Origin: an uncultured Trueperaceae bacterium | GTDB lineage: Bacteria; Deinococcota; Deinococci; Deinococcales; Trueperaceae | Length of the DNA stretch: 64,000 nt | Direction of reading: 5' to 3' | NCBI GenBank assembly: GCA_963799485.1 | Contig: CAWCXJ010000005.1 | Span: 96,001-160,000 of the forward strand | Part shown: piece by piece, positions 1 through 64,000 of the stretch | Position numbering within the stretch: the first letter of the stretch is position 1 | Layout of the letters: the number at the start of each line of letters is the position of its first letter | Translations under genes and position numbers: made by a program | Notes under the pieces: generated by a model | Database searches by the model: none | Told to the model about the DNA's origin: nothing | What the model saw: the letters and a program-made list of their open reading frames with translations, nothing else

Positions 1-123
1 GCTGGAACCCTGGCTGAGCGCCCGCAAGCTTTCGGTCAGATTCTTATCTACCTCGTGATTCCGGAAACGCTCATCATCTTCGGTTTCGTGATCGCCTTCT
101 TCCTTAACGCTCAGATAGGCTAA
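1..123 (+). CDS. atpK: V/A-type ATP synthase subunit K (proteolipid), 3' end only
   Basis: Frame 1 reads AGTLAERPQAFGQILIYLVIPETLIIFGFVIAFFLNAQIG*, with the ion-binding Glu in IPETL; directly upstream of subunit E. Confidence 0.92.
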   Translation, partial: AGTLAERPQAFGQILIYLVIPETLIIFGFVIAFFLNAQIG

Positions 124-126
124 ACC

Positions 127-783
127 ATGGCCAATCTTTCGGCTCTGCTTGACAAAGAAGCGGGCGCGGAGATAGAAAGCATCCTCTCCGAGGCGCGCAA
201 GCGTGCCTCGGAGATCGTCGCTAAGGCCGAAGAAGATGCCAAGGCGATGACGGCCCAACGCGAACGCCTGTCGCAGTCTCAGGGTGAGGCGGCGCAGGTA
301 CGCGCGCGCAGCGCGGCGCAGCTAGAAGCGTCGTCGCTGAAGTTGCGCGCGCAGCACAGCGTGGTCGAAGATGTTTTCGGGTCGGCAGAAGCCGAACTTC
401 GCAAGCTCAGCAAAGATAAAAAACGCTACCCTCCGGTGTTGGCGGCGCTCCTCGGGGAAGCCGTCGACGCACTTGGAGGCAAGGACAACGTAAGCAAAGT
501 CATCGTCAACCCGGACGATGAGCAAGCCGGGAAAGAGGCGGCGCAAAAGTACGGCTTGGACGATAAGCTGGGGACCAGCAAAACCGTCGAGGGTGGTGTC
601 AAGGTCAAGGCGACCTCGAACATCACGATTGAAAACAGCCTTTTCGACCGACTGCGGGCTGCACGCGAAGATTTGGCGTCGGAGGTTTCGCAGATGCTGG
701 GCGCGGGGGTAGACCAGCCCCAAGCCGAGTCGGCGTCGGCTAAGTCAGAATCTGCCGAATCGAAATCCAAGTCGGACGCGTAA
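127..783 (+). CDS. atpE: V/A-type ATP synthase subunit E
   Basis: Coiled-coil N-terminus, GGVKV...IENS motif, operon position. Confidence 0.9.
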   Translation: MANLSALLDKEAGAEIESILSEARKRASEIVAKAEEDAKAMTAQRERLSQSQGEAAQVRARSAAQLEASSLKLRAQHSVVEDVFGSAEAELRKLSKDKKRYPPVLAALLGEAVDALGGKDNVSKVIVNPDDEQAGKEAAQKYGLDDKLGTSKTVEGGVKVKATSNITIENSLFDRLRAAREDLASEVSQMLGAGVDQPQAESASAKSESAESKSKSDA

Positions 784-1793
784 TGCCCGCTGATTTCGGT
801 TATATCAACGCCCGCGTGCGCGGCCTTAAAGCCAGGCTTTTAGGCGACGAGTTCTACGCCGCCGCACTCGGCGATTCGGACTTCGGCGCGTTTTTGAGCA
901 GCTTTTCGCAGACTGCTTATGCGCGCGAGGCCGATGAAGCGCAGGCGCGTTACGGCAGCGACCTGCGCGCGGTAGACGACGCGCTCGCCCGCAACTTTTA
1001 CACGACGACCCGGACGCTCCTAAACGTCTCGGACGGGCTTCCGGAGCGGCTCTTAAGACTGCTGCTCTTGCGCTACGACCTCGGCAACCTCAAGACGATT
1101 GCGCGCGCTAAAAGTGCGGGCCGCGAACCTGACGAGGTGCAGGCGGGGTTGTTGCCCGCCGGCGAACTCAAACCGGCGGTTTTAGAGTCCATTGCGCAGG
1201 CGAGCGATTTGCCGGCGGCGGCGCAGGCGGTCGCCGTAACCGGGCATCCGCTCGGGGGCGCTTTTACCCGCGCGGTCGCCAAGTTCACTTCGGACAATGA
1301 TTTGTACGACCTCGAGCTGACCCTAGACCGCGCTTACTACGAAGCGCTCAGTGAAGAGGTGGCGAAGGGCGGTTTTCCCAAAGACTTCGCCCGCTACGTT
1401 CAGCGTGAAATCGACGCGACGAACATCCGCACGGCGCTTAAACTGCGCGGCGCGGAAGATGCCGACGCCGACGCCCTGTTCATCAAGGGGGGTAAAGAGG
1501 TGCGGCGCACGACCTTTGATACGCTCCTGACCGGCGACTTACAGGCGCTCGCGAGTACAACCTTCGCCGAAGTCGCCGAAACCGACGACCTGAGCCGCGC
1601 CGAAGAGATCTTACGCGAAAGTCTCGACGCACAGGCCCGCAAATTGGCGCTCCGCGACCCGCTCGGCGTCGGCGTGATCCTCAACTACTTGCGCCTTAAA
1701 GAAAATGAGACCGCCCGCCTCAGGCTGTTAGCGCGGGGCAAGTTTTACGGCGTCCCCAGAAACCGCTTAGAACAGGAGCTTGGTCGTGCCTAG
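783..1793 (+). CDS. atpC: V/A-type ATP synthase subunit C (d/AC39 family)
   Basis: N-terminal FGYINARVRG, EIDATNIRTALK, operon position. Confidence 0.92.
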   Translation: MPADFGYINARVRGLKARLLGDEFYAAALGDSDFGAFLSSFSQTAYAREADEAQARYGSDLRAVDDALARNFYTTTRTLLNVSDGLPERLLRLLLLRYDLGNLKTIARAKSAGREPDEVQAGLLPAGELKPAVLESIAQASDLPAAAQAVAVTGHPLGGAFTRAVAKFTSDNDLYDLELTLDRAYYEALSEEVAKGGFPKDFARYVQREIDATNIRTALKLRGAEDADADALFIKGGKEVRRTTFDTLLTGDLQALASTTFAEVAETDDLSRAEEILRESLDAQARKLALRDPLGVGVILNYLRLKENETARLRLLARGKFYGVPRNRLEQELGRA

Positions 1794-2115
1794 AATGGTT
1801 ATTTTGACCGACAGCGAAACGGCGACCGGGTTTCGTCTGGCGGGCGTCGAGGTGCGCGAAGCCGACCCGGAAGGCGCGCAGAGTGCGCTCGAGGACTTGA
1901 TCGCGTCGAACGATTTCGGTCTGGTCGCCGTCGATGAGTCGCTCATCGCCGATCCGAACCGCTCGTCGGCGCGCGCCATGCGGGGCCGCGAACTACCGGT
2001 CTTGCTCACTATGCCGAGCCTCGGGGCCGCGTTCGACGAGGAGAGCGGTGACGCCGCCGAGTACATGAAACAGCTCGTCCGCAGCGCGATAGGTTTTGAC
2101 GTCAAGCTCGAGTAA
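1786..2115 (+). CDS. atpF: V/A-type ATP synthase subunit F
   Basis: DSETATGFRLAGV motif and VRSAIGFDVKL end; GTG at 1786 follows an AGGAG RBS. Confidence 0.92.
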   Translation: MPRMVILTDSETATGFRLAGVEVREADPEGAQSALEDLIASNDFGLVAVDESLIADPNRSSARAMRGRELPVLLTMPSLGAAFDEESGDAAEYMKQLVRSAIGFDVKLE

Positions 2116-2185
2116 TTCGTACGCCAACTCCGTGCGGGCAGCCCCGGCGCGGTCTACACTAGAATAGACTACCAAAGGAGGAACT

Positions 2186-3925
2186 GTGGCGATTGAAGGA
2201 AAAGTACAGCGTATCTCCGGCCCGGCGGTTATCGCCGAGGGGATGATGGGCGCGCGGATGTTCGACATCGTGCGCGTCGGTCAAGAAAACTTGATTGGTG
2301 AGATTATTCGCTTGGACGGCGACACGGCCTTCGTCCAGGTTTATGAAGATACCGGCGGTCTGACGATCGGTGAACCGGTCGTTTCGACCGAGCTGCCGCT
2401 CGCCGTCGAACTCGGGCCGGGGATGCTCAACGGTATCTTCGACGGGATTCAGCGCCCCCTAGACAAAATCAATGAGGCTTCGGGAACCTATATCGACCGG
2501 GGCATTACCGTCAACTCGCTTTCACGCGAAGCCAAATGGCCTTTTACGCCGACTGCCAAAGTGGGTGACGAGGTGAAAGGCGGTCAGGTTCTCGGGACGG
2601 TACCCGAATTTTCGTTTACCCACAAGATTCTCGTACCGCCGAACAAGTCGGGCAAGCTCAAAACGCTCGCCGACGCCGGGGACTACACCGTAGAAGACGT
2701 AATCGGGACGCTCGAGGACGGCACCGAGCTCCGGCTCTACCACCCGTGGGCCGTGCGCCAACCCCGCCCGGTCGAACAAAAACTCGACCCGGTAACGCCG
2801 TTTCTGACCGGAATGCGGATTTTAGATGTGCTTTTTCCGCTCGCCATGGGCGGCACCGCCGCGATTCCGGGGCCGTTCGGTTCGGGCAAAACCGTGACGC
2901 AGCAGTCGATTGCCAAATACGGCAACGCCGATATCGTCGTCTACGTCGGTTGCGGTGAGCGCGGCAACGAGATGACGGATGTGCTCATCGAGTTTCCGGA
3001 ACTTGAAGACCCGCAGACCGGCAACCCGCTCATGCACCGCACGGTGCTCATTGCCAACACCTCGAATATGCCGGTCGCCGCACGTGAAGCCTCGATCTAT
3101 ACGGGCATCACCTTGGCTGAGTACTTCCGCGATCAGGGCTACGCCGTATCGGTCATGGCCGACTCGACCAGCCGCTGGGCCGAAGCGCTCCGCGAAATCT
3201 CCTCACGACTCGAGGAAATGCCCGCAGAAGAGGGGTATCCGCCGTATCTCGCGTCCCGCCTCGCAGCGTTTTACGAACGCGGGGGCCGCGTCACGACACT
3301 CGCCGGTGAACCGGGCGCGGTGTCGATTATCGGCGCAGTTTCACCTGCCGGGGGGGATTTCTCCGAACCCGTCACGCAGTCGACGCTCCGGATTACGGGC
3401 TGCTTCTGGGCGCTCGACGCGTCCCTGGCGCGCCGCCGCCACTTCCCGGCGATCAACTGGAACCGCTCGTACTCGCTATTTACGGGGATTCTCGAGGACT
3501 GGTACGCCGAAAACGTCGCGCCCGACTTTAGCGAACTCCGCGACCGCGCCGTAACGCTTCTCCAACGCGAAGCTGAACTCCAAGAGGTCGTGCAGCTCGT
3601 CGGCCCGGACGCCCTGCAAGACCAGGAGCGTTTGGTCATCGAAGTGGGCCGGATTTTGCGGCAGGACTTCTTGCAGCAAAACGGCTTCGACCCCGTAGAC
3701 GCGTCGTGTTCGATGCCCAAAGCGTATGGGCTGTTGCAGCTGATGATTACGCTTAACGACCAGGCCCGGCGTGCGCTAGACGGTGGCGCGACCGTCGACG
3801 ACATCCTTAAAAATGAGGTCGTCGAAAAGGTCAGCCGCGCCCGTTATGTGCCCGAAGACGAGTTCGAGGCGTATAAAACGGACACGCTTAAAGAACTCGA
3901 CAACGCCTTTGCGGTTCCCGCGTAA
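2186..3925 (+). CDS. atpA: V/A-type ATP synthase subunit A (catalytic)
   Basis: P-loop [27 protein letters not shown]. Confidence 0.98.
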
Positions 3926-3937
3926 AGGAGGGGAGAC

Positions 3938-5395
<1,458 letters not shown>

Positions 5396-5396
5396 C

Positions 5397-6077
5397 GTGG
5401 CCGAGCAAGTTGCCCCGACCCGTTCGAACCTGCTCCAGCGGCGCGACCAGCTCAAGCTCGCCAACCGCGGCGCTGACCTCTTAAAGCGCAAACGCGACGC
5501 GCTCATCGGCGAGTTTTTCAGTCTGGTGCAGGAATCACTCAAGGCGCGGCGGGCGCTTAACAGCAGCTCCCGCGAGGCGTACTTCAGCCTCTTTTTGGCT
5601 AAAGCGTGGGACGGTCCTGAAGCGGTCGAAAGTTTGTCTTTGGCAGGGGACAAGCAGCTCGAGCTTGACCTCAAGGTGCAAAACCTGTTCGGCGTCAAGG
5701 TGCCGCAGGTGCAGCCGCCCAAGTTCGACACCAACTTACCTTTTTCGCCCGTCGGCGCGGGTGCGCGCACCTTAGACGCCGCCGCGCAGTTCCGGGCGCT
5801 GACCGAAGCCATCGTTCAGGTTGCGGCGACTGAAACGCGCCTTCGGCTAGTTGGCGAAGAGATTAAAAAGACCTCTCGGCGTGTGAACGCTTTGGAGCAG
5901 ATCGTGATTCCCGGCGTGCAGGCGCAAATTCGCGATATCCGCAGTGTGCTCGACCAGCGGGCACTAGAAGAGACTACGGTCTTAAAACGCATCAAAGCCA
6001 AACTCGACGCCCGTGAAGAAGCCGAAGCTGAAGACGCGCTTAAAAAACAAGCGTCGATGGCGGGAACGTCGGCTTAG
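5397..6077 (+). CDS. atpD: V/A-type ATP synthase subunit D
   Basis: PTRSNL, GADLLKRKRDAL, EIKKTSRRVNALE. Confidence 0.97.
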   Translation: MAEQVAPTRSNLLQRRDQLKLANRGADLLKRKRDALIGEFFSLVQESLKARRALNSSSREAYFSLFLAKAWDGPEAVESLSLAGDKQLELDLKVQNLFGVKVPQVQPPKFDTNLPFSPVGAGARTLDAAAQFRALTEAIVQVAATETRLRLVGEEIKKTSRRVNALEQIVIPGVQAQIRDIRSVLDQRALEETTVLKRIKAKLDAREEAEAEDALKKQASMAGTSA

Positions 6078-6104
6078 CCGTAACTTCAGTGTCTTCCACC
6101 TGTT

Positions 6105-6130
6105 GCAGCCCTGACCTTCAGGGCTGCTTT
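6105..6130 (+). terminator. Intrinsic terminator of the ATPase operon
   Basis: GCAGCCCTGA-CCT-TCAGGGCTGC hairpin followed by TTT. Confidence 0.7.
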
Positions 6131-6353
6131 AGTTTGGAGCCACAAAGCAAGCTGCCGCCGGTCGCTACGTCGGCGCTTTGTAAAAAGCCCGGTTATGAAG
6201 ACCGATCATAATAAATCCCGCTTGCGAGCTGAGCCTCTCAACCACGCGGTCTGGCTGTCCCCAAGAAGCGTGCCCCAGGTCAACGTACCGGCGTACAAAG
6301 AGTCGTCCCACACTTCTTTTTTAATTCATATGCGCTGTATTGTATGCGCCGCT

Positions 6354-6373
6354 CTTGTAAACTTCTTTACAAG
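6354..6373. promoter_or_regulatory. Palindromic operator upstream of the amino-acid ABC operon
   Basis: Perfect dyad CTTGTAAA-CTTC-TTTACAAG; TACTAT -10-like hexamer at 6390. Confidence 0.55.
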
Positions 6374-6447
6374 CCTACGTTTTTACGGGTACTATACAGG
6401 AAGCCTTTGTCCGGCCCAACAGCACAACTCATCTAAAGGGAGACACC

Positions 6448-7464
6448 ATGCGTAAATGGATCGTACTTATCGCCGTTACAACCTTACTATTAGGAAACGC
6501 CTACGCCCAGGGCGGCAAGCTCGCTGAAGTCAAGCAGCGCGGCGAGCTGATCTGCGGCGTCAACGACCAGCTGCCGGGGTTCGGGAGCGTCAACGACGCC
6601 GGTGAATTCGTCGGCTTCGACGTGGACTTTTGCCGCGCAATTGCCGCTGCGGTGCTCGGCGACGCCCAAGCGGTGCGCTTTCGCCCGCTTTCCGCGCAGG
6701 AACGCTTTACCGCCGTACAAACCGGTGAGGTCGATGTTCTGGTTCGTAACACCACCTGGACGAGCAGCCGCGACAGCGACGTCGGGCTGGACTTTGCGCC
6801 CGTCAACTTCTTCGACGGTCAGGGCTTTATGGTACGCACCGACTCGGGGATCAGTACGCTGCAAGACTTGGAGGGCCTCCGTATCGGCGTGCAGTCCGGA
6901 ACCACGACCGAACTCAACTTGGCCGACGTGATGGGCGCACTGAACATTCAGTACGAGCCGGTGATTTTCGAACAGGCCGACCAGCTCGTACGCGCCTACG
7001 ACCAAGGTGCCGTCGACGCCTGGACGACGGACAAGTCGGGTTTGGCGAGCTATTTGCCGACCCTGCAAGACCCCGGCGCGCATAAAATCCTCGAGGCGAC
7101 CATCTCGAAAGAACCGCTTGCACCCGCCGTGCTGCAGGGCGACAGCCAGTGGCGCGACGCCGTAAGCTGGGTTTTGTACGGCCTCTTCAGCGCCGAAGAG
7201 TACGGCATCACCTCGGAAAACGCGGCACAGATGGCTGAAACCTCGCAGATCCCCGATGTGCAGCGTTTGCTCGGCGTCGAACCCGAACCGCTTCAGCAAC
7301 TCGGCCTCGAGCCCACCGCGCTGCTCACTGCTATCCAAGCTACCGGTAACTACGGTGAAATCTACAACCGCAACCTGGGCCCGGACACGCAGTTTAATAT
7401 TCCGCGCGGCCTCAACGCGCAGTGGAGCGAAGGTGGTCTGCTCTACGGGATGCCCTTCCGCTAA
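6448..7464 (+). CDS. aapJ: General L-amino acid ABC transporter substrate-binding protein (AapJ/BztA family)
   Basis: Signal peptide; GFDVDFCRAIAAA, RNTTWTSSRD, GNYGEIYNRNLG, GGLLYGMPFR. Confidence 0.93.
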   Translation: MRKWIVLIAVTTLLLGNAYAQGGKLAEVKQRGELICGVNDQLPGFGSVNDAGEFVGFDVDFCRAIAAAVLGDAQAVRFRPLSAQERFTAVQTGEVDVLVRNTTWTSSRDSDVGLDFAPVNFFDGQGFMVRTDSGISTLQDLEGLRIGVQSGTTTELNLADVMGALNIQYEPVIFEQADQLVRAYDQGAVDAWTTDKSGLASYLPTLQDPGAHKILEATISKEPLAPAVLQGDSQWRDAVSWVLYGLFSAEEYGITSENAAQMAETSQIPDVQRLLGVEPEPLQQLGLEPTALLTAIQATGNYGEIYNRNLGPDTQFNIPRGLNAQWSEGGLLYGMPFR

Positions 7465-7480
7465 ACGCCAAGGCTTTGCC

Positions 7481-7508
7481 GGGGGTGGTTCAGCCACCCC
7501 CTATTTTT
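7481..7508 (+). terminator. Stem-loop between binding protein and permease genes (partial terminator or mRNA stabiliser)
   Basis: GGGGGTGG...CCACCCCC followed by TATTTTT. Confidence 0.6.
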
Positions 7509-7542
7509 ATAGAGAGCTTTTTATTTTTGTTAGGAGGTCAAG

Positions 7543-9474
7543 GTGGCGACGCGCGCGCGCACGTTACAAACCAAGTCGGAGCGAATACCTTTTTACCGTA
7601 ACGTCAAGGTACTCGGTACGTTGGCACAGGTTATTTTTGTAATCGCGCTTGTTTTGGGTATTTTAGTCATGTACCTTAACGTCACCTCGGCGCTCGAGCG
7701 TTCACGTATCCCCGCAAGTTTCGGCTTTCTGGATTCGCGCGCGGGTATCCCCATCGGGGAGTCGCTGATCACTTACAGCCCCAGCGACACCTTTGCACGG
7801 GCGCTATTAGTCGGCGTCCTCAACACCTTGCGGGTCGCTCTCATCGGCGTCGTTTTGGCAACTTTGCTCGGCATCTTGGTCGGGGTGATGCGGCTTTCAA
7901 GAAACTGGCTGTTGCGTCAGATTGCCCTCGTTTACGTCGAGACCATTCGCAACACGCCGCTTGCGGTGCAACTCGTTTTCTGGTTTTACGCGATTCTTAT
8001 CCCCTTGCCGCCCCTTATCAGTAACCCCGTCGAGCTGCCCTTCGGTGCGTATTTTAGTCAGGTCGGCTTGGCGCTCCCGTGGCTTTATCCGAGCTACAGC
8101 TTTAATGCGTGGTTGCCGTGGTTGGGCGGTGCGCTGGTTCTTTTTATCTTGCTCTACATCGTCCGCCGGATTCAGATACGCCGTTCGGAGCGTCCGGGGA
8201 ACGCGTGGTTGTTGCCGCTCGTGGCAGCTCTGGTCGTCGCCGGGATCGGGTTTCCGCTGGCGTCGCAACCGCTGCCGGCGGGGACGACGACGGACTTTAA
8301 TGCAAGTCGTGGGCGCGGCACGGTTTTTGTCGATGCGAACGGGAACGGCGTTCAGGATACGGGCGAACGCGCGCTCCCTTACGCCAGGGTGCAAATCAGT
8401 GTCCCGGAGGCCATACTCGCAGAAAACACTCAGTCTATCGTCGAGTCGCGGCGGCGGGTACAAAGTGCTTTTCGTTTTGCGGCGTTAAGAGAAAGTCAGT
8501 TCAGCAGCGCCGAGGTGACGTTTGCCAACCCCGAGGCGGCGCAAGGCCTCGCCATTCACTACTTTAACTTTCCTTCGTCCGGTATTATCTACCGTGACCG
8601 TAACGGCAACGGCGAGTACGACGCAGACGAAGAGCGCAACCTCGAGAACCCCAATCAGGGCGGCTTTAACGGGGTTCCTTTACGCCTCGGCGTCGAGGGT
8701 TTTGAAGAGACCCTGACGGCTGATCGCACCGGGCAATTCCGACTGCCACCGTTTCAGTCGCTCGCAGAGCTCGACGCCGCGACTGCTGCTACAGCTGCCT
8801 CGGCAGCTGCGCCCGAAGGTGAAACGGACGGTGCAGCCCCTAGCGACGGGGGAACCTCGAGTCCCGCCGGTCTTTTCGGCGGTGGGGGTAACAGTAGCGC
8901 GGGCGGGGACACCTCGAGCCCTGCCGGTCTTTTCGGCGGTGGGGGCGAAGAAACCACCACCGACGTCCCCGGTATCGACGCGAGCGTCACCATCTTGCCG
9001 AGCGGCCCACTCGTCGCCAGTTTCCCGACCGTCCCGCTGACCAGTTATGAAGGCGGCGTACAGCTCTCTGCCCCGTTTTTGGCTTTGCTGTTGGGGTTGG
9101 TTATCTACACCGCGTCGTTTATCTCTGAAATTGTCCGCGGCGGTATTCAAGCGGTCAACAAAGGCCAGCGCGAGGCGGCCAAATCGGTCGGGCTCAGCGA
9201 CACCCAGACGTTCAACCTGATCGTCTTTCCGCAGGCACTCCGCATCATCTTGCCGCCGCTTTTAAGCCAGTACCTCAACCTCATCAAGAACTCGTCATTG
9301 GCGCTGCTGATTACCTTTATCGACTTTTTTGCTATCGGCCGGATTATCGGCAACCAGACCGGGGCGACGGTGCCGATTATCGTCATCATCATCGGAGGCT
9401 ACCTGCTCGTGAGTTTTATCTTTGCCTTTATCCTTAACGTGGTCAACGCCCGGTTTGCGCTGGTCGAACGGTGA
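7543..9474 (+). CDS. aapQ: Amino-acid ABC permease (AapQ/BztB family) with a large extracytoplasmic insertion
   Basis: GVLNTLRV, YVETIRNTPL, EIVRGGIQAVNKGQREAA (EAA loop), YLNLIKNSSL; about 260 extra residues in the middle. Confidence 0.88.
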   Translation: MATRARTLQTKSERIPFYRNVKVLGTLAQVIFVIALVLGILVMYLNVTSALERSRIPASFGFLDSRAGIPIGESLITYSPSDTFARALLVGVLNTLRVALIGVVLATLLGILVGVMRLSRNWLLRQIALVYVETIRNTPLAVQLVFWFYAILIPLPPLISNPVELPFGAYFSQVGLALPWLYPSYSFNAWLPWLGGALVLFILLYIVRRIQIRRSERPGNAWLLPLVAALVVAGIGFPLASQPLPAGTTTDFNASRGRGTVFVDANGNGVQDTGERALPYARVQISVPEAILAENTQSIVESRRRVQSAFRFAALRESQFSSAEVTFANPEAAQGLAIHYFNFPSSGIIYRDRNGNGEYDADEERNLENPNQGGFNGVPLRLGVEGFEETLTADRTGQFRLPPFQSLAELDAATAATAASAAAPEGETDGAAPSDGGTSSPAGLFGGGGNSSAGGDTSSPAGLFGGGGEETTTDVPGIDASVTILPSGPLVASFPTVPLTSYEGGVQLSAPFLALLLGLVIYTASFISEIVRGGIQAVNKGQREAAKSVGLSDTQTFNLIVFPQALRIILPPLLSQYLNLIKNSSLALLITFIDFFAIGRIIGNQTGATVPIIVIIIGGYLLVSFIFAFILNVVNARFALVER

Positions 9475-10690
9475 TCGAGGCGCGTCGCCCCCCTACCTTG
9501 GAGACAGGCGCACCGGCGTGGCTCCGCCGCAACCTGTTTAATTCGCCCCTCAGCAGCGTCGCCACGGTTCTTATCGCGGCCGCAGTGGTCTTTGTCCTTT
9601 ATGAACTGCTCAGCTGGGTGATTTTCGCTGCGAACTGGCAGCAACTCTGGAACAACCTCAAACTGTTCGCCGTTTACCGCTATCCGGCAGACCTGCTCAG
9701 TCGGCCGCTGTCGGTTACGGCGATGTTCATGACGCTTTTAGGCGTTACGGCGGGCGCGTCTCAGGGCGGTACCGGGCGCATCGTTCGCGGCGTTTTTTTT
9801 CAGTTCTTGATTCTGGTCGCCGTTTTAACCGTGCTGGGGCTGCTCTACTGGGAGGCGGTGCGTTGGGGCTGGCTGGCGGTCGGCGTTTCGGCGCTCGTCG
9901 GTTTCGGGTTTGGTCGGTTTAACCCTCGTGTTCTGCCGGGCTGATGTGGGCGTGGCTCGGCGCACTCGTCGTCGGCATCTTTCTGCTCTACGGTCTGCCG
10001 GGTGTTCGCAGCGGCGAGTGGCGCGTCGTCCCGACCCGCGACTGGGGCGGCTTTATGTTGACGCTCATCTTGTCGGTCGTCGGGATTGCGGTGAGTTTCC
10101 CGCTCGGTATCGCGCTCGCGCTTGGTCGCCGGAGCCGTTTACCGGCCATCAAGTATGTCTGCATCGCCTTTATCGAGGTCATTCGCGGCGCACCTCTCAT
10201 CACCTGGCTGTACATCGCCTCACTAATGGTGCCGCTGCTCTTGAACATCGATACCGACCGCATCAGCGCCTTAAACAAAGCGCTCGTTGCGCTCACGCTC
10301 TTTTCGTCGGCTTACATGGCGGAAAACGTACGCGGAGGGCTTCAGGCCGTCGCCAAAGGCCAAGGGGAAGCGGCGCGCGCACTCGGGCTTTCGGGGTGGC
10401 AGTCGATGCAGCTGATTATCTTGCCGCAAGCGCTTAAAGCGGTGATTCCGGCGATTGTCGGGCAGTCTATCGGGCTCTTCAAAGACACCTCGCTCGTGCT
10501 TATCGTCGGACTGCAAGACTTTTTTCAGGTTCACAACATCGTCGCGCAACAACCGGCGTCTTTGCAGGTGCAGGGCGGGGTGAGGCTCGAGCTGTCCCTC
10601 TTTTTAGCCCTGATCTACTGGTTTTTCGCCTTCCGGATGAGCCGCGCGAGTCGGCAGCTCGAGGCCGAACTCGGCGTCGGGACACGTTAG
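9471..10690 (+). CDS. aapM: Amino-acid ABC permease (AapM/BztC family), split into two ORFs at about 9940 (1-nt deletion or TGATG-coupled split)
   Basis: N-half has [10 protein letters not shown]-half has [40 protein letters not shown]. Confidence 0.8.
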
Positions 10691-10700
10691 GAGATTTTGG

Positions 10701-11504
10701 ATGACTGTGACCGTAAATAAAAATAGTGATACCGTCCGGGCTGACGCACCGCAGGGCGGACAAAAGATTATCGAAATTGACGATCTCAACAAGTGGTTCG
10801 GTGAGTTTCACGTGCTTAAAGACATCAGCTTGTCGGTCAACAAAGCTGAAGTCGTCGTGATTATCGGACCTTCAGGCTCAGGCAAGTCAACCTTGATTCG
10901 CTGCGTGAACCGGCTCGAGGAACACCAGCAGGGCCGTATTACCGTAGACGGCGTTGAACTGACCGACGACGTTAAAAAGATCGACCAGATTCGCCGCGAA
11001 ACCGGGATGGTCTTTCAGCAGTTCAACCTGTTTCCGCACCTCACAGTGATGGAAAACATCGTCTTAGCGCCTATCCGCGTACGGAAGTGGAAACGCTCCA
11101 AAGCCGAGGAGCGGGCACGTTACTTTTTAGATAAAGTCGGGATTCCCGAACAGGCCGACAAATACCCCGGTCAGCTTTCGGGCGGTCAGCAGCAGCGCGT
11201 GGCGATTGCGCGGGCGCTGACGATGGAACCCAAAGTGATGCTCTTCGACGAGCCCACCTCCGCTTTGGACCCCGAGGTCATCGGTGAGGTTTTAGAGGTC
11301 ATGGTCAACCTCGCCAAAGAGGGCATCACCATGATCGTGGTCACACACGAGATGGGCTTTGCCCGTGAGGTCGGCGACCGGGTGATCTTTATGGACAGGG
11401 GGCAAATTGTCGAGGTCGGCAGCCCCGAGCACTTCTTTACCAACCCGCAAGAAGAGCGCACCAAGTCGTTTTTGTCGAAGATTTTGAAAGCTGCCAAAGA
11501 TTAG
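10701..11504 (+). CDS. aapP: Amino-acid ABC transporter ATP-binding protein (AapP/BztD)
   Basis: Walker [17 protein letters not shown] signature, DEPTSALD. Confidence 0.93.
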
Positions 11505-11510
11505 TTCAGG

Positions 11511-11948
11511 GTGCCGGAAATGACCCGGCAAAATGCCGTGCTCGTTCCGGTAGAGAAGGCGACAAACCGTATCCTCGTCCAAGACAGACGCTACCATAAG
11601 CCCCCACCGTGGGGGTTTTTTGGTGGCGGTATTGAACCGGACGAGACACCGTTAGAAGCGGTTCTTCGTGAGGCTGCTGAAGAGCTGACATTGACGTTAG
11701 CACCGGCTGAGCTGGGATTTTACGGCACCTTTGCCGGGTGTTACGGCGACCTCGAGCTTACACTTCACGCTTTTTTGTGGCCCTTCGACGGCGATCTCAG
11801 CAGTTTTGTGCAACGCGAGGGTGCAGGGATGGAACTCGTTTCTGTGGCTGAAATGCTTGAGCGAACCGAACCCGGCGGCCCCGATTATGCTTTGGCAAAG
11901 GGGCTCGAGCGCCTTTTACGGGCGTCTACACCATACTTAAAACGTTAG
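11511..11948 (+). CDS. NUDIX hydrolase
   Basis: Nudix box [22 protein letters not shown]. Confidence 0.88.
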
Positions 11949-13278
11949 GCTTCCGCGCTACCGACCCGACCACGTCACCCGTCAAATCATAAGCCGTTGC
12001 CCCCGTAATCTTCACCTTGACGATGTCACCGATTTTTACGGTGCCGTCGCTCGTTGCAAAAACGTTGCCGTCAATTCCCGGCGCGTCGGCTTTGCTGCGC
12101 CCCACGAGGTCGCCGGGAAACTCGCCGTAATCGTCTACGATGACCTCGAGCACCCGCCCAACTTTGCCCCGGTTAATATCCAAGCTAATCTCTTGCTGCG
12201 TCGCCATCAGCCGCTCGAACCGCTCCTGCTTGACCTCTTCAGGCACCTGGTCGGGAAAACTGTTCGCCGCTGCGCCCGGAACCTCGCTGTAGGTAAACGC
12301 GCCGACACGCTCGAGCCTCGCTTCCCGTAAAAAGTCCAAAAGCTGCTGGAAGTCGTCCTCGGTCTCACCGGGAAAACCGACGATAAAGGTTGAGCGAATC
12401 GCCAGTTCCGGGCAGATGTCGCGCCACGCTTGGATGGTCTCCAAGTGACTCTTAGCACCACCGGGCCGCCGCATCGCCTTCAGGATTTTCGGACTGGCGT
12501 GCTGCAAGGGTACGTCCAGATAGGGAAGAAGCTTGCCCTCCGCCATCAGTGGAATCAGGTTTTTGACGTGCGGATATGGGTAGACGTAGTGGAGCCGCAC
12601 CCATACGCCCATCTCGGCGAGTTCTGTGACTAGCGGGCCAAGATGCGCCTCGACCTGCCGCCCCTGAAACTCGCTTTTACGGTGCCCGATATCCGAGCCG
12701 TAAGCCGACGAGTCTTGCGCGATGACCACAAGCTCTTTAGTGCCGCTTGCTGCCAGCCGGTACGCTTCGTAAAGGATGTTGCCGGCGTCTCTCAAGTCTT
12801 GCAACCCGCGCATCTGCGGGATGATGCAAAACGCACATTTGTGGTTGCAGCCTTCGGCAATCTTCAGGTACGAATAGTGACGTGGCGTGAGCTTGACGCC
12901 TTGCGGCGGGACGAGGCTGGTAAAAGGGTTGTCGTCACGCGGCAGGGTATGGTGAACCGCCGCCATCACACCGTCTACGTCGGCCTGTCCGGTCACAGCC
13001 AACACGCTCGGGTGACGCGCCATAATCTCGTCCGGACGTTCGCCCAAGCAACCTGTCACGATGACCTTGCCGTTTTGCTCCAAGGCTTCACCGATGGCAC
13101 CCAAAGACTCTTCGACCGCCGGGGTGATAAAGCCGCAGGTGTTGACGACGACCAGCTCGGCCTCGTCGTAACTGGGGACGACGCTGTAGCCCTCGGCGCG
13201 GAGCTGGGTGAGGATGCGTTCGCTATCGACGAGGGCTTTGGGGCAGCCCAGACTTACAAAACCGACTTTGCCAGACAT
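11926..13278 (-). CDS. rimO: Ribosomal protein S12 methylthiotransferase RimO
   Basis: [13 protein letters not shown]-terminus, radical [12 protein letters not shown]-terminal TRAM with DAPGIDG. Confidence 0.96.
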
Positions 13279-13362
13279 TTAAGACTCCAAGCGGGTTAAT
13301 CAATCGATTAACACAACTTCTTACTATATCGTGGAGTATCACTTAATGCGTTTTGTATAATA

Positions 13363-14289
13363 GACCTCCGGCGAAAGAAGCTTAAAGATGGCAGACTGTA
13401 AGAATGTGAGAGCAAACCGTGCGAAGTCTAGCATTGGTAAGACCGGCAATGAGGTTAAAGCGTAGGGCAAAGCGTTTGCGTCTATTACGACAGGTCTAAG
13501 GATGCACCAGATTTTGAACGAGCGAATCACGTGTTCAACAGTGATACGAAAGCGACCAAGCGCTTGGTTGTGAGCTTTTTGTTCAGCGCCCAGTTCTTCG
13601 CCTCTGGGCTTTTTGAAAGGCGAGCAGCTTTGCGGGTGTCTAGTGGCAAGCCCTTGATAGCCGCTATCGGCGACGTCTCCCGCCTTTGGCGGAAGCCTAC
13701 GGAACCAGCTCTCAGGTTGGCACCTTGGCGCGGTGTCTTTGAACAGGGCATAATCGTGCTTCGGCCCTTTGGCATGAGCCACAGAGAGGATTTTGTAGCT
13801 GCTCGCGTCAACGAGTACTTGACTCTTTAGCGTGTGGCACCGCTTTTTTCCGCTGTAGTAATGTCGTTGCTTCTTTGGACCGTTCAATGGGTGTTTCAGT
13901 TACATCCACGAGTACCACCGTCCACTCGGTCTCGGTGACTTCACGCCGCTTGGGTAAGCTGAACTTGTCGGATTTGATCAGCACGTCCTCGACGTGGATG
14001 ATGCGGTTCGCGGTTGGCTCGTGGACGCCGTAGCTCGCCGCTATACGAAACTGTGTCCGATATTCTCGCCGGTACGACATTGCCAACCATAGCTTGTCGT
14101 CTGGGCAAGGTTTGCTTGTGCGCCCCGCTTTCTTGTTGCGCTCTGCCTCACGCAAAACCGCCACTATCTCAGCAAACACTTGCGGTCTCACGCCTGTCAA
14201 CCGTTTGAACGCCTCCGGCTTCAGCCCTTTAACCTCTTCATATCGCATATTCTACTTTCAACCTTATGAACCTACTTTCGCACGAGGTC
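13363..14289 (-). mobile_element. Degenerate IS5-family (ISL2-like, DDE_Tnp_4) insertion sequence
   Basis: Terminal IRs GACCTCCGGCGAAAG / CTTTCGCACGAGGTC flanked by TA on both sides; transposase fragments FKRLTGV, VDVTETPIER, YYSGKK, ADSGYQG, RITVEHVIR spread over several frames. Confidence 0.9.
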
Positions 14290-14358
14290 TAACTTCTGTT
14301 AGCTCATAGCGATGAACTCACCTAAAGCCACCTACGTCCAAAGGGTATACTGTCCTGC

Positions 14359-15141
14359 GTGCAACTTGTCGCCCTCATCACTCCCGACCACGCGCTCCGC
14401 AACGCTTTAGCGCAGTTTCGTAAACCCGCCCTCGGGGTACTTATGCATCCCGTCACACCGACTGAATTCAGCGCTGTCGCCGGGAGCCTGGCACCGCTCG
14501 AGTTTCGCGGCGCACTCGTTTTAGACGAACACTTTCATGAGGCCGCCTTCCGGGTCGCGCAGCGCTCGTCGCTCGTTGCGCAGGAGACCGGCACCGCCGA
14601 CGCGCTGACCGTTTCCTACGGCGGACTCATCGCCGAATACACGCTCGGGCGGGCTGTGGTAACGGCCTTGCAGAGTAAAGGGTGGGACGCGCGCGGAGCG
14701 CGGGCGGTGGTGGTGGGTTCAGGGCCACTCGCGCGGGCGGTGTGCCGTGAGGTCTCGTCGTTGGGCGCAGCGCATATTACCCTCCTGGCGAGCGACAGCC
14801 CGACCGCCGAACGTACTCTCGGCTCACTTGCAGCAAGCACCGAATGTAGCGCCCGGTCGTACCGCGACCCGCTCATTCCAAGTTACCTGATGCGGGCTGA
14901 CCTGCTCATCCGGCTCGACCCGGCTTTCGACGTGCCGAGCGCCTCGGTCGGGCCGCACCTGAGCGTCGTCGATCTCGCTGCCGAACCGCTCAGTGGGCTT
15001 CGGCAGCAAGCGGCGAGCGTCGGGGCAACTGCAATCGGGCCGCGCGACGTGCAAGCGCAGCAGCTAGCGCTCGGGCTAGAGAATATCCTCGGGGCGCGGG
15101 TCAATGCCGGTGATTTTCTCGGGGTGCTTCATTCGCTTTAG
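14359..15141 (+). CDS. Shikimate dehydrogenase-like Rossmann-fold protein with degenerate catalytic motifs
   Basis: RAVVVGSGPLARAV nucleotide-binding motif and AroE-like layout; TxPxK and NTD motifs not recognisable. Confidence 0.6.
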   Translation: MQLVALITPDHALRNALAQFRKPALGVLMHPVTPTEFSAVAGSLAPLEFRGALVLDEHFHEAAFRVAQRSSLVAQETGTADALTVSYGGLIAEYTLGRAVVTALQSKGWDARGARAVVVGSGPLARAVCREVSSLGAAHITLLASDSPTAERTLGSLAASTECSARSYRDPLIPSYLMRADLLIRLDPAFDVPSASVGPHLSVVDLAAEPLSGLRQQAASVGATAIGPRDVQAQQLALGLENILGARVNAGDFLGVLHSL

Positions 15142-16819
15142 TCGGCTCTCGATCCTCTTGCTTGGGGTGCTGCTCGCGTCGCCGGCGCTGGCAGGGCCGT
15201 ATTATGCGCTGCCGGGAGCGCAGCCGCTGACGAGCGCTGAACCGGCGTTCAGCTATGGGGGCGAACGCTACACCTACGCTGCCGGCTTAGGCTGGTTGGG
15301 GCTTGCTCCCGGTTTAAGTGCGCCGCGCCTGGATGCAAGCCGGGTATACGTTCGAGAAGACGTGCTGGAAGCACTCGGCGTATCGTTACCCCGGCTGACG
15401 GGGGTGCGCTCGAGTGGTGGCGGTACGGTGCGCGTGGTGTTTGATTTTGCCGGTCTGGACGCTGCTGCTCTGGAACCGTCCAAACAAACCGGGACAGCGA
15501 CGCCCGAACGCCCGCTAACGGTGCGGCTTCCGCCGCTGCTTCTGCCGGAGACGCTTCCGGGAAGGCTTGAGAACCTCACCTTCGGCTGGTCTCAGGCGAG
15601 TAGTACGGTGCTGCGCCTTACCGGGCCGGAAGCTTCGGGGTCGCTGCGTTTCGACGTGTTTCCGCTTTCTAATCCGACACGCCTGGTGGTCGACCTAAAA
15701 GCAGACCCTACCGTTCAGCTTACGGGAGGTGAGTCGAATGACGCAGCGCTCGACCTCCGAGAGCGGCTACTGAACCGACTTTCGGGAACTCGGACGGGTG
15801 AGCGCGACCTCGGCGGCGGCGCGACGCTGCGCTCATTTAGCATTCCTACGCTCGCCGGACAAAGCCAGGTCGACCTCGTAGAGATCGCGCCGGGTCGGGG
15901 ATTGTTTGCCGTCCGCGGGGGTTCGGCGGCGCTGCAAACACCCTCTGAACTGACCGGGGGCGCGCTTGTCGGACTCAACGCCTCGTACTTCGACCCGGCG
16001 AGTGGGCGGAGCATCGGGCTACTCAAACATCGCGGCGTGGTGGAATCCCTGCCGAGCCGGAACCGGGCGGCTGTGGGTTTCGGTTTCGGATATCCGTTTG
16101 TCGGTCGCCCCGAAAGCGAGCTGAGCGTCACGGTCAACGGCGCAGCGCGGACGCAGCTCAGCTTGGAAGATGAACGCATCACGCTCTATACGGCCTCCGG
16201 TACAGGCGCAGGTACGGCGGTGGGAAGTCCGCGTCAGGGAGCTATCGTGGTTTCAGCGACGGGGCGGGTACTCGAGAACAAGGTCGGGCCGCGCCGTGTG
16301 CCGACGGGCGGCTTCGTCCTCACGTATTTGCCAGAGGTGCGTCCACTCGCACTCGTCAATGCAGGGGACACGCTGAGGTACGGGCTCGAGACCACCCCAA
16401 GCATCTGGCGTTTTGTTCCCGAAGCGGTCGAGGCGGGGCCGCTGCTCGTGGCAGGGGGCCGAAGCGCCTTTAGACCCGCCTTGGAAGCGTTCGATACTCT
16501 AGACCGGGAGAGCAACATCAACCGCCGCACGACCCGCGCCGCGCTCGGCGTCCGCGAGGACGGCACGGTTTTGCTGCTCGTGGCAACCAACCTGAGTGCC
16601 GGGGAACTCGTGCCGCTATTCTTGGACCTCCGCGCCGAGAGCGCCCTGCAACTCGATTCAGGCGGGAGCAGCACGCTTGTGGTGGGCGGCGAGGTCGTCA
16701 ACCGTCCGGCGGGGTTGCAGCGCAAGGTCGCGACGGTGATTACCTACACACCGGCCTACCAAACGGGTTTATCTAAAGATCAGCCCCGACAGCGTGCGGC
16801 GTCTAGGCGTGTGCACTAG
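15104..16819 (+). CDS. Secreted phosphodiester glycosidase (NAGPA-like) family protein with AMIN-like N-terminal segments
   Basis: Signal peptide ending ALA; VRVVFD and PTRLVVDL; LNASYF, EAGPLL, RAALG, LDSGGSSTL. Confidence 0.82.
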   Translation: MPVIFSGCFIRFSRLSILLLGVLLASPALAGPYYALPGAQPLTSAEPAFSYGGERYTYAAGLGWLGLAPGLSAPRLDASRVYVREDVLEALGVSLPRLTGVRSSGGGTVRVVFDFAGLDAAALEPSKQTGTATPERPLTVRLPPLLLPETLPGRLENLTFGWSQASSTVLRLTGPEASGSLRFDVFPLSNPTRLVVDLKADPTVQLTGGESNDAALDLRERLLNRLSGTRTGERDLGGGATLRSFSIPTLAGQSQVDLVEIAPGRGLFAVRGGSAALQTPSELTGGALVGLNASYFDPASGRSIGLLKHRGVVESLPSRNRAAVGFGFGYPFVGRPESELSVTVNGAARTQLSLEDERITLYTASGTGAGTAVGSPRQGAIVVSATGRVLENKVGPRRVPTGGFVLTYLPEVRPLALVNAGDTLRYGLETTPSIWRFVPEAVEAGPLLVAGGRSAFRPALEAFDTLDRESNINRRTTRAALGVREDGTVLLLVATNLSAGELVPLFLDLRAESALQLDSGGSSTLVVGGEVVNRPAGLQRKVATVITYTPAYQTGLSKDQPRQRAASRRVH

Positions 16820-17014
16820 ACTCGAGAAGGTGAACGTAGCGAATTGTACAGGTGCCGGGCGCGCGTCAGGTTGGAAAACTGTGACCGTGCAAGCAGACAG
16901 GGACGCCACCAACAACTCCGGGGTGGACGGTGCCGGAGCCGAAACAAGTGAGAACGTTTCTCTGCGTCCCGGCTTGGTCGGCGGCAGCGTCGGCTCGAGG
17001 CGCGCCGTAACCTT

Positions 17015-17605
17015 ATGACGTTATTTGCCGAGGTCACGCAAAAGCTGCGGCAGGGTGAACTGCTGCAGAGCTTTGCCGCTATTTTAGTAATCCTTATATT
17101 GGCACTTGCGTTCAGCTGGCCGGGAGCCGGTGCGCCGAACGACGCGTGGTACGGCGTCGCGCAGGTGCGGAGCGTGCTGTTTATGCTCTTTGCCGCCGGG
17201 TTCGGGGCGTTTGCGGGTGCGGCGCGTAGGGGCGGCCTCGAGACCCTCGTGGCGTGGTGGCTCTTGGTGCTGCTGGGCCTGCCTCTTGAAGCGTTCGCCT
17301 ACGCCGCCTCGTACCCGGACGTGCCGGTATGGTGGTTTGTGGCGCAACCGCTGCTCGACGTCGGCGCGTATTTCGGCTTCGGCCTGATGCTCGGACGACC
17401 TCTCCGGCGACTTCCCGCTCTGTTGCCCCTCGTTCCGCTTTTCGTTTTCGCCGGGTTGTTCGGCCTCAGTACGACCTTCGCGTTGCCGCTGCTCAATCCT
17501 CTGGCGACCGCCCAGCTCTCCTGGGTTCACCTCGTTACGACCGCCCTCTTAAGCGCGGCGACGCTTGTATTTTGCAGCCGGAGTAGACTAAGGGATGCAG
17601 ATTAG
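17015..17605 (+). CDS. Multi-pass membrane protein, unknown function
   Basis: About 6 hydrophobic segments; overlaps the next ORF. Confidence 0.7.
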   Translation: MTLFAEVTQKLRQGELLQSFAAILVILILALAFSWPGAGAPNDAWYGVAQVRSVLFMLFAAGFGAFAGAARRGGLETLVAWWLLVLLGLPLEAFAYAASYPDVPVWWFVAQPLLDVGAYFGFGLMLGRPLRRLPALLPLVPLFVFAGLFGLSTTFALPLLNPLATAQLSWVHLVTTALLSAATLVFCSRSRLRDAD

Positions 17606-19109
17606 AGCATCTCAGCGGCGGGCAGCGGCCCGCGTGACGCGCCCGCACACGGTTTTAGCACACCGTTGGGCGCTCCAGCGGCGTCTTTTAACGGGCGGCG
17701 CGCTTGCACTCGCCGTATCGGTCTTGGCGTGGCTTTTCGGATTTTCGTTACCCTTTCATCTGGGACTTGTTGCAGTCGGTTTTACGTTCGGGTTTTTTTG
17801 GCGCTTTGCGCGTGTGAGCCGCCGCGCCGAAAGCTGGGCGTTCTCGTGGATCGAGGCGCGCGCGGGCCTGTCGTATCTGACTGCACACGAACTTTCCGGC
17901 GCTGACGCTGCTGATGCGGACGGTTTCGCTGCAGCGGTGCGGACACGGGCCGCGCAGGTCGGCAGGCTCGAGACCCCCTCGCTGCAACCGTGGGCGCTCC
18001 CGCTCATCGTCTTGGCGCTCGCCCTCGCCGCCATTCCTCACCTCGTCTTGCCCACGCTGCGGGCACCCTTCGCCCCGCTGACCGAACGGCTGCCGGGAGC
18101 CTTGCCCGAACCTTCGGTATTCGAGACGCCCGCGCCGGACGCGAGTACACCTGACCCCGAACCGGAGGTCGCTTCGCCCGAGCAGGCTGCTACCCCGGAG
18201 ACAGGTACCGTACCCGAAACAGGCACGGCGACCCCCACAGAAGACGCTTTGGCAAACGATCCCAACGCGGGTAATCCAGGTGTCGGGAGGAGTTTCGACG
18301 ACGCGGGTACTGTGCCCGAAGGGGGCAGCGCTGAGGGCGAAAGGGCAGCTTTAGACCGCTTTCTCGAGCAAAACGGAGCTTCACAAGCCACGCCTCGGCC
18401 TGCCGAGGCCGACGCGGAGGCAGGGGGCACGAATGAACCCGGTGAAACCGGCTCACCGCAAGAATCCCAGGCAGGGCAAAACACCCCGAACGCGACCGCC
18501 GACGATCAAGGTGCGGGGGCTGAAAGCAAAGCCGGCGCAGGCAGCCCCGCCGGACAGGAAACGGCGCAGAACCCGAACACCGGACAAGCAGGCGGCTCCG
18601 GGCAGGAGTCTCAAACCGAAGCGCCCGGCAGCGAAGGTGACGACACCGGGCAGGCGGGTTCCGAACCAAACGCCCCGCAAGCCGACCCGGGCAGCGAGGA
18701 GCAGCGCGCCCAGTCGGCGCTCGAGCAAACGGGCCGTCAGGACGACCCGGCGGCGCGCGCAGGCGGGTCGGCAGGCCAGCGCGTCGCCGCACCGAATGAT
18801 GGCGCCGAAATGCCCGAAGACCCTCAGGGCCCCAGCAGTGAACGTGCCGGGACGAGCCCCGGGAGTGACGTCGAGAGCAGCCGCGAGCGGTTGGGCAGGG
18901 CGTCGCAGAGCGCGCCCCAGCAGCTTTCCGGCGCACGCGGCGACGGCCCGATCAACTTTGCCGGCGAAGCCTTGCGGCAAGGCGACGCACCCGACACGCT
19001 GCCGCAAACCGGCGACGCTGCAAGCTACCGGCGAGCCGCCGAAGAGGTCATCCGTGAAGGGCGAATACCCCTGGAGTATCAAGAGGTCATCCGCGACTAT
19101 TTCCGCTAG
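17595..19109 (+). CDS. Membrane-anchored protein with long acidic low-complexity linker and conserved-looking C-terminal helix
   Basis: N-terminal TM helices, about 300 aa rich in G/P/E/Q/A/T, C-terminal IPLEYQEVIRDYFR. Confidence 0.75.
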   Translation: MQIRASQRRAAARVTRPHTVLAHRWALQRRLLTGGALALAVSVLAWLFGFSLPFHLGLVAVGFTFGFFWRFARVSRRAESWAFSWIEARAGLSYLTAHELSGADAADADGFAAAVRTRAAQVGRLETPSLQPWALPLIVLALALAAIPHLVLPTLRAPFAPLTERLPGALPEPSVFETPAPDASTPDPEPEVASPEQAATPETGTVPETGTATPTEDALANDPNAGNPGVGRSFDDAGTVPEGGSAEGERAALDRFLEQNGASQATPRPAEADAEAGGTNEPGETGSPQESQAGQNTPNATADDQGAGAESKAGAGSPAGQETAQNPNTGQAGGSGQESQTEAPGSEGDDTGQAGSEPNAPQADPGSEEQRAQSALEQTGRQDDPAARAGGSAGQRVAAPNDGAEMPEDPQGPSSERAGTSPGSDVESSRERLGRASQSAPQQLSGARGDGPINFAGEALRQGDAPDTLPQTGDAASYRRAAEEVIREGRIPLEYQEVIRDYFR

Positions 19110-19243
19110 CACGGCGTGAGGTTTCGGCTTTTTGGGTGTCGACTTGCGCCTGTGTCCCGTAAGCTCTCACAGTACAAGGGCCGGGTTTTGCAGCGAAGGT
19201 GTCTTGCAGTTGGCTGGACGGGCAAAGAGACTGAGCACTGCCA

Positions 19244-19383
19244 AGCCTCGAGCCCGGTGGCAGTATCTTCGGCGACGGCAGCGCCATTATGATGCACACC
19301 GAGGGCGACGATTACAGCACCGACCCTTCAAGAGCGGCGACCGGCTCGCGTGCGGCGTTATCAAACAGGCGAGCGGCAACTAG
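19244..19383 (+). pseudogene. sodC: C-terminal remnant of a Cu/Zn superoxide dismutase
   Basis: DGSAIMMHTEGDDYSTDPS, then after a frameshift KSGDRLACGVIK*; no N-terminal half. Confidence 0.8.
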
Positions 19384-19487
19384 CTCGGGTCGGCCCGTAA
19401 AAAACGGGGCAAAGATTTACGGCGTTTTACGGCGCGTTGAAACTACAAAACCGACTGCAAAGCGCCGTAAAAGCGGGACTCTCGCGG

Positions 19488-21617
19488 CTAGCTCGAGAGT
19501 CCTTCTAATACCTCGAGCCGTCCGAGTTCCCTCAAAGACCCGCTGACCTCATCTAGTAGCGCCAGCCGGTTGCGGCGCACGGCGTTGTCGTCTACCATCA
19601 CCAGCACGTTGTCTAAAAAGGCGTCGAGCGGCGCTTTGAGCGCCAAGATGTCGGGCAGACCGGGCAGCGCCGTCAGCTCACGCGCGGGGCCAACGCCCAA
19701 ATCCCACGGCGTCAGCTCTTGCCGCACTGCCGCTAAAAGCTCCTCCAAGGCACCCTTGGCTTCTGGAATCGCGTCGTAAAGGGGCTGCTCGAAGGGGCTC
19801 GAGAAACGCTTGGGGTTGATTTCGGTTTCGCCGCCCAACTGCTTGGCGAGGTTGGCGGCGCGTTTGTAGAGCTGCAGCAGGCTTTCAAACTCCGCTTCCC
19901 GGCTGAGCGTTTCAAGCAGGTGGGCGCGCCTGCTCGCGGTGATGACCGGGGGCGCGTCGGCGGTCACGGCCCGGACGAGCGCCTGTGGGACACCCTCTTG
20001 CTCGAGCAGTCCGGCAACTCTGTCCCAGACGAAAGCCGTGACGTTGGCGACCGTTTCCTCCGTTACGGCGGGCGTGTCGCCTTCGTAAGCGGTCGCGGCG
20101 GCGCTTACGATACTGCTTAAACCGACGCGCCACCCCTGCGCGTTCAGGATGCGGGCGACGGCAACGGCGTCACGGCGCAGCCCGAACGGGTCGGCTGAAC
20201 CCGAAGGCCTTTGACCGAGCGCAAAAAAACCGAGCAGTTTGTCCAGACGGTCGGCGAGTGAGAGCACCGCCCCTACCGCCGAACCGGGCAACGGGCCACC
20301 GGAGTTTACGGGCCGGACGCCGGACTCGAGCGCCTCGGCGACCTCTTGGGCTTGCCCTTCAGCGAGCGCGTAGGCACGTCCGATGACGCCCTCTAACTCC
20401 GGCAACTCGTCAACCATCTGCGTGGCGAGGTCGGCTTTGTAGATCGGCAGCGCCCCGCTCAGCGTCTCTTTTTCGGGGCTGCTCAGCGCCAGCAGGTCGG
20501 CCAGCGCGAGCGCGGCGGTGTGCGTCCGGGCTACCTTGTCGGCCATCGTCCCCAAACCTTTGTGAAAGCCGACGCCGGAGAGCGCCCAGGCGTGTTGCGA
20601 CAACGAGCGGCTGCGGTCGGCGTCCCAAAAAAACTGCGCGTCGGAGAGTCGCGGGTTGAGCGCCCCTTCGTAGCCGCGCCGGACGAGTGCCCGGTCAGGC
20701 ACGTCGTTGTTCGACACCCCGACGAAGTACGGGGCTAACGTCCCGCCCTCCCGGCGCGTCGGAAAAAAGCGCTGATGGTGAATCATGGTGGTCGCCAAGA
20801 CCTCTTCGGGCAGCGACAGGTAGCGCTCGTCGAAGTGACCCAGGACGGCAAAGGGAGCCTCGAGCAAATCCGCCACCTCGCCCAGCAGACCCGGTTCGTT
20901 TAGCAGCGTCAAGCCTTCCGCCCCGGCAGCCGCTTCCGCGGCGCGTAAGGTGGCGGCGCGGCGTTCGTCTTGGTCGGCAATCACCGACGCTCGCCGTAAA
21001 ACCGTTTCGTAATCCGAGGCTTGGGGTAGCTGGGGTGCTCCCTCACTCAAGAAGCGGTGTCCGCGCGTGATGCGGCTCGAGCTGACGCCCGCCACCGAAA
21101 CCGGGATTATGGCGTCGTCTAGCAGCGCGACCAGCCACGCCACCGGGCGCAAAAAGGGCGTCTCGACCTCGCCCCAGCGCATTTTACGCGGCGCGGGCAA
21201 ATCGCGCACGAGCGCTTCCAAGAGGGCCGGGAGCAGCTCAGCCGCGTTCTCGCCGCCGAGCTGTTTACGGACGAAGACGTAGGTTCCCTTGTCGGTTTCC
21301 TGAGTGAACAGTTCGGACGGGTCAACGCCGTTCGCCTTGGCAAAGCCTTCGGCGGCGCGGGTCGGTTTGCCGTCCGCGCCGAACGCGGCGCTCACCGCCG
21401 GGCCGCGCTTCAACTCTTCACGCGCTGTGCTCTGCTCCGAAAGCCCTTCGACCAAGACCGCCAGACGGCGCGGTGTGCCGAAGCTGCGGATTGCGTCAAA
21501 CGTCAACCCTGCCGCTTTGAGCCGTTCACCTGCAAGCCGTGCCAGTCCGGTTCGCCCCGGCGACACGTACCAGCTCGGCAGCTCTTCGGTGCCGATTTCA
21601 AACAGCAAGGTCGCCAT
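19488..21617 (-). CDS. glyS: Glycine--tRNA ligase beta subunit
   Basis: LLFEIGTEELP, TPRRLA, PSGSADPFGLRR, VRRNRLALL. Confidence 0.96.
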   Translation of the reverse strand: MATLLFEIGTEELPSWYVSPGRTGLARLAGERLKAAGLTFDAIRSFGTPRRLAVLVEGLSEQSTAREELKRGPAVSAAFGADGKPTRAAEGFAKANGVDPSELFTQETDKGTYVFVRKQLGGENAAELLPALLEALVRDLPAPRKMRWGEVETPFLRPVAWLVALLDDAIIPVSVAGVSSSRITRGHRFLSEGAPQLPQASDYETVLRRASVIADQDERRAATLRAAEAAAGAEGLTLLNEPGLLGEVADLLEAPFAVLGHFDERYLSLPEEVLATTMIHHQRFFPTRREGGTLAPYFVGVSNNDVPDRALVRRGYEGALNPRLSDAQFFWDADRSRSLSQHAWALSGVGFHKGLGTMADKVARTHTAALALADLLALSSPEKETLSGALPIYKADLATQMVDELPELEGVIGRAYALAEGQAQEVAEALESGVRPVNSGGPLPGSAVGAVLSLADRLDKLLGFFALGQRPSGSADPFGLRRDAVAVARILNAQGWRVGLSSIVSAAATAYEGDTPAVTEETVANVTAFVWDRVAGLLEQEGVPQALVRAVTADAPPVITASRRAHLLETLSREAEFESLLQLYKRAANLAKQLGGETEINPKRFSSPFEQPLYDAIPEAKGALEELLAAVRQELTPWDLGVGPARELTALPGLPDILALKAPLDAFLDNVLVMVDDNAVRRNRLALLDEVSGSLRELGRLEVLEGLSS

Positions 21618-22486
21618 TACGCCGCCTCCGACTTGCCGACTGTGCCGGAGAGACTCTCGAGATACCGCCGCGCCGTCCCCTCGGAAAGCCGCCGTAAACG
21701 CTGCACGTAGTTTTGCCGCTCCATATGCGACAGCACGCCGCGTGCGTCGAGCAAATTAAAGGCGTGCGAGGCTTTCATCACGAATTCGTAAGCGGGATAG
21801 ATAAGTCCCAGCTCCAAAAGCCGCTGCGCCTCCCCTTCAAACGACCCGAACAGCTCACGCTGCAAAGGCGCATTGACCTGCGTGAAGTTGTAGGTGCAGC
21901 TCTGAATCTCAAAGTCGCGGCGCAGGTCGCCGATGGTCACGCCGGGCGCGTACTCGATGTCGAAGCCGTGCGCAGCCCCCTGCAAATACATCGCTAAACG
22001 TTCTAAGCCGTAGGTCAGCTCGACTGACACGGGCTTCAAATCAACGCCGCCGACCTGCTGAAAGTAGGTGAACTGCGTGACCTCCATCCCGTCCATCTGC
22101 ACCTCCCAGCCGAGGCCCCACGCGCCTAGAGACGGCTGCTCCCAGTTGTCCTCGACGAAACGGATGTCGTGGTCGTGATAATCGATACCGAGGGCGTACA
22201 AGGACTCCAAATAAAGCCCCTGCACGTCACTCGGTGAGGGTTTTAAGACGACCTGATACTGAAAGTAATACTGAAAACGGTACGGATTTTCGCCGTAACG
22301 CCCGTCGGCGGGGCGACGTGAGGGCGCAACATACGCCGCCCGCCACGGCTCCGGGCCGAGCGCCTTGAGAAACGTCGAGGGGTAAAACGTCCCCGCGCCG
22401 ACCTCGGTGTCGTAAGGCTGAACGACCACGCAGCCGCGCTCCGCCCAGTAGCTCGTCAACTTTGAAATCATCTCCTGAAAAACCAT
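21617..22486 (-). CDS. glyQ: Glycine--tRNA ligase alpha subunit
   Basis: [38 protein letters not shown]. Confidence 0.97.
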
Positions 22487-22640
22487 AGCTTACCTTTCGG
22501 CCGAGTTGGGCTCGAGTGTTCCTATAAAATAGCCCTGCAGTAAAACCTGAACCACCTTAGATGAACCCCGTATGAAGGTCTGCTTAAGCACCCGCCCGCG
22601 TCTTGTAAGAAACCTGCGAGAGCAGAGGGGTTAAAATAAA

Positions 22641-22729
22641 GGGAGGCTCGAGCATAGAGGGTTCACGCAGCTGAAGGGCCGTTCGGCCCGGACGGTGCAG
22701 AACGTAATGGGCGACCTTCCCGGTCTCCC
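22641..22729 (+). ncRNA. Candidate structured RNA or structured leader, family not recognised
   Basis: Closing stem GGGAGGCT/GGTCTCCC, large internal bubble, GTTC/GAAC and GCAGCTG/CGGTGC stems, apical GGGCC-GTTC-GGCCC; TAAAAT -10 at 22632. Confidence 0.35.
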
Positions 22730-22826
22730 GTTGACCGCGTAGTATAACATTATGAATGATACGTTCTTGCTGCGTTTTAAGAGCACGGGTTATGACGCAG
22801 ACGCCTGAGTTTGAAAGGGGCGACCT

Positions 22827-25031
<2,205 letters not shown>

Positions 25032-25061
25032 GTGCATCTAAAAAGTACGTTTGACGTATAG

Positions 25062-25083
25062 CGGGCCGAATTTCGGCCCGTTT
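25062..25083 (+). terminator. Terminator after clpC
   Basis: CGGGCCGA-ATT-TCGGCCCG then TTT. Confidence 0.6.
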
Positions 25084-25306
25084 AGCTTTGGTTACGCTTG
25101 CTACCTAAAACACTCAGCGGGATAGGGATTGAAGCTGCTTTTCTCCTGCGCTTACGAGCGATAGCGCAAACGATATAGTTGTGCGCCAGATTGATATCCC
25201 AGGCAAGCGAAGAAAGATTTGGACGCCGGTTATGAGGGTGGTTTCGACCTAGATAAATACCGATGGGCGAAAGATTGCGACTTCTCACCTCTTGCTATGC
25301 CTGACC

Positions 25307-26608
25307 TCACCCCAACAGCCAAGGCCTAGCCAACACCGCAAACCCCAAGAACGACGCAAACCCCAGCACGTCGGTCACCGTCGTCAGGATGATATTCGAC
25401 GACTGCGCCGGGTCTTGCCCGAGCCGCTCCATGATGATAGGAATCCCGGCCCCGGCAACGCCCGCCACGAGCAGATTGACGGTCATGGCTGAGGCGACGA
25501 CAACCCCGAGCGCGACGTTACCGCTAAAAAGCGACGCGGCGAGTCCGGCGACGACGCCGGTCGCCGCGCCGTTGACCGCACCTACGACGCCTTCTTTGAG
25601 CAGCACCTTGCGTGAACGTCCGATGTCTACGTCTTCCAACGCGAGTGAGCGGAGCATGACCGCTTGCGCCTGTGCGCCTGCGTTTCCGCCCTGACCGGCG
25701 ACGACCGGCAGAAAGGCCGCTAAAATCGTAATCTGCGCGATGATGCCGTCGAACGCACCGACGACCGCCGCCGCCAAAAACGCAGTCAGCAGGTTGACCT
25801 GCATCCACGGCAGGCGTTTGCGAATCGAAAACCCCGCTGAGGACGACGCGTGTTCGTCCGAACCGGCCCCGAACATCTTCTGCGCGTCCTCGAAACCCTC
25901 TTCTTGCAGCTCACTAACGAGCTGCGTCGCCAGGATGACCCCGCGCAAGTGCTCTCTTTCATCGACCACCGGCACTGAAAGGAGGTTGCGCTCCAGGAGC
26001 GCGTCACGTACCTCGTCGAGCGGGTCGTCCGCGTAGACGCGCATGACGTCGGCAACCATGACGCGGGAGAGCGGTGTGCGGGGCAGATTAAGCACGAGGT
26101 CGCGCATCAGCAGGACGCCTTTAAGCGCGCGCACCTCGTCGATAACGTAAACGTAGTTGACCTCACGCCCGACGAGCGCGAGGCGGCGCAAACGCGTCAG
26201 CGCGTCGGCAACCGTCGCACCTTCGCGGAGCGCCACGTAGTCGGGCGACATGATGCTGCCGGCGGTGTCTTCTTCGTAGTCGGCGAGTTCCTCCAACTCT
26301 TCGACGTGTGCGCTCGGCAGCCGGTCTAGCAGCGCTTGCCGTTCGCGTTCGGGCAGATATTCGAAGATGTCGTTGGTGTCTTCAAAAGGCAGTTCACGAA
26401 CGAGCTGCGCGGCCTCTTCGGGGGGCAATTCTTGCAACACGCGGGCGGCAAAATCCGGGGAGAACCACTCGAGCACCGGCGCGCGCAGCTCGCTGTCGAA
26501 ATGCGACAACTCTTCTATCACCTCACGGGGCTCGAGCCGTTCTAAGATGCGGGCCGCCTCGAGTGGGTGCGTTTCGATTAAAGCGCGGGCAAGGTCGTCG
26601 CTGATCAT
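25307..26608 (-). CDS. mgtE: Magnesium transporter MgtE
   Basis: MgtE N-domain, CBS pair (TAGSIMS, YVYVID), KRLPW, GGNAGAQ, TTVTDVLG; ATG at 26608 with AGGA RBS. Confidence 0.94.
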   Translation of the reverse strand: MISDDLARALIETHPLEAARILERLEPREVIEELSHFDSELRAPVLEWFSPDFAARVLQELPPEEAAQLVRELPFEDTNDIFEYLPERERQALLDRLPSAHVEELEELADYEEDTAGSIMSPDYVALREGATVADALTRLRRLALVGREVNYVYVIDEVRALKGVLLMRDLVLNLPRTPLSRVMVADVMRVYADDPLDEVRDALLERNLLSVPVVDEREHLRGVILATQLVSELQEEGFEDAQKMFGAGSDEHASSSAGFSIRKRLPWMQVNLLTAFLAAAVVGAFDGIIAQITILAAFLPVVAGQGGNAGAQAQAVMLRSLALEDVDIGRSRKVLLKEGVVGAVNGAATGVVAGLAASLFSGNVALGVVVASAMTVNLLVAGVAGAGIPIIMERLGQDPAQSSNIILTTVTDVLGFASFLGFAVLARPWLLG

Positions 26609-26687
26609 GTTCCTATTGTGACCCACGACCGGCCTTTTAAGGTACCGACGCCGCCAGAACCGTAAATACGCTATGCTACAAAACCGC

Positions 26688-27868
26688 ATGTCCAAACACT
26701 CCGACACCTACGCCCACGCGCTCGAGTGGCTTTTCGCCCAGACCCGGGGCGGTGCCCCGCGCGACGCCGAGCGGATGCGGAGGCTGATGGCGAGCCTGGG
26801 GCTGCGCTCACCTCCAAACGTCGTTCACATCGTCGGCACGAACGGCAAGGGCAGCGTGACGGCGATGCTCGCGGCTGCTTACAGCGCCGCCGGCAAGAAG
26901 ACCGGGCGCTTTATCTCACCGCATGTTGAAAGTTTCCGGGAACGTATCTCGGTTGATGGAACGTGGATTGCTGAAGCTGAGGTTCTAGAATTCGTTCAAA
27001 GCCTGCCCGAACTCGACCCCAAACCGGCGTTCTTCGAGCTGACGCTGGCGTTGGCATTAGCCCATTTTGCCCGTAAAGGGGTCGAGATGGCGATTGTTGA
27101 AGCGGGTGTCGGGGCCAAAAACGATGCAACGCGGACCCTAGACCATGTTCGGGCCCTCATCATCACCAACATCGGACGCGACCATCTAGACACGCTCGGC
27201 CCGACCTTGCGAGACGTTGCCGAAGACAAGGCCGACGCCATCCGGCCCGGTGTTCCGACCTTGACCGGGGCGACCGGCGAAGCGTTAGAACTGATTACCG
27301 GAGTTGCCGCGCGGCGGCGTAGCCCACTTTTTTTCAGAACGCCGCAGAGCCCGCTCTTCCGGTTGCCGGAAGGGTTGGTCCCAAGCACACCGACCGTAAC
27401 GCACAATCAGCAGCTGGCAGCGGCAACGTTGCGGCTACAAGGGGTATCTGAGCCTGCCATCTGTCAAGGACTTAGAGCTTTATTGCCTGCAAGGGCCGAA
27501 CGGTTTTTACTAGGAGACAAAGAGGTTCTGCTCGACGGGGGTCACAACCCGGACGCGGCGCGCGCACTGCTGGAGCACACCCGTCCGCCGTTTGTGCTGC
27601 TTTTTGGCGCACTGCCAAAAAAACTCGGTGCGGAAACACTGGCAGTTTTGGAATCTTACGCCGAGCGCGTCATCCTGACGAACGCCGTACCCGGCGAAAC
27701 GAGTTTGCAGACTGGATTTACGTTTTTTCCGGAACCTGAAACGGCACTTCAGGCAGCTTTGACACTTTGTCAGAAAGTGGGCAGGTCGTGATCGCCGGGT
27801 CGTTTTACCTGGCAGGACAACTTAGACCACTACTTTTAGAAACGACAAATGACCCTTGCTCCGGCTGA
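26688..27868 (+). CDS. folC: Folylpolyglutamate/dihydrofolate synthase with an apparent 1-nt frameshift near 27770
   Basis: HIVGTNGKGS, SPH, EAGVG, LDGGHNP; the C-terminal VVIAGSFYLAG lies in another frame ending at 27868. Confidence 0.88.
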
Positions 27869-28761
27869 TCTGACTTTCTCAGCAGGTTTACGGTTGGAAC
27901 GACGCTGAAATCACAACACTTCACGAAGGCGAAAACCAGACCTACGCCGTAACGACTGCAACGGTAAAATATGTCGTACGGCGCTACCGTAAAAACGGCT
28001 ATACCCCCGCTCAGGTGAACGCCGAACTCGAGTGGTTAAGCGTTGCAAGACGCCGTTCGGGTCGTTCCAGCCTTGAGGACACGCGGCGGAGCGCGTTACG
28101 CCGAAGGAACCAGGCTTTACGCGGCGTTTCCTTACCTCACCGGAGCTGAACCCGACCCGCCGACACCTGAAGCATTTTAGACGTTTGGGACAACTTTTAC
28201 GGCAACTGCACGGTGCGGCGTCGCACGTTTCGGCAACAAAACCTGAACATTGGACAGGCCGTCAAAGGCCGACGTACGACTTGCAAATTGTAGCGGGGGC
28301 GCTCGAGTCCCTGCCTCGAAACATCTCTTTTAGAAGCCGCCGACAAACGGCGTTGTCTAGCTTTGGCAGAGCAGCTGAGGGAGCTTTACGCCTTCTGTAA
28401 CCCCCACAAAAGTTTCGTCCACGCCGACCCTCACTTCGGCAACGTGCTTGTAAACGGTGACGTGTGGACGCTGCTCGACTTTGACGAGTGCGGTTTCGGT
28501 TTCGCCGCGTTCGACCTCGGTACGGTGCGTTTTCACGCTCGAGCGCGGGGACAAGACGAAGGTTGGAAAGCGTTTCTCGCGGGTTACGGCGAACCGCTGC
28601 CCACCGCCCCCGAACTTGAACTCGGTACGGCGATGAGAATCTTTTTTGCGGCGGGCAAACTGCCGCTGCGTCTGGATATTCCTGAAGTGCGAAACCACGC
28701 GGCTGAACTTACGCAAAAGTATCTGACGATGACCGAACACGAACTGACGGGCGCACCGTAA
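27849..28761 (+). pseudogene. APH / homoserine-kinase-type-II-like phosphotransferase with several frameshifts
   Basis: HEGENQTY and ELEWL fragments, LGQLLRQLH, catalytic HADPHFGNV and LDFDECG in different frames. Confidence 0.75.
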
Positions 28762-28785
28762 AGGTCGCTAGAGGTCTCTGAGGGG

Positions 28786-29544
28786 TCAGCGCCCGCCGGA
28801 AACATCGATAAAGGTTCCGGTAACGTAAGCCGCTTCTTCTGAGAGCAACCAGAGAACGGCGTGAGCGACCTCCCCCGGTTGTCCGCCCCGCCCCAGCGGA
28901 ACCGTTGGCGCAAGCCGGTTTATGCGCGCCGGTTCACCGCCCTGCGCGTGGATGTCGGTATCAATGATGCCCGGTCTGACGCCGCCCACCCGGATACCCT
29001 CCCCCGCGACTTCATGTGCGAGCCCGACCGTCATGGTGTCGAGTGCGCCTTTGCTGGCGGCGTAGTCGATGTATTCCCCCGGCGACCCGGTACGCGCCGC
29101 GACCGACGAGACGTTGACGATTGCGCCCCCCGCGCCGCCGTAACGCCGTGACATTCGCCGCACCGCCTCCCGCGCGCAGAGAAATGCGCCGAAAACGTTG
29201 GTTGAAAAAACGCGCGTCAGGCGGGCCATATCCAGAGCCTCGAGCCGAGTTTGCCGCTCGAGCGTCGCGGCATTATTGACAAGGGCGCGGAGCGTACCGA
29301 AATCGTCCACCGCCGTAAAAAGCCGTAAAACTTCCGCCTCAACCGAAACGTCCGCTTGAACCGCCACGGCGTCCGCCCCGCTCGCTCGCAATTCCGAGAC
29401 GAGCGCGTCGGCCTCCTCGCGCCGTTGCCGATAGTTGAGGCACACCGCGTAACCTCGAGCCGCCGCCAATCGCGCGGTCGCTGCGCCGATACCGCGACCG
29501 CCGCCGGTTATCAGTACCACTTTGCGTTCGGAAGAGACAGTCAT
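28786..29544 (-). CDS. SDR family oxidoreductase
   Basis: TGGGRGIG, VNNA, NVSS, YAASK. Confidence 0.93.
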   Translation of the reverse strand: MTVSSERKVVLITGGGRGIGAATARLAAARGYAVCLNYRQRREEADALVSELRASGADAVAVQADVSVEAEVLRLFTAVDDFGTLRALVNNAATLERQTRLEALDMARLTRVFSTNVFGAFLCAREAVRRMSRRYGGAGGAIVNVSSVAARTGSPGEYIDYAASKGALDTMTVGLAHEVAGEGIRVGGVRPGIIDTDIHAQGGEPARINRLAPTVPLGRGGQPGEVAHAVLWLLSEEAAYVTGTFIDVSGGR

Positions 29545-29553
29545 GTACGCAGT

Positions 29554-30453
29554 TTACCGAGCAGCAGCCAAGATAAGCGCCAGCCGCGCCGCCGCTGCAA
29601 CCGGCTCGGCTTCTACCACCCTGACGGGCGTGTTTAGGTGAGCCTCGAGCCCCTCCCACACCACTTCACTCAGGCGCGTAATTCCCCCGGCAAACGCGAC
29701 GGGTAAAGGTGCGCCCAACCGCCCCTGCACGTCCCGCACAAGCCGCGCAAGTTCAGCCCCAGCCTGTTCCAGAATGGCCTTCGCCATTTTATCTCCGGCA
29801 CGTTCGGCTTCCGCGACTGCCGGGGCCAGCGACGCGACGAACTCGCGGCCTCCCTCGTAGACAACCGGCATAATCTCGGGCCATTCGCGGCTACCAAGTC
29901 GCGCGTAAAAAAGCTCTGCCAACGGTGTTTCAGGCGGTTGACTCGCCGCGTCGAAGAGCCGCAAGAGTGCCCTGAGTCCCTGACGCCCAAGCCAGTACCC
30001 GGCCCCGGCGTCGTCGATGAGGTAGCCGTAACCTCCGGCCCGGACGACCTCACCCGCAAGGGTCTCGTGATAGGCGACGCTGCCCGTCCCCGCGTAAACG
30101 AGGACACCTTCACCCGGCCTGAAAACGCTGGCAAACGCGACGTGCATGTCGTTAGCAAGGAGGGTGCGCTCCGGCGTCAGACCTAAAACGTCTTTTACGG
30201 CGCGGGCCAACAGCTCTGCAGCGACCGTTCGCGGATGCAAGCCGGTAATTCCGGCAACGAGCGCGTCCGGGGCACCAACAGCTTTAGCCGCTGCTAAGAT
30301 GCCGACAAATTGCGCCAGCCGCACGTCGTTTTGGCTGAAAATATGCCCGGTCAGCGGCCCGGTGCGCCCCTGACCCAAAATAGCGCCGCGACTCGAGCGT
30401 AAAAGCCAGCGGGTACTCGAGCCCCCCGCATCAATCCCCAAGCCTACGACCAC
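29554..30453 (-). CDS. N-acetylglucosamine kinase-like (BadF/BadG/BcrA/BcrD ATPase family)
   Basis: GIDAGGSST, AGTGS, GGYGYLIDDAGAGYWLG. Confidence 0.88.
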   Translation of the reverse strand: MVVGLGIDAGGSSTRWLLRSSRGAILGQGRTGPLTGHIFSQNDVRLAQFVGILAAAKAVGAPDALVAGITGLHPRTVAAELLARAVKDVLGLTPERTLLANDMHVAFASVFRPGEGVLVYAGTGSVAYHETLAGEVVRAGGYGYLIDDAGAGYWLGRQGLRALLRLFDAASQPPETPLAELFYARLGSREWPEIMPVVYEGGREFVASLAPAVAEAERAGDKMAKAILEQAGAELARLVRDVQGRLGAPLPVAFAGGITRLSEVVWEGLEAHLNTPVRVVEAEPVAAAARLALILAAAR

Positions 30454-30562
30454 ACGCCCAGCTTATACGGATTTACAAAAATAGGCGAGCACACCGGGGC
30501 GTCCGCCTGGGTACTCGAGCACACTCCCGCCAACGCTCGCCCAAATCTGCTAAACTCTCCGC

Positions 30563-31210
30563 GTGAGTTTGTCCGATTTAGACGTTCGCATCTTGGGTAC
30601 ACTCCTAGAAAAAGAGCGCACTACCCCCGAAAATTACCCGCTTTCTATCAACGCGCTCGTTTTGGCGTGCAATCAAAAGACCAGCCGCGTCCCGGTCACA
30701 GACTACAGCCAACGCGAGGTTGAGACCGCCCTGCAAGGGCTCCGCGACCGGGGTTTGGTCAGCTCGGAACAGGGGATGACCGAACGGGTCGTCAAGCATC
30801 AGCACCGACTCGGTGAGGCGTTCGACCTGAACCAGCAAGACTTCGCCGTTCTCGCCGTCCTGATGCTGCGCGGCCCGCAAACTGCCGGGGAGTTGCGGAG
30901 CCGCACGGAGCGCTACACGACTTTCCCCGATGTATCCGCTGTAGACGCGAGTTTACACCGCCTCGCCGCCTACAAACCGCCCCTGGCCCGCGATGAAGGC
31001 CGTGCCCCCGGTCAGAGTCAGACGCGCTGGACGCATCTGCTCGGCCCCGACCCGGAACGGCTCAAACCGAGAGTACGTCCGGCAGCAGAAGGAGCCGCAC
31101 CCATTCCTAAAACTGAACCGGGAACGCTCGAGTCTCTCCGGCGCGACGTCGAGACGCTTAAGGTGCAGGTCGCCGAGCTTAGAGAACATCTGGGATTCAC
31201 CGGCGATTGA
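30563..31210 (+). CDS. YceH / DUF480 family protein
   Basis: RILGTLLEKERTTPENYPLSINAL..ACNQKTSR, LRGPQTAGELRSR. Confidence 0.92.
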   Translation: MSLSDLDVRILGTLLEKERTTPENYPLSINALVLACNQKTSRVPVTDYSQREVETALQGLRDRGLVSSEQGMTERVVKHQHRLGEAFDLNQQDFAVLAVLMLRGPQTAGELRSRTERYTTFPDVSAVDASLHRLAAYKPPLARDEGRAPGQSQTRWTHLLGPDPERLKPRVRPAAEGAAPIPKTEPGTLESLRRDVETLKVQVAELREHLGFTGD

Positions 31211-31263
31211 CCCGGCTCTAAGCTGCTGAGGTGGTAGCCTGAACGGACTACAGGAGGCCACAC

Positions 31264-31452
31264 GTGAGGCTCGGATTCTGGGAAATTGTACTGATTGTCA
31301 TCGTTATCGTTTTGCTTTTTAGCGGTAACCGCATCGCGCGGCTGATGGGCGCGTTTCGGCGCTCCAAGACGGAGTATAGCGCGGGGCTCGAGGAACCCGT
31401 AGACGCGGAGTTTAAGGACGTGTCAGAGGAAAAGGTCGAGCAAAAAAGGTAA
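31264..31452 (+). CDS. tatA: Twin-arginine translocase TatA/TatE family subunit
   Basis: LGFWEIVLIVIVIVLLF TM helix plus amphipathic helix; GGAGG RBS. Confidence 0.7.
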   Translation: MRLGFWEIVLIVIVIVLLFSGNRIARLMGAFRRSKTEYSAGLEEPVDAEFKDVSEEKVEQKR

Positions 31453-31560
31453 GCAGTTCCGTTTGTGAAGTAGAGACGCTAAAAATCCGTAGCGATGTTT
31501 TGCAAGCTAAACCGCGACAAGGTCACCGGCTAAAGGATTTGCAGTAGCGTTGCCGAGCCA

Positions 31561-31704
31561 CGCGAGCGGCGCTAAACTTCCGGCGACGGCGCTGGATTGG
31601 GTCGGGGTAACAGGGCGCAGCAGCACGCCCAAAGCAGGTTTGCGAAACTGCGTCAGGGCTTGCCGGAGGGCGTGGTCGGGAGTGATGAGAGTGGCAAGTT
31701 GTAC
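31561..31704 (-). pseudogene. Diverged copy of the first 48 codons of the 14359..15141 gene
   Basis: VQLATLITPDHALRQALTQFRKPALGVLLRPVTPTQSSAVAGSLAPL versus MQLVALITPDHALRNALAQFRKPALGVLMHPVTPTEFSAVAGSLAPL. Confidence 0.9.
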
Positions 31705-32018
31705 TTGGGGGAGTGCAACTTGAGGCCGAGCGCCAAAGCTAAACATCTGCTGGTTTACGGTCTGTGGTTCATAAAAGCGGTGTTTCGCAGCGTTTCAGGG
31801 TGTGAGCGTACCTGGAGCGTTCCAGGGGCCAAAAAATATGCTACCTTGGTCTTATGTACGCCGCGCCGCACCCATTATTTACGTTTTACGCTTGCGGTTT
31901 TGTGGCACGAACGTCCCTGCACGCCCGCTAACCCACCCAACCTGATACAGTTTTTATATCTTTGCGGCCCCGGAACATCTGCGCCGTAAACTCGTCCGCT
32001 ACGGACACTGAGGTGATT

Positions 32019-34001
32019 ATGCACGTAACGCTGCCCGACGGAAAACGCCTAGATTTACCCGACCACGCGACCGCCAAGCATGCCGCTGAAGCCATCGGCC
32101 CCGGCCTCGCCAAAGCTGCTCTCGGCGCGACCGTCAACGGTCAACTGAGCGACTTATTCACTGAACTCCCCGACGCCGCTGAGATTTCTATTCTGACCAA
32201 AAAAGACGATAAAACCATCCGCCTGATGCGCCATACGCTGGCGCACGTGATGGCGCAAGCCGTGACCGACGTGTTCGCCGCCGAGGGTCACGCCCGCGAC
32301 ACCGTAAAAATGGGTATCGGCCCGGTGATTGAAAACGGCTTTTACTACGACTTCGACCTGCCGCGCAACCTGACCCCGGAAGATTTGGGCACCATCGAAG
32401 CCCGGATGCGCGAAATCGTCAAGGCCAAACTGCCGCTCCGCAAGTTCGAGCTGCCGCGCGTCGAAGCCCTGGCTCGGTTTGAGAACAGAGACCCGTACAA
32501 GCTCGAGCTCATCACCGACCTGCCCGAAAACGTCCCGCTGACCTTTTACGAACAAGGAGGAGACGAGGGTTTTACCGACCTCTGCCGGGGGCCGCACGTC
32601 CCCAATACCGGCGACGTCCCGCCGCACTTCAAGCTGATGTCGGTCGCCGGGGCGTACTGGCGCGGCGACGAAACGCGGCCCATGCTCCAGCGGATTTACG
32701 GCGTGGCGTTTAAGACTAAGGACGAGTTGGAGCATCACCTCTGGCAGTTGGAAGAAGCGAAAAAGCGCGATCACCGTAAACTCGGCCGTGAACTCGACCT
32801 GTTTGCTTTTTCAGAAGACATCGGTTCAGGGATTCCGCTGTTTCTGCCCAGGGGTGAGATTATTCGTCACGAGATGGAGCGCTTTGTCCGCGAGGTGCAG
32901 ACCAGCTACGGTTATCAGCACGTCTGGACAGGGCACCTTGTCAAAGAAAGCCTCTACGCCAAGTCCGGGCACCTAGCCAACTACGCCGAGTCGATGTTTC
33001 CGGCGATGGCAGACGAAGACGTGCGGATGCGGCTTAAGCCGATGAACTGCCCCAGCCACATGACCCTCTTCAACGCCCGTCAGCATTCCTACCGCGAATT
33101 GCCCCTGCGTTACGCCGAGTTTGCGACGCTCTACCGCTACGAAAAGTCGGGGGAGCTGAACGGTCTCACTCGTGTGCGTTCGTTGACCCAAGACGACTGT
33201 CATATCTTCTGCACCGAAGAGCAAATTCAAGAAGAGTTCGCCCTTGCGCTCCGGCTTATCCGCGAGGTTTTGGATACTTACGACTTCAGAGATTATATGG
33301 TGCAGCTGAGTTTGCGTGGTCGTGAAGGCAAGTACGTCGAGGACGAAGAGAAGTGGGAAAAAGCTACCGCTGCGCTGCGGCGTGCGCTCGAGGCTGAGAA
33401 CGTTCCGTATCTTGAGGCCGTAGGTGAAGCCGCTTTTTACGGCCCCAAAGCCGACTTTATGGCGCGTGACGTGCTGGGCCGTGAATGGCAACTTTCGACG
33501 ATTCAGGTCGATTTTATTCAACCGGAACGTTTAGGGTGTGAGTACGTCGCTGAAGACGGCTCCCGCAAAACCCCGGTTGTTTTGCACCGTGCCGTTACCG
33601 GTTCGACCGAGCGGTTTATGGGCGTGATGATTGAACACTTCGCCGGCGACTTTCCGCTCTGGCTCGCCCCCGAACAAGTCCGTATCGTCCCCATCGCTGA
33701 CCGGCACAACGATTACGCCGTAAAACTCCGCAAGCAGCTGTTTGACGCAGGTTTACGCGCCGAGACCGACCTCCGCAGCGAACGGATGAACGCCAAAGTC
33801 CGCGACGCCGAACTCTACAAGGTGCCCTACACCGTCATCGTCGGGGATAAGGAGATGGAGGCCGGGGCGGTGTCGTTCAGGAGCCGGAAAGAGCCGGAGC
33901 AGAAGGGGATTGCGGCGGCGGTGTTTATGCAGCACCTGAAGGTGCATGTGGAGGGACGGGCGTTGGGGGTCGTGCCGCTAACGCACTTAGAAACGGCGTA
34001 G
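32019..34001 (+). CDS. thrS: Threonine--tRNA ligase
   Basis: TGS domain (VTLPDG), RHTLAHV, DLCRGPHV, KPMNCP, YGPKAD; ATG at 32019 after GAGGTG. Confidence 0.97.
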   Translation: MHVTLPDGKRLDLPDHATAKHAAEAIGPGLAKAALGATVNGQLSDLFTELPDAAEISILTKKDDKTIRLMRHTLAHVMAQAVTDVFAAEGHARDTVKMGIGPVIENGFYYDFDLPRNLTPEDLGTIEARMREIVKAKLPLRKFELPRVEALARFENRDPYKLELITDLPENVPLTFYEQGGDEGFTDLCRGPHVPNTGDVPPHFKLMSVAGAYWRGDETRPMLQRIYGVAFKTKDELEHHLWQLEEAKKRDHRKLGRELDLFAFSEDIGSGIPLFLPRGEIIRHEMERFVREVQTSYGYQHVWTGHLVKESLYAKSGHLANYAESMFPAMADEDVRMRLKPMNCPSHMTLFNARQHSYRELPLRYAEFATLYRYEKSGELNGLTRVRSLTQDDCHIFCTEEQIQEEFALALRLIREVLDTYDFRDYMVQLSLRGREGKYVEDEEKWEKATAALRRALEAENVPYLEAVGEAAFYGPKADFMARDVLGREWQLSTIQVDFIQPERLGCEYVAEDGSRKTPVVLHRAVTGSTERFMGVMIEHFAGDFPLWLAPEQVRIVPIADRHNDYAVKLRKQLFDAGLRAETDLRSERMNAKVRDAELYKVPYTVIVGDKEMEAGAVSFRSRKEPEQKGIAAAVFMQHLKVHVEGRALGVVPLTHLETA

Positions 34002-34080
34002 TAGACGCTTCCTAATTTTGCGCCATAGTGGACGCAGCACACGAAAGTCGTCAACACTGCTCGGTTTGCTGAACTTGACC

Positions 34081-34135
34081 AAGGCGCATCTCCAGAAATG
34101 AGGTTCAGAGACTCTATTCTGCATGGATGCGCCTT
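34081..34135. repeat. 55-bp imperfect palindrome (MITE-like or IS-end remnant)
   Basis: Perfect arms AAGGCGCATC / GATGCGCCTT with inner CAGAA/TTCTG pairing. Confidence 0.5.
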
Positions 34136-34208
34136 ATCTAACTGGGTATGGCTTTGTTGCCTAAATCAGTCTGAAGGTACCAGACCGTTGTGTAGACCAG
34201 CAAGCATC

Positions 34209-34975
34209 GGTAGTGGGTCATCAAAGACTGATAAGCTAAGGGATGGTCACTAAAGTTGTTCACTGCCGGCACTGCGAAAGCGACCAACTTGTCAAGAACG
34301 GTCATGCACCAAATGGCAAGCAAAAGTACCTGTGCCGAGCATGTAGCAAGTCCAGCCGTGAGAACGCAAGCGCCAAAGGCTATAGCGAACGGAAGAAAGA
34401 GGAAATACTGAAGTCTTACCAGGAGCGCTCGAGTATGCGCGGGCTGAGCAGAACCTTCGGCGTATCCAGGACGACACTAGCGAAGTGGCTTAAAAAAAGC
34501 CGAGACGACTCCGCCGCTCAGTACCACACTTATCACGCCCGACAAGCCTGAAGCGGTTCAACTCGAACTTGATGAAATGTACCCTGCCACTTCGTTTGGG
34601 GCACTTTGGTCATTCGTGCACCGCAAACACACCAAACGGTGGGTCTGGTTAGCGGTTTGCAAACAAGCCAAACAGGTCGCTGTGCTTGTCACAGGTGGAC
34701 GCGGCGTCGCTACCTGCCGCAAGCTGTGGAGCAGCATTCCTACTACAAACAAGGTACCGTGTTCAGCGACTTCCGGGAAGCTTATCAGGCTGTGCTCTTT
34801 GACAAACAACACCAGGCTGTAGGCAAGGACTCGGGTCTAACCGCCCACGTTGAACGTTTTGACAACCCCATTCGCCAACGTCTGGCTCGCTTTGTTCGAA
34901 AAACCCTAGCCTTTTCCAAGTCAGAACACCTGCACCTGATGTGTCTACAGCTGTTCTTAGTCCGCTACAACCTTA
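34209..34975 (+). mobile_element. Degenerate IS1-family insertion sequence, right end missing
   Basis: Left end GGTAGTGGGTCATCAA; InsA zinc ribbon CRHC..KNG..QKYLCRAC and HTH; A7G slippery site at 34492; InsB DE..WSFV, SD..AY, HVERFD..IRQRLARFVRKTLAFSKS with an extra frameshift. Confidence 0.9.
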
Positions 34976-35215
34976 GTTCGCTCCTTCGTGAAGGGCCGAC
35001 CAGGGGTCGAGGCCGATGTGGGCGCGGAGCATCAGCGAAATGGACAAACCGAAAACCATCAGGCCGAGGTTGAGCTGAACAAGTCTGCGCCAGAATGAGG
35101 CGGTGGCAAGTGGAGCAGCAAGACGGGACACGCCGGTCAGTCTAAGGCGGCGTTCGGGTTTTACGGGTTGCAACGGTAACGTCCCTGGCGTTTTGCGAGC
35201 GTTAGTTTCCGGCAT
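34976..35215 (-). pseudogene. 5' remnant of a YczE/YitT-like membrane protein, truncated at the IS1 remnant
   Basis: RRLVQLNLGLMVFGLSISLMLRAHIGLDPWSALHEG followed by an early stop. Confidence 0.7.
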
Positions 35216-35412
35216 AAGTCGTAAAGCGCGGTTAGATGAGCTTAAGTTTCGCTTAAGCTTTCGGGCTTACCCTTAGCTCGTTGTTCAACAACTTAAGCTG
35301 TGCGCCTGGTGAAGTCAGGTGAGAGAGGGATAGTTTGGGCAAGGTTACAGTGTTGGGATCAAAACGGTATTGAACAAGCTGGTCGTTTTTTGTCTCGAGA
35401 GGACACAGAGGT

Positions 35413-36597
35413 ATGAAACGGTTTCGACTAACAGTAGCGGTTTCTCTGGCAGTTGGCCTGCTGATCTCAGCCTGTAGTCAGGCACCGGAAGCTCGTAAAG
35501 GGCTCGAGCCCCAGTTTGGCACAGCACTAGATGACTTTGCTATTGCCACCGCCTCGGATCCTAGACAAGGGCTTGTCTATGTAACAGGGATTGAGTCGGT
35601 CAACTCCAACAGTCTCGATGATTATAACCGTTTCCTCCGCCAGTACAACAAAAATGGCAAGCTGATCTGGAACAAGCGCTTTAGTAACATAGGCGGAAGT
35701 GGTGCATCCGTAGATAGTGCCGGAAACATCTATGTTCCGGGATTCAAAGCTAGTTCAGGTGGTGGTAAAGCAATTTTTGCCAAACTTAACACTTCAGGTA
35801 GGGTACTTTTTCAACGTGAACTTGGTCGTGGTGTAAACAGCATCGCGGGTTTTGAAGGGGATGCGCGCGGAAACAGTTATCTTTTGGGCGTTTCTAGGCA
35901 GAATGGAACCATTTCGGACAGCTCCCTTTACAAGTACGACAAGCAGGGTAAGTTGATTTGGAAGCAAACAAGTCCTAGCGGCGACAGTAGTGAGTATAAC
36001 TACTTCGTGCCAAACGACCTCGGCGTGGCTGGAGACGGCTCGGTCTATGTTTTAGGAAGCTACTACGATGACGATATTTATCTGCTGACCAAGTACAGTG
36101 GTGTCGGGCATAAGGTTTGGACGATTCAGGCGTGCCCAGCCAGTCCTGGCGGTGGCTCGCCAGCATTAGTGACAGCAGGGGCTAAAGACGTATACCTTGC
36201 TTGTTCCATTGCCGGCAACGTCTTTATCGAAAAGTACGACCGGAACGGTTTGCCTGTCTGGGGAGATTATCGTTATGCCGACGGTACGGAAGTGAGTGCT
36301 ATCGACGTTGACAGCAACGAAAATCTGTATGTTGCGGGTTCAGTCTTCTCACAAGATAATGGTTCAGACCCGGATTTGTTCATTAGCAAATACACGACAA
36401 ACGGAAAACTGAGTTGGAACTACGCGCCGAGACGTAAAAGCGCGGCAGAGAATGTATTCGGCGTTTCTGCAAATGATCGCAGGCGTATTTACATTGCCGG
36501 ATATACAACAGGTAAGGTCAACGGCAAAAATTCGGGGGGCGCTGATGCCTTCTTAATGAGGATTGGTGATAAAGGTCAAGAAGTCTGGGAGCGCTAA
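35413..36597 (+). CDS. Beta-propeller lipoprotein (SBBP-like repeats)
   Basis: Lipobox ISAC; repeats VDSAGNIYV, DARGNSY, VDSNENLYVAG, KYDKQGKLIW, DLFISKY; visibly more AT-rich than neighbours. Confidence 0.85.
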   Translation: MKRFRLTVAVSLAVGLLISACSQAPEARKGLEPQFGTALDDFAIATASDPRQGLVYVTGIESVNSNSLDDYNRFLRQYNKNGKLIWNKRFSNIGGSGASVDSAGNIYVPGFKASSGGGKAIFAKLNTSGRVLFQRELGRGVNSIAGFEGDARGNSYLLGVSRQNGTISDSSLYKYDKQGKLIWKQTSPSGDSSEYNYFVPNDLGVAGDGSVYVLGSYYDDDIYLLTKYSGVGHKVWTIQACPASPGGGSPALVTAGAKDVYLACSIAGNVFIEKYDRNGLPVWGDYRYADGTEVSAIDVDSNENLYVAGSVFSQDNGSDPDLFISKYTTNGKLSWNYAPRRKSAAENVFGVSANDRRRIYIAGYTTGKVNGKNSGGADAFLMRIGDKGQEVWER

Positions 36598-36615
36598 CCA
36601 GCCTCGCTAAACAAG

Positions 36616-36643
36616 AAGCTCCGGCGAAAACCGGAGCTTTTTT
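36616..36643. terminator. Terminator between convergent genes
   Basis: AAGCTCCGG-CGAAAA-CCGGAGCTT followed by a T run. Confidence 0.8.
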
Positions 36644-38172
36644 TATTCCCACTCGATTGTCGCCGGTGGTTTGCTGGTGATGTCGTACACCACCCGGTTC
36701 ACCGTCGGCACACTGTTGACAATCCGGTTGGAAACCGTCGCTAAAAAGTCGTGTGGCAAGCGCGTCCAGTCGGCGGTCATGCCGTCGGACGAAGACACGG
36801 CCCGGAGCGCGACGGTGTTGGCGTAGGTGCGTTGGTCGCCCATGACGCCGACCGACATGATGGGGGTCAGGATAGCTAGAGCCTGCCAGGTGCTGTCGTA
36901 GAGTCCAAATTCGCGCAGCGCCGAGATAAAGATGTCGTCAACGCGCCGTAAAACCTCGAGCCGTTCCGGGGTCACCTCACCCAGGCAGCGCAGCGCGAGC
37001 CCCGGCCCCGGAAACGGATGACGCCCCGATAAAGCGGGCGGCAAACCCAAAAGCGCAGCGAGTTCGCGTACCTCGTCTTTGAAGAGCGTGCGGAAGGGCT
37101 CGATCAGCTTGAACTGCATATTTGCCGGTAGGCCGCCGACGTTGTGGTGCGATTTGATGTTGGCTGCGCCGTGTCCGCCCGCCGATTCGATCACGTCCGG
37201 GTAGAGCGTGCCTTGCGCCAGAAAGCGAATCCGGCCTTCGGCCTGCTTTTTCCTGACTACCGAATCGAAGACCTCGATAAATTCGCGCCCGATGATCTTG
37301 CGTTTTTGTTCGGGGTCTTCAACGCCTCTGAGCGCTTCTAAAAATGTCTCGGACGCATCAATGACGCTCAGGTTCATACCGACGCCGCGCAGCGCCTTTT
37401 CGACCTCTTGGGCCTCGCCGGTACGCAGCAGGCCGTGATCGACAAACACCGCTTGCAACTTGTCGCCGAGGGCGCGGTTGAGGAGCAGCCCTAAGGTGCT
37501 CGAGTCCACTCCGCCCGAAATCGCTAACAGCACCCGTTCGTCTTTGACCTGCGCTTTGACCTCACGGGTGAGGGACTCGAGGATTTGCTCCGGCGTCCAG
37601 TCGCGCGGGATCCCGGTGCGGCGCAGGAAATTCTCCAGCAGCGTGCGGCCCTTGGGCGTGTGCTGCACCTCCGGGTGAAACTGCATACAGTAAATCCCCC
37701 GCACCGGGTTTTCCATCGCCGCAATTTCGGTGTCGCGGGTGCCGGCGACCACTTCGAAGCCTTGCGGCAAACGCATCACCGAGTCGCCGTGACTCATCCA
37801 CGCCGTAAACTCACCCTCGACGCCGCTAAACAGCTCGCCCCGGTAGCCTGAAAGCTGCGCCTTGCCGTACTCGCGTACCCGGCTCGCCGTGACTTTGCCG
37901 CCCGCGGCCTGCGCGACGAGCTGCATCCCGTAACAGATGGCGAAAATAGGCAAGCGCGCCTCCAGGAGCCCGTGGGGAAGAACGGGCGCACCTTCGTCGT
38001 AAACGCTGCCGGGGCCGCCGGACAAGATGACGCCCCTGGGGTCTTGCGCCAAAATCTCGTCAAGCGTCGCGTCGGCCCCCAAAATGACCGAGAAGGCGCT
38101 TAGTTCGCGGAGCCGCCGCGCGATGAGGCGCGTGTACTGGGAGCCGTAGTCGAGTACGACGATACTAGCCAT
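36643..38172 (-). CDS. guaA: GMP synthase (glutamine-hydrolysing)
   Basis: [45 protein letters not shown]. Confidence 0.98.
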
Positions 38173-38227
38173 GAAGTCCTTTCGCGTGTGCGGCAAGTTG
38201 AACTGTTTTTTGAACCCTTGTCACGCG

Positions 38228-39643
38228 TTAGATAAACTGGAGTACGAGCAGTACCAGCAGGGCAATGCCGAGCAGCGTCAAGAGAAGAACCCGTCGCCCG
38301 CCCCGGTAAAGTGTCGGATCGGGGGCGCGGTCGTCGATGTCGTCGATGACCTCGAAGTCGTCGGGGTCGTCGCGCTGCTCGTCGCGCCTGCGGCTCGAGT
38401 CCTTTTCGGTGCGCGCCGTACCGGCTGCGTTCGGGATAGGCTGAACCCGGACTCGAGGGGGTAGCGGCGCAGGTTCGGTCGCCTGGGTCGGCTGCCGCGT
38501 AACCGTCTGTGTAACCCTGGTTTGTGTGGTGGGTAGTACGGCGGGCGCGGGCGGTTTTGCCGCTGCAACGTCGCTACCTTCACTACCTTTAGCGCCGTGT
38601 TTGGCGTTGTGCGCCGCTAGACGTATTTTATAGGCTTCGGTCGCGTCGAGCTGTCTGAGCAGGTCGGTTGAACGTTGAGCTTCGGGTGTGCCCGGTAGCG
38701 ACCGCACGCTACTTACAGACACATTACTTACAGACACATTCGTAAGTGGGCTCGAGGGTGTCGGGGTTTCCGGTGTAGGCTCCCGCTGAGCGGGCTCAGG
38801 CACGAGTTTTTCTGCCGTCTCCCGTCCCGGTGATTGCGCTGTTTGCTGCCGCCGATATTCTTTGAGCTTAAAGGTTTTGGGGGGCAGCGTGAGGTTGCTT
38901 AGGTCGTCGCTCAAACCGTCTCGTTCTGCGCCCGGGTCGTCTTCAGCGTCGTCTTCGGCAAAGCGTTCGAACGCCGAGGTGTCGCGGTGCGCCTGCGGGT
39001 TTGGTTTCGGAACGCTGCCGCTAAAGGGATAGCGCTCTAGGGCGGCGCGCAACTCGTGGGCGTGGGGCCGCGCGCCCGGATCGGCGTTTAGGCAGCGGTC
39101 GAGAAGGTCGCGCAGGTCGCCGGGAAGTGGCCCGGAAAGGTGTTTGACCGTCCGCGCCCACGAGAAGATGTCGCCGGCAAACGACGGGCCGCTGATGCGT
39201 TCGGGCGCGCTGAATTCGCTCGGGCGTACCGGCCACGGCACCCCGTAGCCCTCGAGTACAAACCTGCCCGACTTGCCCCCCTCACGGTCGAAAAAGATAC
39301 GCTCCGGGGACAGGTCGCCGTGAACGACGCCCGCTTTGGCCGCGTCGTCGAGCGCGGCGGCGGTTTGCCGCAAAAGTACCTCGACGAGGGGCGGGGTAAC
39401 CGCGCCCCTCGACTTTTTGAATTCGTCCGAAAAAGCGCTGACGACCTCACCTGCGAGCCCGGTAAAGCTCGAGCTTAAAACCGGCGGGATAAAGTCCGAT
39501 CTAAGCTCGCTCTCTTTAAGGGTCGGTTCGCCGACAAAACTGTAGAGCCTGACCGGCAAGCCGTTTACCACGTCGCGTCCGGCAAACGTCTGTACGCCGC
39601 CGTGTTCGCCGATCAGTTCACTCGGTTGGTAGCGTTTAGCCAT
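38228..39643 (-). CDS. Degenerate Ser/Thr kinase-fold protein with disordered linker and C-terminal TM anchor
   Basis: VVHGDLSPERI, SAPE, DIFSW, CLNADPGARP; no Gly loop or DFG (LEGYG instead). Confidence 0.7.
   Translation of the reverse strand: MAKRYQPSELIGEHGGVQTFAGRDVVNGLPVRLYSFVGEPTLKESELRSDFIPPVLSSSFTGLAGEVVSAFSDEFKKSRGAVTPPLVEVLLRQTAAALDDAAKAGVVHGDLSPERIFFDREGGKSGRFVLEGYGVPWPVRPSEFSAPERISGPSFAGDIFSWARTVKHLSGPLPGDLRDLLDRCLNADPGARPHAHELRAALERYPFSGSVPKPNPQAHRDTSAFERFAEDDAEDDPGAERDGLSDDLSNLTLPPKTFKLKEYRRQQTAQSPGRETAEKLVPEPAQREPTPETPTPSSPLTNVSVSNVSVSSVRSLPGTPEAQRSTDLLRQLDATEAYKIRLAAHNAKHGAKGSEGSDVAAAKPPAPAVLPTTQTRVTQTVTRQPTQATEPAPLPPRVRVQPIPNAAGTARTEKDSSRRRDEQRDDPDDFEVIDDIDDRAPDPTLYRGGRRVLLLTLLGIALLVLLVLQFI
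38711..38740. repeat. Perfect 15-bp tandem duplication in the pseudokinase linker
   Basis: ACTTACAGACACATT twice (NVSVS twice on the minus strand). Confidence 0.85.
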
Positions 39644-39812
39644 GCAGCTCAGCTTTGGCTCGGCTTGGGGAGCGCTGCAAACATAGAACACATCTCACCC
39701 GCCTAGTATAGCCCTAACCTGCCCTGCTCCGACCATGAACCTTTGCGCGCGTCAAACCCGGCAGGTGTTCTGAACCCTTGTGAGCGCAAGGCGAAAGAGT
39801 TAGCGTAACCTC

Positions 39813-40868
39813 ATGGCAGAGATTACCGAAAAAGCGCTTTTGGATGCGCTCCGCACCGTAGACGACCCCGAGCTGCACCGCGACCTGGTAAGCCTCGGGA
39901 TGATCAAACAGCTGGATTTCGACGGGAGTTCGGTAACGCTGACCGTCAACCTGACGACCCCGGCGTGTCCGATGAAAGCGCAGATCGAACGCGACGTGAG
40001 AACCGCGCTCGCCCGTGTTCCCGGCGTCGAGCAGGTCAACTTGTCGTTCGACGCGCAGGTCAGGGCTTCCTCGCAAAAAGAACTCCCCGGCATCAAAAAC
40101 GTCATTGCCGTCGGATCGGGTAAAGGCGGCGTCGGTAAATCGACGGTCGCCGCAAACCTGGCCGCGAGTCTGGCTTTGGAGGGCGCGGCAGTCGGTCTTC
40201 TGGACGCCGACATTTACGGCCCGAGTCAGGCCAAGATGTTCGCCGTCGAGGGCAAGCGCCTGATGGCGGACGACGAAAAACGCATCTTGCCTTTGCGCAA
40301 CTACGGCGTCAAGGTGATTTCGATTGCCAACCTGGTCGAAGACGGGCAAGCCTTGACCTGGCGCGGCCCGATTTTGCACGGTACCCTGACGCAGCTCCTT
40401 AAACAAACCGTCTGGGGTGAGCTCGATTATCTCATCGTCGATTTGCCCCCCGGTACCGGCGACGTGCAGCTTTCGCTGGCACAACTCGTACCGCTGACCG
40501 GCGCAGTCGTTGTCACCACGCCGCAAGATGTCGCGTTGTTGGACGTGCGCCGCGCCTATACGATGCTCCGCAAAACGCACGTACCGGTTTTGGGCGTGAT
40601 CGAAAATATGTCGTATTACGAACTACCCGACGGCAGCCGCGATTACATCTTCGGCGAGGGCGGCGCAGCCAAATTTGCCGAGGCTGAGCGGCTCGCGCTG
40701 CTGGGTCAGATTCCGATTACGCGGGCGATGCGTGAAGCGGGCGACGCCGGGAAACCGCTCGTGGTCTCTTCACCTGAGAGTCCGGACGCACAGGCGCTGC
40801 GTAAAGCCGCACGTATTTTAGCCGGTCAAATCAGTATTCAGAACCTAAACGCGCTGCCTGTTCTCTAG
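39813..40868 (+). CDS. mrp: Mrp/NBP35 (ApbC) Fe-S cluster carrier ATPase
   Basis: DUF59 N-domain (DPEL, LTTPACP), GKGGVGKST, DADIYGPS, DLPPGTGD, ENMS. Confidence 0.94.
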   Translation: MAEITEKALLDALRTVDDPELHRDLVSLGMIKQLDFDGSSVTLTVNLTTPACPMKAQIERDVRTALARVPGVEQVNLSFDAQVRASSQKELPGIKNVIAVGSGKGGVGKSTVAANLAASLALEGAAVGLLDADIYGPSQAKMFAVEGKRLMADDEKRILPLRNYGVKVISIANLVEDGQALTWRGPILHGTLTQLLKQTVWGELDYLIVDLPPGTGDVQLSLAQLVPLTGAVVVTTPQDVALLDVRRAYTMLRKTHVPVLGVIENMSYYELPDGSRDYIFGEGGAAKFAEAERLALLGQIPITRAMREAGDAGKPLVVSSPESPDAQALRKAARILAGQISIQNLNALPVL

Positions 40869-40914
40869 CTTGCCCGTCTAGCTTACAAGGTATACAGTCT
40901 GCTATACTTCGGGA

Positions 40915-41208
40915 GCGTTGAGCGGGAAGAGTAACCCGGCGATGCCCGACAGAGAACCCAGGTGACGCGCTGAGAGCCTGGGCCGGGAGCCGTGTGAACG
41001 TCGCCCGTGAGCAGGGGAAGAAAGACGTTATTCGTGTCTGAGTAACGTTTATTAGACCCCCCGGTGGCTGCCCGTTTGCAGTCTGAATGAAGTGCTTAGA
41101 GGTATCATCTCTAACGGATACTTTTAAGAAATGCGGTGGTACCGCGGGGTTCGCCTCGTCCGCAAAGCCCACATTTACGCTTGGGCCACATGCGGAGGAG
41201 GTTTTTTT
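40915..41208 (+). ncRNA. T-box riboswitch (Val) upstream of valS
   Basis: Extended -10 TGCTATACT at 40900; AGAGA and GCTGAGA stem I motifs; specifier GTC at 41000; T-box GGTGGTACCGCG at 41135; terminator CCTCGTCCGCA/TGCGGAGGAGG plus T7. Confidence 0.9.
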
Positions 41209-41415
41209 GTGGCGACTCAACCATCAGCCGGTACCAACAAAGACGAGTTCGGTGAACTGTACAGGCTCGAGCACACCCGATCGTTCACCCCGAAGAGAAC
41301 AGGGCGCGAGGTTTTTGCATAGATATGCGCTCGTTTACTATAACTTTTAAGCGCCTACGGCTAAGACATCAGTCAGTCCCGCTTTTTACTCATTTCGAGA
41401 TTAAGGAAGTTTGAC

Positions 41416-44040
41416 ATGCCCGAACTCGCCAAACAGTACGACCCTTCAAGCGTAGAAGGAAAATGGGTCAAACGCTGGGCTGAAACGCCCTTTACGGCAG
41501 ATGCACAGAGCGAAAAACCCCCCTTTTGCATCGTCATTCCGCCGCCGAACGTGACGGGCAATTTGCACCTCGGTCACGCCTTCGACAATACGCTTATCGA
41601 CACCCTGATCCGTTTCAAGCGGATGAACGGCTTTGAAGCGCTGTTTCAACCCGGTACCGACCACGCGGGTATCTCCACCCAAGTGCAGGTCGAGCGGGCT
41701 CTGCGCGCCGAAGGCAAAACCAAGGAAGACCTGGGCCGTGAGGCGTTTTTAGAGCGCATGTGGGCTTGGAAAGAGCGTTACGGCGATATTATTTTAGGAC
41801 AGCTTCAGCGGTTGGGAGTTTCCGCCGACTGGAGCCGTACCCGTTTTACGCTGGATGAAGGCTTGACCAGAGCGGTGCGTAAACAGTTTGTAGAGCTGTA
41901 TCACCGGGGGCTCATCTACCGGGGTGAGCGCATCGTCAACTGGGACCCGGAGAGCCGGACGACCTTGAGTGACCTCGAGGTCGACCGCGAAGACCGCCCT
42001 GGAGAGCTCTACACGCTTTCTTACGAACTCGGAAACGGCGGCGCGCTTACGGTTGCGACCGTGCGCCCTGAAACGATCTTCGCCGACGTCGCCTTAGCCG
42101 TTCACCCGGATGACGCGCGCTTTACGCATTTGCACGGACAAAAGGCCCGGATTCCGCTCACCGAACGCTGGATACCGATTATCACCGACGAAGCCGTCGA
42201 GATGGATTTCGGTACGGGCGCGCTCAAGATTACGCCCGCGCACGACCCGACCGACTTTGAAATCGGTGAGCGCCACGGCTTGCCGCACCCGAGCGTGATT
42301 GACCTGGACGCCAAGCTGACGGGAGAACTCGTGCCCGAAGCTTTTAGAGGGCTGGACAGGTTCGAGGCCAGAACCGCCGTCGTTACTGCTTTGCAAGAAG
42401 CCGAGAACCTCGTGAACACGCAGGCTTACACGGTTCCGCTCGGGGTGTCGCAACGCACGGGCGTGCCGGTCGAACCGATTCTCTCAACGCAGTGGTTTTT
42501 CAAGATGGGCGAGGTTGCGCCGCGAGTTCTCGCTGCGCTTGGGGCCGGTGAGATGCGCCTTTCCCCCGAGCGCTACACCAAGGTCAACCGCGACTGGCTC
42601 CAAAACCTGCGCGACTGGAACATCTCCCGGCAGCTCTGGTGGGGCCATCAGATTCCGGCGTGGTTTGATGCTGAGGGCAATATCTATGTGCCCGACCCGG
42701 AAAGTCCCGAGCTCGAGCCGCCCGACGACCCGCGTTATGCGGGCATTACGCTGACCCAAGACAGTGATGTGTTCGACACCTGGTTTTCATCGAACCTCTG
42801 GCCTTTTTCAACCCTCGGCTGGCCCGACTTGGAAGACCCGTTTTTTAGGAAGTTTTACCCGACTTCAGCGCTCGTTACGGGCTACGACATTCTGTTTTTT
42901 TGGGTGACGAAAATGCAGTTGGCAAGTTATGCGTTACTGGACGAAAAGCCTTTCTCTGACATCGTGCTGCACGGGCTGGTCTTGGACGAACACGGGCAGA
43001 AGATGTCGAAATCGAAGGGCAACGGGATCGATCCCTTGACCGTGATGGACGCGTTCGGTGCGGACGCGCTGCGGTTTGCGGTGGCGCATACCTCCACAGG
43101 CGGGCAAGACATCCGCTGGGACGCGCGCCGCGTCGAGATGGGCCGTAACTTCAACAACAAGCTCTGGAACGCAGCGCGGTTTGCGATGCTGAATTTTGGC
43201 GACGCTGTCCCTCGAAGGGACGCCGTAAAACCTGAAACCCTCGCCGACCGCTGGATTTTAAGCCGGTTGCAGCACGCTACTCAGGAGGTGACGCGGCACC
43301 TCGGCGCGTTCGATTTGGGCGCGGCGACCCGCGCCGCCTACGAGTTCGTCTGGTCGGAGTTTTGCGACTGGTACTTGGAGGCGGCGAAACCGGAGCTGCG
43401 CGAAGGCAACGCGGTGACCAGAGCGGTTTTGGCTCGCGTCCTAACCGACATCTTGAAGCTGTTGCACCCGCTCATCCCGTTTATTACTTCAGAGCTGTAC
43501 GAAGCGCTAGGTTTTGACGAGCAGTTGGGTTGGGCGTCTTGGCCCCAGGTTGACAAGGCGTTTACAGATTCTAGAGTAGAGCACGATTTTTCTCTCTTAC
43601 AAGCCTCGGTTACGGAGGTGCGAAATCTAAGAGCGAAGGCAAACGTCCCGTTCTCGCAGAGAATTGACGATCTGCTGGTCAAAGGTGACGTTGCTCGCGT
43701 AATCGGTGAGAACAGAAGGGTTTTTGACAGCCTGGCCAACGCTGGTGTTACCTTTGAGGCAAGTGTAAAGCACACGGATAGTGCCGCCCTCACTTCGGCT
43801 TTTACAGGTGGAGATATAACTGTCCCTCTCGAGGGTCTAGTAGACCTGGACGAGTGGCGGGCAAGGCAGGAAAAACGCCTGAAAGAGCTGCAGAATAACC
43901 GTGACAAAAGTGCTAAAAAGCTGTCAAACGCTAAGTTTGTGCAAAACGCGCCCGCTGCGGTCGTCGAAGAAGAAAAACGTCGCCTTGAAGAAGCCGAAGC
44001 GCTGATTGGGGGGCTCGAGGTCAGCTTGCGTGCGCTTTAG
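41416..44040 (+). CDS. valS: Valine--tRNA ligase
   Basis: PPPNVTGNLHLGH, DWNISRQLWWGH, KMSKSKGN, C-terminal coiled coil (KLSNAKFVQNAP). Confidence 0.98.
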   Translation: MPELAKQYDPSSVEGKWVKRWAETPFTADAQSEKPPFCIVIPPPNVTGNLHLGHAFDNTLIDTLIRFKRMNGFEALFQPGTDHAGISTQVQVERALRAEGKTKEDLGREAFLERMWAWKERYGDIILGQLQRLGVSADWSRTRFTLDEGLTRAVRKQFVELYHRGLIYRGERIVNWDPESRTTLSDLEVDREDRPGELYTLSYELGNGGALTVATVRPETIFADVALAVHPDDARFTHLHGQKARIPLTERWIPIITDEAVEMDFGTGALKITPAHDPTDFEIGERHGLPHPSVIDLDAKLTGELVPEAFRGLDRFEARTAVVTALQEAENLVNTQAYTVPLGVSQRTGVPVEPILSTQWFFKMGEVAPRVLAALGAGEMRLSPERYTKVNRDWLQNLRDWNISRQLWWGHQIPAWFDAEGNIYVPDPESPELEPPDDPRYAGITLTQDSDVFDTWFSSNLWPFSTLGWPDLEDPFFRKFYPTSALVTGYDILFFWVTKMQLASYALLDEKPFSDIVLHGLVLDEHGQKMSKSKGNGIDPLTVMDAFGADALRFAVAHTSTGGQDIRWDARRVEMGRNFNNKLWNAARFAMLNFGDAVPRRDAVKPETLADRWILSRLQHATQEVTRHLGAFDLGAATRAAYEFVWSEFCDWYLEAAKPELREGNAVTRAVLARVLTDILKLLHPLIPFITSELYEALGFDEQLGWASWPQVDKAFTDSRVEHDFSLLQASVTEVRNLRAKANVPFSQRIDDLLVKGDVARVIGENRRVFDSLANAGVTFEASVKHTDSAALTSAFTGGDITVPLEGLVDLDEWRARQEKRLKELQNNRDKSAKKLSNAKFVQNAPAAVVEEEKRRLEEAEALIGGLEVSLRAL

Positions 44041-44244
44041 CACCTGCCGAGGGTAGAGCAGTAAAAAAGCTACAGCTCGGGTTCGGTGCCGGGGAAGCTC
44101 AGCTCGAGCGCAGCCGTAAGCACCTAAAAGGGTTTAGTTTGCAGCGCCCGAGACCGCCTGTTCAAGCCGACTTGGGGGCATTAGCAAACTTCAAAAAATA
44201 CCCTCGCCGGGCGCGTGTTTTGCTCCGGTCGCTGCTCTAACCAC

Positions 44245-44273
44245 AAAAAAGCCTCACCCGTAGGTGAGGCTTT
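44245..44273. terminator. Bidirectional terminator between valS and the S8 peptidase
   Basis: AAAAAA-GCCTCACC-CGTA-GGTGAGGC-TTT. Confidence 0.8.
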
Positions 44274-44313
44274 GAGAGCTTGGAACCTTGTTCGGCGGAA
44301 ACCCCATTCGGCC

Positions 44314-46872
44314 CTATTCGGTCGGCGGGTTCAGGTAGCTCGTCAGCATCAAACCGTAATCGCCGGTGGTGGCGTTTGCCGGGTTGATGGAGTCCCAGGC
44401 GATAACGACGACGTAGTAGGTTCCGCCGGTCTCGCTGGTGTAGGTGGCGCGCGACTCGCGGCCGCTATAGTCGTCGTTAAAGGCGACCTGCTCAAAGTCT
44501 CCGTTATAGATGCCCAAAAGCGTATCGGGTACGCCGCTCTCTTCGGTCTCGACGTCGGCGACGAGTGTTTCGCCGGCGGCTACATCGACCTCGAAGATGT
44601 CGGCGTCGTCTTCACCTAAAGCGGCGTTTAGGGCGCTCCCGAGTGCGACGCTCTGCGCGCCGTCAAAGTTGACGTTTTGAATTGTCGTGCTGACGGCTTC
44701 GGCGCTGCCGTTGGGCTCTTGTTCGTCGCCGATAATGGGCGCGATGTCGAGGTCGTAGAGGTTGAAGGGGCTGTTAGCCGCCGGCGCGCCACTCACCTCG
44801 GAAACTTCGACGTAAACTACGCCGCCCTCGGGAGCCGTAAAGTCCACGAGCGGGTCGCTGCTAAAGGTCTGGTTGTCGTTGTTTTCAGCCAGCACCGAAC
44901 CGTCTTCGGCGTAGACCGTCAGGGCCGCGTCGAAGCTGCCGGTGGCGGTCTCGAAGTTGACGCGGTAGGGTGTGCCGCCGGTTACGGGTAGCGCGTACAC
45001 GTCTACGTCGGTGTCGGCGTTTTCGTCGTACAAGCTGGCGCGCAGCGTGAGGCTGTCCGCCCCGAGTTCGGCGGCGGTGGCGATCTCGCCGTTAGGCTCG
45101 AACGGATCATCGAAGGTATCGACGTCGAGTGCAACCTGCACGTTGGTGGTGTTGCCGGGGGTGATCGTCACGTCCGTTTCGGCGGTCGCGGCGGGAATGC
45201 CGGTCGTAGCGGTGTGCGGCCCGCTGACCTGGAGGGTATAGTCGCCCGCATCCATCTGCTGAAACAACCCGAGGCCCAGGGGGACGAAGAGCGAGCCGTC
45301 GGAAGTCTGGGTGTATTCGACGGCGTTGTCGCCCTCTTTAGGGATCAGGACCAGGCCGACAGTGGGAATCTGCACGTTGGGATTACTCGCGAGCACAGCA
45401 CTGACCAAAACCGAACCGCCGTCTTCAACCGGGTCGGAGGCCACTTTCAGCGCGCGCTGAACTGCTGCTGCCGAGTTGACAATTCCGGCACCGAGGGCGC
45501 TGCGGTCGTAGCCGCTGGGCTTGAAGGCGGTTTCGCGGAGGATGTGACGAACCTGTGCGGCGCTTAGAACGCCTGTAATGTTGCCGTTGGTGTCGCGTTC
45601 GGCGCTAGCCTCGAGCACCAGCGCGGCGGTACCGGCGGTCGCAGGGCTCGAGAACGAGGTGCCGTTAATATAGGTGTAGGCGTTTTCACCGTCGCAAGAG
45701 CTGCCGTCGGGGGTGGCGTAGATACAGCTGCGCGTCGTCGGCACCCAGATATTTTCACCGGGCGCAGCGACGTCTACCTGCAGACCGCGGTTCGAGAAGC
45801 TGGTACGCCCGTCTTGCGGAGTTGTCGCCGCGACGTTGATGAGGCCGGGAGTCCACGACGGGAACGACGGGCCTTCGGTCGGGGTGTTACCCGCCGAGGT
45901 CACCAGTACGATGCCCGAGCTGAGCATCAGGTCCATGGTGTCTTTGATGGCCTGGCTATAAAAGTCGCTACCCCACGACATGTTGACGACGTGGACGTAA
46001 GCACCGGTTTGGGGATCGGTACCGGGGGCGCGGTCGTCGCCACCGGGTTGTAGGTCGGGCCCGAGTACCGCAAAGATCGCCGAACTGATAATGGCCGAAT
46101 CGACGAGACCACCATCTTCGGGTTCGCTGATAGCGAGCGGCACGATGCTCGCGCCGTAAGCCGTGCCGAGGCCGCCAAGTTCGTTGCTGACCGCAGCGGC
46201 AGTTCCGGCAACCGAGGTTCCGTGATTGCCGGTGCCGTCGTGCGGCGTTTCGGGGGTGATAAAGGCGTCCTCGAGGGGTTCGCCTTCGCCCAGGTTAGCG
46301 GCCTTAAAACCGTCGAAACCCGGATAGAACATGTTGTCCACCAAGTCGGGGTGGCGGTGGTCGATAAAGTCGTCGAGAATCCCGATACGGATACCGGCAC
46401 CGGTAACCCCTTTATTCCAGGCTTCCAGCGAGTTCATCTGGCGGTGCATCCACTGCACGGCGAAGTCCGGGTCGGGAACGCTGACCTGGCTGGGGCTCAG
46501 GGTCGTTTTGACGCCACCCGCTCCGGCGGGGTCTTCGGGGCGGCGGTGAACATAGTTGGGTTCGGCGTAGCGAAGCCCGCGCAGGTATTGCGCGTTGGCC
46601 TGCGCCTTGGCGACCGGCAGACCCTTGGGCAGCGTCACGAGCGCCGCACCGATCTGCGACCAGTCGGTTTTGAGGGTACCGCCGAGCTTGCGGGCGAGGG
46701 CGGCGGCGTCGGCCCCTTTACGGTAGCCAATCACGAGTTCGCCCGCGATAAAGCCGCGGCTGTCGATCTGGTAGGTATAGTCCGGGGCGCTGGCCTGCGG
46801 TGCCCGAACGTTGGTCTGGCAGGCAGTCAGCGTCAAAAGCAGTAGTGCGCCGGTAAAGTAACGTCTCATCAC
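44314..46872 (-). CDS. S8 (subtilisin-like) serine peptidase lipoprotein with C-terminal PPC-like domains
   Basis: Lipobox LTAC; catalytic D (GILDD), H (HGTSVAG), N (SAGN), S (GTSFSSP); EPN..D.D repeats. Confidence 0.92.
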   Translation of the reverse strand: MMRRYFTGALLLLTLTACQTNVRAPQASAPDYTYQIDSRGFIAGELVIGYRKGADAAALARKLGGTLKTDWSQIGAALVTLPKGLPVAKAQANAQYLRGLRYAEPNYVHRRPEDPAGAGGVKTTLSPSQVSVPDPDFAVQWMHRQMNSLEAWNKGVTGAGIRIGILDDFIDHRHPDLVDNMFYPGFDGFKAANLGEGEPLEDAFITPETPHDGTGNHGTSVAGTAAAVSNELGGLGTAYGASIVPLAISEPEDGGLVDSAIISSAIFAVLGPDLQPGGDDRAPGTDPQTGAYVHVVNMSWGSDFYSQAIKDTMDLMLSSGIVLVTSAGNTPTEGPSFPSWTPGLINVAATTPQDGRTSFSNRGLQVDVAAPGENIWVPTTRSCIYATPDGSSCDGENAYTYINGTSFSSPATAGTAALVLEASAERDTNGNITGVLSAAQVRHILRETAFKPSGYDRSALGAGIVNSAAAVQRALKVASDPVEDGGSVLVSAVLASNPNVQIPTVGLVLIPKEGDNAVEYTQTSDGSLFVPLGLGLFQQMDAGDYTLQVSGPHTATTGIPAATAETDVTITPGNTTNVQVALDVDTFDDPFEPNGEIATAAELGADSLTLRASLYDENADTDVDVYALPVTGGTPYRVNFETATGSFDAALTVYAEDGSVLAENNDNQTFSSDPLVDFTAPEGGVVYVEVSEVSGAPAANSPFNLYDLDIAPIIGDEQEPNGSAEAVSTTIQNVNFDGAQSVALGSALNAALGEDDADIFEVDVAAGETLVADVETEESGVPDTLLGIYNGDFEQVAFNDDYSGRESRATYTSETGGTYYVVVIAWDSINPANATTGDYGLMLTSYLNPPTE

Positions 46873-46877
46873 GCCTC

Positions 46878-48530
46878 CTAAAAGCTGCCGTCGCCGGTGG
46901 AAAAGGTGTTTACGGGGCCGTCGGAAACGCCGAAACCGACGCCAAAGAAGTCGAAGAAGTCCGCGCCGACCGAGATGGCGTTTTCGCCCTCGATTTCACC
47001 TTCGCTACTTACCGTGCCGTTACTCGTGATGGCGACAGGTTGCCAGTCGTAACCGTGGAAGGGTTGCAGCGCGTCGTTGACGGCGCTGCCGTCTAGGTTA
47101 TGGGACAAGCTAAACTCGGTCTCGGCGCCGAGGTCGACGCCGAGAAAAACCCACTCGAGGGGACTGCCGTCGGCGTGAACCCGGTCGAGTACAGCTGCGC
47201 CGATGTAGAGCAGGTTGTCGCGGTTGTCTACGGCGATATCGTAGGTGGGGGAGACCGATACATCAACCGCGTTGTTATCGGGACTGAGCGCCGCGACCTC
47301 GAGGATCGGCAGCGGGGTGACAAACGCATCTTTGGACGTACTCGAGGCGTCGCCGTAAAACGCTTCGACGCGGTACTGGGTCTTTACGCCGGCCTCCAAG
47401 CCGGCGCTGGCGTCGCGGTAGCTGTACAGCGTGTTGTCTTCGTTTTCCGGGTCCAGCGACGCCTGCGCGGGACTAACCTGCGCGATAGGTACGAGGCCCC
47501 CGGCAGGCCGACCGATCAGCTTGCGGTAGATGCGAAAGCCGGTCGGGAGCGTGTCGCCGTCGTAACTAAAAACAACGTCGGCCCAGATCAAGCCCTCGTC
47601 GAGATAGCCTTGAGCTTTTACACCTGGCTGAGCCTTCGGAGCAAACGCTTTAAGCGCGCTCAAGTCATCTGCGCGCACGGCTTTCATCAGTTCGCGACCA
47701 CTAAAACCGACATCCGCACCGGCCCCGCCCGTGGTGCTGAGCGATCCGAACACGGCGGTGTCGGCAAACGTCACGGCGAACGCGCCCAGGTTGGTTACGT
47801 TGCCGAGGTCGGTTTCGTCTGCCGGAGCGCCGACGCTAACGTAACGCACGACTTCGGTGCGGTTGAAGTTGCCGTCGTAGGCGACGACGTGAACGCTCGT
47901 ATCGCCCTCGAAACCGGTAGTCGAGACCTCGACCGGCGTTTCGCTGCCGTCGAAGCCGAAGCTCGTTCCCGCTACCGAGGCGTTGAGGTAGCCCGAGGTG
48001 CCGCGTGACTGACCGAGCCCTACGGTTGCCAGCTCGTAAAATCTGGTGACGTCGGGATCGGCGACGCTGCCGCTGACCGTAAAGCTCAGGCTGCCGTCGT
48101 CGCCACCGGGGACGCTCGAGCCGTTTTCCAGGCTGACGTTTAGCGTGGGTGAGACCGTGGGTAAAAAGGGATCGAACGCTTCGGCTTGGATGGTGCTGTA
48201 CTTCGTTTCGGCGCGGTCGCCAACCCGCAACCCCTCGACCGTAGACGCTGCGTAACCGTCTTGAGAGAACGTCAGGTCGGCAAAACCCGCAGGGATACCG
48301 AAAAGTCGGTAAAAGCCGTTTTCGTCAGTGGTAGTGCTGATTTCGGTTCCGGCGAGCGTCACCACGGTACCGGTCACAGCGGTTCCGGCTTTGCGGTTGA
48401 CGACGTACCCCGAAACGCTGCCGGTACCCGGTGCCCAAGTCGCCGCGTCGAGCGGCGGCGTAGTGGTTTGTGAACAGGCCGCGAGCACAACGAGCAACGC
48501 TACGACCAGACTGCGCGGATAAAGCTTCAT
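46878..48530 (-). CDS. Lipoprotein with carboxypeptidase-regulatory-like beta-sandwich domain
   Basis: Lipobox LAAC; GSVSGYVV...TTTDENGFYRL..IPAG; co-oriented with the S8 gene. Confidence 0.8.
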   Translation of the reverse strand: MKLYPRSLVVALLVVLAACSQTTTPPLDAATWAPGTGSVSGYVVNRKAGTAVTGTVVTLAGTEISTTTDENGFYRLFGIPAGFADLTFSQDGYAASTVEGLRVGDRAETKYSTIQAEAFDPFLPTVSPTLNVSLENGSSVPGGDDGSLSFTVSGSVADPDVTRFYELATVGLGQSRGTSGYLNASVAGTSFGFDGSETPVEVSTTGFEGDTSVHVVAYDGNFNRTEVVRYVSVGAPADETDLGNVTNLGAFAVTFADTAVFGSLSTTGGAGADVGFSGRELMKAVRADDLSALKAFAPKAQPGVKAQGYLDEGLIWADVVFSYDGDTLPTGFRIYRKLIGRPAGGLVPIAQVSPAQASLDPENEDNTLYSYRDASAGLEAGVKTQYRVEAFYGDASSTSKDAFVTPLPILEVAALSPDNNAVDVSVSPTYDIAVDNRDNLLYIGAAVLDRVHADGSPLEWVFLGVDLGAETEFSLSHNLDGSAVNDALQPFHGYDWQPVAITSNGTVSSEGEIEGENAISVGADFFDFFGVGFGVSDGPVNTFSTGDGSF

Positions 48531-48801
48531 AAAACCTCCGAAAAAGAACGCGCTAACTTCCGATCCAACTAGCTAAAACTGCACAAGCTGCCAGACGCCT
48601 CCCCTCGCGCTTTGCCCTTGACCGAGCGCTCGAGTAGTGCTCGGTACAAGATGCATTACATTTAAGCATACGAAACTCCTCACAAAAGGGAAATACGCAT
48701 TTGGTGGTAACACTCTGCTAAGAGTCAAGTGCAAGCGTACCTCAAAATGCCCTTTTGAAGCTACCCCGCCGCCTTGAGACGCCTGAAATATCGCCGCTTA
48801 T

Positions 48802-48833
48802 CTGACAAAACGCTGACGCAACCCCCGTATTCT
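48802..48833 (+). promoter_or_regulatory. Pho-box-like direct repeat and -10 upstream of pstS
   Basis: CTGAC at 48802 and 48813 (11-bp period), TATTCT at 48828. Confidence 0.5.
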
Positions 48834-48880
48834 CACTCTGTACTGCTTTTGCCCTGTACCACTTCTAGGAGGATATCTAA

Positions 48881-49855
48881 GTGAAACAACTTCTTGCACT
48901 GCTCGCTCTTGGCGCTGCCGCTTCTGGTACGGCGTTCGCCCAGTCCATCGCCGTAGACGGTTCTTCAACGGTTTATCCCATCTCGCTGGCGATGGCTGAA
49001 GAGTTCCAGATCATCAACCCCGACGCCCAGGTTACCGTCGGTTTTGCCGGTACCGGCGGCGGTTTTGAGCGCTTTTGCGCCGGTGAAACCCAGGTTTCAG
49101 ATGCCAGTCGCGTCATTCAAGACGATGAGGTCGCCGCCTGCGACGCTGCCGGTATCCCTTTTATCGAGCTGCCGATTGCCGCCGACGCGCTGACCGTCGT
49201 CGTCAACCCCAAAAACGACTTTGTAACTTGTTTGACGACCGAGCAGCTGACCCAAATCTGGTCAGCGGGTGGCGGCGTCACCAACTGGAGCGACGTCAAC
49301 CCCGACTGGCCCGCTGAACCCATCGACCTCTACGCCCCCGGCGTCGATTCGGGAACGTTCGACTACTTTAACGAAGCCATTATCGGCGACGGCAACGAGA
49401 TTCGCCAGGACTTCTCGCCCAGCGAAGACGACAACGTACTCGTGCAAGGCGTCCAGGGCAACGAGTATGCGATGGGCTTTTTCGGTTACGCCTACTACGC
49501 CGAAAACCCCGACACGCTAAAAGCCGTTGAAATCGACAACGGCAACGGCTGTGTCGCGCCGAGCGCCGAAGCCGTCGTAGATGCGTCTTACGAGCCGCTC
49601 TCACGCCCGCTATTTATCTACGTCAGCCAAAACGCGGTCGACAACACTCCGGCGGTTGGCGATTTCGTCAACTTCTACCTTTCGCCGGATAACCGTGAGC
49701 TGATTACCAGCACGGGCTATGTAGCCTACGACGCCGCCGTGTACGAGGCTGTGCAAGGCCGTTTTGACAACCGCGTTACCGGGAGTGCCTTCGCTAACTT
49801 TCAGCCGGGTGACAACGTAATTGAAGCGGTGCAGAGCGCTGAAGAAGCTCAGTAA
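48881..49855 (+). CDS. pstS: Phosphate ABC transporter substrate-binding protein
   Basis: DGSSTVYP, GTGGGFERFC, DSGTFDYF, SEDDNVLV, LSRPLFIY. Confidence 0.95.
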   Translation: MKQLLALLALGAAASGTAFAQSIAVDGSSTVYPISLAMAEEFQIINPDAQVTVGFAGTGGGFERFCAGETQVSDASRVIQDDEVAACDAAGIPFIELPIAADALTVVVNPKNDFVTCLTTEQLTQIWSAGGGVTNWSDVNPDWPAEPIDLYAPGVDSGTFDYFNEAIIGDGNEIRQDFSPSEDDNVLVQGVQGNEYAMGFFGYAYYAENPDTLKAVEIDNGNGCVAPSAEAVVDASYEPLSRPLFIYVSQNAVDNTPAVGDFVNFYLSPDNRELITSTGYVAYDAAVYEAVQGRFDNRVTGSAFANFQPGDNVIEAVQSAEEAQ

Positions 49856-49888
49856 ACTGAAAAAGCTCAGCAAAGCTGTAAAGCGCAC

Positions 49889-49957
49889 CTGACGCTCAGC
49901 TGACACTGCGCTGAAATACCTAGACTAAGCTAGTCCTTAGCTGAGGACTGGCTTTTT
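49889..49957 (+). promoter_or_regulatory. Second Pho-box-like repeat, -10 and terminator-like hairpin between pstS and pstC
   Basis: CTGAC 49889, CTGAC 49900, CTGAA 49911; TAGACT at 49921; hairpin GCTAGTCCT/AGGACTGGC plus TTTTT. Confidence 0.5.
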
Positions 49958-49987
49958 CTTATTCAATTCTTTAGTCCGGGAGATTAC

Positions 49988-50932
49988 ATGGCGACCAGAA
50001 CGCCGAATTCGGTGCTAGATAGGGCTCGAGCTGTGGGCCTCAACAAACGTACAAGTCGGCGGGCTGGCGAGGCTGTTATCGGGACGCTCCTGCTCTTGTG
50101 CGCGCTCATCTCGGTGGTGACGACGGTTGCCGTCGTTTTTTCCATCGCCGAGGAAACGGTGCAGTTTTTCCGCGAAGTCTCTGTCGCCGAGTTCTTTACC
50201 AGCCGCGTCTGGGCGCCGCTTTTTGCCACCAAAAGCTTCGGTATCGCGCCGCTCGTGATCGGCACGCTGATGGTCACCTTTATCGCCTGCATCATCGGTT
50301 TGCCGCTAGGCCTCGGCGCGGCGATCTACCTCGCCGAATTTGCGGGCGATAAAACGCGCCGCACGATTACCCCGATTTTAGAGGTGCTGGCAGGCATTCC
50401 CACGGTAGCGCTCGGCTACTTTGCGCTGCTCTTCGTAACGCCGGTTATTCGCAATATCATCCCCGGCGTAAATTTTTTCAACCCGATTTCAGCAGGGATT
50501 GTTATGGGTTTTATGATCATGCCGACGGTCACGTCGATCTCGGTCGATTCGCTGCGCGCAGTACCCCGGAGTTTACGCGAAGCGGGCTACGGTCTCGGCG
50601 CGTCGAAGTATGAGCTGATTACCAGGGTGATCGTCCCGGCGGCGCTTTCAGGTATCGTGGCGTCGTTTATTCTGGCGATCTCGAGGGCTATCGGTGAAAC
50701 GATGATCGTGACGCTCGCCGCCGGTCAAAAACCGACTTTCACCCTCGACCCACGCGAAACGATTGCTACGATGACCTCGTTTATCGTCCAGGCCGGAACC
50801 GGCGACCAGCCTGCCGGATCGATCGGGGCGCGCTCACTCTACGCGGTCGCCGCCGTGCTCTTTACCATGACGCTGCTTCTCAATATCGCGTCGCAACAGG
50901 TCGTGCAGCGCTTTTCGGAGCGTTACGAATGA
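49988..50932 (+). CDS. pstC: Phosphate ABC transporter permease PstC
   Basis: FGIAPLVIGT, LAGIPTV, SRAIGETM. Confidence 0.95.
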   Translation: MATRTPNSVLDRARAVGLNKRTSRRAGEAVIGTLLLLCALISVVTTVAVVFSIAEETVQFFREVSVAEFFTSRVWAPLFATKSFGIAPLVIGTLMVTFIACIIGLPLGLGAAIYLAEFAGDKTRRTITPILEVLAGIPTVALGYFALLFVTPVIRNIIPGVNFFNPISAGIVMGFMIMPTVTSISVDSLRAVPRSLREAGYGLGASKYELITRVIVPAALSGIVASFILAISRAIGETMIVTLAAGQKPTFTLDPRETIATMTSFIVQAGTGDQPAGSIGARSLYAVAAVLFTMTLLLNIASQQVVQRFSERYE

Positions 50933-52308
50933 AAGCATCTATCGAAGCTCCCGCTGTGGCGCGCCGCCCCGCCAAACGCCTCGTCAGCGCCGGCGAAGCG
51001 CGTCGCCTTGCTGCGCGTACCCGGATGGGCCGCATTTTCGCGGTCGTGACTTTCGTTCCGGTCGTGCTGGCGGTCGCGCTCGTTGTTACTTTGTTGCTCG
51101 ATACGCTTTTCGATACCTTTTCATGGCAGATCGTCGAACCGAGTAGCAGCGTCAGTGCTCAGACGTTTGCGTGGTCGGCGGCACCCCTTGGGGGTTACCA
51201 GGTTGTCCGCCTAGACCTCGAGGCGCAAGGCGAAACCCCGGCAGACATCGCCGCGTTTTTCAACGACCCTGAAGAGCTGCGCCTGTTCAACGCGCGCAAC
51301 CGCATCGAACTGATGTGGCGCACGCAGGACGGCCCCTTTCGCTGGGTCGTCACCAACAGTCGTGACGACGGCGTTGCCGACATCGGACTGTTCGGCGTCA
51401 ACGGTTATTTGAGCGGAGTACGAGATGACCTGGCAGAGCAAGACGCAGCGGATTTAGAACCTGCCGCACAAATTCTCCTAACCCGCCTGCAAGCTGCGAA
51501 TTTGGCTTCGTGGAATCCTTTTGCCAACACCGGTCTGCTGGCAAGCACCTTGACAGAGGGTCAAAATCTCTACCTAAACCCGTGGCTCGACTTTTCGTTC
51601 TTGACCAAAAACGCCTCGCGTACACCGGTGGTGGCGGGGCTCAGCGTCGCTTTATTGGGGACACTCTGGGTTATCGGTCTGGTCATTTTGTTTACTCTGC
51701 CGACCGGCGTCGGCGCGGCGATTTACCTCGAGGAGTACGCCTCGGCAAACCGGTTCTCACGACTTTTAGAGGTCAATATCCGCAACCTGGCAGGCGTTCC
51801 CAGCATCGTTTACGGCATTTTGGGTCTTTACCTGTTTGTGCGTCTGGCAAACATCGGCCCGACGATTTTGTCGGCCGCCCTGACCCTTTCGCTGCTCGTT
51901 TTGCCGGTCGTGATTATCGCGGCGCGTGAGGCGATCCGCGCCGTTCCGAGTACGTTACGGCAAGCGAGCTACGGCCTCGGCGCAACCAAGTGGCAAACGG
52001 TCGTTTCGGTCGTTCTGCCTAACTCGGTCGGTGGTATCGTCACCGGCGTTATTCTAGCGATTGCCAGGGCTATCGGTGAAACCGCGCCGCTCCTCTTGGT
52101 CGGCGCAGTCGGTTTTATCGTCTTCCCCCCCGACGGCCCGTTTTCGCGTTATACGGTGATTCCTTCACAGATTTACAACTGGATTGCTGAAAACGACCCC
52201 GAGTTCGCGCACGTCGCCTCGGCGGGTATTATCGTGCTGCTCGTTATCTTGTTTGTTCTTTACGGTCTGGCTTTTTATCTGCGCCGCCGTTTCGAGCGTT
52301 CGTGGTAA
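50929..52308 (+). CDS. pstA: Phosphate ABC transporter permease PstA with a large extracytoplasmic insert
   Basis: [28 protein letters not shown]; about 160 aa hydrophilic segment after TM1. Confidence 0.92.
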
Positions 52309-52333
52309 CCGAAACAGCCACCAAAGGAGTTTT

Positions 52334-53170
52334 ATGACAACAGCGACGAAGCCCCAACCCGGTGAACCTAAAGCGTTCGATTTCAAGCAGGCGTCGGTGC
52401 GAACCGACCCGGTAGGCGATGAACAGTCCGTCGTGAGTATTCACGACTTCAGCCTCTGGTACGGCGACTTTCGGGCACTTCACAACATTTCGCTCAACGT
52501 CCCGAAAAATCAAGTGACGGCTTTGATCGGCGCGTCGGGTTGCGGTAAATCGACGCTGCTGAGAAGCATCAACCGCATGAACGACCTTATCCCGACGGTT
52601 AAAACGGAGGGTACGGTTACTTATGAAGGCGTCGACCTCTACGACCGCGCCGTCGATCCGGTCGAGGTGCGTCGCCGCGTCGGGATGGTTTTTCAAAAGC
52701 CCAACCCGTTCCCCAAATCGGTTTTCGATAACGTCGCCTTCGGCCCCCGGCTCAACGCGTACAAGGGCGACCTGAACGCGCTCGTCGAGAAATCTTTACG
52801 GCGCGCGGCCTTGTGGGAAGAGGTCAAGGACAAGCTCAAAGGCTCCGGTTTGGGACTCTCGGGCGGTCAGCAGCAGCGTCTTTGTATCGCCCGGGCGATG
52901 GCGACCGAACCCGACATCATCTTGATGGACGAACCGACCTCGGCGTTAGACCCGATGTCCACGGACAAGATTGAACAGCTGATTCACGAGATTAAAAAGG
53001 AATACACGGTTATCATCGTGACGCACAACATGCAGCAGGCAGGGCGCGTTTCCGACCGGACGGCGTTTATGCACCTCGGCGTGTTGATCGAAGAGGGGCC
53101 GACCGACCAGATTTTCACGAACCCCAAACACGAGATGACCGAGCGCTACGTCGAGGGACGGTTCGGTTAG
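52334..53170 (+). CDS. pstB: Phosphate ABC transporter ATP-binding protein
   Basis: [39 protein letters not shown] at 52334 after AAGGAG. Confidence 0.96.
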
Positions 53171-53328
53171 GCTGACTGAACCATCTTCGGCAGGTGTGCT
53201 GAAGCCTGACGAAGCGAGGCTCGAGCAACCCTTCAAGTATGTGTCGGCGCTGAAGACCCATTTTCGAGCGCAACTACCAAACCGGCTGCAAAATCAACTG
53301 CAAAACCAACACCAGAGATTGCCCCGAA

Positions 53329-54066
53329 CTATTCGCCGGCTTTCTCCTGCAAAACGGGCCGCTGTGAACGAAAATTGAGCTGTAGCGAGTGCAGCGTGTA
53401 ATAAACCGGGTAGACCAGCGACACATAAAGGAGCCCCGTCCTGAGCGCGCCTTGCTCGAGCAGCAGCGCCGCCAGACAGAGCAAACTCCACACCGAACCC
53501 AGCGCGACGTGCAGCGTGCGTCCGCGCGGCAAACGGCTCACGTATAAAAAGCGCACCGGTACGAAAACCAGTAGCGACAAGCTTAAAATCAGCAGGGTAT
53601 TAAACAGCGGCGGTGTTTGCAGCAGATAAAGGTAAAATACGACGATGCCCCAGTACGACGGAAACCCGACGAAAAAGCCCGCGTCGGCGAGTTTGGCGGT
53701 CGTGCGGGAAAAACCGAAGGCCGAAGAGAACATCGCAAACGCCGCAATCAGTACGGCGGGCGGCACCAGCAGTTTGGCTTGCAACAAGAGCAGCATCGGC
53801 AGAACCACATAGCTCGTAAAGTCGATGATGTTGTCGAGCAGTCCACCGTCGATGGCGGCGGCGGTCTCTTTAACGCGGTATTTGCGCGCCAGCGCGCCGT
53901 CGGTCGCGTCGATGACCATCGTTACGGCAATCGCGCCGAGCGCCCAGCGAAACGTTCCTTCTAGCAGCCACTGCACCGCCAAGGCCACAAAAAAAAGCGT
54001 CGAAGCGGTGTAGATGTGAACAAGGTAGCCCTGAACGGTTTCCTGAATGGTGTCTCGGCTCGGCAT
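53329..54066 (-). CDS. CDP-alcohol phosphatidyltransferase of the phosphatidylcholine-synthase (Pcs) type
   Basis: VHIYTAS; DGxxAR-x12-GxxxDxxxD; FVGFPSYW. Confidence 0.8.
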   Translation of the reverse strand: MPSRDTIQETVQGYLVHIYTASTLFFVALAVQWLLEGTFRWALGAIAVTMVIDATDGALARKYRVKETAAAIDGGLLDNIIDFTSYVVLPMLLLLQAKLLVPPAVLIAAFAMFSSAFGFSRTTAKLADAGFFVGFPSYWGIVVFYLYLLQTPPLFNTLLILSLSLLVFVPVRFLYVSRLPRGRTLHVALGSVWSLLCLAALLLEQGALRTGLLYVSLVYPVYYTLHSLQLNFRSQRPVLQEKAGE

Positions 54067-54226
54067 TACAGAGAGCGTAGCACGTTACCCGTAAAAACCC
54101 GGTGTAGTCTCTCGAACAAGGTCAAGTAAATCGGTCATGCAAGTTGGCAGGGGAGCTGAGAATAAAGAACGCTTTGATTTTTCCCTGGCACTCTGTTTTC
54201 TACTTCTCCCAACGCTACGCCGCCGG

Positions 54227-54269
54227 TTCTCACTGTCTTAAGTTCTCACTATCTTAAACTCTCACTGTC
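54227..54269. repeat. Imperfect 16-bp tandem repeat, about 2.7 copies
   Basis: TTCTCACTGTCTTAAG TTCTCACTATCTTAAA CTCTCACTGTC. Confidence 0.75.
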
Positions 54270-54288
54270 CTGTCGGGCAGCTTCGGGT

Positions 54289-54450
54289 TCAGTCCTTAAA
54301 CCGTCTCGAGACGCTCATCAAACCGCTGCCGGCCAAAATAACGACGCCGACTACCACCCACGGCGTCGGAACACCGAGCAGGTCGGCCCCGAGCGCAAGG
54401 CCCAAAATCAGCAAACAGTAACCGAGGAGATATAAAAGCGTTTGGGACAC
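54289..54450 (-). CDS. Small two-TM membrane protein, 53 aa, below the ORF-track cutoff
   Basis: GTG start; MSQTLLYLLGYCLLILGLALGADLLGVPTPWVVVGVVILAGSGLMSVSRRFKD*. Confidence 0.65.
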   Translation of the reverse strand: MSQTLLYLLGYCLLILGLALGADLLGVPTPWVVVGVVILAGSGLMSVSRRFKD

Positions 54451-54579
54451 CCTCTACTTTACGGCATTCGGGATAGCCTCGGCCTGAGGTTTTGCACGGT
54501 TTTCGTGAAGCCGGCTTCACCGGATTTGTGGCGCAGCTTGCCTGAAAAGGGGCTCGAGGGGATGCTACGATAAGCTATC

Positions 54580-55434
54580 TTGATCGCCGTTATCGCCGAC
54601 ATCCACGCGAATATTCAGGCTTTAGAAGCCGTCTTAGCAGATATCGCCGAGGTGGGTGCGGGCGAGATTGTCGTCAACGGCGACCTGGTAAACCGTGGGC
54701 CGAACAACGCCGCCGTCGTCGAGCGTATCTTCAACCTCGGCAACGTCAGCGCCGTTACCTTGGGCAACCACGACGACCTGATGTGCAAGTGGATCGACCA
54801 CGACCCCGATATTCCCGCGCTCTGGTTTGAAGACGCCTTCTGGTACGGGATGGCGTGGCCCGCAGCGCAGCTCGCTCAAAAGGGCGCTTTGGAACCCTTA
54901 CGGACGCTCCCGATGACCTACCGGGACGCCAGGCCGGGGCTGCCCCGGCTGCTCTTTTCACACGGTTCCCCGCGTCACTACCGTGAGGGCTACGCGAGTT
55001 ACTTGGACGACAGTGTATTGGGGGAAATCGTCGCACACTATCCCGCCGATATCCTCATCGGGTCGCATACCCACCGGCCTTACGAGCATCGTTATGGTGA
55101 GCACCTTATCTTAAATACCGGCGCAGTCGGAACACCCTTTAACGGCGACCCGCGCGCGCAGTATCTGCTACTCCACCCGAAAAACAGGTTCTGGCACCCT
55201 GAATTTAGAGCGGTACCTTACGACCGCACGGCGGCTCTCGGCGCGTTCGAAACGTCGGGCTACTTGGAGGCAGGGGGCCTAAGTGCCCGTATTTTTTACG
55301 AAGAGTTGCGGCTGGCGCGGCCCCTGTATATGAACTTTTGGGAGTGGACGGAGACGCAGGAGCGGCCCAAAGACTGGGAGAGCTGGGACGTTTTCAAGGA
55401 GCGCTACGCCGAGCGGTTTCAAGGGGTCGTCTAG
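54580..55434 (+). CDS. Metallophosphoesterase (calcineurin-like)
   Basis: DIHAN, GDLV, GNHD, HGSP, SHTH, NTGAVG. Confidence 0.92.
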   Translation: MIAVIADIHANIQALEAVLADIAEVGAGEIVVNGDLVNRGPNNAAVVERIFNLGNVSAVTLGNHDDLMCKWIDHDPDIPALWFEDAFWYGMAWPAAQLAQKGALEPLRTLPMTYRDARPGLPRLLFSHGSPRHYREGYASYLDDSVLGEIVAHYPADILIGSHTHRPYEHRYGEHLILNTGAVGTPFNGDPRAQYLLLHPKNRFWHPEFRAVPYDRTAALGAFETSGYLEAGGLSARIFYEELRLARPLYMNFWEWTETQERPKDWESWDVFKERYAERFQGVV

Positions 55435-55512
55435 CTTGCCCGCACCTTTAATGACATGCACCAACGACAAACGCCGAACCTAAACCGTCCGGCGTTTACA
55501 AATTGGTTTGGT

Positions 55513-55749
55513 CTAGACGCCCGACAAATCGTAATTTTTCTGAATAAACGACTCCCATTCGCTCGGTACGTCTTCTTCGGGAAAGATGGCGTTGACCGGG
55601 CAGGCCGGGACGCACGCGCCGCAGTCGATACACTCGTCGGGGTGGATATAGAACTGGTCGGCGGCTTCGTAGATGCACTCGACGGGACACACATCGACGC
55701 ACGACTGATCTTTGACGCCGATGCACGGTTCGGTGATGATATGGGGCAC
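55513..55749 (-). CDS. fdx: Ferredoxin, probably 7Fe [3Fe-4S][4Fe-4S] type
   Basis: CIGVKDQSCVDVCPVEC and CIDCGACVPACP. Confidence 0.94.
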   Translation of the reverse strand: MPHIITEPCIGVKDQSCVDVCPVECIYEAADQFYIHPDECIDCGACVPACPVNAIFPEEDVPSEWESFIQKNYDLSGV

Positions 55750-55831
55750 GGTTTTCCTCCTAAATTAAGTAGCGACGCTTCTCTGGCGAGGGGATGAAAG
55801 ACTCGAGCAAAACGCTCGGAAAGATCTTTGT

Positions 55832-56296
55832 TCAGGCGGCGGCAGGCTCCGCGCCTACCCCTTTATTATGCGCGGCACGCGCAGAACGCGCAACCCCTAT
55901 GAGGAAAACAGTGATGAGCGTAAACGCGGTGAGCGCAAGCAACGAAATGGTGATGAAGCCGCGCCAGTTGATGTATTCCTGAGAGCAGGGAACACCTGCG
56001 CGGCAGATACTCGGGGGGCGAAACCCCGGTACTTTTTGCTCGAGGTAGTAAAACGTCGAAACACCCATACCCGAGATTGAGAGCGGCAACGCGTAACCGA
56101 CGATGCTGCGGTCTTGGCGGCACGAGGCGATCCCCCAAAAAATTACGCGTGGGTACATCAGAATGCGCTGATAACAGCAGAGCGTACACGGAACAAAGAG
56201 CCGCGCCTCGCTAAAATACAAACTTCCGGCAGTTGCGACGATGGCAAGCAGCCACGCCGCGTAAAGTCCAAACCCGTGAAAAAAGCTAGTTGGCCT
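55832..56296 (-). pseudogene. Decaying DsbB/BdbC-type disulfide oxidoreductase
   Basis: In-frame LYAAWLLAIVATAGSLYFSE..PCTLCCYQRILMYP..C..VPC..YINW.GFITI; probable start codon reads AGG at 56296; several disruptive-looking substitutions. Confidence 0.75.
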
Positions 56297-56350
56297 GCGC
56301 GTTTTCGACGGCAGCTTGAATGGCGCCGAGCCGAAAACTCTCGAGCCTCT

Positions 56351-56575
56351 CTAGAGCGCGTTTTGTGTATTAAGCGACGCGTTGTAGCCTTCAGCTTCGA
56401 CCGCTTGTAACATCGTCTGCACGTCGGCGGCCCCTTCGACAGTCGCCTCACCTGCTTGCAGGTCGACCTGCGCTTTTTCGACGCCGGGGGTACGCTCGAG
56501 CGCCTCTCTGACCGCCTTGACGCAGTGGTCGCAGGTCATGCCCTCGACGTTGAGCCGGGTTTGATAATGAGCCAT
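56351..56575 (-). CDS. copZ: Heavy-metal-associated (CopZ-like) chaperone
   Basis: VEGMTCDHCV HMA motif; AAGGAG RBS. Confidence 0.9.
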   Translation of the reverse strand: MAHYQTRLNVEGMTCDHCVKAVREALERTPGVEKAQVDLQAGEATVEGAADVQTMLQAVEAEGYNASLNTQNAL

Positions 56576-56608
56576 TGCTATCTCCTTTGTATTGCCTGTA
56601 TTGCCCAA

Positions 56609-56637
56609 ATTCTAGCTTGAGGGCACAGGCCCGTCAA
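56609..56637 (-). promoter_or_regulatory. sigmaA-type promoter of copZ with an overlapping dyad
   Basis: TTGACG-17 bp-TAGAAT on the minus strand; dyad TTGAGGGC-ACAG-GCCCGTCAA. Confidence 0.6.
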
Positions 56638-57010
56638 CGGTGCACGTTACGGTTCACGTGGTTTTTACGGGATTTTCCCGCGCTACTGACGCTTCTATCT
56701 CCAGGTAAAGTGCCACAGGTCAAGCGTAAAACCGCAAACGGACGCCTTCAGCTGATACGGAAAGCTGTGCAGCACGTCCTTTCCCGAATCGGTACAACAG
56801 GGTTTTACAGACCGTTTTACCCCGCAAAAAGGTTTGTGTAGAGGCTCGAGCGTACCGGGTGTGACCGGCATTTCGCCAACCGAGGTGGTTTTGCTTGAAA
56901 TGTAAGCTAGGGCGCTAGACAGCTAAAAAAGGCGGGCGTAGCGTACCGGGGGGTAAAGGCTCGGGACTAGGGGCCGACTACGCTCAAAAACCTGATTCTG
57001 AGGGGGGATT

Positions 57011-57853
57011 ATGGAATTTGCAGGTGGGTTCGTTCCGGTTGCAGGTCAAGTCGGGTTGTTGTCGATGGTGGCCTACTACTGCATCTTCGCGGCGGTGTTC
57101 GCCTTGGGCGCGGCCTTTGTGTTCTTTCTGGCGGCTGAAAAGCGCGTTGCCCCTGAACACCGTTCGGAAATGATCTTATCCGCGCTTATCGTCGGGGTGG
57201 CAGCGGTTTCGTACTACCTGATACGTGGTTTTTTCCAAGACGCGCTGCGCAGTGTCGCCAACGCGCAAGACCCGGCGGCGCAGCGACGGCTTATCCAGAA
57301 CGCGTACCTCGCTGTCGGTCAGTACCGCTACGTAGACTGGCTGATCACGACGCCGCTACTTTTGCTTAAAACCGTCTTGGTTTTAGAGGCCAAACCGCGC
57401 AAACTGTGGGGGGCGCTGACGATCTTGCTCCTCGCCGACGTGTTTATGGTCGTTACCGGTTACATCGGTGAGCAGCAGTTCTCCGCCAACGGTAGCGTAG
57501 ACGTTCAGGGACGACTCTTCTGGGGTTTTATCGCGACGATCGGCTACGTCATCATCCCCATCACCCTGCTCTACATCTACCGGCGGTTCAAAGCGGGCGC
57601 GCATCCTTGGGAGCGCCGGGCGTTTAAGATTTTGGCGTTTGCGACCGTTACGACCTGGGGCGTTTACCCGCTCGGCTACCTCGTCCCGGCGCTCTGGCCG
57701 CAACTGTCTTACAACTGGATCAACATCGTGTTTAGTATCGCAGATGTGCTTAACAAAGTTGGCGCAGGCGTCGTAATCTATATCGGCGCAGCGAGGGTTC
57801 TAGAAGACCGGGTACCCAAAGACGCGACCCGGCAGGCTCGAGAGGTCGCCTAA
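57011..57853 (+). CDS. Microbial (type-1) rhodopsin, DTK motif
   Basis: Seven hydrophobic helices; helix C RYVDWLITTPLLLLK, helix F WGVYPLGY, helix G ADVLNK with the retinal-binding Lys249. Confidence 0.95.
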   Translation: MEFAGGFVPVAGQVGLLSMVAYYCIFAAVFALGAAFVFFLAAEKRVAPEHRSEMILSALIVGVAAVSYYLIRGFFQDALRSVANAQDPAAQRRLIQNAYLAVGQYRYVDWLITTPLLLLKTVLVLEAKPRKLWGALTILLLADVFMVVTGYIGEQQFSANGSVDVQGRLFWGFIATIGYVIIPITLLYIYRRFKAGAHPWERRAFKILAFATVTTWGVYPLGYLVPALWPQLSYNWINIVFSIADVLNKVGAGVVIYIGAARVLEDRVPKDATRQAREVA

Positions 57854-57975
57854 AAAGCCTACGGTCTCCTGCTTGCTGTGGATTAAGTTTCAGTAGAAGT
57901 CCCAAACCGGTGTGCAGAGATTATCGCAGACAAAACCCGCAGTACGTACGACTGCGGGTTTTGTCTGCCGCTTTT

Positions 57976-58680
57976 CTAATCGCTGGATTCATCCAAAAAC
58001 TGTTGCAGCTTGGCTTTGTCGACTGCAATCGGCGCGCGGCGGCGGCGCACTGCGCCGTACTCCAAAAGCCGCGCCAAACAGTGCGAAACGGTCTCACGCG
58101 TCGCGCCGATCATCTTCGACAGGTCTTGCTGCGTCAAGTTGAGGTCGATAATTGTGCCGCGGTCGCCCTCTTTACCGAAATCGTGCGCGAGGCGCAAGAG
58201 CAAGTTGGCTAAGCGTCCGGGGGCGTCGAACGCCCCGACCTCGGCAAAACGCGTTTGGGCTTGCCAGAGGTTGGTGGACATCACCTGGATAAACTTCATG
58301 GCGATTTTAGGTTGCTGGGTAATGAGGCGCTGAAAATCGTCTTCGGGCAAGACGATAAGGGTCGTGTCCATCACGGCTTCGGCCTGGTTCGGGCGGCGTT
58401 CGGACGGGAGCAGCAGCAGCTCACCGAAGGCGTCGTATTTGCCGAACAGCGCCAGGATCATCTCTTTGCCGTTGGGAAAATACATCGAGATTTTGACCAT
58501 GCCTTCGCGGATAAAGTAGAGCGCGTCGGCGGGGTCTTCCATGTGGTAGATCACCTCTCCGGCCTTAAAGCGTTTGTAGGGGGTGATGCGCGAGAGGCTC
58601 TCGAGTTCTTCTTCGGAGAGGTCTTCGAACAGTTGGGTGTTCTTCAGGTGCCACACGAGGCTGGGATACTCTTGCATCAT
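57976..58680 (-). CDS. Crp/Fnr family transcriptional regulator
   Basis: cNMP-binding barrel (LYFIREG, FGE, R), HTH LTQQDLSKMIGATRETVS. Confidence 0.94.
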   Translation of the reverse strand: MMQEYPSLVWHLKNTQLFEDLSEEELESLSRITPYKRFKAGEVIYHMEDPADALYFIREGMVKISMYFPNGKEMILALFGKYDAFGELLLLPSERRPNQAEAVMDTTLIVLPEDDFQRLITQQPKIAMKFIQVMSTNLWQAQTRFAEVGAFDAPGRLANLLLRLAHDFGKEGDRGTIIDLNLTQQDLSKMIGATRETVSHCLARLLEYGAVRRRRAPIAVDKAKLQQFLDESSD

Positions 58681-58790
58681 GAAGTCAGTGTAACGCACCG
58701 CCTGTTTATTCTCTTCACATTCCTCACGTGACGAATCTTACTTCTAGGTGTGCAGCGTTAAAGCACGTCCAACACCCGACAAAGCGGCTT

Positions 58791-59141
58791 TCATGGTTCA
58801 TCCTCAGCGCTCAGCTGCGCGCCGCACGCGTCCCACTCGTCGGCGCTGCCCGCTTCACGGTAAAAGGGCAACCCCCGCAGATAGCCCGAGCGGGCGATCA
58901 TATAGGCTGACAGCGGCGCGGTCAAAAAGAAAAAAGCAGTGATGAGGACGATTCTCGAGACCGCCAGTGGCGTCCCGAAACGGAGCGCCGCCGCGATAAA
59001 AATCCCTATCCCGCCGAGTGTAACGAGCTTGGTCGAGGCGTGCAACCGGGTGTAAAAGTCGGGAAAACGGAACACACCGATAGCGGCTGCCAAGATAAAA
59101 AAGCTGCCGAAGAGCAAGAACAGGTCGCTGACGAGCTTCAT
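58791..59141 (-). CDS. mnhG: Mrp Na+/H+ antiporter subunit G
   Basis: RFPDFYTRLHASTK, LTAP. Confidence 0.92.
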   Translation of the reverse strand: MKLVSDLFLLFGSFFILAAAIGVFRFPDFYTRLHASTKLVTLGGIGIFIAAALRFGTPLAVSRIVLITAFFFLTAPLSAYMIARSGYLRGLPFYREAGSADEWDACGAQLSAEDEP

Positions 59142-59395
59142 TTGAGTACCTGGCGTAAAAGCAAATAACGGGTCAGCGCCACCGTTGTCAAAAAACCCAG
59201 GATCGACACGAGCAGCGCTACGTCGAGAAAGCTCTCGAACCCGGTGCGAATAGCCAAAACGACGATCAGAACGGCCAGGTTGACGGTTAAAAAATCGAAG
59301 GCGGTAACGCGGTCGCCCCACGACGGCCCCCGGACGACACGGTAGACGGCGAGTGCCACGGCAATAAGAAGACAGACAAGTGCGACGGTGGTCAT
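59138..59395 (-). CDS. mnhF: Mrp Na+/H+ antiporter subunit F
   Basis: RGPSWGDRVTAFD, GFLTTVA. Confidence 0.92.
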   Translation of the reverse strand: MTTVALVCLLIAVALAVYRVVRGPSWGDRVTAFDFLTVNLAVLIVVLAIRTGFESFLDVALLVSILGFLTTVALTRYLLLRQVLK

Positions 59396-59408
59396 CTAGC
59401 TTCCCTTC

Positions 59409-59873
59409 TCACTTCATAAACCCCAAAATGCGTGTTTCCATCTTTGTCACGCTCTCCCGCGCCTCGTCTACGTCCTTGATGTTGATGGCGTGGGCGTAGA
59501 GCAGCTTGCGGTCGGCCGAGACGCCCATCGCTACCGTTCCCGGCAAAAGCGTGATGGTCGCGCTCAGGAGCGAAATCGCGGCGTCGCTACGCAACCTGAG
59601 CGGTACGGCGATGATGTGCGGATAAAAGACCGGACGGCGGCGCAGTGCGAGGAGCGCAATCAGGATATTTGCCAGCAGCAGCTCCCAGAAAAACGCGCCC
59701 AGATAACGGATAAACGCCCCCAAACGACGCGCAAACGACTCGCCGCCGCCCCGCAACACACTCAACAAAAGTGCCGCCAGCAGGCCACCGACGATTAAAT
59801 TATAGGCGGTCAGCTCACCGACCAGAATAGGCCACAAAAGTGCAAAGAGAAACAAGATGAAGACTTGACTCAC
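59409..59873 (-). CDS. mnhE: Mrp Na+/H+ antiporter subunit E
   Basis: ELLLANI, ITLLPGT, LYAH. Confidence 0.9.
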   Translation of the reverse strand: MSQVFILFLFALLWPILVGELTAYNLIVGGLLAALLLSVLRGGGESFARRLGAFIRYLGAFFWELLLANILIALLALRRRPVFYPHIIAVPLRLRSDAAISLLSATITLLPGTVAMGVSADRKLLYAHAINIKDVDEARESVTKMETRILGFMK

Positions 59874-61417
59874 GGCACCCGCTCCGGTGCTGTCTCCTGT
59901 GCTGCTTTTACTGTTTCTTGCGGCAGAACCCTCGAGATATAAGCCTCAGGCGTTCTCAGCTGCGCCGCAACCCGCTCGGAAAGCGCGTAAACCGGGCCAC
60001 TCGCCACAGCGAGCAGTACGAGCAGCGAACCCGCGACCGCCGTAATCCGCCACATTCCTGTGGGCAACGCGACTTTATGAACGGCGTCCTCGTCCCCCCA
60101 GAAAAAGCCGCGCCAGACGGCGATACCGGCGTAAAGGAGGAGTAACCCGGCGGCAACGGCGACCGTTGCCACGCCGATGCGGAGTGCGCCGCCGGTTTCT
60201 AAAAGCGCCTGAATCAGGGCGAACTTGCCGATAAACCCGCTTGTCGGCGGGAGGCCGGCAAGGGCCAACGCCGCGACAAAATAGACCGCCCCTAAGAGCG
60301 GGTACGCGCCCAGGTGCCCCTCGGTGTGGTCGCCGAAGCGTTCCCCGGCGATGAGTTCAGCAAGTCCGGCGAGCAAAAAGAGGGTAAAAATCACCAGCAC
60401 CGAATGGACGAGGTAGTAGAGCGTCGGGGCCAGTGCGCCGCTCCCGATCCCCATCACCAGATACCCGACCGAGGCGATGTTGGCAAACGCCAGCAGGTGC
60501 CGCCAGCGGCGCTGCGCCACCGCGCCGAGCGCGCCGAACAAGATGGTCAGTCCGGCGAGCAGCAGGAGCGTGTTGCGTAAACCCGTCTCTGCGGGTGTCA
60601 GCAGCGTAAAAAGCCGCAAAAGCGCGTAAACCCCGACTTTGGTCAGCATGGCCCCGAAAAACGCCCCGACTGCACCCGGTACCACCGGGTAGCTGTACGG
60701 CAACCAGAACCCGAACGGGAAGGTGGCAGCTTTGGTGGCGAAGACGAGCGCTAACAGGGCGGCGACGAGCGTCACGCGGGTGTCGCCGGTGACACCCTGC
60801 AAACGCAACGCGATATCGGCAAAATTGAGCGTGCCGAAAAGGCCGTAGGCCAACCCCGCCGCGGCCACGAAGATGGCCGAGGCCACGAGGTTGACGACCA
60901 CGTACTTAAAGCCTTCGCGGAGTTGCGGCAAGGTGCCGCCGATCAGCAGCAGGCCATACGAGGCGATGAGCATCACCTCGAACGAGACGAACAGGTTAAA
61001 GAGGTCGCCGGTTAGAAACGACATGTTGACGCCCATAAACAAAAATTGTAACAGGGCCAGGGTGCCCAGCTTTTCGCGGAGGCCGTTAAGCAGCGGCGAC
61101 GCACCCCGGCGCGGCGCGCGCTTTAGGCTCGAGCCCGCATAAACTGTACTTAAAAGCCCGGTCACCCCCGAAAGCAGCAGCATAATCCCGGTGAGACCGT
61201 CGGCAACCAGGGTAATCCCGTAAGGCGCGGGCCAGCCGCCGAGCTGCGTGACGAGAATCTCACCGGAGAAGCTGAGAACGGCGAGCCAAAGAGACGCGAG
61301 CAGCGTCAGTAACGAGACGATAGCTGAAGCTAAGGCCCTAGCCTGCGGCGTCCTGAGCAGGAGCAGCAGTGCACCCCCGAAAAGGGGCAGCAGTACGGGT
61401 AGCGTCAGGGCGATCAT
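59870..61417 (-). CDS. mnhD: Mrp Na+/H+ antiporter subunit D
   Basis: GGWPAPYGITLVAD, TGDLFNLFVSFEVMLIASY, LTKVGVYA. Confidence 0.94.
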   Translation of the reverse strand: MIALTLPVLLPLFGGALLLLLRTPQARALASAIVSLLTLLASLWLAVLSFSGEILVTQLGGWPAPYGITLVADGLTGIMLLLSGVTGLLSTVYAGSSLKRAPRRGASPLLNGLREKLGTLALLQFLFMGVNMSFLTGDLFNLFVSFEVMLIASYGLLLIGGTLPQLREGFKYVVVNLVASAIFVAAAGLAYGLFGTLNFADIALRLQGVTGDTRVTLVAALLALVFATKAATFPFGFWLPYSYPVVPGAVGAFFGAMLTKVGVYALLRLFTLLTPAETGLRNTLLLLAGLTILFGALGAVAQRRWRHLLAFANIASVGYLVMGIGSGALAPTLYYLVHSVLVIFTLFLLAGLAELIAGERFGDHTEGHLGAYPLLGAVYFVAALALAGLPPTSGFIGKFALIQALLETGGALRIGVATVAVAAGLLLLYAGIAVWRGFFWGDEDAVHKVALPTGMWRITAVAGSLLVLLAVASGPVYALSERVAAQLRTPEAYISRVLPQETVKAAQETAPERVP

Positions 61418-61438
61418 AACGGTATTTTCATAATATTT

Positions 61439-61855
61439 TCATGCGCGTGAGTGCCGCGCGCCCTGAGTTTCCGGCGAGACCGACGGGTGTTCGGGATCGG
61501 CGTAAATACGTTGCGGCGTCGCCGGGTCGGGTTTTTCTAAAAGCTCTTGTACGTGGTCGGTACCGGTCGCCTGAAACGCGCGCATGGCGAGCACCAAAAG
61601 GAGGGAGGTGGTACCGAACCCAATGACGATGGCGGTCAGGATGAGCGCTTGCGGGAGCGGATCGACGTAGGGGCCTTTGAGATTTGTCAGCGGCGGGTCG
61701 CTGAGTCTGCCGCCGGCAACCAGCAAGATCGACAAGTTTGCACCGTAGGCGATCATCGACAACCCGATGATCAGGCGGATCATCGCCCGTGACAAGACCA
61801 GGAACACGCCGGTACCAACCAAAAGTGCTGCGAGTAGCGGCAAAAGCAGCTCCAT
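61439..61855 (-). CDS. mnhC: Mrp Na+/H+ antiporter subunit C
   Basis: DPLPQALILTAIVIGFG. Confidence 0.94.
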   Translation of the reverse strand: MELLLPLLAALLVGTGVFLVLSRAMIRLIIGLSMIAYGANLSILLVAGGRLSDPPLTNLKGPYVDPLPQALILTAIVIGFGTTSLLLVLAMRAFQATGTDHVQELLEKPDPATPQRIYADPEHPSVSPETQGARHSRA

Positions 61856-62328
61856 CAGTCCTCCTGCGCGTCGAGCGGCGCGAGCGTCGTATCGGTATCT
61901 TCGGCTAAAAGTTCGATGATGGTCAAAGTCGTGCCGACCACGACCAAAAAGACCCCGGCGTCAAAGAGCACCGCCGTCGCCCACTCGAACTCACCGATCA
62001 GCGGCCACGTCAGGTAGCCGTAAGCGGACTTCAAAAAGGCTTGTCCGAAGACGAGCGGCACGACGCCGGTGAGGAGCGCTAGCAGCAGCCCCCACGGTAA
62101 GAGGCGTTGCGGCGGCAGGTTCAAAAAGGGCCGGTCGAACACGATTCGCGACAAAAGCGCGGCGACCGCGACGATGAGCCCGGCGATAAACCCGCCCCCC
62201 GGCGCGTTGTGACCCCGCCAAAAGAGGTAAAAGCCTAGAAAAACCAGCACGAACACGACAGGTCGAGCGAAGGTTTGAAAAAACAGCTCGAGCCCGCGTT
62301 TATCGTGTTTATCAGTCATGTTCATCAC
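61855..62328 (-). CDS. mnhB: Mrp Na+/H+ antiporter subunit B
   Basis: GHNAPGGGFIAGL, FDAGVFLVVVG. Confidence 0.94.
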   Translation of the reverse strand: MMNMTDKHDKRGLELFFQTFARPVVFVLVFLGFYLFWRGHNAPGGGFIAGLIVAVAALLSRIVFDRPFLNLPPQRLLPWGLLLALLTGVVPLVFGQAFLKSAYGYLTWPLIGEFEWATAVLFDAGVFLVVVGTTLTIIELLAEDTDTTLAPLDAQED

Positions 62329-64000
62329 GTTCCTTTTCAGACACCGTTTTAACCTTGAGCAGCGCGTAGACGCTCACCCCGACAATCGCCAGCACGGTAA
62401 TCTCGCCGAGTGTGTCGTAACCTCTAAAATCGACTAGAATCACGTTGACGACGTTGTAACCGCCGGCTCCCGCTTTGCTCTCGGTAAGAAAAAACCGCTG
62501 TAACCGTTCGCCGATAGGCGTCTGCACTGCTAACAGCGCCCCAAAGACCGTCAAACCGACTGCGCCGGAAAGCGCAGCGTCGAAAAAAGAAGCGCGCCGC
62601 GAGCGGCGGTAACGGGTCAGTCTGGGCAGGTAGCGAAACACCGAGACGAACAAGATGACGGTCACGGTTTCGATTAGCAGCTGCGTCAGGGCGAGGTCGG
62701 GGGCGCGGAGTGCGACGAACAGCAAAACAAGCGACAACCCGGCCAAACCGGAAAAAATCAGCGCTGAAACCCGCGCCTGGGCAATGATGACGCCGTAGGT
62801 GCTACCCGCGACCAATAAGGCAGCGGCGAGAAACTCGAGCGGTACCGGGCTCAGGTTTTGCGGCAAATACGCGCCTAGACCGACAAAGGCAAACCCCACC
62901 CCGAGCAGCGCGACCGGCAGCCACAACACCCGCAGTTGTGCGGCGAAGGTGGCGTTTTGGGTTCTGGCGGTGGCAAAACGGGCGGTGCGCTCGAGGCCGC
63001 CCATCAGCGCGTAATATACCGTGTTGGCGTTCCACGAGGGTGTCAACACCTCTTGCAGTCGACCGAACGGACCTATGAGCGCAAAAAGCACGATCCCGGC
63101 TCCCCACGTCCAGAACGACAAGATGAGCATCGGATTAAAACCGTGCCAGAGATAGAGCGCTTCGGGTTCGAACCCGAGTGCCGGCGCCGCAAGCGCCACA
63201 ACCGGCGTCGCCAAAGTTGCCTGCCACGGAAAAACGCCGAAAAGCACGACGAGGACGCTCAGCAGCGCAGGTGGTAAGAGCATCCACAGGGGCGCTTCGT
63301 GCACGTTGGGGCGGTGACAGCGGTACGGCCCGACGAATACCCTTAAAAACTTGAGGCTGTACGCAAAAGTCATCACACTGCCGACGACCGCGAGCGCAAT
63401 CGGCAACGTCCCGCTACGCAGCATCTCCTCATAAAACAGCTCTTTGGAGATAAAGCCGCCGAACGGAGGCAGGCCCGCCATCGACAGCGCTGCCGGAACT
63501 GCAATCAGAAACGTCCAGGGTAGTTTGCGGGCAAGCCCCGACAGTTCACGGATGCTGCGGCTGCCCGTTTCGTGGTCGATGCTGCCGACGACCAGAAAGA
63601 GCGCCGCCTTAAACGTGGCGTGGTTTATCAGCTGCGCGGTCGCCGCAAGCGGATAGCCCGCGCCGTAAAGCGCTGTTAAAAGCCCGAGCTGTGAAACCGT
63701 CGAATAAGCCAAAAGTGCCTTGAGGTCGTCTTGTTTAAGCGCCAGATACGAGCCCCAGACCATCGTCACGAGCCCCAGGTAGAGCAGCCCGTCCGACCAT
63801 GCGCTCAGCACGAACAGCGGCGCGAACTTGGCTAAGAGGACGATACCGGCTTTGACCATCGTCGCCGAGTGCAGGTACGCCGAGATCGGCGTGGGCGCTT
63901 CCATGGCAGTCGGCAGCCAGATATAAAAGGGAAACTGCGCCGATTTGGTCAGTGCGGCAAAGAGCAAGAGCGCGAGCGCCGGGACAAACGACGAACTCTG
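62312..64000 (-). CDS. mnhA: Mrp Na+/H+ antiporter subunit A, 5' end beyond the window
   Basis: KSAQFPFYIWLPTAMEAPTPISAYLHSATMVKAG, APDLALTQ, NVILVDFRGYDTLGE. Confidence 0.95.
   Translation of the reverse strand, partial: QSSSFVPALALLLFAALTKSAQFPFYIWLPTAMEAPTPISAYLHSATMVKAGIVLLAKFAPLFVLSAWSDGLLYLGLVTMVWGSYLALKQDDLKALLAYSTVSQLGLLTALYGAGYPLAATAQLINHATFKAALFLVVGSIDHETGSRSIRELSGLARKLPWTFLIAVPAALSMAGLPPFGGFISKELFYEEMLRSGTLPIALAVVGSVMTFAYSLKFLRVFVGPYRCHRPNVHEAPLWMLLPPALLSVLVVLFGVFPWQATLATPVVALAAPALGFEPEALYLWHGFNPMLILSFWTWGAGIVLFALIGPFGRLQEVLTPSWNANTVYYALMGGLERTARFATARTQNATFAAQLRVLWLPVALLGVGFAFVGLGAYLPQNLSPVPLEFLAAALLVAGSTYGVIIAQARVSALIFSGLAGLSLVLLFVALRAPDLALTQLLIETVTVILFVSVFRYLPRLTRYRRSRRASFFDAALSGAVGLTVFGALLAVQTPIGERLQRFFLTESKAGAGGYNVVNVILVDFRGYDTLGEITVLAIVGVSVYALLKVKTVSEKERDEHD

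What the first reader, a model, noticed from the sequence alone, without database searches (positions are those of the whole stretch)
1743..56670. Non-palindromic 8-mer TTTTACGG/CCGTAAAA is abundant on both strands, like a DNA-uptake sequence
Seen: 25 exact copies by eye (1743, 5345, 6381, 11718, 11914, 12034, 12325, 12675, 19395, 19425, 19465, 20994, 27987, 28195, 29313, 29323, 30193, 33435, 33718, 35159, 36946, 43223, 47353, 54089, 56663), against about 1 from a naive composition estimate, plus many TTTACGG and TTTTACG near-matches. It occurs in different reading frames (F-Y-G, L-L-R, T-V-K, H-R-K), in intergenic DNA and in both orientations. Established: Neisseria and Pasteurellaceae uptake sequences are abundant, non-palindromic, frame-independent, not strand-polarised and often paired in terminators, whereas Chi and KOPS are polarised; Deinococcota are commonly naturally competent. 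Inference: an undescribed genome-wide recognition motif (uptake, nucleoid-protein binding or repair). Caveat: the DNA is generally rich in T/A runs, so the true null is higher than the naive one.
Basis: partly seen in the sequence, partly recalled or inferred. Interest (0 to 1): 0.7.

Follow-up and report, generated by a model that had tools for sequence, protein, structure and literature searches.

The report
Hyper-abundant TTTTACGG word in Truepera
One short non-palindromic DNA word, TTTTACGG, is written about 1,500 times across the chromosome of this uncultured Truepera bacterium and two sister species but not their phages or other relatives, which most resembles the DNA-uptake "self" tags so far known only from Neisseria and Haemophilus relatives.

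Summary
All 25 listed sites are exact, and one more lies at 32302 (26 in all, 13 on each strand, against 2.7 in shuffles). Genome-wide there are 1,547 copies in 3.66 Mb, 23 times the composition estimate. This is the second most over-represented 8-mer family after GCTCGAGC. The excess survives Markov orders 0-6 and codon, synonymous and dicodon shuffles.

The word is really about 10 bases (TTTTACGGCG) with random flanks, so it is not a repeat element. It lies in coding and non-coding DNA alike and in all five stop-free frames. It forces rare codons: TTA is 7.5% of Leu codons overall but 77% in the motif context. It shows no strand polarity.

It is at background level on two phage contigs and lower in accessory DNA. 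Only three of six Truepera species genomes carry it. A sister genus of the same GC content does not.

Orthologous comparisons show many independent gains in two lineages and strong retention.

No Vsr, RecC, ComP-type receptor or shared methyltransferase was found. Competence genes are present in all six genomes, so they do not discriminate.

Best reading (about 0.4): a young uptake-sequence-like "self" word. The function is untested.

The parts
1743..1750 (+). TTTTACGG copy
5345..5352 (+). TTTTACGG copy
6381..6388 (+). TTTTACGG copy
11718..11725 (+). TTTTACGG copy
11914..11921 (+). TTTTACGG copy
12034..12041 (+). TTTTACGG copy, inside the MiaB-like radical-SAM gene 11926-13278(-)
12325..12332 (-). 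TTTTACGG copy, inside the MiaB-like gene
12675..12682 (+). TTTTACGG copy, inside the MiaB-like gene
19395..19472 (.). Intergenic cluster between two convergent genes: three exact copies (19395-, 19425+, 19465-) plus one TTTACGG near-copy directly before 19425
20994..21001 (-). TTTTACGG copy inside glyS (19488-21617, -). Shared with the G005 locus L001; non-motif in L003, L002, L004 and L005
27987..27994 (-). TTTTACGG copy
28195..28202 (+). TTTTACGG copy
29313..29330 (-). Two direct copies 10 bases apart (29313, 29323)
30193..30200 (+). TTTTACGG copy
32302..32309 (-).
33435..33442 (+). TTTTACGG copy
33718..33725 (-). TTTTACGG copy
35159..35166 (+). TTTTACGG copy
36946..36953 (-). TTTTACGG copy
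43223..43230 (-). TTTTACGG copy
47353..47360 (-). TTTTACGG copy
54089..54096 (-). TTTTACGG copy
56663..56670 (+). TTTTACGG copy

Best explanation
TTTTACGG (full form about TTTTACGGCG) is a young, lineage-specific 'self' word of one Truepera subclade. It is written into resident chromosomal DNA by a force that acts on the DNA word itself, not on proteins or RNA. The most likely mechanism is of the uptake-sequence type. The type IV pilus/ComEC competence apparatus of these species would have acquired a sequence bias. Fragments carrying the word would be taken up preferentially from conspecific DNA and recombined in. New copies would then spread and old copies be restored (molecular drive, with or without selection for safe homologous exchange). 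Shown here: the excess, its DNA-level nature, the absence of polarity, its absence from phages, its restriction to a clade, ongoing independent gains and strong retention, and the presence of competence genes. Inferred only: that uptake is sequence-biased, that recombination spreads the word, and which protein reads it.
For: Abundance. There are 1,547 copies, 23x composition. The 10-mer occurs 540 times against 5.9 expected, and the word is the top non-palindromic 8-mer under every Markov order tried. Codon-based nulls fail to explain it.

The force acts on the DNA word. Flanks carry no information. All 5 stop-free frames are used: 180, 326, 285, 310 and 120. TTA is 7.5% of Leu codons overall but 76.6% in the context xTT_CGG. 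GTA goes from 12% to 80% in xCC_AAA. Of 189 FYG tripeptides, 180 are spelled TTTTACGGx. There are about 0.03 copies per T4/A4 run in coding DNA and 0.029-0.041 in the three intergenic classes (highest between divergent genes), and the word is evenly spread along genes.

No polarity. Forward and reverse counts are about equal on each of the larger contigs. Bins by GC-skew sign give 480/480 and 283/294. 100-kb bins are balanced in three genomes.

Self versus foreign. The two phage contigs C2 and C3 (terminase, portal, head, tape measure) hold 0.08 copies per kb against 0.41-0.53 on the large contigs, although their CTCGAG density is host-like. In G005 the density is 0.40 per kb in DNA alignable to G000 and 0.26 in the rest. 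In G001 it is 0.22 against 0.16.

Clade restriction. 10-mer counts against the reversed-word control are G000 540/24, G005 435/17 and G001 196/34. The other three Truepera genomes give 21/5, 25/17 and 16/15, and none of the 25 further relatives shows a comparable excess (the largest is G008, 49/21). G008, at GC 60.5%, has 17 copies per 400 kb against 18 expected.

Dynamics. In 121 kb aligned three ways, the patterns (G000, G005, G001) are 111=7, 110=22, 100=30, 010=23, 001=3, 101=5 and 011=3. Of the 37 sites that parsimony places in the G000/G005 ancestor, only 5 and 3 were lost, while the background 8-mer identity is 0.27. Conservation of G000 sites is 44/106 in G005, against 0.243 for same-composition words, but 1/93 in motif-free G002, against 0.071.

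Parallels in Neisseria. [quoted passage not shown]

Competence genes. ComEC 6/6, secretin 6/6 and prepilins 6/6. G000 has a pilin cluster with a 722-aa PilX_N/DUF4900 protein at C5:83.6-88.8 kb.
Against: No uptake or transformation data exist for these uncultured species.

There is no excess of inverted pairs that could act as terminators. Close pairs are mostly direct or tandem: at 100 bases or less, 79 are direct and 55 inverted.

No ComP_DUS domain was found in 0 of 6 genomes.

ComEC, the secretin and pilins are equally present in motif-free relatives. The G000-type minor-pilin/722-aa cluster is found in motif-free G002 and G004 but not, with these queries, in motif-bearing G001.

No alternative 'dialect' word was seen in 400 kb each of motif-free G002 and G008.

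The density is lower than for neisserial DUS: the 8-mer occurs every 2.3 kb and the 10-mer every 6.8 kb, against about 1.15 kb for DUS.

The distribution is over-dispersed, with short tandem arrays.

From recall, not from a call: uptake in Thermus and Deinococcus is regarded as not sequence-specific.

Every pattern found is also expected for a word kept by selection for another chromosomal function.
Confidence: 0.4

Rival explanations
1. The word is a recognition site for an unknown chromosomal DNA-binding or DNA-processing factor (nucleoid organisation, or self/non-self discrimination in repair or defence). It is kept by natural selection on about 1,500 weakly beneficial sites, as Xu et al. 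argue for cyanobacterial HIP1. Uptake is not involved.
For: Sites are retained far better than same-composition control words. The chromosome carries the word and the phage contigs do not. Short direct arrays at spacings of 8-18 bases in intergenic DNA resemble binding-site arrays. HIP1 shows the same combination of conservation and unknown function (PMC5861425, abstract). The genomes already carry a second iterated word, CTCGAG.
Against: There is no positional preference at all: no difference between promoters, terminators, gene ends or intergenic classes. No candidate protein was identified. I did not test for periodicity. Selection on each of 1,500 sites must be very weak, yet gains are fast in two lineages.
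Confidence: 0.3
2. Methylation- or repair-coupled conversion. A sequence-specific enzyme pair (as in Elhai's model of a methyl-dependent mismatch repair that creates HIP sites) converts near-cognate sites into TTTTACGG. It could be a second specificity of whatever maintains CTCGAG in this family.
For: An iterated palindrome, CTCGAG/GCTCGAGC, is enriched in all 6 Truepera genomes and in G008. The motif-bearing genomes hold more methyltransferase genes: PF01555 in 3 of 3 against 0 of 3, PF00145 in 3 of 3 against 0 of 3, and PF02384 at 6-11 against 2-3. Elhai's abstract reports that a cognate methyltransferase accompanies each alternate HIP (PMC4390886).
Against: The PF01555 enzymes of G000 and G005 share only 24% identity over 140 residues. 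The PF00145 enzymes are 28-32% identical, and in G000 they sit on the phage contigs, which lack the word. No shared specificity is therefore indicated. Vsr was found in 0 of 6 genomes. Substitutions at all 8 positions created the word, and no single neighbour word is depleted. A one-base T:G-type repair cannot give a 7-23x excess. CTCGAG is at host density on the phages while TTTTACGG is not, so the two words behave differently.
Confidence: 0.12
3. Polar guide word of the Chi or KOPS type, read by a helicase-nuclease or translocase in one orientation relative to replication.
For: It is an 8-mer, abundant, enriched on the chromosome and lacking on phages. A 930-970 aa PDDEXK_1-bearing ORF (AddAB-like) is present in 6 of 6 genomes.
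Against: Strand counts are balanced on every large contig and in 100-kb bins of three genomes. The window itself is 13/13. RecC was found in 0 of 6 genomes. The AddAB-like gene is also present in motif-free species. GC skew is weak here, so polarity was judged mainly from contig and bin balance.
Confidence: 0.02
4. Artefact of composition, T-runs, codon or dipeptide usage, or a dispersed repeat element.
For: T-runs are generally enriched: the median TTTTNNNN word is 3.3x composition. High-order Markov models absorb much of the excess, with order 6 expecting 1,327.
Against: The word is 22.8x composition against a 3.3x median for TTTTNNNN words, and it is twice as frequent as the next such word. 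Synonymous, codon and dicodon nulls all fail. Non-coding density is equal or higher. G008 at the same GC shows no excess. The flanks are random.
Confidence: 0.02

Closest known systems
Neisseriaceae DNA uptake sequence (DUS, GCCGTCTGAA and dialects) with the ComP minor-pilin receptor
   Same: It is a short non-palindromic word in hundreds to thousands of copies. It lies on both strands, in genes and between them. It is enriched in core DNA, rare in recently acquired DNA, highly conserved and specific to a lineage. Many single copies differ at several bases from the homologous sites (PMC2397512; PMC3630211 abstract).
   Different: There are no inverted pairs forming terminators and no ComP_DUS domain. 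No dialects were seen in neighbouring lineages. The density is lower. The phylum is different (Deinococcota). The word exists in only 3 of 6 species of one genus, so it is much younger. Uptake preference is untested.
Pasteurellaceae uptake signal sequence (USS, core AAGTGCGGT)
   Same: It is an abundant non-palindromic word found mostly inside genes in several frames. A few positions are strict and others loose: here TTT and CG are strict, while the first T, the A and the last G are loose. In H. influenzae only GCGG is critical (PMC3458573 abstract). Both words end in CGG next to a T-rich stretch.
   Different: There are no helically phased flanking tracts; the flanks are random. The receptor is unknown in both cases. 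No uptake data exist here.
Cyanobacterial HIP1 (GCGATCGC), alternate HIPs, and the CTCGAG iterated palindrome of Deinococcales noted earlier in this scan
   Same: It is a hyper-abundant short word in coding and non-coding DNA. It is conserved between species, distorts codon choice, and has no known function (PMC5861425 and PMC4390886 abstracts). CTCGAG coexists with it in this genome (7,252 sites).
   Different: TTTTACGG is not a palindrome. It is confined to a subclade rather than a family or phylum. It is missing from the phage contigs that do carry CTCGAG. No cognate methyltransferase was found.
Chi and KOPS/FtsK-orienting polar sequences
   Same: They are 8-mers over-represented on the chromosome and poor in phage DNA.
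   Different: Those words are strongly co-oriented with replication. This one is balanced everywhere tested.

Membership tests
DNA uptake sequences (DUS/USS) | Hundreds to thousands of copies of one short non-palindromic word, far above any composition or Markov expectation | tested here: met
   1,547 copies against 68-1,327 expected (orders 0-6). The 10-mer occurs 540 times against 5.9 expected. Codon nulls fail.
DNA uptake sequences (DUS/USS) | Both orientations equally frequent, no replichore polarity, any reading frame, also intergenic | tested here: met
DNA uptake sequences (DUS/USS) | Enriched in the core genome, rare in prophage and recently acquired DNA | tested here: met
   The phage contigs C2 and C3 hold 0.08 per kb against 0.41-0.53 on the large contigs. 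In G005 the aligned part holds 0.40 and the unaligned part 0.26 per kb.
DNA uptake sequences (DUS/USS) | Copies conserved between related species more than the surrounding sequence, with ongoing gains | tested here: met
   44/106 against 0.243 for control words; 35/56 of G001 sites are shared with G000.
DNA uptake sequences (DUS/USS) | Frequent close inverted pairs acting as terminators (typical of Neisseria, not strictly defining) | tested here: not met
   Close pairs are mainly direct. The word's geometry (T-run before ACGG) does not give a stem followed by a U-run.
DNA uptake sequences (DUS/USS) | Related lineages carry variant words (dialects) | tested here: not met
   G000, G005 and G001 share the same consensus. 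No other non-palindromic word stands out in 400 kb of G002 or of G008. G003 and G004 were tested only for this word.
DNA uptake sequences (DUS/USS) | Competence apparatus present (type IV pilus, secretin, ComEC) | tested here: met
   ComEC 6/6, secretin 6/6, prepilins 6/6 and a pilin cluster in G000. This is permissive only, because motif-free species have these genes too. DprA and ComEA were not searched.
DNA uptake sequences (DUS/USS) | ComP-type DUS receptor domain (Neisseriaceae) | tested here: not met
   PF16732 was found in 0 of 6 genomes at E <= 0.1.
DNA uptake sequences (DUS/USS) | Preferential binding, uptake and transformation by DNA carrying the word | not testable with these tools
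   This needs uptake assays or binding assays with purified proteins.
Chi / KOPS polar motifs | Strong co-orientation with replication | tested here: not met
Chi / KOPS polar motifs | Cognate RecBCD/AddAB present specifically where the word is present | tested here: not met
   RecC was found in 0 of 6 genomes. The AddAB-like PDDEXK_1 ORF is in 6 of 6, including motif-free genomes.
Highly iterated palindromes (HIP1 type) | Palindromic word | tested here: not met
   TTTTACGG is not its own reverse complement, CCGTAAAA.
Highly iterated palindromes (HIP1 type) | A methyltransferase of matching specificity accompanies the word | tested here: inconclusive
   PF01555 and PF00145 enzymes occur only in the three motif-bearing genomes but are not orthologous: 24% identity over 140 residues for PF01555 and 28-32% for PF00145. 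The PF02384 enzymes were not resolved. No methylome data are available.
Dispersed repeat elements (REP, MITE) | Conserved sequence extends beyond the core, with a structured unit | tested here: not met
   Information content is about 0 outside positions -1 to +9 over the 1,547 copies.
Very-short-patch (Vsr) repair bias | Vsr endonuclease present and one depleted transition neighbour | tested here: not met
   Vsr was found in 0 of 6 genomes. No neighbour word is depleted. All 8 positions changed in the gains.

The most novel reading that the evidence does not exclude
Deinococcales possess a so-far-unknown machinery that writes chosen short words into resident DNA. The family-wide CTCGAG palindrome would be its old product. 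In one Truepera subclade the machinery has recently acquired a second, non-palindromic specificity, TTTTACGGCG. Its birth, spread (G000, G005) and stalling (G001) can be followed species by species. This would be a sequence-directed conversion system, not an uptake bias.
Probability: 0.12. Interest if true: 0.9.

Novelty: new variant of a known kind. Interest (0 to 1): 0.68.

Why it matters
To my knowledge (recalled; no call surveyed this), genomic words tied to DNA uptake specificity are established only in Neisseriaceae and Pasteurellaceae. Both systems are old, so how such a system is born is unknown.

Here a word with nearly all the genomic hallmarks of an uptake sequence exists in only three of six species genomes of one genus, in a different phylum known for natural competence. 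Two lineages are still gaining copies fast and a third has nearly stopped. If it is an uptake signal, it offers a natural time series for the origin of uptake specificity, and it points to a receptor other than ComP.

If it is not an uptake signal, it is a non-palindromic counterpart of the unexplained HIP words. It sits in the same genome as a HIP-like palindrome, which allows the two to be contrasted directly.

In practice the word also separates resident chromosome from phage and island DNA in these metagenome-assembled genomes.

Tried and rejected
1. Repeat element. Rejected: the flanks are random.

2. Codon, dipeptide or dicodon explanation. Rejected.

3. GC or AT-run explanation. Rejected: the TTTTNNNN median is 3.3x, and the GC-matched sister genus G008 shows no excess.

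4. Replichore polarity. None found. GC skew is too weak to place the origin.

5. Terminator-type inverted pairs. No excess.

6. Dialects in motif-free relatives. None in 400 kb each of G002 and G008.

7. Positional bias (gene deciles, upstream/downstream, intergenic class). None.

8. Elevated flank divergence around lineage-specific copies, as a trace of import by recombination. Differences were only 1-2 standard errors, so this is uninformative at about 80% identity.

9. Correlation with the minor-pilin/722-aa cluster. Rejected: the cluster is found in G000, G005, G002 and G004 and not in G001 and G003.

10. Correlation with methyltransferases. PF01555 and PF00145 are present only in the motif-bearing genomes, but the enzymes are not orthologous.

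11. Vsr, RecC and ComP_DUS. Absent in 6 of 6 genomes.

12. The densest clusters of the word. There are only 4 clusters of four or more copies, with no common neighbouring gene.

13. Literature. No paper holds Truepera together with 'uptake sequence'. No paper holds the word or its complement as a whole word.

14. Technical. One search timed out while loading a large table and was repeated.

Not attempted: a whole-genome gene-content contrast, a periodicity test, read-level polymorphism, and structure or complex prediction.


Full report
OBSERVATION.
- The window holds 26 exact copies of TTTTACGG, 13 on each strand.
- Dinucleotide-preserving shuffles give a mean of 2.67 and a maximum of 7; 0 of 100 reach 26.
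- The window is G000:C5:96001-160000 of a 3,655,195-base genome in 15 contigs with GC 59%.
- Its GlyS protein is 91, 85, 79 and 75% identical to loci whose record titles read 'Truepera sp.'.

IS IT MORE THAN CHANCE?
- Genome-wide there are 1,547 copies, about 0.42 per kb.
- Expected counts from Markov models trained on the same genome are 68 (order 0), 158 (1), 250 (2), 322 (3), 676 (4), 1,078 (5) and 1,327 (order 6, z 11.5).
- Under every order the word ranks among the top dozen of 65,513 8-mers. It is the first non-palindromic family, and only the GCTCGAGC family ranks above it.
- High-order models trained on the genome absorb the word's own sub-words, so they are conservative.
- Inside 3,170 genes from my own simple ORF caller (83% of the genome, so short genes are missed) there are 1,223 copies. 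A synonymous-codon shuffle gives 213 +/- 13, a codon permutation gives 131, and a dicodon Markov model gives 509 +/- 24. The 10-mer occurs 433 times against 39, 17 and 96.
- T-runs are generally enriched: the median TTTTNNNN word is 3.3x composition. TTTTACGG is 22.8x and twice as frequent as the next such word.

ANATOMY OF THE WORD.
- Aligning all 1,547 copies shows information only from position -1 (A avoided) to +9. The next two bases are C (54%) and G (52%), and everything beyond is at background.
- The word is thus about TTTTACGGCG (540 copies against 5.9 expected). It is not part of a REP, MITE or other element.
- Single-base variants show that TTT (positions 2-4) and CG (6-7) are strict: those variants fall to background. 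The first T, the A and the last G are looser, and their variants are still 3-9x composition. No single neighbour word is depleted.

WHERE IT LIES.
- Density is 0.40 per kb in coding DNA and 0.51 per kb in non-coding DNA.
- All five frames that avoid a stop codon are used: sense 180, 326 and 285, antisense 310 and 120.
- Codon choice is bent to spell the word. TTA is 7.5% of Leu codons overall but 76.6% between xTT and CGG. GTA is 12% of Val codons but 80% between xCC and AAA. Of 189 Phe-Tyr-Gly tripeptides, 180 are TTTTACGGx.
- The word is evenly spread along genes. It shows no preference for upstream or downstream regions or for any intergenic class. There are about 0.03 copies per T4/A4 run in coding DNA and 0.029-0.041 in the three intergenic classes.
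- The force therefore acts on DNA, not on peptides, RNA signals, promoters or terminators.

STRAND AND SPACING.
- Forward and reverse counts are near equal on the larger contigs, for example 160/170, 121/128 and 117/119.
- Bins with positive or negative GC skew give 480/480 and 283/294. The skew is weak here, so bin balance is the main argument.
- 100-kb bins in 400-kb stretches of G005 and G001 are balanced too. Chi/KOPS-type polarity is excluded.
- Close pairs are about twice as frequent as Poisson expectation (134 against 66 at 100 bases or less). They are mainly direct, and short tandem arrays at 8-18-base spacing occur in genes and between them. There is no excess of inverted pairs of the terminator kind.

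WHERE IT IS MISSING.
- Contigs C2 (88 kb) and C3 (53 kb) hold 0.08 copies per kb, which is the T-run background level. Their CTCGAG density is host-like, at 1.8-1.9 per kb.
- These contigs encode terminase, portal, major head, tape-measure, tail-spike and DnaB-like proteins, so they are phage genomes.
- Several chromosomal 10-kb windows also lack the word, for example C4:220-240 kb at GC 64-67%. Counts per 10 kb are over-dispersed, with variance 21.7 against mean 9.0.
- In G005, density is 0.40 per kb in DNA alignable to G000 and 0.26 in the rest, although the rest is more AT-rich. In G001 it is 0.22 against 0.16.

WHO HAS IT.
- Among 31 genomes (G000 plus 30 relatives), the 10-mer against its reversed control is 540/24 in G000, 435/17 in G005 and 196/34 in G001.
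- The other three genomes of the genus give 21/5, 25/17 and 16/15. G008 gives 49/21, and no other genome shows an excess.
- In 400-kb samples, the 8-mer count against the order-0 expectation is 135 against 8.8 in G005 and 80 against 8.2 in G001.
- G002 (GC 68%) has 11 against an order-3 expectation of 9.2. G008, a sister genus at GC 60.5%, has 17 against 18. Base composition therefore does not produce the word.
- The consensus is the same in the three carriers. No other non-palindromic word stands out in G002 or G008.
- In contrast, GGCTCGAGCC is enriched in all 5 other Truepera genomes and GCTCGAGC in G008. This palindrome is an older, wider feature. Earlier reports of this scan describe it in other Deinococcales.

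HOW IT EVOLVES.
- In BLAST alignments of the samples to G000 (mean identity 80.6, 78.7 and 72.7%), G000 copies are conserved at 44/106 in G005 and 35/130 in G001. Other 8-mers of the same composition are conserved at 0.243 and 0.193.
- Of G001's copies, 35/56 are shared with G000.
- Against motif-free G002, only 1/93 G000 copies are conserved, below the control rate of 0.071. The sites were therefore made after that split, by substitutions at all eight positions and with few indels.
- After fetching the matching G001 stretches, 121,209 positions are covered three ways. The presence patterns (G000, G005, G001) are 111=7, 110=22, 101=5, 011=3, 100=30, 010=23 and 001=3.
- By parsimony on the tree ((G000,G005),G001), 37 sites predate the G000/G005 split. 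Only 5 and 3 of them were lost since, while the background 8-mer identity between those genomes is 0.27.
- Each of the two lineages has gained 23-30 new sites of its own. Some gains involve 2-4 changes in one lineage while the other two genomes stay identical.
- G001 has only 3 private sites among its 18.
- The word is thus being created and protected now in G000 and G005, and much less so in G001.
- Treangen et al. describe the same pattern for neisserial DUS: enriched in the core, absent from recent acquisitions, highly conserved, and with many single copies too divergent for point mutation (PMC2397512, abstract and passages).
- A test for more divergent flanks around new copies gave differences of only 1-2 standard errors.

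SEARCH FOR THE MACHINERY.
- ComEC, a secretin and prepilins are found in 6 of 6 Truepera genomes.
- G000 has a pilin cluster 7-12 kb upstream of the window. It contains a 722-aa PilX_N/DUF4900 protein and three N-methyl prepilins.
- That cluster's 722-aa and 315-aa proteins are found in G000, G005, G002 and G004 but not in G001 or G003. Its presence does not track the word.
- The ComP_DUS domain, Vsr and RecC are found in 0 of 6 genomes. An AddAB-like PDDEXK_1 ORF is found in 6 of 6.
- PF01555 and PF00145 methyltransferases occur only in the three carriers. The G000 and G005 PF01555 enzymes sit in different type III-like loci and share 24% identity over 140 residues.
- The PF00145 enzymes are 28-32% identical, and in G000 they lie on the phage contigs. 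No shared specificity is indicated.
- The PF02384 enzymes are numerous in the carriers (6, 10 and 11 against 2-3) and were not resolved.

INTERPRETATION.
- A mechanism must 'see' the whole 8-10-base word and act on resident chromosomal DNA in either orientation and at any position. It must spare phages, be new to one subclade, and both create and preserve copies.
- One-base repair biases, polar guide words, peptide or RNA signals and repeat elements all fail these requirements.
- Two classes remain. The first is a recombination-coupled drive through sequence-biased DNA uptake (the DUS/USS model; Maughan et al. 2010 as cited in PMC3458573). The second is selection for an unknown chromosomal reader, as proposed for HIP1 (PMC5861425 abstract).
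- I favour the first, at about 0.4. The phylum is known for natural competence (recalled), the apparatus is present, and the match to the neisserial pattern is close.
- Points against it: no terminator pairs, no dialects, no known receptor family, a lower density than DUS, and local tandem arrays.
- The second class gets about 0.3. A methylation/repair conversion of Elhai's kind (PMC4390886 abstract) gets about 0.12.

NOVELTY AND LIMITS.
- No paper in the searched library holds Truepera together with 'uptake sequence'. None holds the word or its complement as a whole word.
- Gene calls are from my own crude ORF caller.
- Relatives were sampled at 400-500 kb each, not whole.
- G000 has 4.63% estimated contamination. 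The assignment of the phage contigs to this host rests on their CTCGAG density.
- Kin genomes are not independent samples.
- No function was tested.

Noticed in passing
window, whole length (107 CTCGAG sites); genome-wide: The palindrome CTCGAG (extended form GCTCGAGC or GGCTCGAGCC) is the most over-represented word family. It has 7,252 sites, 6.2x composition and 3.5x a synonymous shuffle. It is enriched in all 5 other Truepera genomes and in the sister genus G008, and it is also at host density on the phage contigs. It is a HIP1-like iterated palindrome, already noted elsewhere in this scan.
   Followed up: partly
G000:C2 (87,954 bases) and G000:C3 (52,597 bases), outside the window; loci L091-L094, L135-L137: These are two related siphovirus-like phage contigs with terminase, portal, major head, a tape measure of about 2,000-2,200 aa, tail spike and a DnaB-like helicase. 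Each carries a C5 DNA methyltransferase next to the terminase gene. They hold the only PF00145 genes in G000.
   Followed up: partly
G000:C5:83,646-88,795 (7-12 kb upstream of the window; L095 5.6-10.8 kb): A type IV pilin cluster: a short major-pilin-like ORF, a 722-aa PilX_N/DUF4900 protein and three N-methyl prepilins. The cluster is 52-56% identical in G005. It is present in G002 and G004 and was not found in G001 or G003.
   Followed up: partly
G000:C4:100,470-110,583 (L116 4470-14583): A defence-like locus: a ResIII helicase (1,076 aa), an N6_N4 methyltransferase (1,084 aa) and an SNF2 helicase (966 aa), so type III-like or DISARM-like. A bacterial type IB topoisomerase gene lies about 2 kb away (L116 1053-2297). 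The locus has normal TTTTACGG density (10 in 18 kb).
   Followed up: no
G000:C5:17,251-17,484 and C6:454,595-454,678 (outside the window): These are the densest intergenic arrays of the word: 8 TTTACGG-type copies in 234 bases, and 5 copies that include a 14-base tandem unit. Their function is unknown.
   Followed up: no
G000:C9 (227,983 bases): This contig has an intermediate TTTTACGG density (0.27 per kb against 0.41-0.53 elsewhere) with normal CTCGAG density. It may be a secondary replicon or rich in islands.
   Followed up: no
window 19395-19410: CCCGTAAAAAACGGGG forms a small hairpin (CCCGT / ACGGG) between the convergent genes 17595-19109(+) and glyS 19488-21617(-). One copy of the word forms its left arm.
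   Followed up: no
G002 sample (L069-L088): A CRISPR-like repeat beginning GTTTCAATCC occurs 43 times (counted over both strands) in the 400-kb sample of the motif-free relative G002.
   Followed up: no
genus-wide: The three motif-bearing genomes carry many more DNA methyltransferase genes than the three motif-free ones. PF02384 is 6, 10 and 11 against 2-3, and PF01555 and PF00145 occur only in the carriers.
   Followed up: partly

What the first reader, a model, noticed from the sequence alone, without database searches (positions are those of the whole stretch)
1311..62995. CTCGAG is highly iterated and repeatedly sits at the edges of gene remnants (HIP-like recombination signal?)
Seen: about 100 CTCGAG copies counted by eye, against roughly 20 from a naive base-composition estimate at 60% GC. 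Many intergenic gaps carry one (22511, 22647, 30514, 35394, 44104, 48629, 54553, 55802, 56845). It coincides with apparent breakpoints: start of the sodC remnant (19247), the point where the diverged copy of the 14359 gene stops matching (14497), both ends of the 16821-16999 segment, the orphan ORF after the T-box (41266), the junction after copZ (56340), the end of the AT-rich valS patch (43828) and both units of the aapQ internal duplication (8856, 8913). Established: cyanobacterial HIP1 is an iterated palindrome linked to methyltransferase sites and to deletion events. Inference: an analogous methylation-, repair- or recombination-linked palindrome system is shaping this genome. Caveat: CTC-GAG encodes Leu-Glu, and a frequent word will fall near some junctions by chance.
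Basis: partly seen in the sequence, partly recalled or inferred. Interest (0 to 1): 0.7.

Follow-up and report, generated by a model that had tools for sequence, protein, structure and literature searches.

The report
Kept CTCGAG palindrome, not deletion signal
The six-letter palindrome CTCGAG occurs about every 500 bases throughout this Truepera-type genome, is lost about twenty times more slowly than ordinary sequence and is evenly spread, but it does not flank deletions; it is likely a signal read during DNA-break repair, a second-phylum parallel to the unexplained HIP1 word of cyanobacteria.

Summary
The over-abundance is real: 107 copies in the window and 7,252 in the genome (2.0/kb). It is 3.5-9.8-fold above a codon-aware null in all three frames and 6.8-fold between genes. 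The deletion reading fails. Against two congeners, 0 of 58 clean deletions and 0 of 836 small indels have the word at both ends. The mild excess at homology edges (44 of 860) is reproduced by a simulation in which the word simply survives decay. Two of nine named junctions are true one-sided edges. Silent losses are about 20-fold rarer than expected, gains about 4-6-fold faster, and sites are more evenly spaced than chance. Across 121 genomes of the order the word is depleted only in the family lacking AddAB. Three adenine-methyltransferase families replace one another in 46 of 61 enriched genomes, but this genome's candidate has a stop codon and an enriched cultured relative shows no CTCGAG methylation. 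Best reading (0.4): a Chi-like stop-and-recombine mark for AddAB, shielded by interchangeable methylases. The scan has reported this word many times, including on other pieces of this genome; the AddAB lead came from one such note. Six searches found no paper on it.

The parts
1311..62995 (.). 107 dispersed CTCGAG sites (61 as Leu-Glu, 21 in frame 2, 3 in frame 1, 22 non-coding); a sample of a genome-wide word, not a local element
19246..19383 (+). 3' remnant of a Cu/Zn superoxide dismutase (sodC) gene; homology to G005 and G001 begins at the CTCGAG at 19247; a true one-sided edge
56340..56345 (.). CTCGAG at the junction where a thioredoxin/DsbA-like gene is missing (about 740 bp against G005, 941 bp against G001); site at one end only
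14497..14502 (.). CTCGAG (Leu-Glu) inside the 14359-15141 gene, conserved and uninterrupted in G005
31552..31704 (-). Partial diverged copy of the 5' end of the 14359 gene; stops matching at the position of 14497, where it reads CTCGCG
41266..41271 (.). CTCGAG inside the 5' remnant of a SAM-methyltransferase gene; homology to G005 continues about 40 bp further, so it is not the edge
43828..43833 (.). CTCGAG encoding Leu-Glu in ValS at the end of a diverged in-frame stretch; no long indel
8856..8918 (.). Two CTCGAG (8856, 8913) inside the two units of an in-frame 'TSSPAGLFGG' duplication in the amino-acid ABC permease; duplication shared with G005
16821..16999 (.). Intergenic segment with sites at 16821 (absent in G005) and 16994 (shared); no BLAST match for the segment in the fetched stretches

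Best explanation
CTCGAG is a genome-wide palindrome that is kept against loss, gained faster than ordinary sequence and evenly spaced, and it is likely the stop-and-recombine (Chi-like) mark of the AddAB break-repair enzyme, likely shielded by interchangeable adenine methyltransferases. Shown: over-abundance independent of codons; silent loss about 20-fold reduced; gain about 4-6-fold raised; repulsion between sites out to several hundred bases; no flanking of deletions; an intact AddAB pair in this genome. Inferred: AddAB resecting a broken end would stop at CTCGAG from either direction. A broken copy that has a site would keep it, while a copy lacking it would be resected past that point and re-copied from a sister or incoming copy that has it. 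This would give one-way conversion (or weak selection) towards the word that fades as sites get closer together. Inferred: the methyltransferases would follow the word, protecting thousands of sites from XhoI-type nucleases, rather than create it.
For: Loss 5 against 119 expected (outer base pair) and 13 against 220 (inner) in 86,363 three-way aligned codons. Glu after a shared CTC: gain 2.07 against 0.34 and loss 0.025 against 0.455, close to a fixation-bias prediction of x4.8 and x0.043. Spacing CV 0.935 against 0.997+-0.009, 0 of 200 permutations as low. P(site | Leu-Glu) rises from 0.37 within 30 bp of another site to 0.63 at 500-1000 bp, while controls are nearly flat. AddB and AddA lie adjacent at C7:196127-201071; the best fold hits of a congener's AddB model are B. 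subtilis-type AddB chains, E 1.7e-26. Of 121 genomes, 60 of the 61 with CTCGAG/CTCGAC >=1.5 carry AddA and all 34 with ratio <0.7 lack it. In genus g23 (inferred Thermus) 20 of 20 genomes keep CTCGAG at 26-343 times CTCGAC although all carry an M.TaqI homologue, so a reader of the full hexamer is implied. Methylation is not needed today: the only solitary candidate here has an in-frame TGA; A. silvanus has 63 sites in 50 kb of plasmid (about 17 expected) and none of its 5 listed motifs is CTCGAG. An XhoI-family nuclease occurs in 3 of 41 relatives.
Against: No direct test of AddAB on this word exists. 25 of 85 AddA-positive genomes show no excess over CTCGAC; G133 has AddAB with only 0.29 sites/kb; G097 has no addAB match yet keeps the word. 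The depleted genomes form one clade, so the association rests on about one evolutionary contrast. All Chi-type words listed in the passages read are non-palindromic, and those authors doubt computational Chi prediction; a perfect palindrome suits a dimeric or methylation-based reader better (inference). Within the family, a methyltransferase separates enriched from non-enriched genomes better than AddA does: 13 of 13 against 7 of 22, kin not independent. The AddAB idea came from an earlier AI note, so its recurrence there is no support.
Confidence: 0.4

Rival explanations
1. Methyl-directed repair ratchet (Elhai's HIP model transposed): a methyltransferase marks the strand carrying CTCGAG, mismatch repair treats that strand as template, and new sites are fixed until spacing saturates.
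For: The model predicts one-way gain and saturation near one site per kb (passages), matching. Three methyltransferase families overlap in only 1 of 53 carriers, and genus g26 splits 3+6=9 of 9. CTCGAG is m6A-methylated at 94-99.5% by enzymes with no cognate nuclease listed in three cultured relatives.
Against: 15 of 61 enriched genomes carry none of the three families, including all 7 of family f5 at 4-6.5 sites/kb; other families were not surveyed. A. silvanus shows no such methylation. Four-fold divergence is flat (about 0.40) with distance from shared sites. No Vsr was found. In g23 every TCGA would be methylated, yet only CTCGAG is kept.
Confidence: 0.2
2. DNA-uptake or self-recognition watermark: transforming DNA carrying (methylated) CTCGAG is taken up or integrated preferentially, which drives the word up.
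For: Drive by biased uptake would also give gain, protection and even spacing (inference). HIP1 is reported to raise transformation in a methylation-dependent way (PMC13756078, section 14).
Against: There is no flanking consensus (longer-word maximal-order O/E near 1), and one-off variants are neutral or depleted, unlike known uptake sequences (recalled). Competence in Deinococcus without the word is recalled, not tested. Competence genes were not surveyed.
Confidence: 0.2
3. Binding site of an unidentified dimeric chromosome-organising protein, under weak selection for even coverage.
For: A perfect palindrome with uniform density and under-dispersed spacing; a structural role was proposed for HIP1 (PMC5861425 passages).
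Against: No candidate protein was identified; kilobase periodicity was not tested; density varies more than 20-fold among relatives.
Confidence: 0.12
4. One reading: CTCGAG is a site-specific deletion or recombination hotspot that generates gene remnants.
For: Two true one-sided edges in the window; 44 of 860 homology edges have a site against 3.0% background, P=0.0005; sharp-cut simulations alone give only 2.6-3.6%.
Against: 0 of 58 and 0 of 836 indels carry two sites; 95% of edges have no site; gradual decay with shared sites spared gives 5.3%. A site that initiated breaks would tend to be lost, not gained (inference).
Confidence: 0.04
5. By-product of Leu-Glu frequency and codon preference.
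For: 61 of 107 window sites are Leu-Glu. In about 20 relatives the word is no commoner than CTCGAC.
Against: Enriched in all frames and between genes; after CTC, Glu is GAG in 96.6% against 35-67% after most other codons tabulated (82% after TTC); highest of 64 palindromes, 57 of which are below expectation.
Confidence: 0.01

Closest known systems
HIP1 (GCGATCGC) and alternate HIPs of cyanobacteria (PMC4390886, PMC5861425, PMC13756078; passages read)
   Same: Short palindrome at about 2,000 per Mb, inside and between genes, conserved beyond codon needs, with methyltransferases for it in related organisms; function unresolved.
   Different: Different word (6 bp, 67% GC) and phylum; one-off variants depleted rather than enriched at the outer bases; three interchangeable methyltransferase families, and enriched genomes with none found; no deletion signature.
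Chi sites of AddAB/RecBCD (list in bioRxiv 10.1101/2021.07.08.451572, passages)
   Same: Frequent short word in a genome with AddAB; would bound resection.
   Different: Palindromic and so without strand polarity; not explained by codon usage, unlike the E. coli and S. aureus cases argued there; no activity shown.
Orphan CTCGAG methyltransferases (M.Mhy14884I, M.Mru1279II, M.Mch9957IV; Nocardia m5C with Vsr and an origin cluster; PMC4752239 text and tables S3, S4)
   Same: Same motif, methylated in cultured members of this order.
   Different: Here the word is genome-wide with no cluster at dnaA, no Vsr was found, and the solitary candidate enzyme has a stop codon.
DNA uptake sequences of Neisseria and Pasteurellaceae (recalled)
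   Same: Frequent, dispersed, consistent with molecular drive.
   Different: Palindromic hexamer with no flank consensus and no excess of near-matches.

Membership tests
HIP (highly iterated palindrome) | Palindrome at about 1,000-2,000 per Mb, top over-represented word | tested here: met
   7,252 in 3.66 Mb; top hexamer under both Markov nulls; range
HIP (highly iterated palindrome) | Independent of codon and amino-acid use; conserved between genomes | tested here: met
HIP (highly iterated palindrome) | HIP1 sequence, or an alternate HIP of at least 75% GC in a cyanobacterium | tested here: not met
   CTCGAG is 67% GC; relatives are titled Truepera; criterion
HIP (highly iterated palindrome) | Cognate methyltransferase in the same genome | tested here: inconclusive
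   Sole solitary candidate has an in-frame TGA and its specificity is inferred only; no reads cover the codon
HIP (highly iterated palindrome) | Kilobase-scale periodicity | not tested
   Only nearest-neighbour spacing was tested; assembly is in 15 contigs
Chi of AddAB | AddAB present, AddB with helicase-like plus nuclease fold | tested here: met
   (fold from a congener's AddB, 92% identical)
Chi of AddAB | Non-palindromic word polarised with replication | tested here: not met
   Perfect palindrome; the Chi words listed are asymmetric (one noted as orientation-independent in its assay)
Chi of AddAB | Co-distribution with the enzyme | tested here: inconclusive
   60 of 61 enriched genomes have AddA and 0 of 34 depleted do, but 25 of 85 carriers show no excess; one clade contrast
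Chi of AddAB | Attenuates AddAB nuclease or stimulates recombination | not testable with these tools
   Needs biochemistry or genetics
Site-specific deletion hotspot | Site at both ends of the lost segment, one copy left at the junction | tested here: not met
   0 of 58 and 0 of 836
VSP repair target | Vsr gene, and drain limited to T-to-C | tested here: not met
   No PF03852 match; G and T neighbours both drained
Nocardia-type origin CTCGAG cluster | Motif cluster beside dnaA | tested here: not met
   1-6 sites per kb over 14 kb around dnaA, no cluster next to the gene
DNA uptake sequence | Extended consensus and excess of near-matches (recalled) | tested here: not met
DNA uptake sequence | Preferential uptake | not testable with these tools
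   Needs a transformation assay

The most novel reading that the evidence does not exclude
CTCGAG is the unidentified Chi of Deinococcales AddAB: a palindromic, two-way resection stop that spreads itself by biased gene conversion among chromosome copies, strongly enough to survive TaqI-driven purging of TCGA and to reach six copies per kb, and that has recruited three unrelated methyltransferases as shields. This would give a testable model for HIP1-type words generally.
Probability: 0.3. Interest if true: 0.8.

Novelty: new variant of a known kind. Interest (0 to 1): 0.52.

Why it matters
HIP1 has lacked an agreed function for three decades, and the Thermus AddAB passages read mention Chi only generically, naming no sequence. 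A second, independent hyper-abundant palindrome in an order with a genetically tractable member lets the repair, methylation and uptake hypotheses be separated by simple allele-conversion and nuclease assays. This report also removes one tempting reading (a deletion signal) with a direct test, and shows that three methyltransferase families replace each other around the word.

Tried and rejected
Position-specific drive (outer base pair converted preferentially): it fitted an equilibrium model better, but with measured base-change rates and a non-equilibrium model a uniform bias near S=4-5 fits almost as well (deviance 489 against 438), and three-way losses are equally suppressed at outer and inner positions; dropped. 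Three-way gain rates could not be measured (0 opportunities), so gain rests on pairwise two-state estimates with few non-site pairs. The alignment-end artefact from sharp cuts did not explain the edge excess; gradual decay with shared sites spared did. The excess at ends of internal repeats (21 of 432 against 12.8) comes largely from one IS family with the word in one terminal repeat. No single methyltransferase query tracked the word. No lower divergence near sites. No RNA holder listed; contigs laid gave no usable joints and no cover of the methyltransferase stop. No phage of this order was reached through prophage queries. Sequence search of AddB against the PDB was blank. Literature searches for this over-abundance (no papers; 74, 85: listings only, none on topic by title and abstract start; PMC11219805 has the word only in primers) found nothing; the library omits most subscription papers. 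Genes were called with a home-made model, so 'non-coding' includes some missed genes. Codon-level tests in other families were not done; only counts and a few small loci were available.
Full report
Observation. The window holds 107 CTCGAG, the top hexamer under both Markov nulls, and the quoted coordinates are right to within a site length. The window is G000:C5:96001-160000. Three congeners' records are titled Truepera sp.. The genome has 7,252 sites, 83-117 per full 50-kb bin, on chromosome-like and prophage-like contigs alike. With genes from a home-made caller, a null that keeps amino acids and codon usage gives O/E 3.45, 9.8 and 4.0 in the three frames, and short intergenic gaps give 6.8. 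It is the highest of 64 palindromic hexamers, 57 of which are under-represented. Flanks add no consensus. The 16S gene and 43 tRNAs have none.

Breakpoints. I aligned 2.0 Mb of G005 (of about 4.4 Mb) and 0.8 Mb of G001 (of about 4.8 Mb) to the genome; identity was about 80% on the first 1.2 Mb of G005. Of 58 clean indels, none has the word at both ends of the lost segment, and 4 have it at the junction against 2.8 expected. Of 836 indels of 9 bp or more inside alignments, 14 have it within 10 bp against 25 expected, and none has two copies. At homology edges there is a real but small excess: 31 of 618 and 14 of 346, or 44 of 860 unique edges, 5.1% against 3.0%. Sharp random cuts do not reproduce this (2.6-3.6%). 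Gradual decay does when shared sites are spared (5.3%) and not when they decay too (2.9%). That fits the word's higher conservation in non-coding alignments, 46% and 51% against means of 29% and 23%. Of the nine named positions, 19247 and 56340 are true one-sided edges, 14497 is ambiguous, 16994 is a shared site beside a gene start, and the rest are not edges. The test is at congener distance; very recent deletions were not seen.

Dynamics. Where both genomes have CTC before Glu, 98.8% of codons are GAG. The two-state estimate gives gain 2.07 and loss 0.025, against 0.34 and 0.455 elsewhere (G001 similar). A fixation bias of S about 4.7 predicts x4.8 and x0.043; observed were x6.2 and x0.055. 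The gain estimate rests on few non-site pairs. In 86,363 three-way codons silent losses are 5 against 119 expected at the outer pair and 13 against 220 at the inner pair. Sites present in only one of three genomes (490) outnumber sites missing from only one (197), which hints at continuing accumulation. So neither pure protection nor pure conversion fits; selection or biased conversion does, and these data do not separate the two. Sites repel each other: CV 0.935 against 0.997+-0.009 in 200 label permutations, with fewer short and fewer long gaps, and the chance that Leu-Glu is written CTCGAG rises with distance from the next site. Divergence at four-fold sites does not change with distance from a shared site.

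Distribution. In 121 genomes of the order (at least 90% complete, drawn evenly), family f2 (inferred Deinococcaceae, 34 genomes) is depleted, at 0.01-0.27 sites/kb. Family f5 has 4.3-6.5/kb. In f4, genus g23 (inferred Thermus) keeps CTCGAG at 26-343 times CTCGAC. In the own family 13 of 35 are enriched (ratio >=1.5) and 22 are not. Kin are not independent. AddA at E<1e-40 is found in 85 genomes: 60 of the 61 enriched, 25 without excess, none of the 34 depleted. G097 has no addAB match but keeps the word; G133 has both genes and 0.29/kb.

Methyltransferases. Three gamma-type adenine methyltransferase queries were run on the same 121 genomes at E<=1e-40. An M.TaqI homologue is in 22. A family 48% identical to the enzyme beside an XhoI-family nuclease remnant in G002 is in 9. 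A solitary family is in 23, leaving out one 27%-identity hit in G079. Only 1 of 53 carriers has two; genus g26 splits 3+6; in the own family 13 of 13 enriched against 7 of 22 others carry one. The specificity of the solitary family is therefore inferred, not shown. In all, 46 of 61 enriched genomes carry one; f5 (7) and g39 (2) carry none of the three, and other families there were not resolved. In this genome the solitary gene (C6, about 26,000-27,660, minus strand) has an in-frame TGA at a position where G005 and G001 read CTCGAG; whether that is real or an assembly error is open. Published methylomes (PMC4752239, rows of tables S3 and S4 seen) list m6A CTCGAG without a cognate nuclease in Marinithermus hydrothermalis, Meiothermus ruber and M. 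chliarophilus, but not among the 5 motifs of M. silvanus, whose plasmid pMESIL01 has 63 sites in the first 50 kb against about 17 expected. Which of my three families those named enzymes belong to was not tested directly.

Mechanism. A factor is needed that reads the whole hexamer, favours the site-bearing allele, saturates with density and does not depend on present methylation. AddAB is the only tested factor present in nearly all enriched genomes. A resection stop would also bias conversion towards the site and saturate with spacing (inference; multi-copy chromosomes in this phylum are recalled, not checked). Against it stand the palindromic form, the 25 carriers without excess and the single-clade contrast. 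I put it at 0.4, with a methyl-directed ratchet and an uptake mark at 0.2 each. The statement that the word is a maintained HIP-like signal and not a deletion hotspot is much firmer, about 0.9.

Literature seen: passages of PMC4390886, PMC5861425, PMC11143384, PMC9751324, PMC11555693, PMC11219805 and bioRxiv 10.1101/2021.07.08.451572; abstract and section 14 of PMC13756078; passages and supplementary rows of PMC4752239. Supplements of the other papers were not opened and could hold genome-wide word tables. Searches found no description of this over-abundance. The scan itself has noted it repeatedly, in this genome and others.

Verdict. A real HIP-like word in a second phylum, a new variant of a known kind. 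The breakpoint claim is not supported. Interest 0.52.

Noticed in passing
L035:1483-3140 (G000:C6 about 26,000-27,660, minus): Solitary gamma-type adenine methyltransferase, syntenic in congeners, interrupted here by an in-frame TGA that falls in a position reading CTCGAG in G005 and G001.
   Followed up: partly
L013 (G002:C1 about 1,094,200-1,096,300): XhoI-family nuclease gene split over two frames directly after an intact methyltransferase: a restriction system turned orphan methylase.
   Followed up: partly
window 31552-31704 (-): By eye, the partial copy of the 14359 gene looks closer to G005's allele than to this genome's own full gene, suggesting replacement by a divergent allele.
   Followed up: no
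window 43520-43830: In-frame stretch of valS much more diverged from both congeners than its flanks, possibly a homologous replacement from a distant donor.
   Followed up: partly
G000:C6:592900-593815 and further copies on C2, C7, C12, C15: About 890-bp multicopy IS with terminal inverted repeats; one repeat contains CTCGAG, the other CTCGGG. Family label IS982-like is recalled, not tested.
   Followed up: partly
genome-wide: A second frequent word, GCCGTAAA/TTTACGGC (order-2 O/E 6.7), is biased to the antisense of genes and not conserved above average in non-coding DNA; probably a codon-context effect.
   Followed up: partly
genome-wide: Near-total avoidance of TTTAAA (O/E about 0.01-0.03) and strong avoidance of GGWCC and GATC; no matching enzyme was sought.
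   Followed up: no
genome-wide: GC skew is near zero (within about 0.02 per 100 kb) on all large contigs.
   Followed up: no
G000:C2 and C3: Two related prophage-like regions, each with a cytosine methyltransferase beside a terminase-like gene; CTCGAG density and codon bias close to the chromosome's.
   Followed up: partly
L036:845-1561: In G005 an extra ORF of nuclease-like appearance follows the solitary methyltransferase; it is absent from the G000, G001 and G003 loci. Not searched against families.
   Followed up: no
NC_014753.1:51112-53103: An Oceanithermus plasmid carries a second AddA-like gene, 39% identical to this genome's AddA.
   Followed up: no

Follow-up and report, generated by a model that had tools for sequence, protein, structure and literature searches.

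What is the function of a rhodopsin that carries a lysine at the proton-donor site and lacks the helix-B histidine, and where would its host obtain the retinal and any antenna carotenoid to go with it? The question is raised by a gene in the window, the whole stretch of 64,000 nucleotides analysed here, whose host genome is Truepera-like. The gene is a full-length frame, and its product matches the Pfam profile PF01036 with 114 bits against a cut-off of 24.6. It lies among the following features:

57011..57853, + strand: type-1 microbial rhodopsin gene, 280 aa, 'NewDTK' clade (ORF, Pfam, model, tree and divergence)
56916..56944, + strand: candidate sigma-70-type promoter, TAGACA, 17 nt, TAGCGT (found by eye)
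57000..57007, + strand: purine-rich ribosome-binding site, kept in both nearest orthologues
57926..57968, no strand assigned: hairpin of 18 pairs, a likely terminator, where the rhodopsin gene and the CRP-family gene converge

The rhodopsin gene stands alone, with a divergent copZ-like gene on one side and the convergent CRP-family gene on the other, and no blh or crt genes adjoin it, as the initial annotation had stated. The candidate promoter falls below the threshold of a consensus promoter scan; its -35 hexamer and spacing are the same in both nearest orthologues, despite different flanking genes. Third-position differences dominate the comparison with these two orthologues (116 versus 31 and 17, and 107 versus 31 and 18), so that divergence is mostly synonymous and the gene is under purifying selection. 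A second assembly holds a copy (P0300) that is identical at 279 of 280 residues and has the same private residues (see below), although it may derive from the same material. No tblastn match to the gene was found in the plasmid collection, and the ESM Atlas returned generic rhodopsin clusters only. Among sequencing runs, none of RNA was listed with the gene, and three runs contained 10% or less of the sequence words.

An Mrp-type cation/H+ antiporter operon occupies positions 58791-64000 of the window (− strand), about 1 kb downstream of the rhodopsin gene. CRP-family, CopZ and Mrp neighbours were not seen beside the four nearest orthologue loci. A functional link between the rhodopsin and any of the three was rejected for this reason, and the proximity of the Mrp operon is probably incidental. 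The CRP-family neighbour matches the LdrP model weakly (37 bits against a cut-off of 300). A disulfide oxidoreductase-like ORF at 55832-56221 (− strand) reaches 119 bits against the NF002849 cut-off of 124 and lacks the first 25 model positions; its start is uncertain or the ORF is truncated.

Residues were mapped through HMMER alignments to Exiguobacterium sibiricum rhodopsin (ESR; 4HYJ), xanthorhodopsin (XR; 3DDL) and HeimdallR1 (9JTQ), with bacteriorhodopsin (BR) positions taken via ESR numbering. Conservation was counted in the 120 best homologues of 443 matches, the query included. The key positions are:

57335..57370, + strand: helix C motif D109-T113-K120 (acceptor, partner and donor-site lysine), from alignments and conservation
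57209..57211, + strand: S67, the helix-B His site, aligned with ESR H57 and XR H62
57743..57757, + strand: D245 and Schiff-base K249, aligned with the helix-G Asp and Schiff-base Lys
57524..57538, + strand: fenestration positions G172 (XR G156) to T176 (XR T160), from alignments and conservation
57167..57169, + strand: E53, at the ESR T43 site tuning the donor lysine, from alignment to ESR
57722..57724, + strand: N238, at the ESR E214 site, from alignment to ESR
57218..57319, + strand: long B-C segment, residues 70-103, a predicted extracellular helical hairpin with a family-wide conserved pattern, from alignment and model

Judged by its sequence, the protein is a type-1 microbial rhodopsin with the seven-helix fold and the helix-G Schiff-base lysine, and retinal binding is predicted. 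D109, T113 and K120 align with ESR D85, T89 and K96 and with XR D96, T100 and E107, and lysine is found at position 120 in 116 of the 120 best homologues. K249 is present in all 120, as is D143, which aligns with the Asp of ESR and HeimdallR1 at the BR115 site. Serine at position 67 is kept in 117/120 and histidine occurs there in none (0/120), while G172, aligned with XR G156 and HeimdallR1 G141, is glycine in 120/120. The alignments to solved structures thus uphold the initial annotation, which had placed D109/T113/K120 at the BR 85/89/96 sites, assigned D245/K249 and D143, and read serine at the helix-B His site and glycine at XR156. Y223 corresponds to the Tyr at XR207 (116/120). Three positions depart from the family norm: A175, at the XR S159 site, is private to the window protein (1/120), E53 (1/120) stands where the family mostly has Ser, and N238 occupies a site that is His in 113/120. 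The window protein therefore has neither histidine, with Ser at the helix-B site and Asn at 238.

The same annotation had described the stretch between helices B and C as an amphipathic loop of about 30 amino acids. The segment is indeed long (Y68 to R106, 38 residues; XR-like rows have about 30 and ESR/PR-like rows mostly 18-24), but it is predicted as a helical hairpin rather than a loop, and its amphipathicity is significant only in the first arm (shuffle p=0.01 for residues 70-85; p=0.38 for 88-103). An AlphaFold2 model built from a 118-row alignment gives a confident seven-helix fold (mean pLDDT 91.6), in which the hairpin prolongs helices B and C (helices 48-84 and 88-123, pLDDT 89-97). 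The closest folds are proton pumps, namely ESR (Z 27.9, rmsd 1.7 Å over 222 residues) and psXR, tied at 27.9.

A label for proteins of this kind already exists. In PMC7979833 (Inoue et al. 2021, Supplementary Data 4), 12 rows are grouped as 'NewDTK'; they come from Hymenobacter, Spirosoma and Deinococcus pimensis, and none is from the Truepera genus. The base wavelength, which in that paper is that of a measured representative, is entered as NA, and so no 'NewDTK' representative had been measured at that time (PMC7979833). 'NewDTK' is a table label only, and three DTQ rows there look unrelated (PMC7979833). Over 24 retinal-neighbour residues, two of the homologues (P0088 and P0108) agree at 24/24 with the table's Hymenobacter and Deinococcus/Spirosoma rows, and the window protein agrees with the P0088-type row at 23/24. 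The identity of these 24 positions was presumed by us beforehand, and the exact matches of P0088 and P0108 bore it out. By these comparisons the window protein is placed in the 'NewDTK' group, an assignment that rests on the retinal-neighbour match and on same-genus homologues. Genera, motif and retinal pocket are shared, and A175, E53 and N238 are the window protein's own additions. In the literature searched, where subscription papers lay mostly outside the coverage, no study of the 'NewDTK' clade was found, and the main texts do not use the term. The clade is not described in the available text of 10.1101/2022.08.01.502354, PMC3595038, 10.1101/2020.08.06.239558 or PMC10154332. The family table of PMC12137139 holds eight DTK rows, all ACB, ESR or HeimdallR, and the characterised DTK pumps in its supplement all retain the helix-B His.

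The homologue search returned 443 matches among 7571 candidates, and the best 120 are all at least 44% identical to the window protein. Hosts named among the best 120 include Hymenobacter, Mucilaginibacter, Spirosoma, Acetobacteraceae-like MAGs and Deinococcus, and the presence of Hymenobacter and Spirosoma agrees with the soil Cytophagales relatives that had been suggested before. This lysine-donor rhodopsin clade is widespread in soil-type bacteria of several phyla. In two trees of hand-picked subsets the family forms one strongly supported clade (100 SH-aLRT with 83 rows, 99/99 with 35 rows); 19 partial, truncated or duplicate rows were left out before the FastTree run. Its branch is separate from the ESR-like proxy, the HeimdallR proxy and XR/NQ, the deep relationships being poorly resolved. 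ESR is represented by P0148 (E 1.8e-56 to ESR), which lies outside the 100-supported family branch, and the HeimdallR proxy P0138 (E 1.6e-89 to 9JTQ), also outside, is at most a weakly supported cousin (89, unstarred). The separate, poorly characterised DTK class that the initial annotation had proposed is thus recovered as a clade of its own.

Just outside the family clade lies P0124, a His-retaining relative with a long B-C segment, and L084 is similar. Both proteins (P0124 and L084:2271-3032) have the helix-B His, His at 238, DTK and Gly156, and they possibly represent an intermediate; in L084 the rhodopsin gene is followed by those for a lycopene cyclase and Blh. Other His-less DTK lineages are present among the 50%-identity representatives, and so loss of the helix-B His is not unique at the sequence level. 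A second His-less DTK group (L090-L094, P0136, P0152, P0139) has Gly156 and a short B-C segment; loci L090-L094 are 34-37% identical, and blh follows in L094. Lysine-less offshoots with at least two origins are nested inside the family; the long B-C segment is retained in them, and in most the helix-E Gly as well. These are the opsins P0125, P0126, P0130, P0133, P0135, P0144, P0147 and P0151, in which both the Schiff-base Lys and the acceptor Asp are missing. None of the six Deinococcaceae orthologues has the donor Lys (L015-L020; five DTA, one DTG), and two of them have internal stops. One family member in 120 (P0066, 446 aa) has a C-terminal pair of ACT domains, which may be read-through or a true fusion, and the pairs P0070/P0083, P0068/P0080 and P0023/P0057, each sharing either an organism or the length of the longest contig, suggest two family copies per genome.

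The host genome encodes three rhodopsins: the DTK protein of the window, an NDQ protein whose closest structures are those of sodium pumps and other NQ proteins, and a TSV protein (L006:6850-7545, G000:C6) nearest to cyanobacterial halorhodopsins. It has no DTE pump. Within the order, 10 of 301 genomes carry an orthologue of the DTK gene, and within the genus three of six do; the nearest orthologue, 89% identical, is in a genome of the same genus (G160). The lateral acquisition put forward in the initial annotation, if recent, was rejected, as the gene is typical of its host in GC3 and codon use (42nd and 46th percentile) and the Trueperaceae and Deinococcaceae copies form deep branches of their own outside the Bacteroidota group in the 35-row tree. 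The TSV gene, at the 5th percentile for both GC3 and codon adaptation, is a better candidate for recent transfer. The pattern agrees with a gene that has long been resident, has been lost in a patchy manner and has been rearranged locally. The spread of the family over phyla implies old transfers, the direction of which is not given by these data.

A proton pump, as proposed in the initial annotation, is still the best reading of the sequence, and the window protein is probably a green-absorbing, light-driven outward pump of the 'NewDTK' clade. Acceptor D109, donor K120 and Schiff-base K249 are intact, and the transport-critical residues are conserved in the best homologues. The characterised DTK proteins ESR, ACB-G35 and HeimdallR1-3 are all outward H+ pumps in the available text of PMC12137139 and PMC7148096, the latter reporting outward H+ transport for a Heimdall DTK protein. 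Transducer families are not among the neighbours that recur in at least three family loci (38 loci). As the other rhodopsins of the host are NDQ and TSV, with no DTE pump, the DTK gene would fill the proton-pump slot. For 'NewDTK' rows whose pocket is nearly identical, a model puts the predicted absorption maximum near 542 nm (PMC7979833 supplement).

In the proposed mechanism, light would isomerise retinal and the Schiff-base proton would pass to D109; K120 would take up a cytoplasmic proton only transiently and reprotonate the Schiff base, as in ESR. In the latter, the pKa of Asp85 climbs from 2.3 to 6.3 once His57 is lost, that of Lys96 is raised by Thr43, and a His57-water-Glu214 chain has been proposed as an exit path (available text of PMC11155677). 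Lacking the His-Asp pair, D109 may have a higher pKa, with pumping best at neutral to alkaline pH. Ser at the helix-B site together with a 238 site that is mostly His suggests a relocated release-side histidine in the family, and the His that most members carry in place of ESR E214 would act in proton release. Asn238 and the private Glu53 beside K120 may give the window protein different kinetics. A carotenoid antenna in the G172 opening, provided by the host's predicted 4-keto carotenoid glycoside ester, would be an optional extra.

Some evidence stands against a plain pump. A DTE pump is also present in hosts G292, G037, Hymenobacter coccineus and PAMC 26628, which suggests a different role or regime. 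The loss of the donor Lys in Deinococcaceae, the nested lysine-less offshoots, the helix-B His shared by the characterised DTK pumps and the lack of a Blh match in three orthologue-bearing genomes (see below) also count against it. The protein could instead be a retinal-binding slow photosensor or regulator, signalling via the extracellular helical hairpin or mixed oligomers with little net transport, and the DTE pumps in the same hosts and the relaxed donor site would suit this. So would the fusion of P0066 to ACT domains and the nested lysine-less offshoots, whose retained B-C segment suggests a scaffold role without retinal. However, the fusion is a single case in 120 that may be read-through, the acceptor, donor and Schiff-base residues are intact, and a recurrent transducer or two-component neighbour was not seen in 38 loci; we consider a sensor quite unlikely.

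Loss of the His-Asp pair might instead let the protein transport another ion or restrict its activity to a small span of pH, as in a pump that tolerates Na+/Li+ or is acid-active. This is very unlikely given that D109/T113 is a proton-pump pattern and not NDQ or NTQ, and that the host already has NDQ and TSV pumps. Nevertheless, both Na+ and Cl− pumps are found in His-less branches close to the PR/XR group, some DTG/DTS pumps are active in acid, and one DTG protein has been claimed to pump Li+/Na+ (available text of PMC10154332). The Mrp operon about 1 kb away could be read in the same direction, but was not seen beside the nearest orthologues. It is highly improbable that the gene is silent or decaying in its Truepera-like host: its frame is full-length, its divergence is biased to synonymous sites, and the promoter-like block and ribosome-binding site are conserved, all of which weighs against the three departures from the family norm (E53, A175, N238) and the two broken Deinococcaceae orthologues. 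The same private residues recur in the second assembly, which may be the same material. The proton pump remains our preferred reading.

The source of the retinal, which the initial annotation had left open, is likely the host's own unlinked Blh, which is full-length and scores 189 bits on TIGR03753 (cut-off 95). A CrtL-type lycopene cyclase, CrtB and CrtI are encoded as well. A genome search for blh or carotenoid oxygenases, as had been proposed, was therefore productive for blh; an RPE65-type carotenoid oxygenase (PF03055) had no match in the host genome and was rejected as the source. By neighbour clustering, blh adjoins 22 of 32 family loci, some of which are near-duplicates or cut by contig ends, and the eight of those 22 that were checked exceed the TIGR03753 cut-off. 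It adjoins none of the four Truepera-like loci and three of the six Deinococcaceae copies, one as a fragment. A tblastn search with the host Blh recovered it in only 4/47 loci (three Deinococcaceae and L094), and the counts are therefore taken from clustering and HMM checks. Blh was not found in three of the nine other orthologue-bearing genomes, namely G160 (the nearest), G148 and G278. In G160, which is 99% complete and has no Blh match, PF01036 is matched five times; these matches correspond to about four genes, of which one contains an internal stop and another is split in two.

Genes for carotenoid modification are clustered on C13 of the host genome. The cluster includes a CrtO-like protein, for which the best NCBIfam match is CrtO at 333 bits, below the cut-off of 1000, and which has 60-66% identical matches in all six Deinococcaceae genomes tested. 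A cyclase-domain/CruF fusion, an acyltransferase, a glycosyltransferase and a CrtD-like gene are also present. This gene content suggests that the host product is likely a monocyclic 4-keto carotenoid glycoside ester, which we take to be similar in plan to salinixanthin. The initial annotation had pointed to deinoxanthin, the 4-keto carotenoid of Deinococcus; the host is Truepera-like, not Deinococcus, and the predicted product is a keto-carotenoid glycoside.

Whether such a carotenoid acts as an antenna is doubtful, though possible. G172, T176 and Y223 match the XR pattern. By itself, a glycine at XR156 counts for little: the available text of PMC12137139 lists NQ pumps that have it but no antenna, psXR has the Gly and does not bind canthaxanthin (PMC12779958), and Kin4B8 binds salinixanthin without energy transfer (PMC13093654). 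The lysine-less offshoots mostly keep this Gly, which also speaks against reading it as a sign of an antenna. Somewhat unlikely is the wider picture of a widespread terrestrial family of proton pumps in which the histidine has been relocated from helix B to the exit site in helix G, an extracellular helical hairpin has been gained, and blue light is harvested via the red keto-carotenoid glycosides of the hosts. If true, it would be the first case of a lysine-donor pump that lacks the His and uses an endogenous antenna, and pigmented bacteria of soil and rock surfaces would have a route of phototrophy that has been overlooked.

The window gene itself is unremarkable beyond its three private substitutions, and the interest lies in the family as a whole. 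Studies of lysine-donor proton pumps are confined to three lineages (ESR, ACB and HeimdallR), all with the His-Asp pair, and the 'NewDTK' clade is a natural test of whether this counterion pair is needed. The clade is easy to test because it has cultured members in Hymenobacter, Spirosoma, Mucilaginibacter and Deinococcus, and frequent blh. If a host-made carotenoid is used, common heterotrophs on land would also be capable of rhodopsin phototrophy with an antenna.

Among known systems, HeimdallR is the best PDB match by sequence (E 1.4e-25, about 31% identity). HeimdallR1-3 (PDB 9JTQ) share with the window protein DTK, Gly at XR156, Asp at BR115 and Asn before the Schiff-base Lys. HeimdallRs are DTK proteins with an XR-like fenestration and are proven H+ pumps with hydroxylated carotenoid antennas (available text of PMC12137139). 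However, they have the helix-B His, a second fenestration Gly (G145, Thr176 in the window protein), a shorter B-C segment and marine archaeal hosts, and they form a separate clade. Despite the shared DTK and Gly156, S67, T176 and the tree position place the window protein outside the HeimdallRs.

ESR (PDB 4HYJ), tied as best structural match, shares the donor Lys, the D115-type Asp and an equivalent of E130 (E154), but is only about 30% identical. The window protein lacks His57, has Gly where ESR has Tyr at XR156, and carries Asn at the ESR E214 site, which is His in most of the family. Proteins of the ESR group carry two motifs, FPLLxG following the donor and LRE within helix G (available text of PMC10519204); neither is found in the window protein, be it in the residues that follow K120 or in those that precede D245. 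With D-T-K shared but no helix-B His and no FPLLxG or LRE, the protein is, by its motifs, not an ESR-family member. XR and Gloeobacter rhodopsin (3DDL, 6NWD) share the W-G-x-x-S/A-T pattern of helix E and the Tyr at XR207 (Y223). In contrast, the window protein is DTK and not DTE, has no helix-B His and hence no His-Asp pair, falls outside the XR/NQ clade and has, in place of the XR-type B-C segment, one predicted to be helical; on these sequence features it is not a member of the xanthorhodopsin family. The initial annotation had presented a DTK class with antenna potential as different and poorly characterised. The class had its label already, and the combination of DTK, fenestration and antenna is known from HeimdallRs; what is new here is a DTK clade without the helix-B His and with a predicted helical B-C hairpin.
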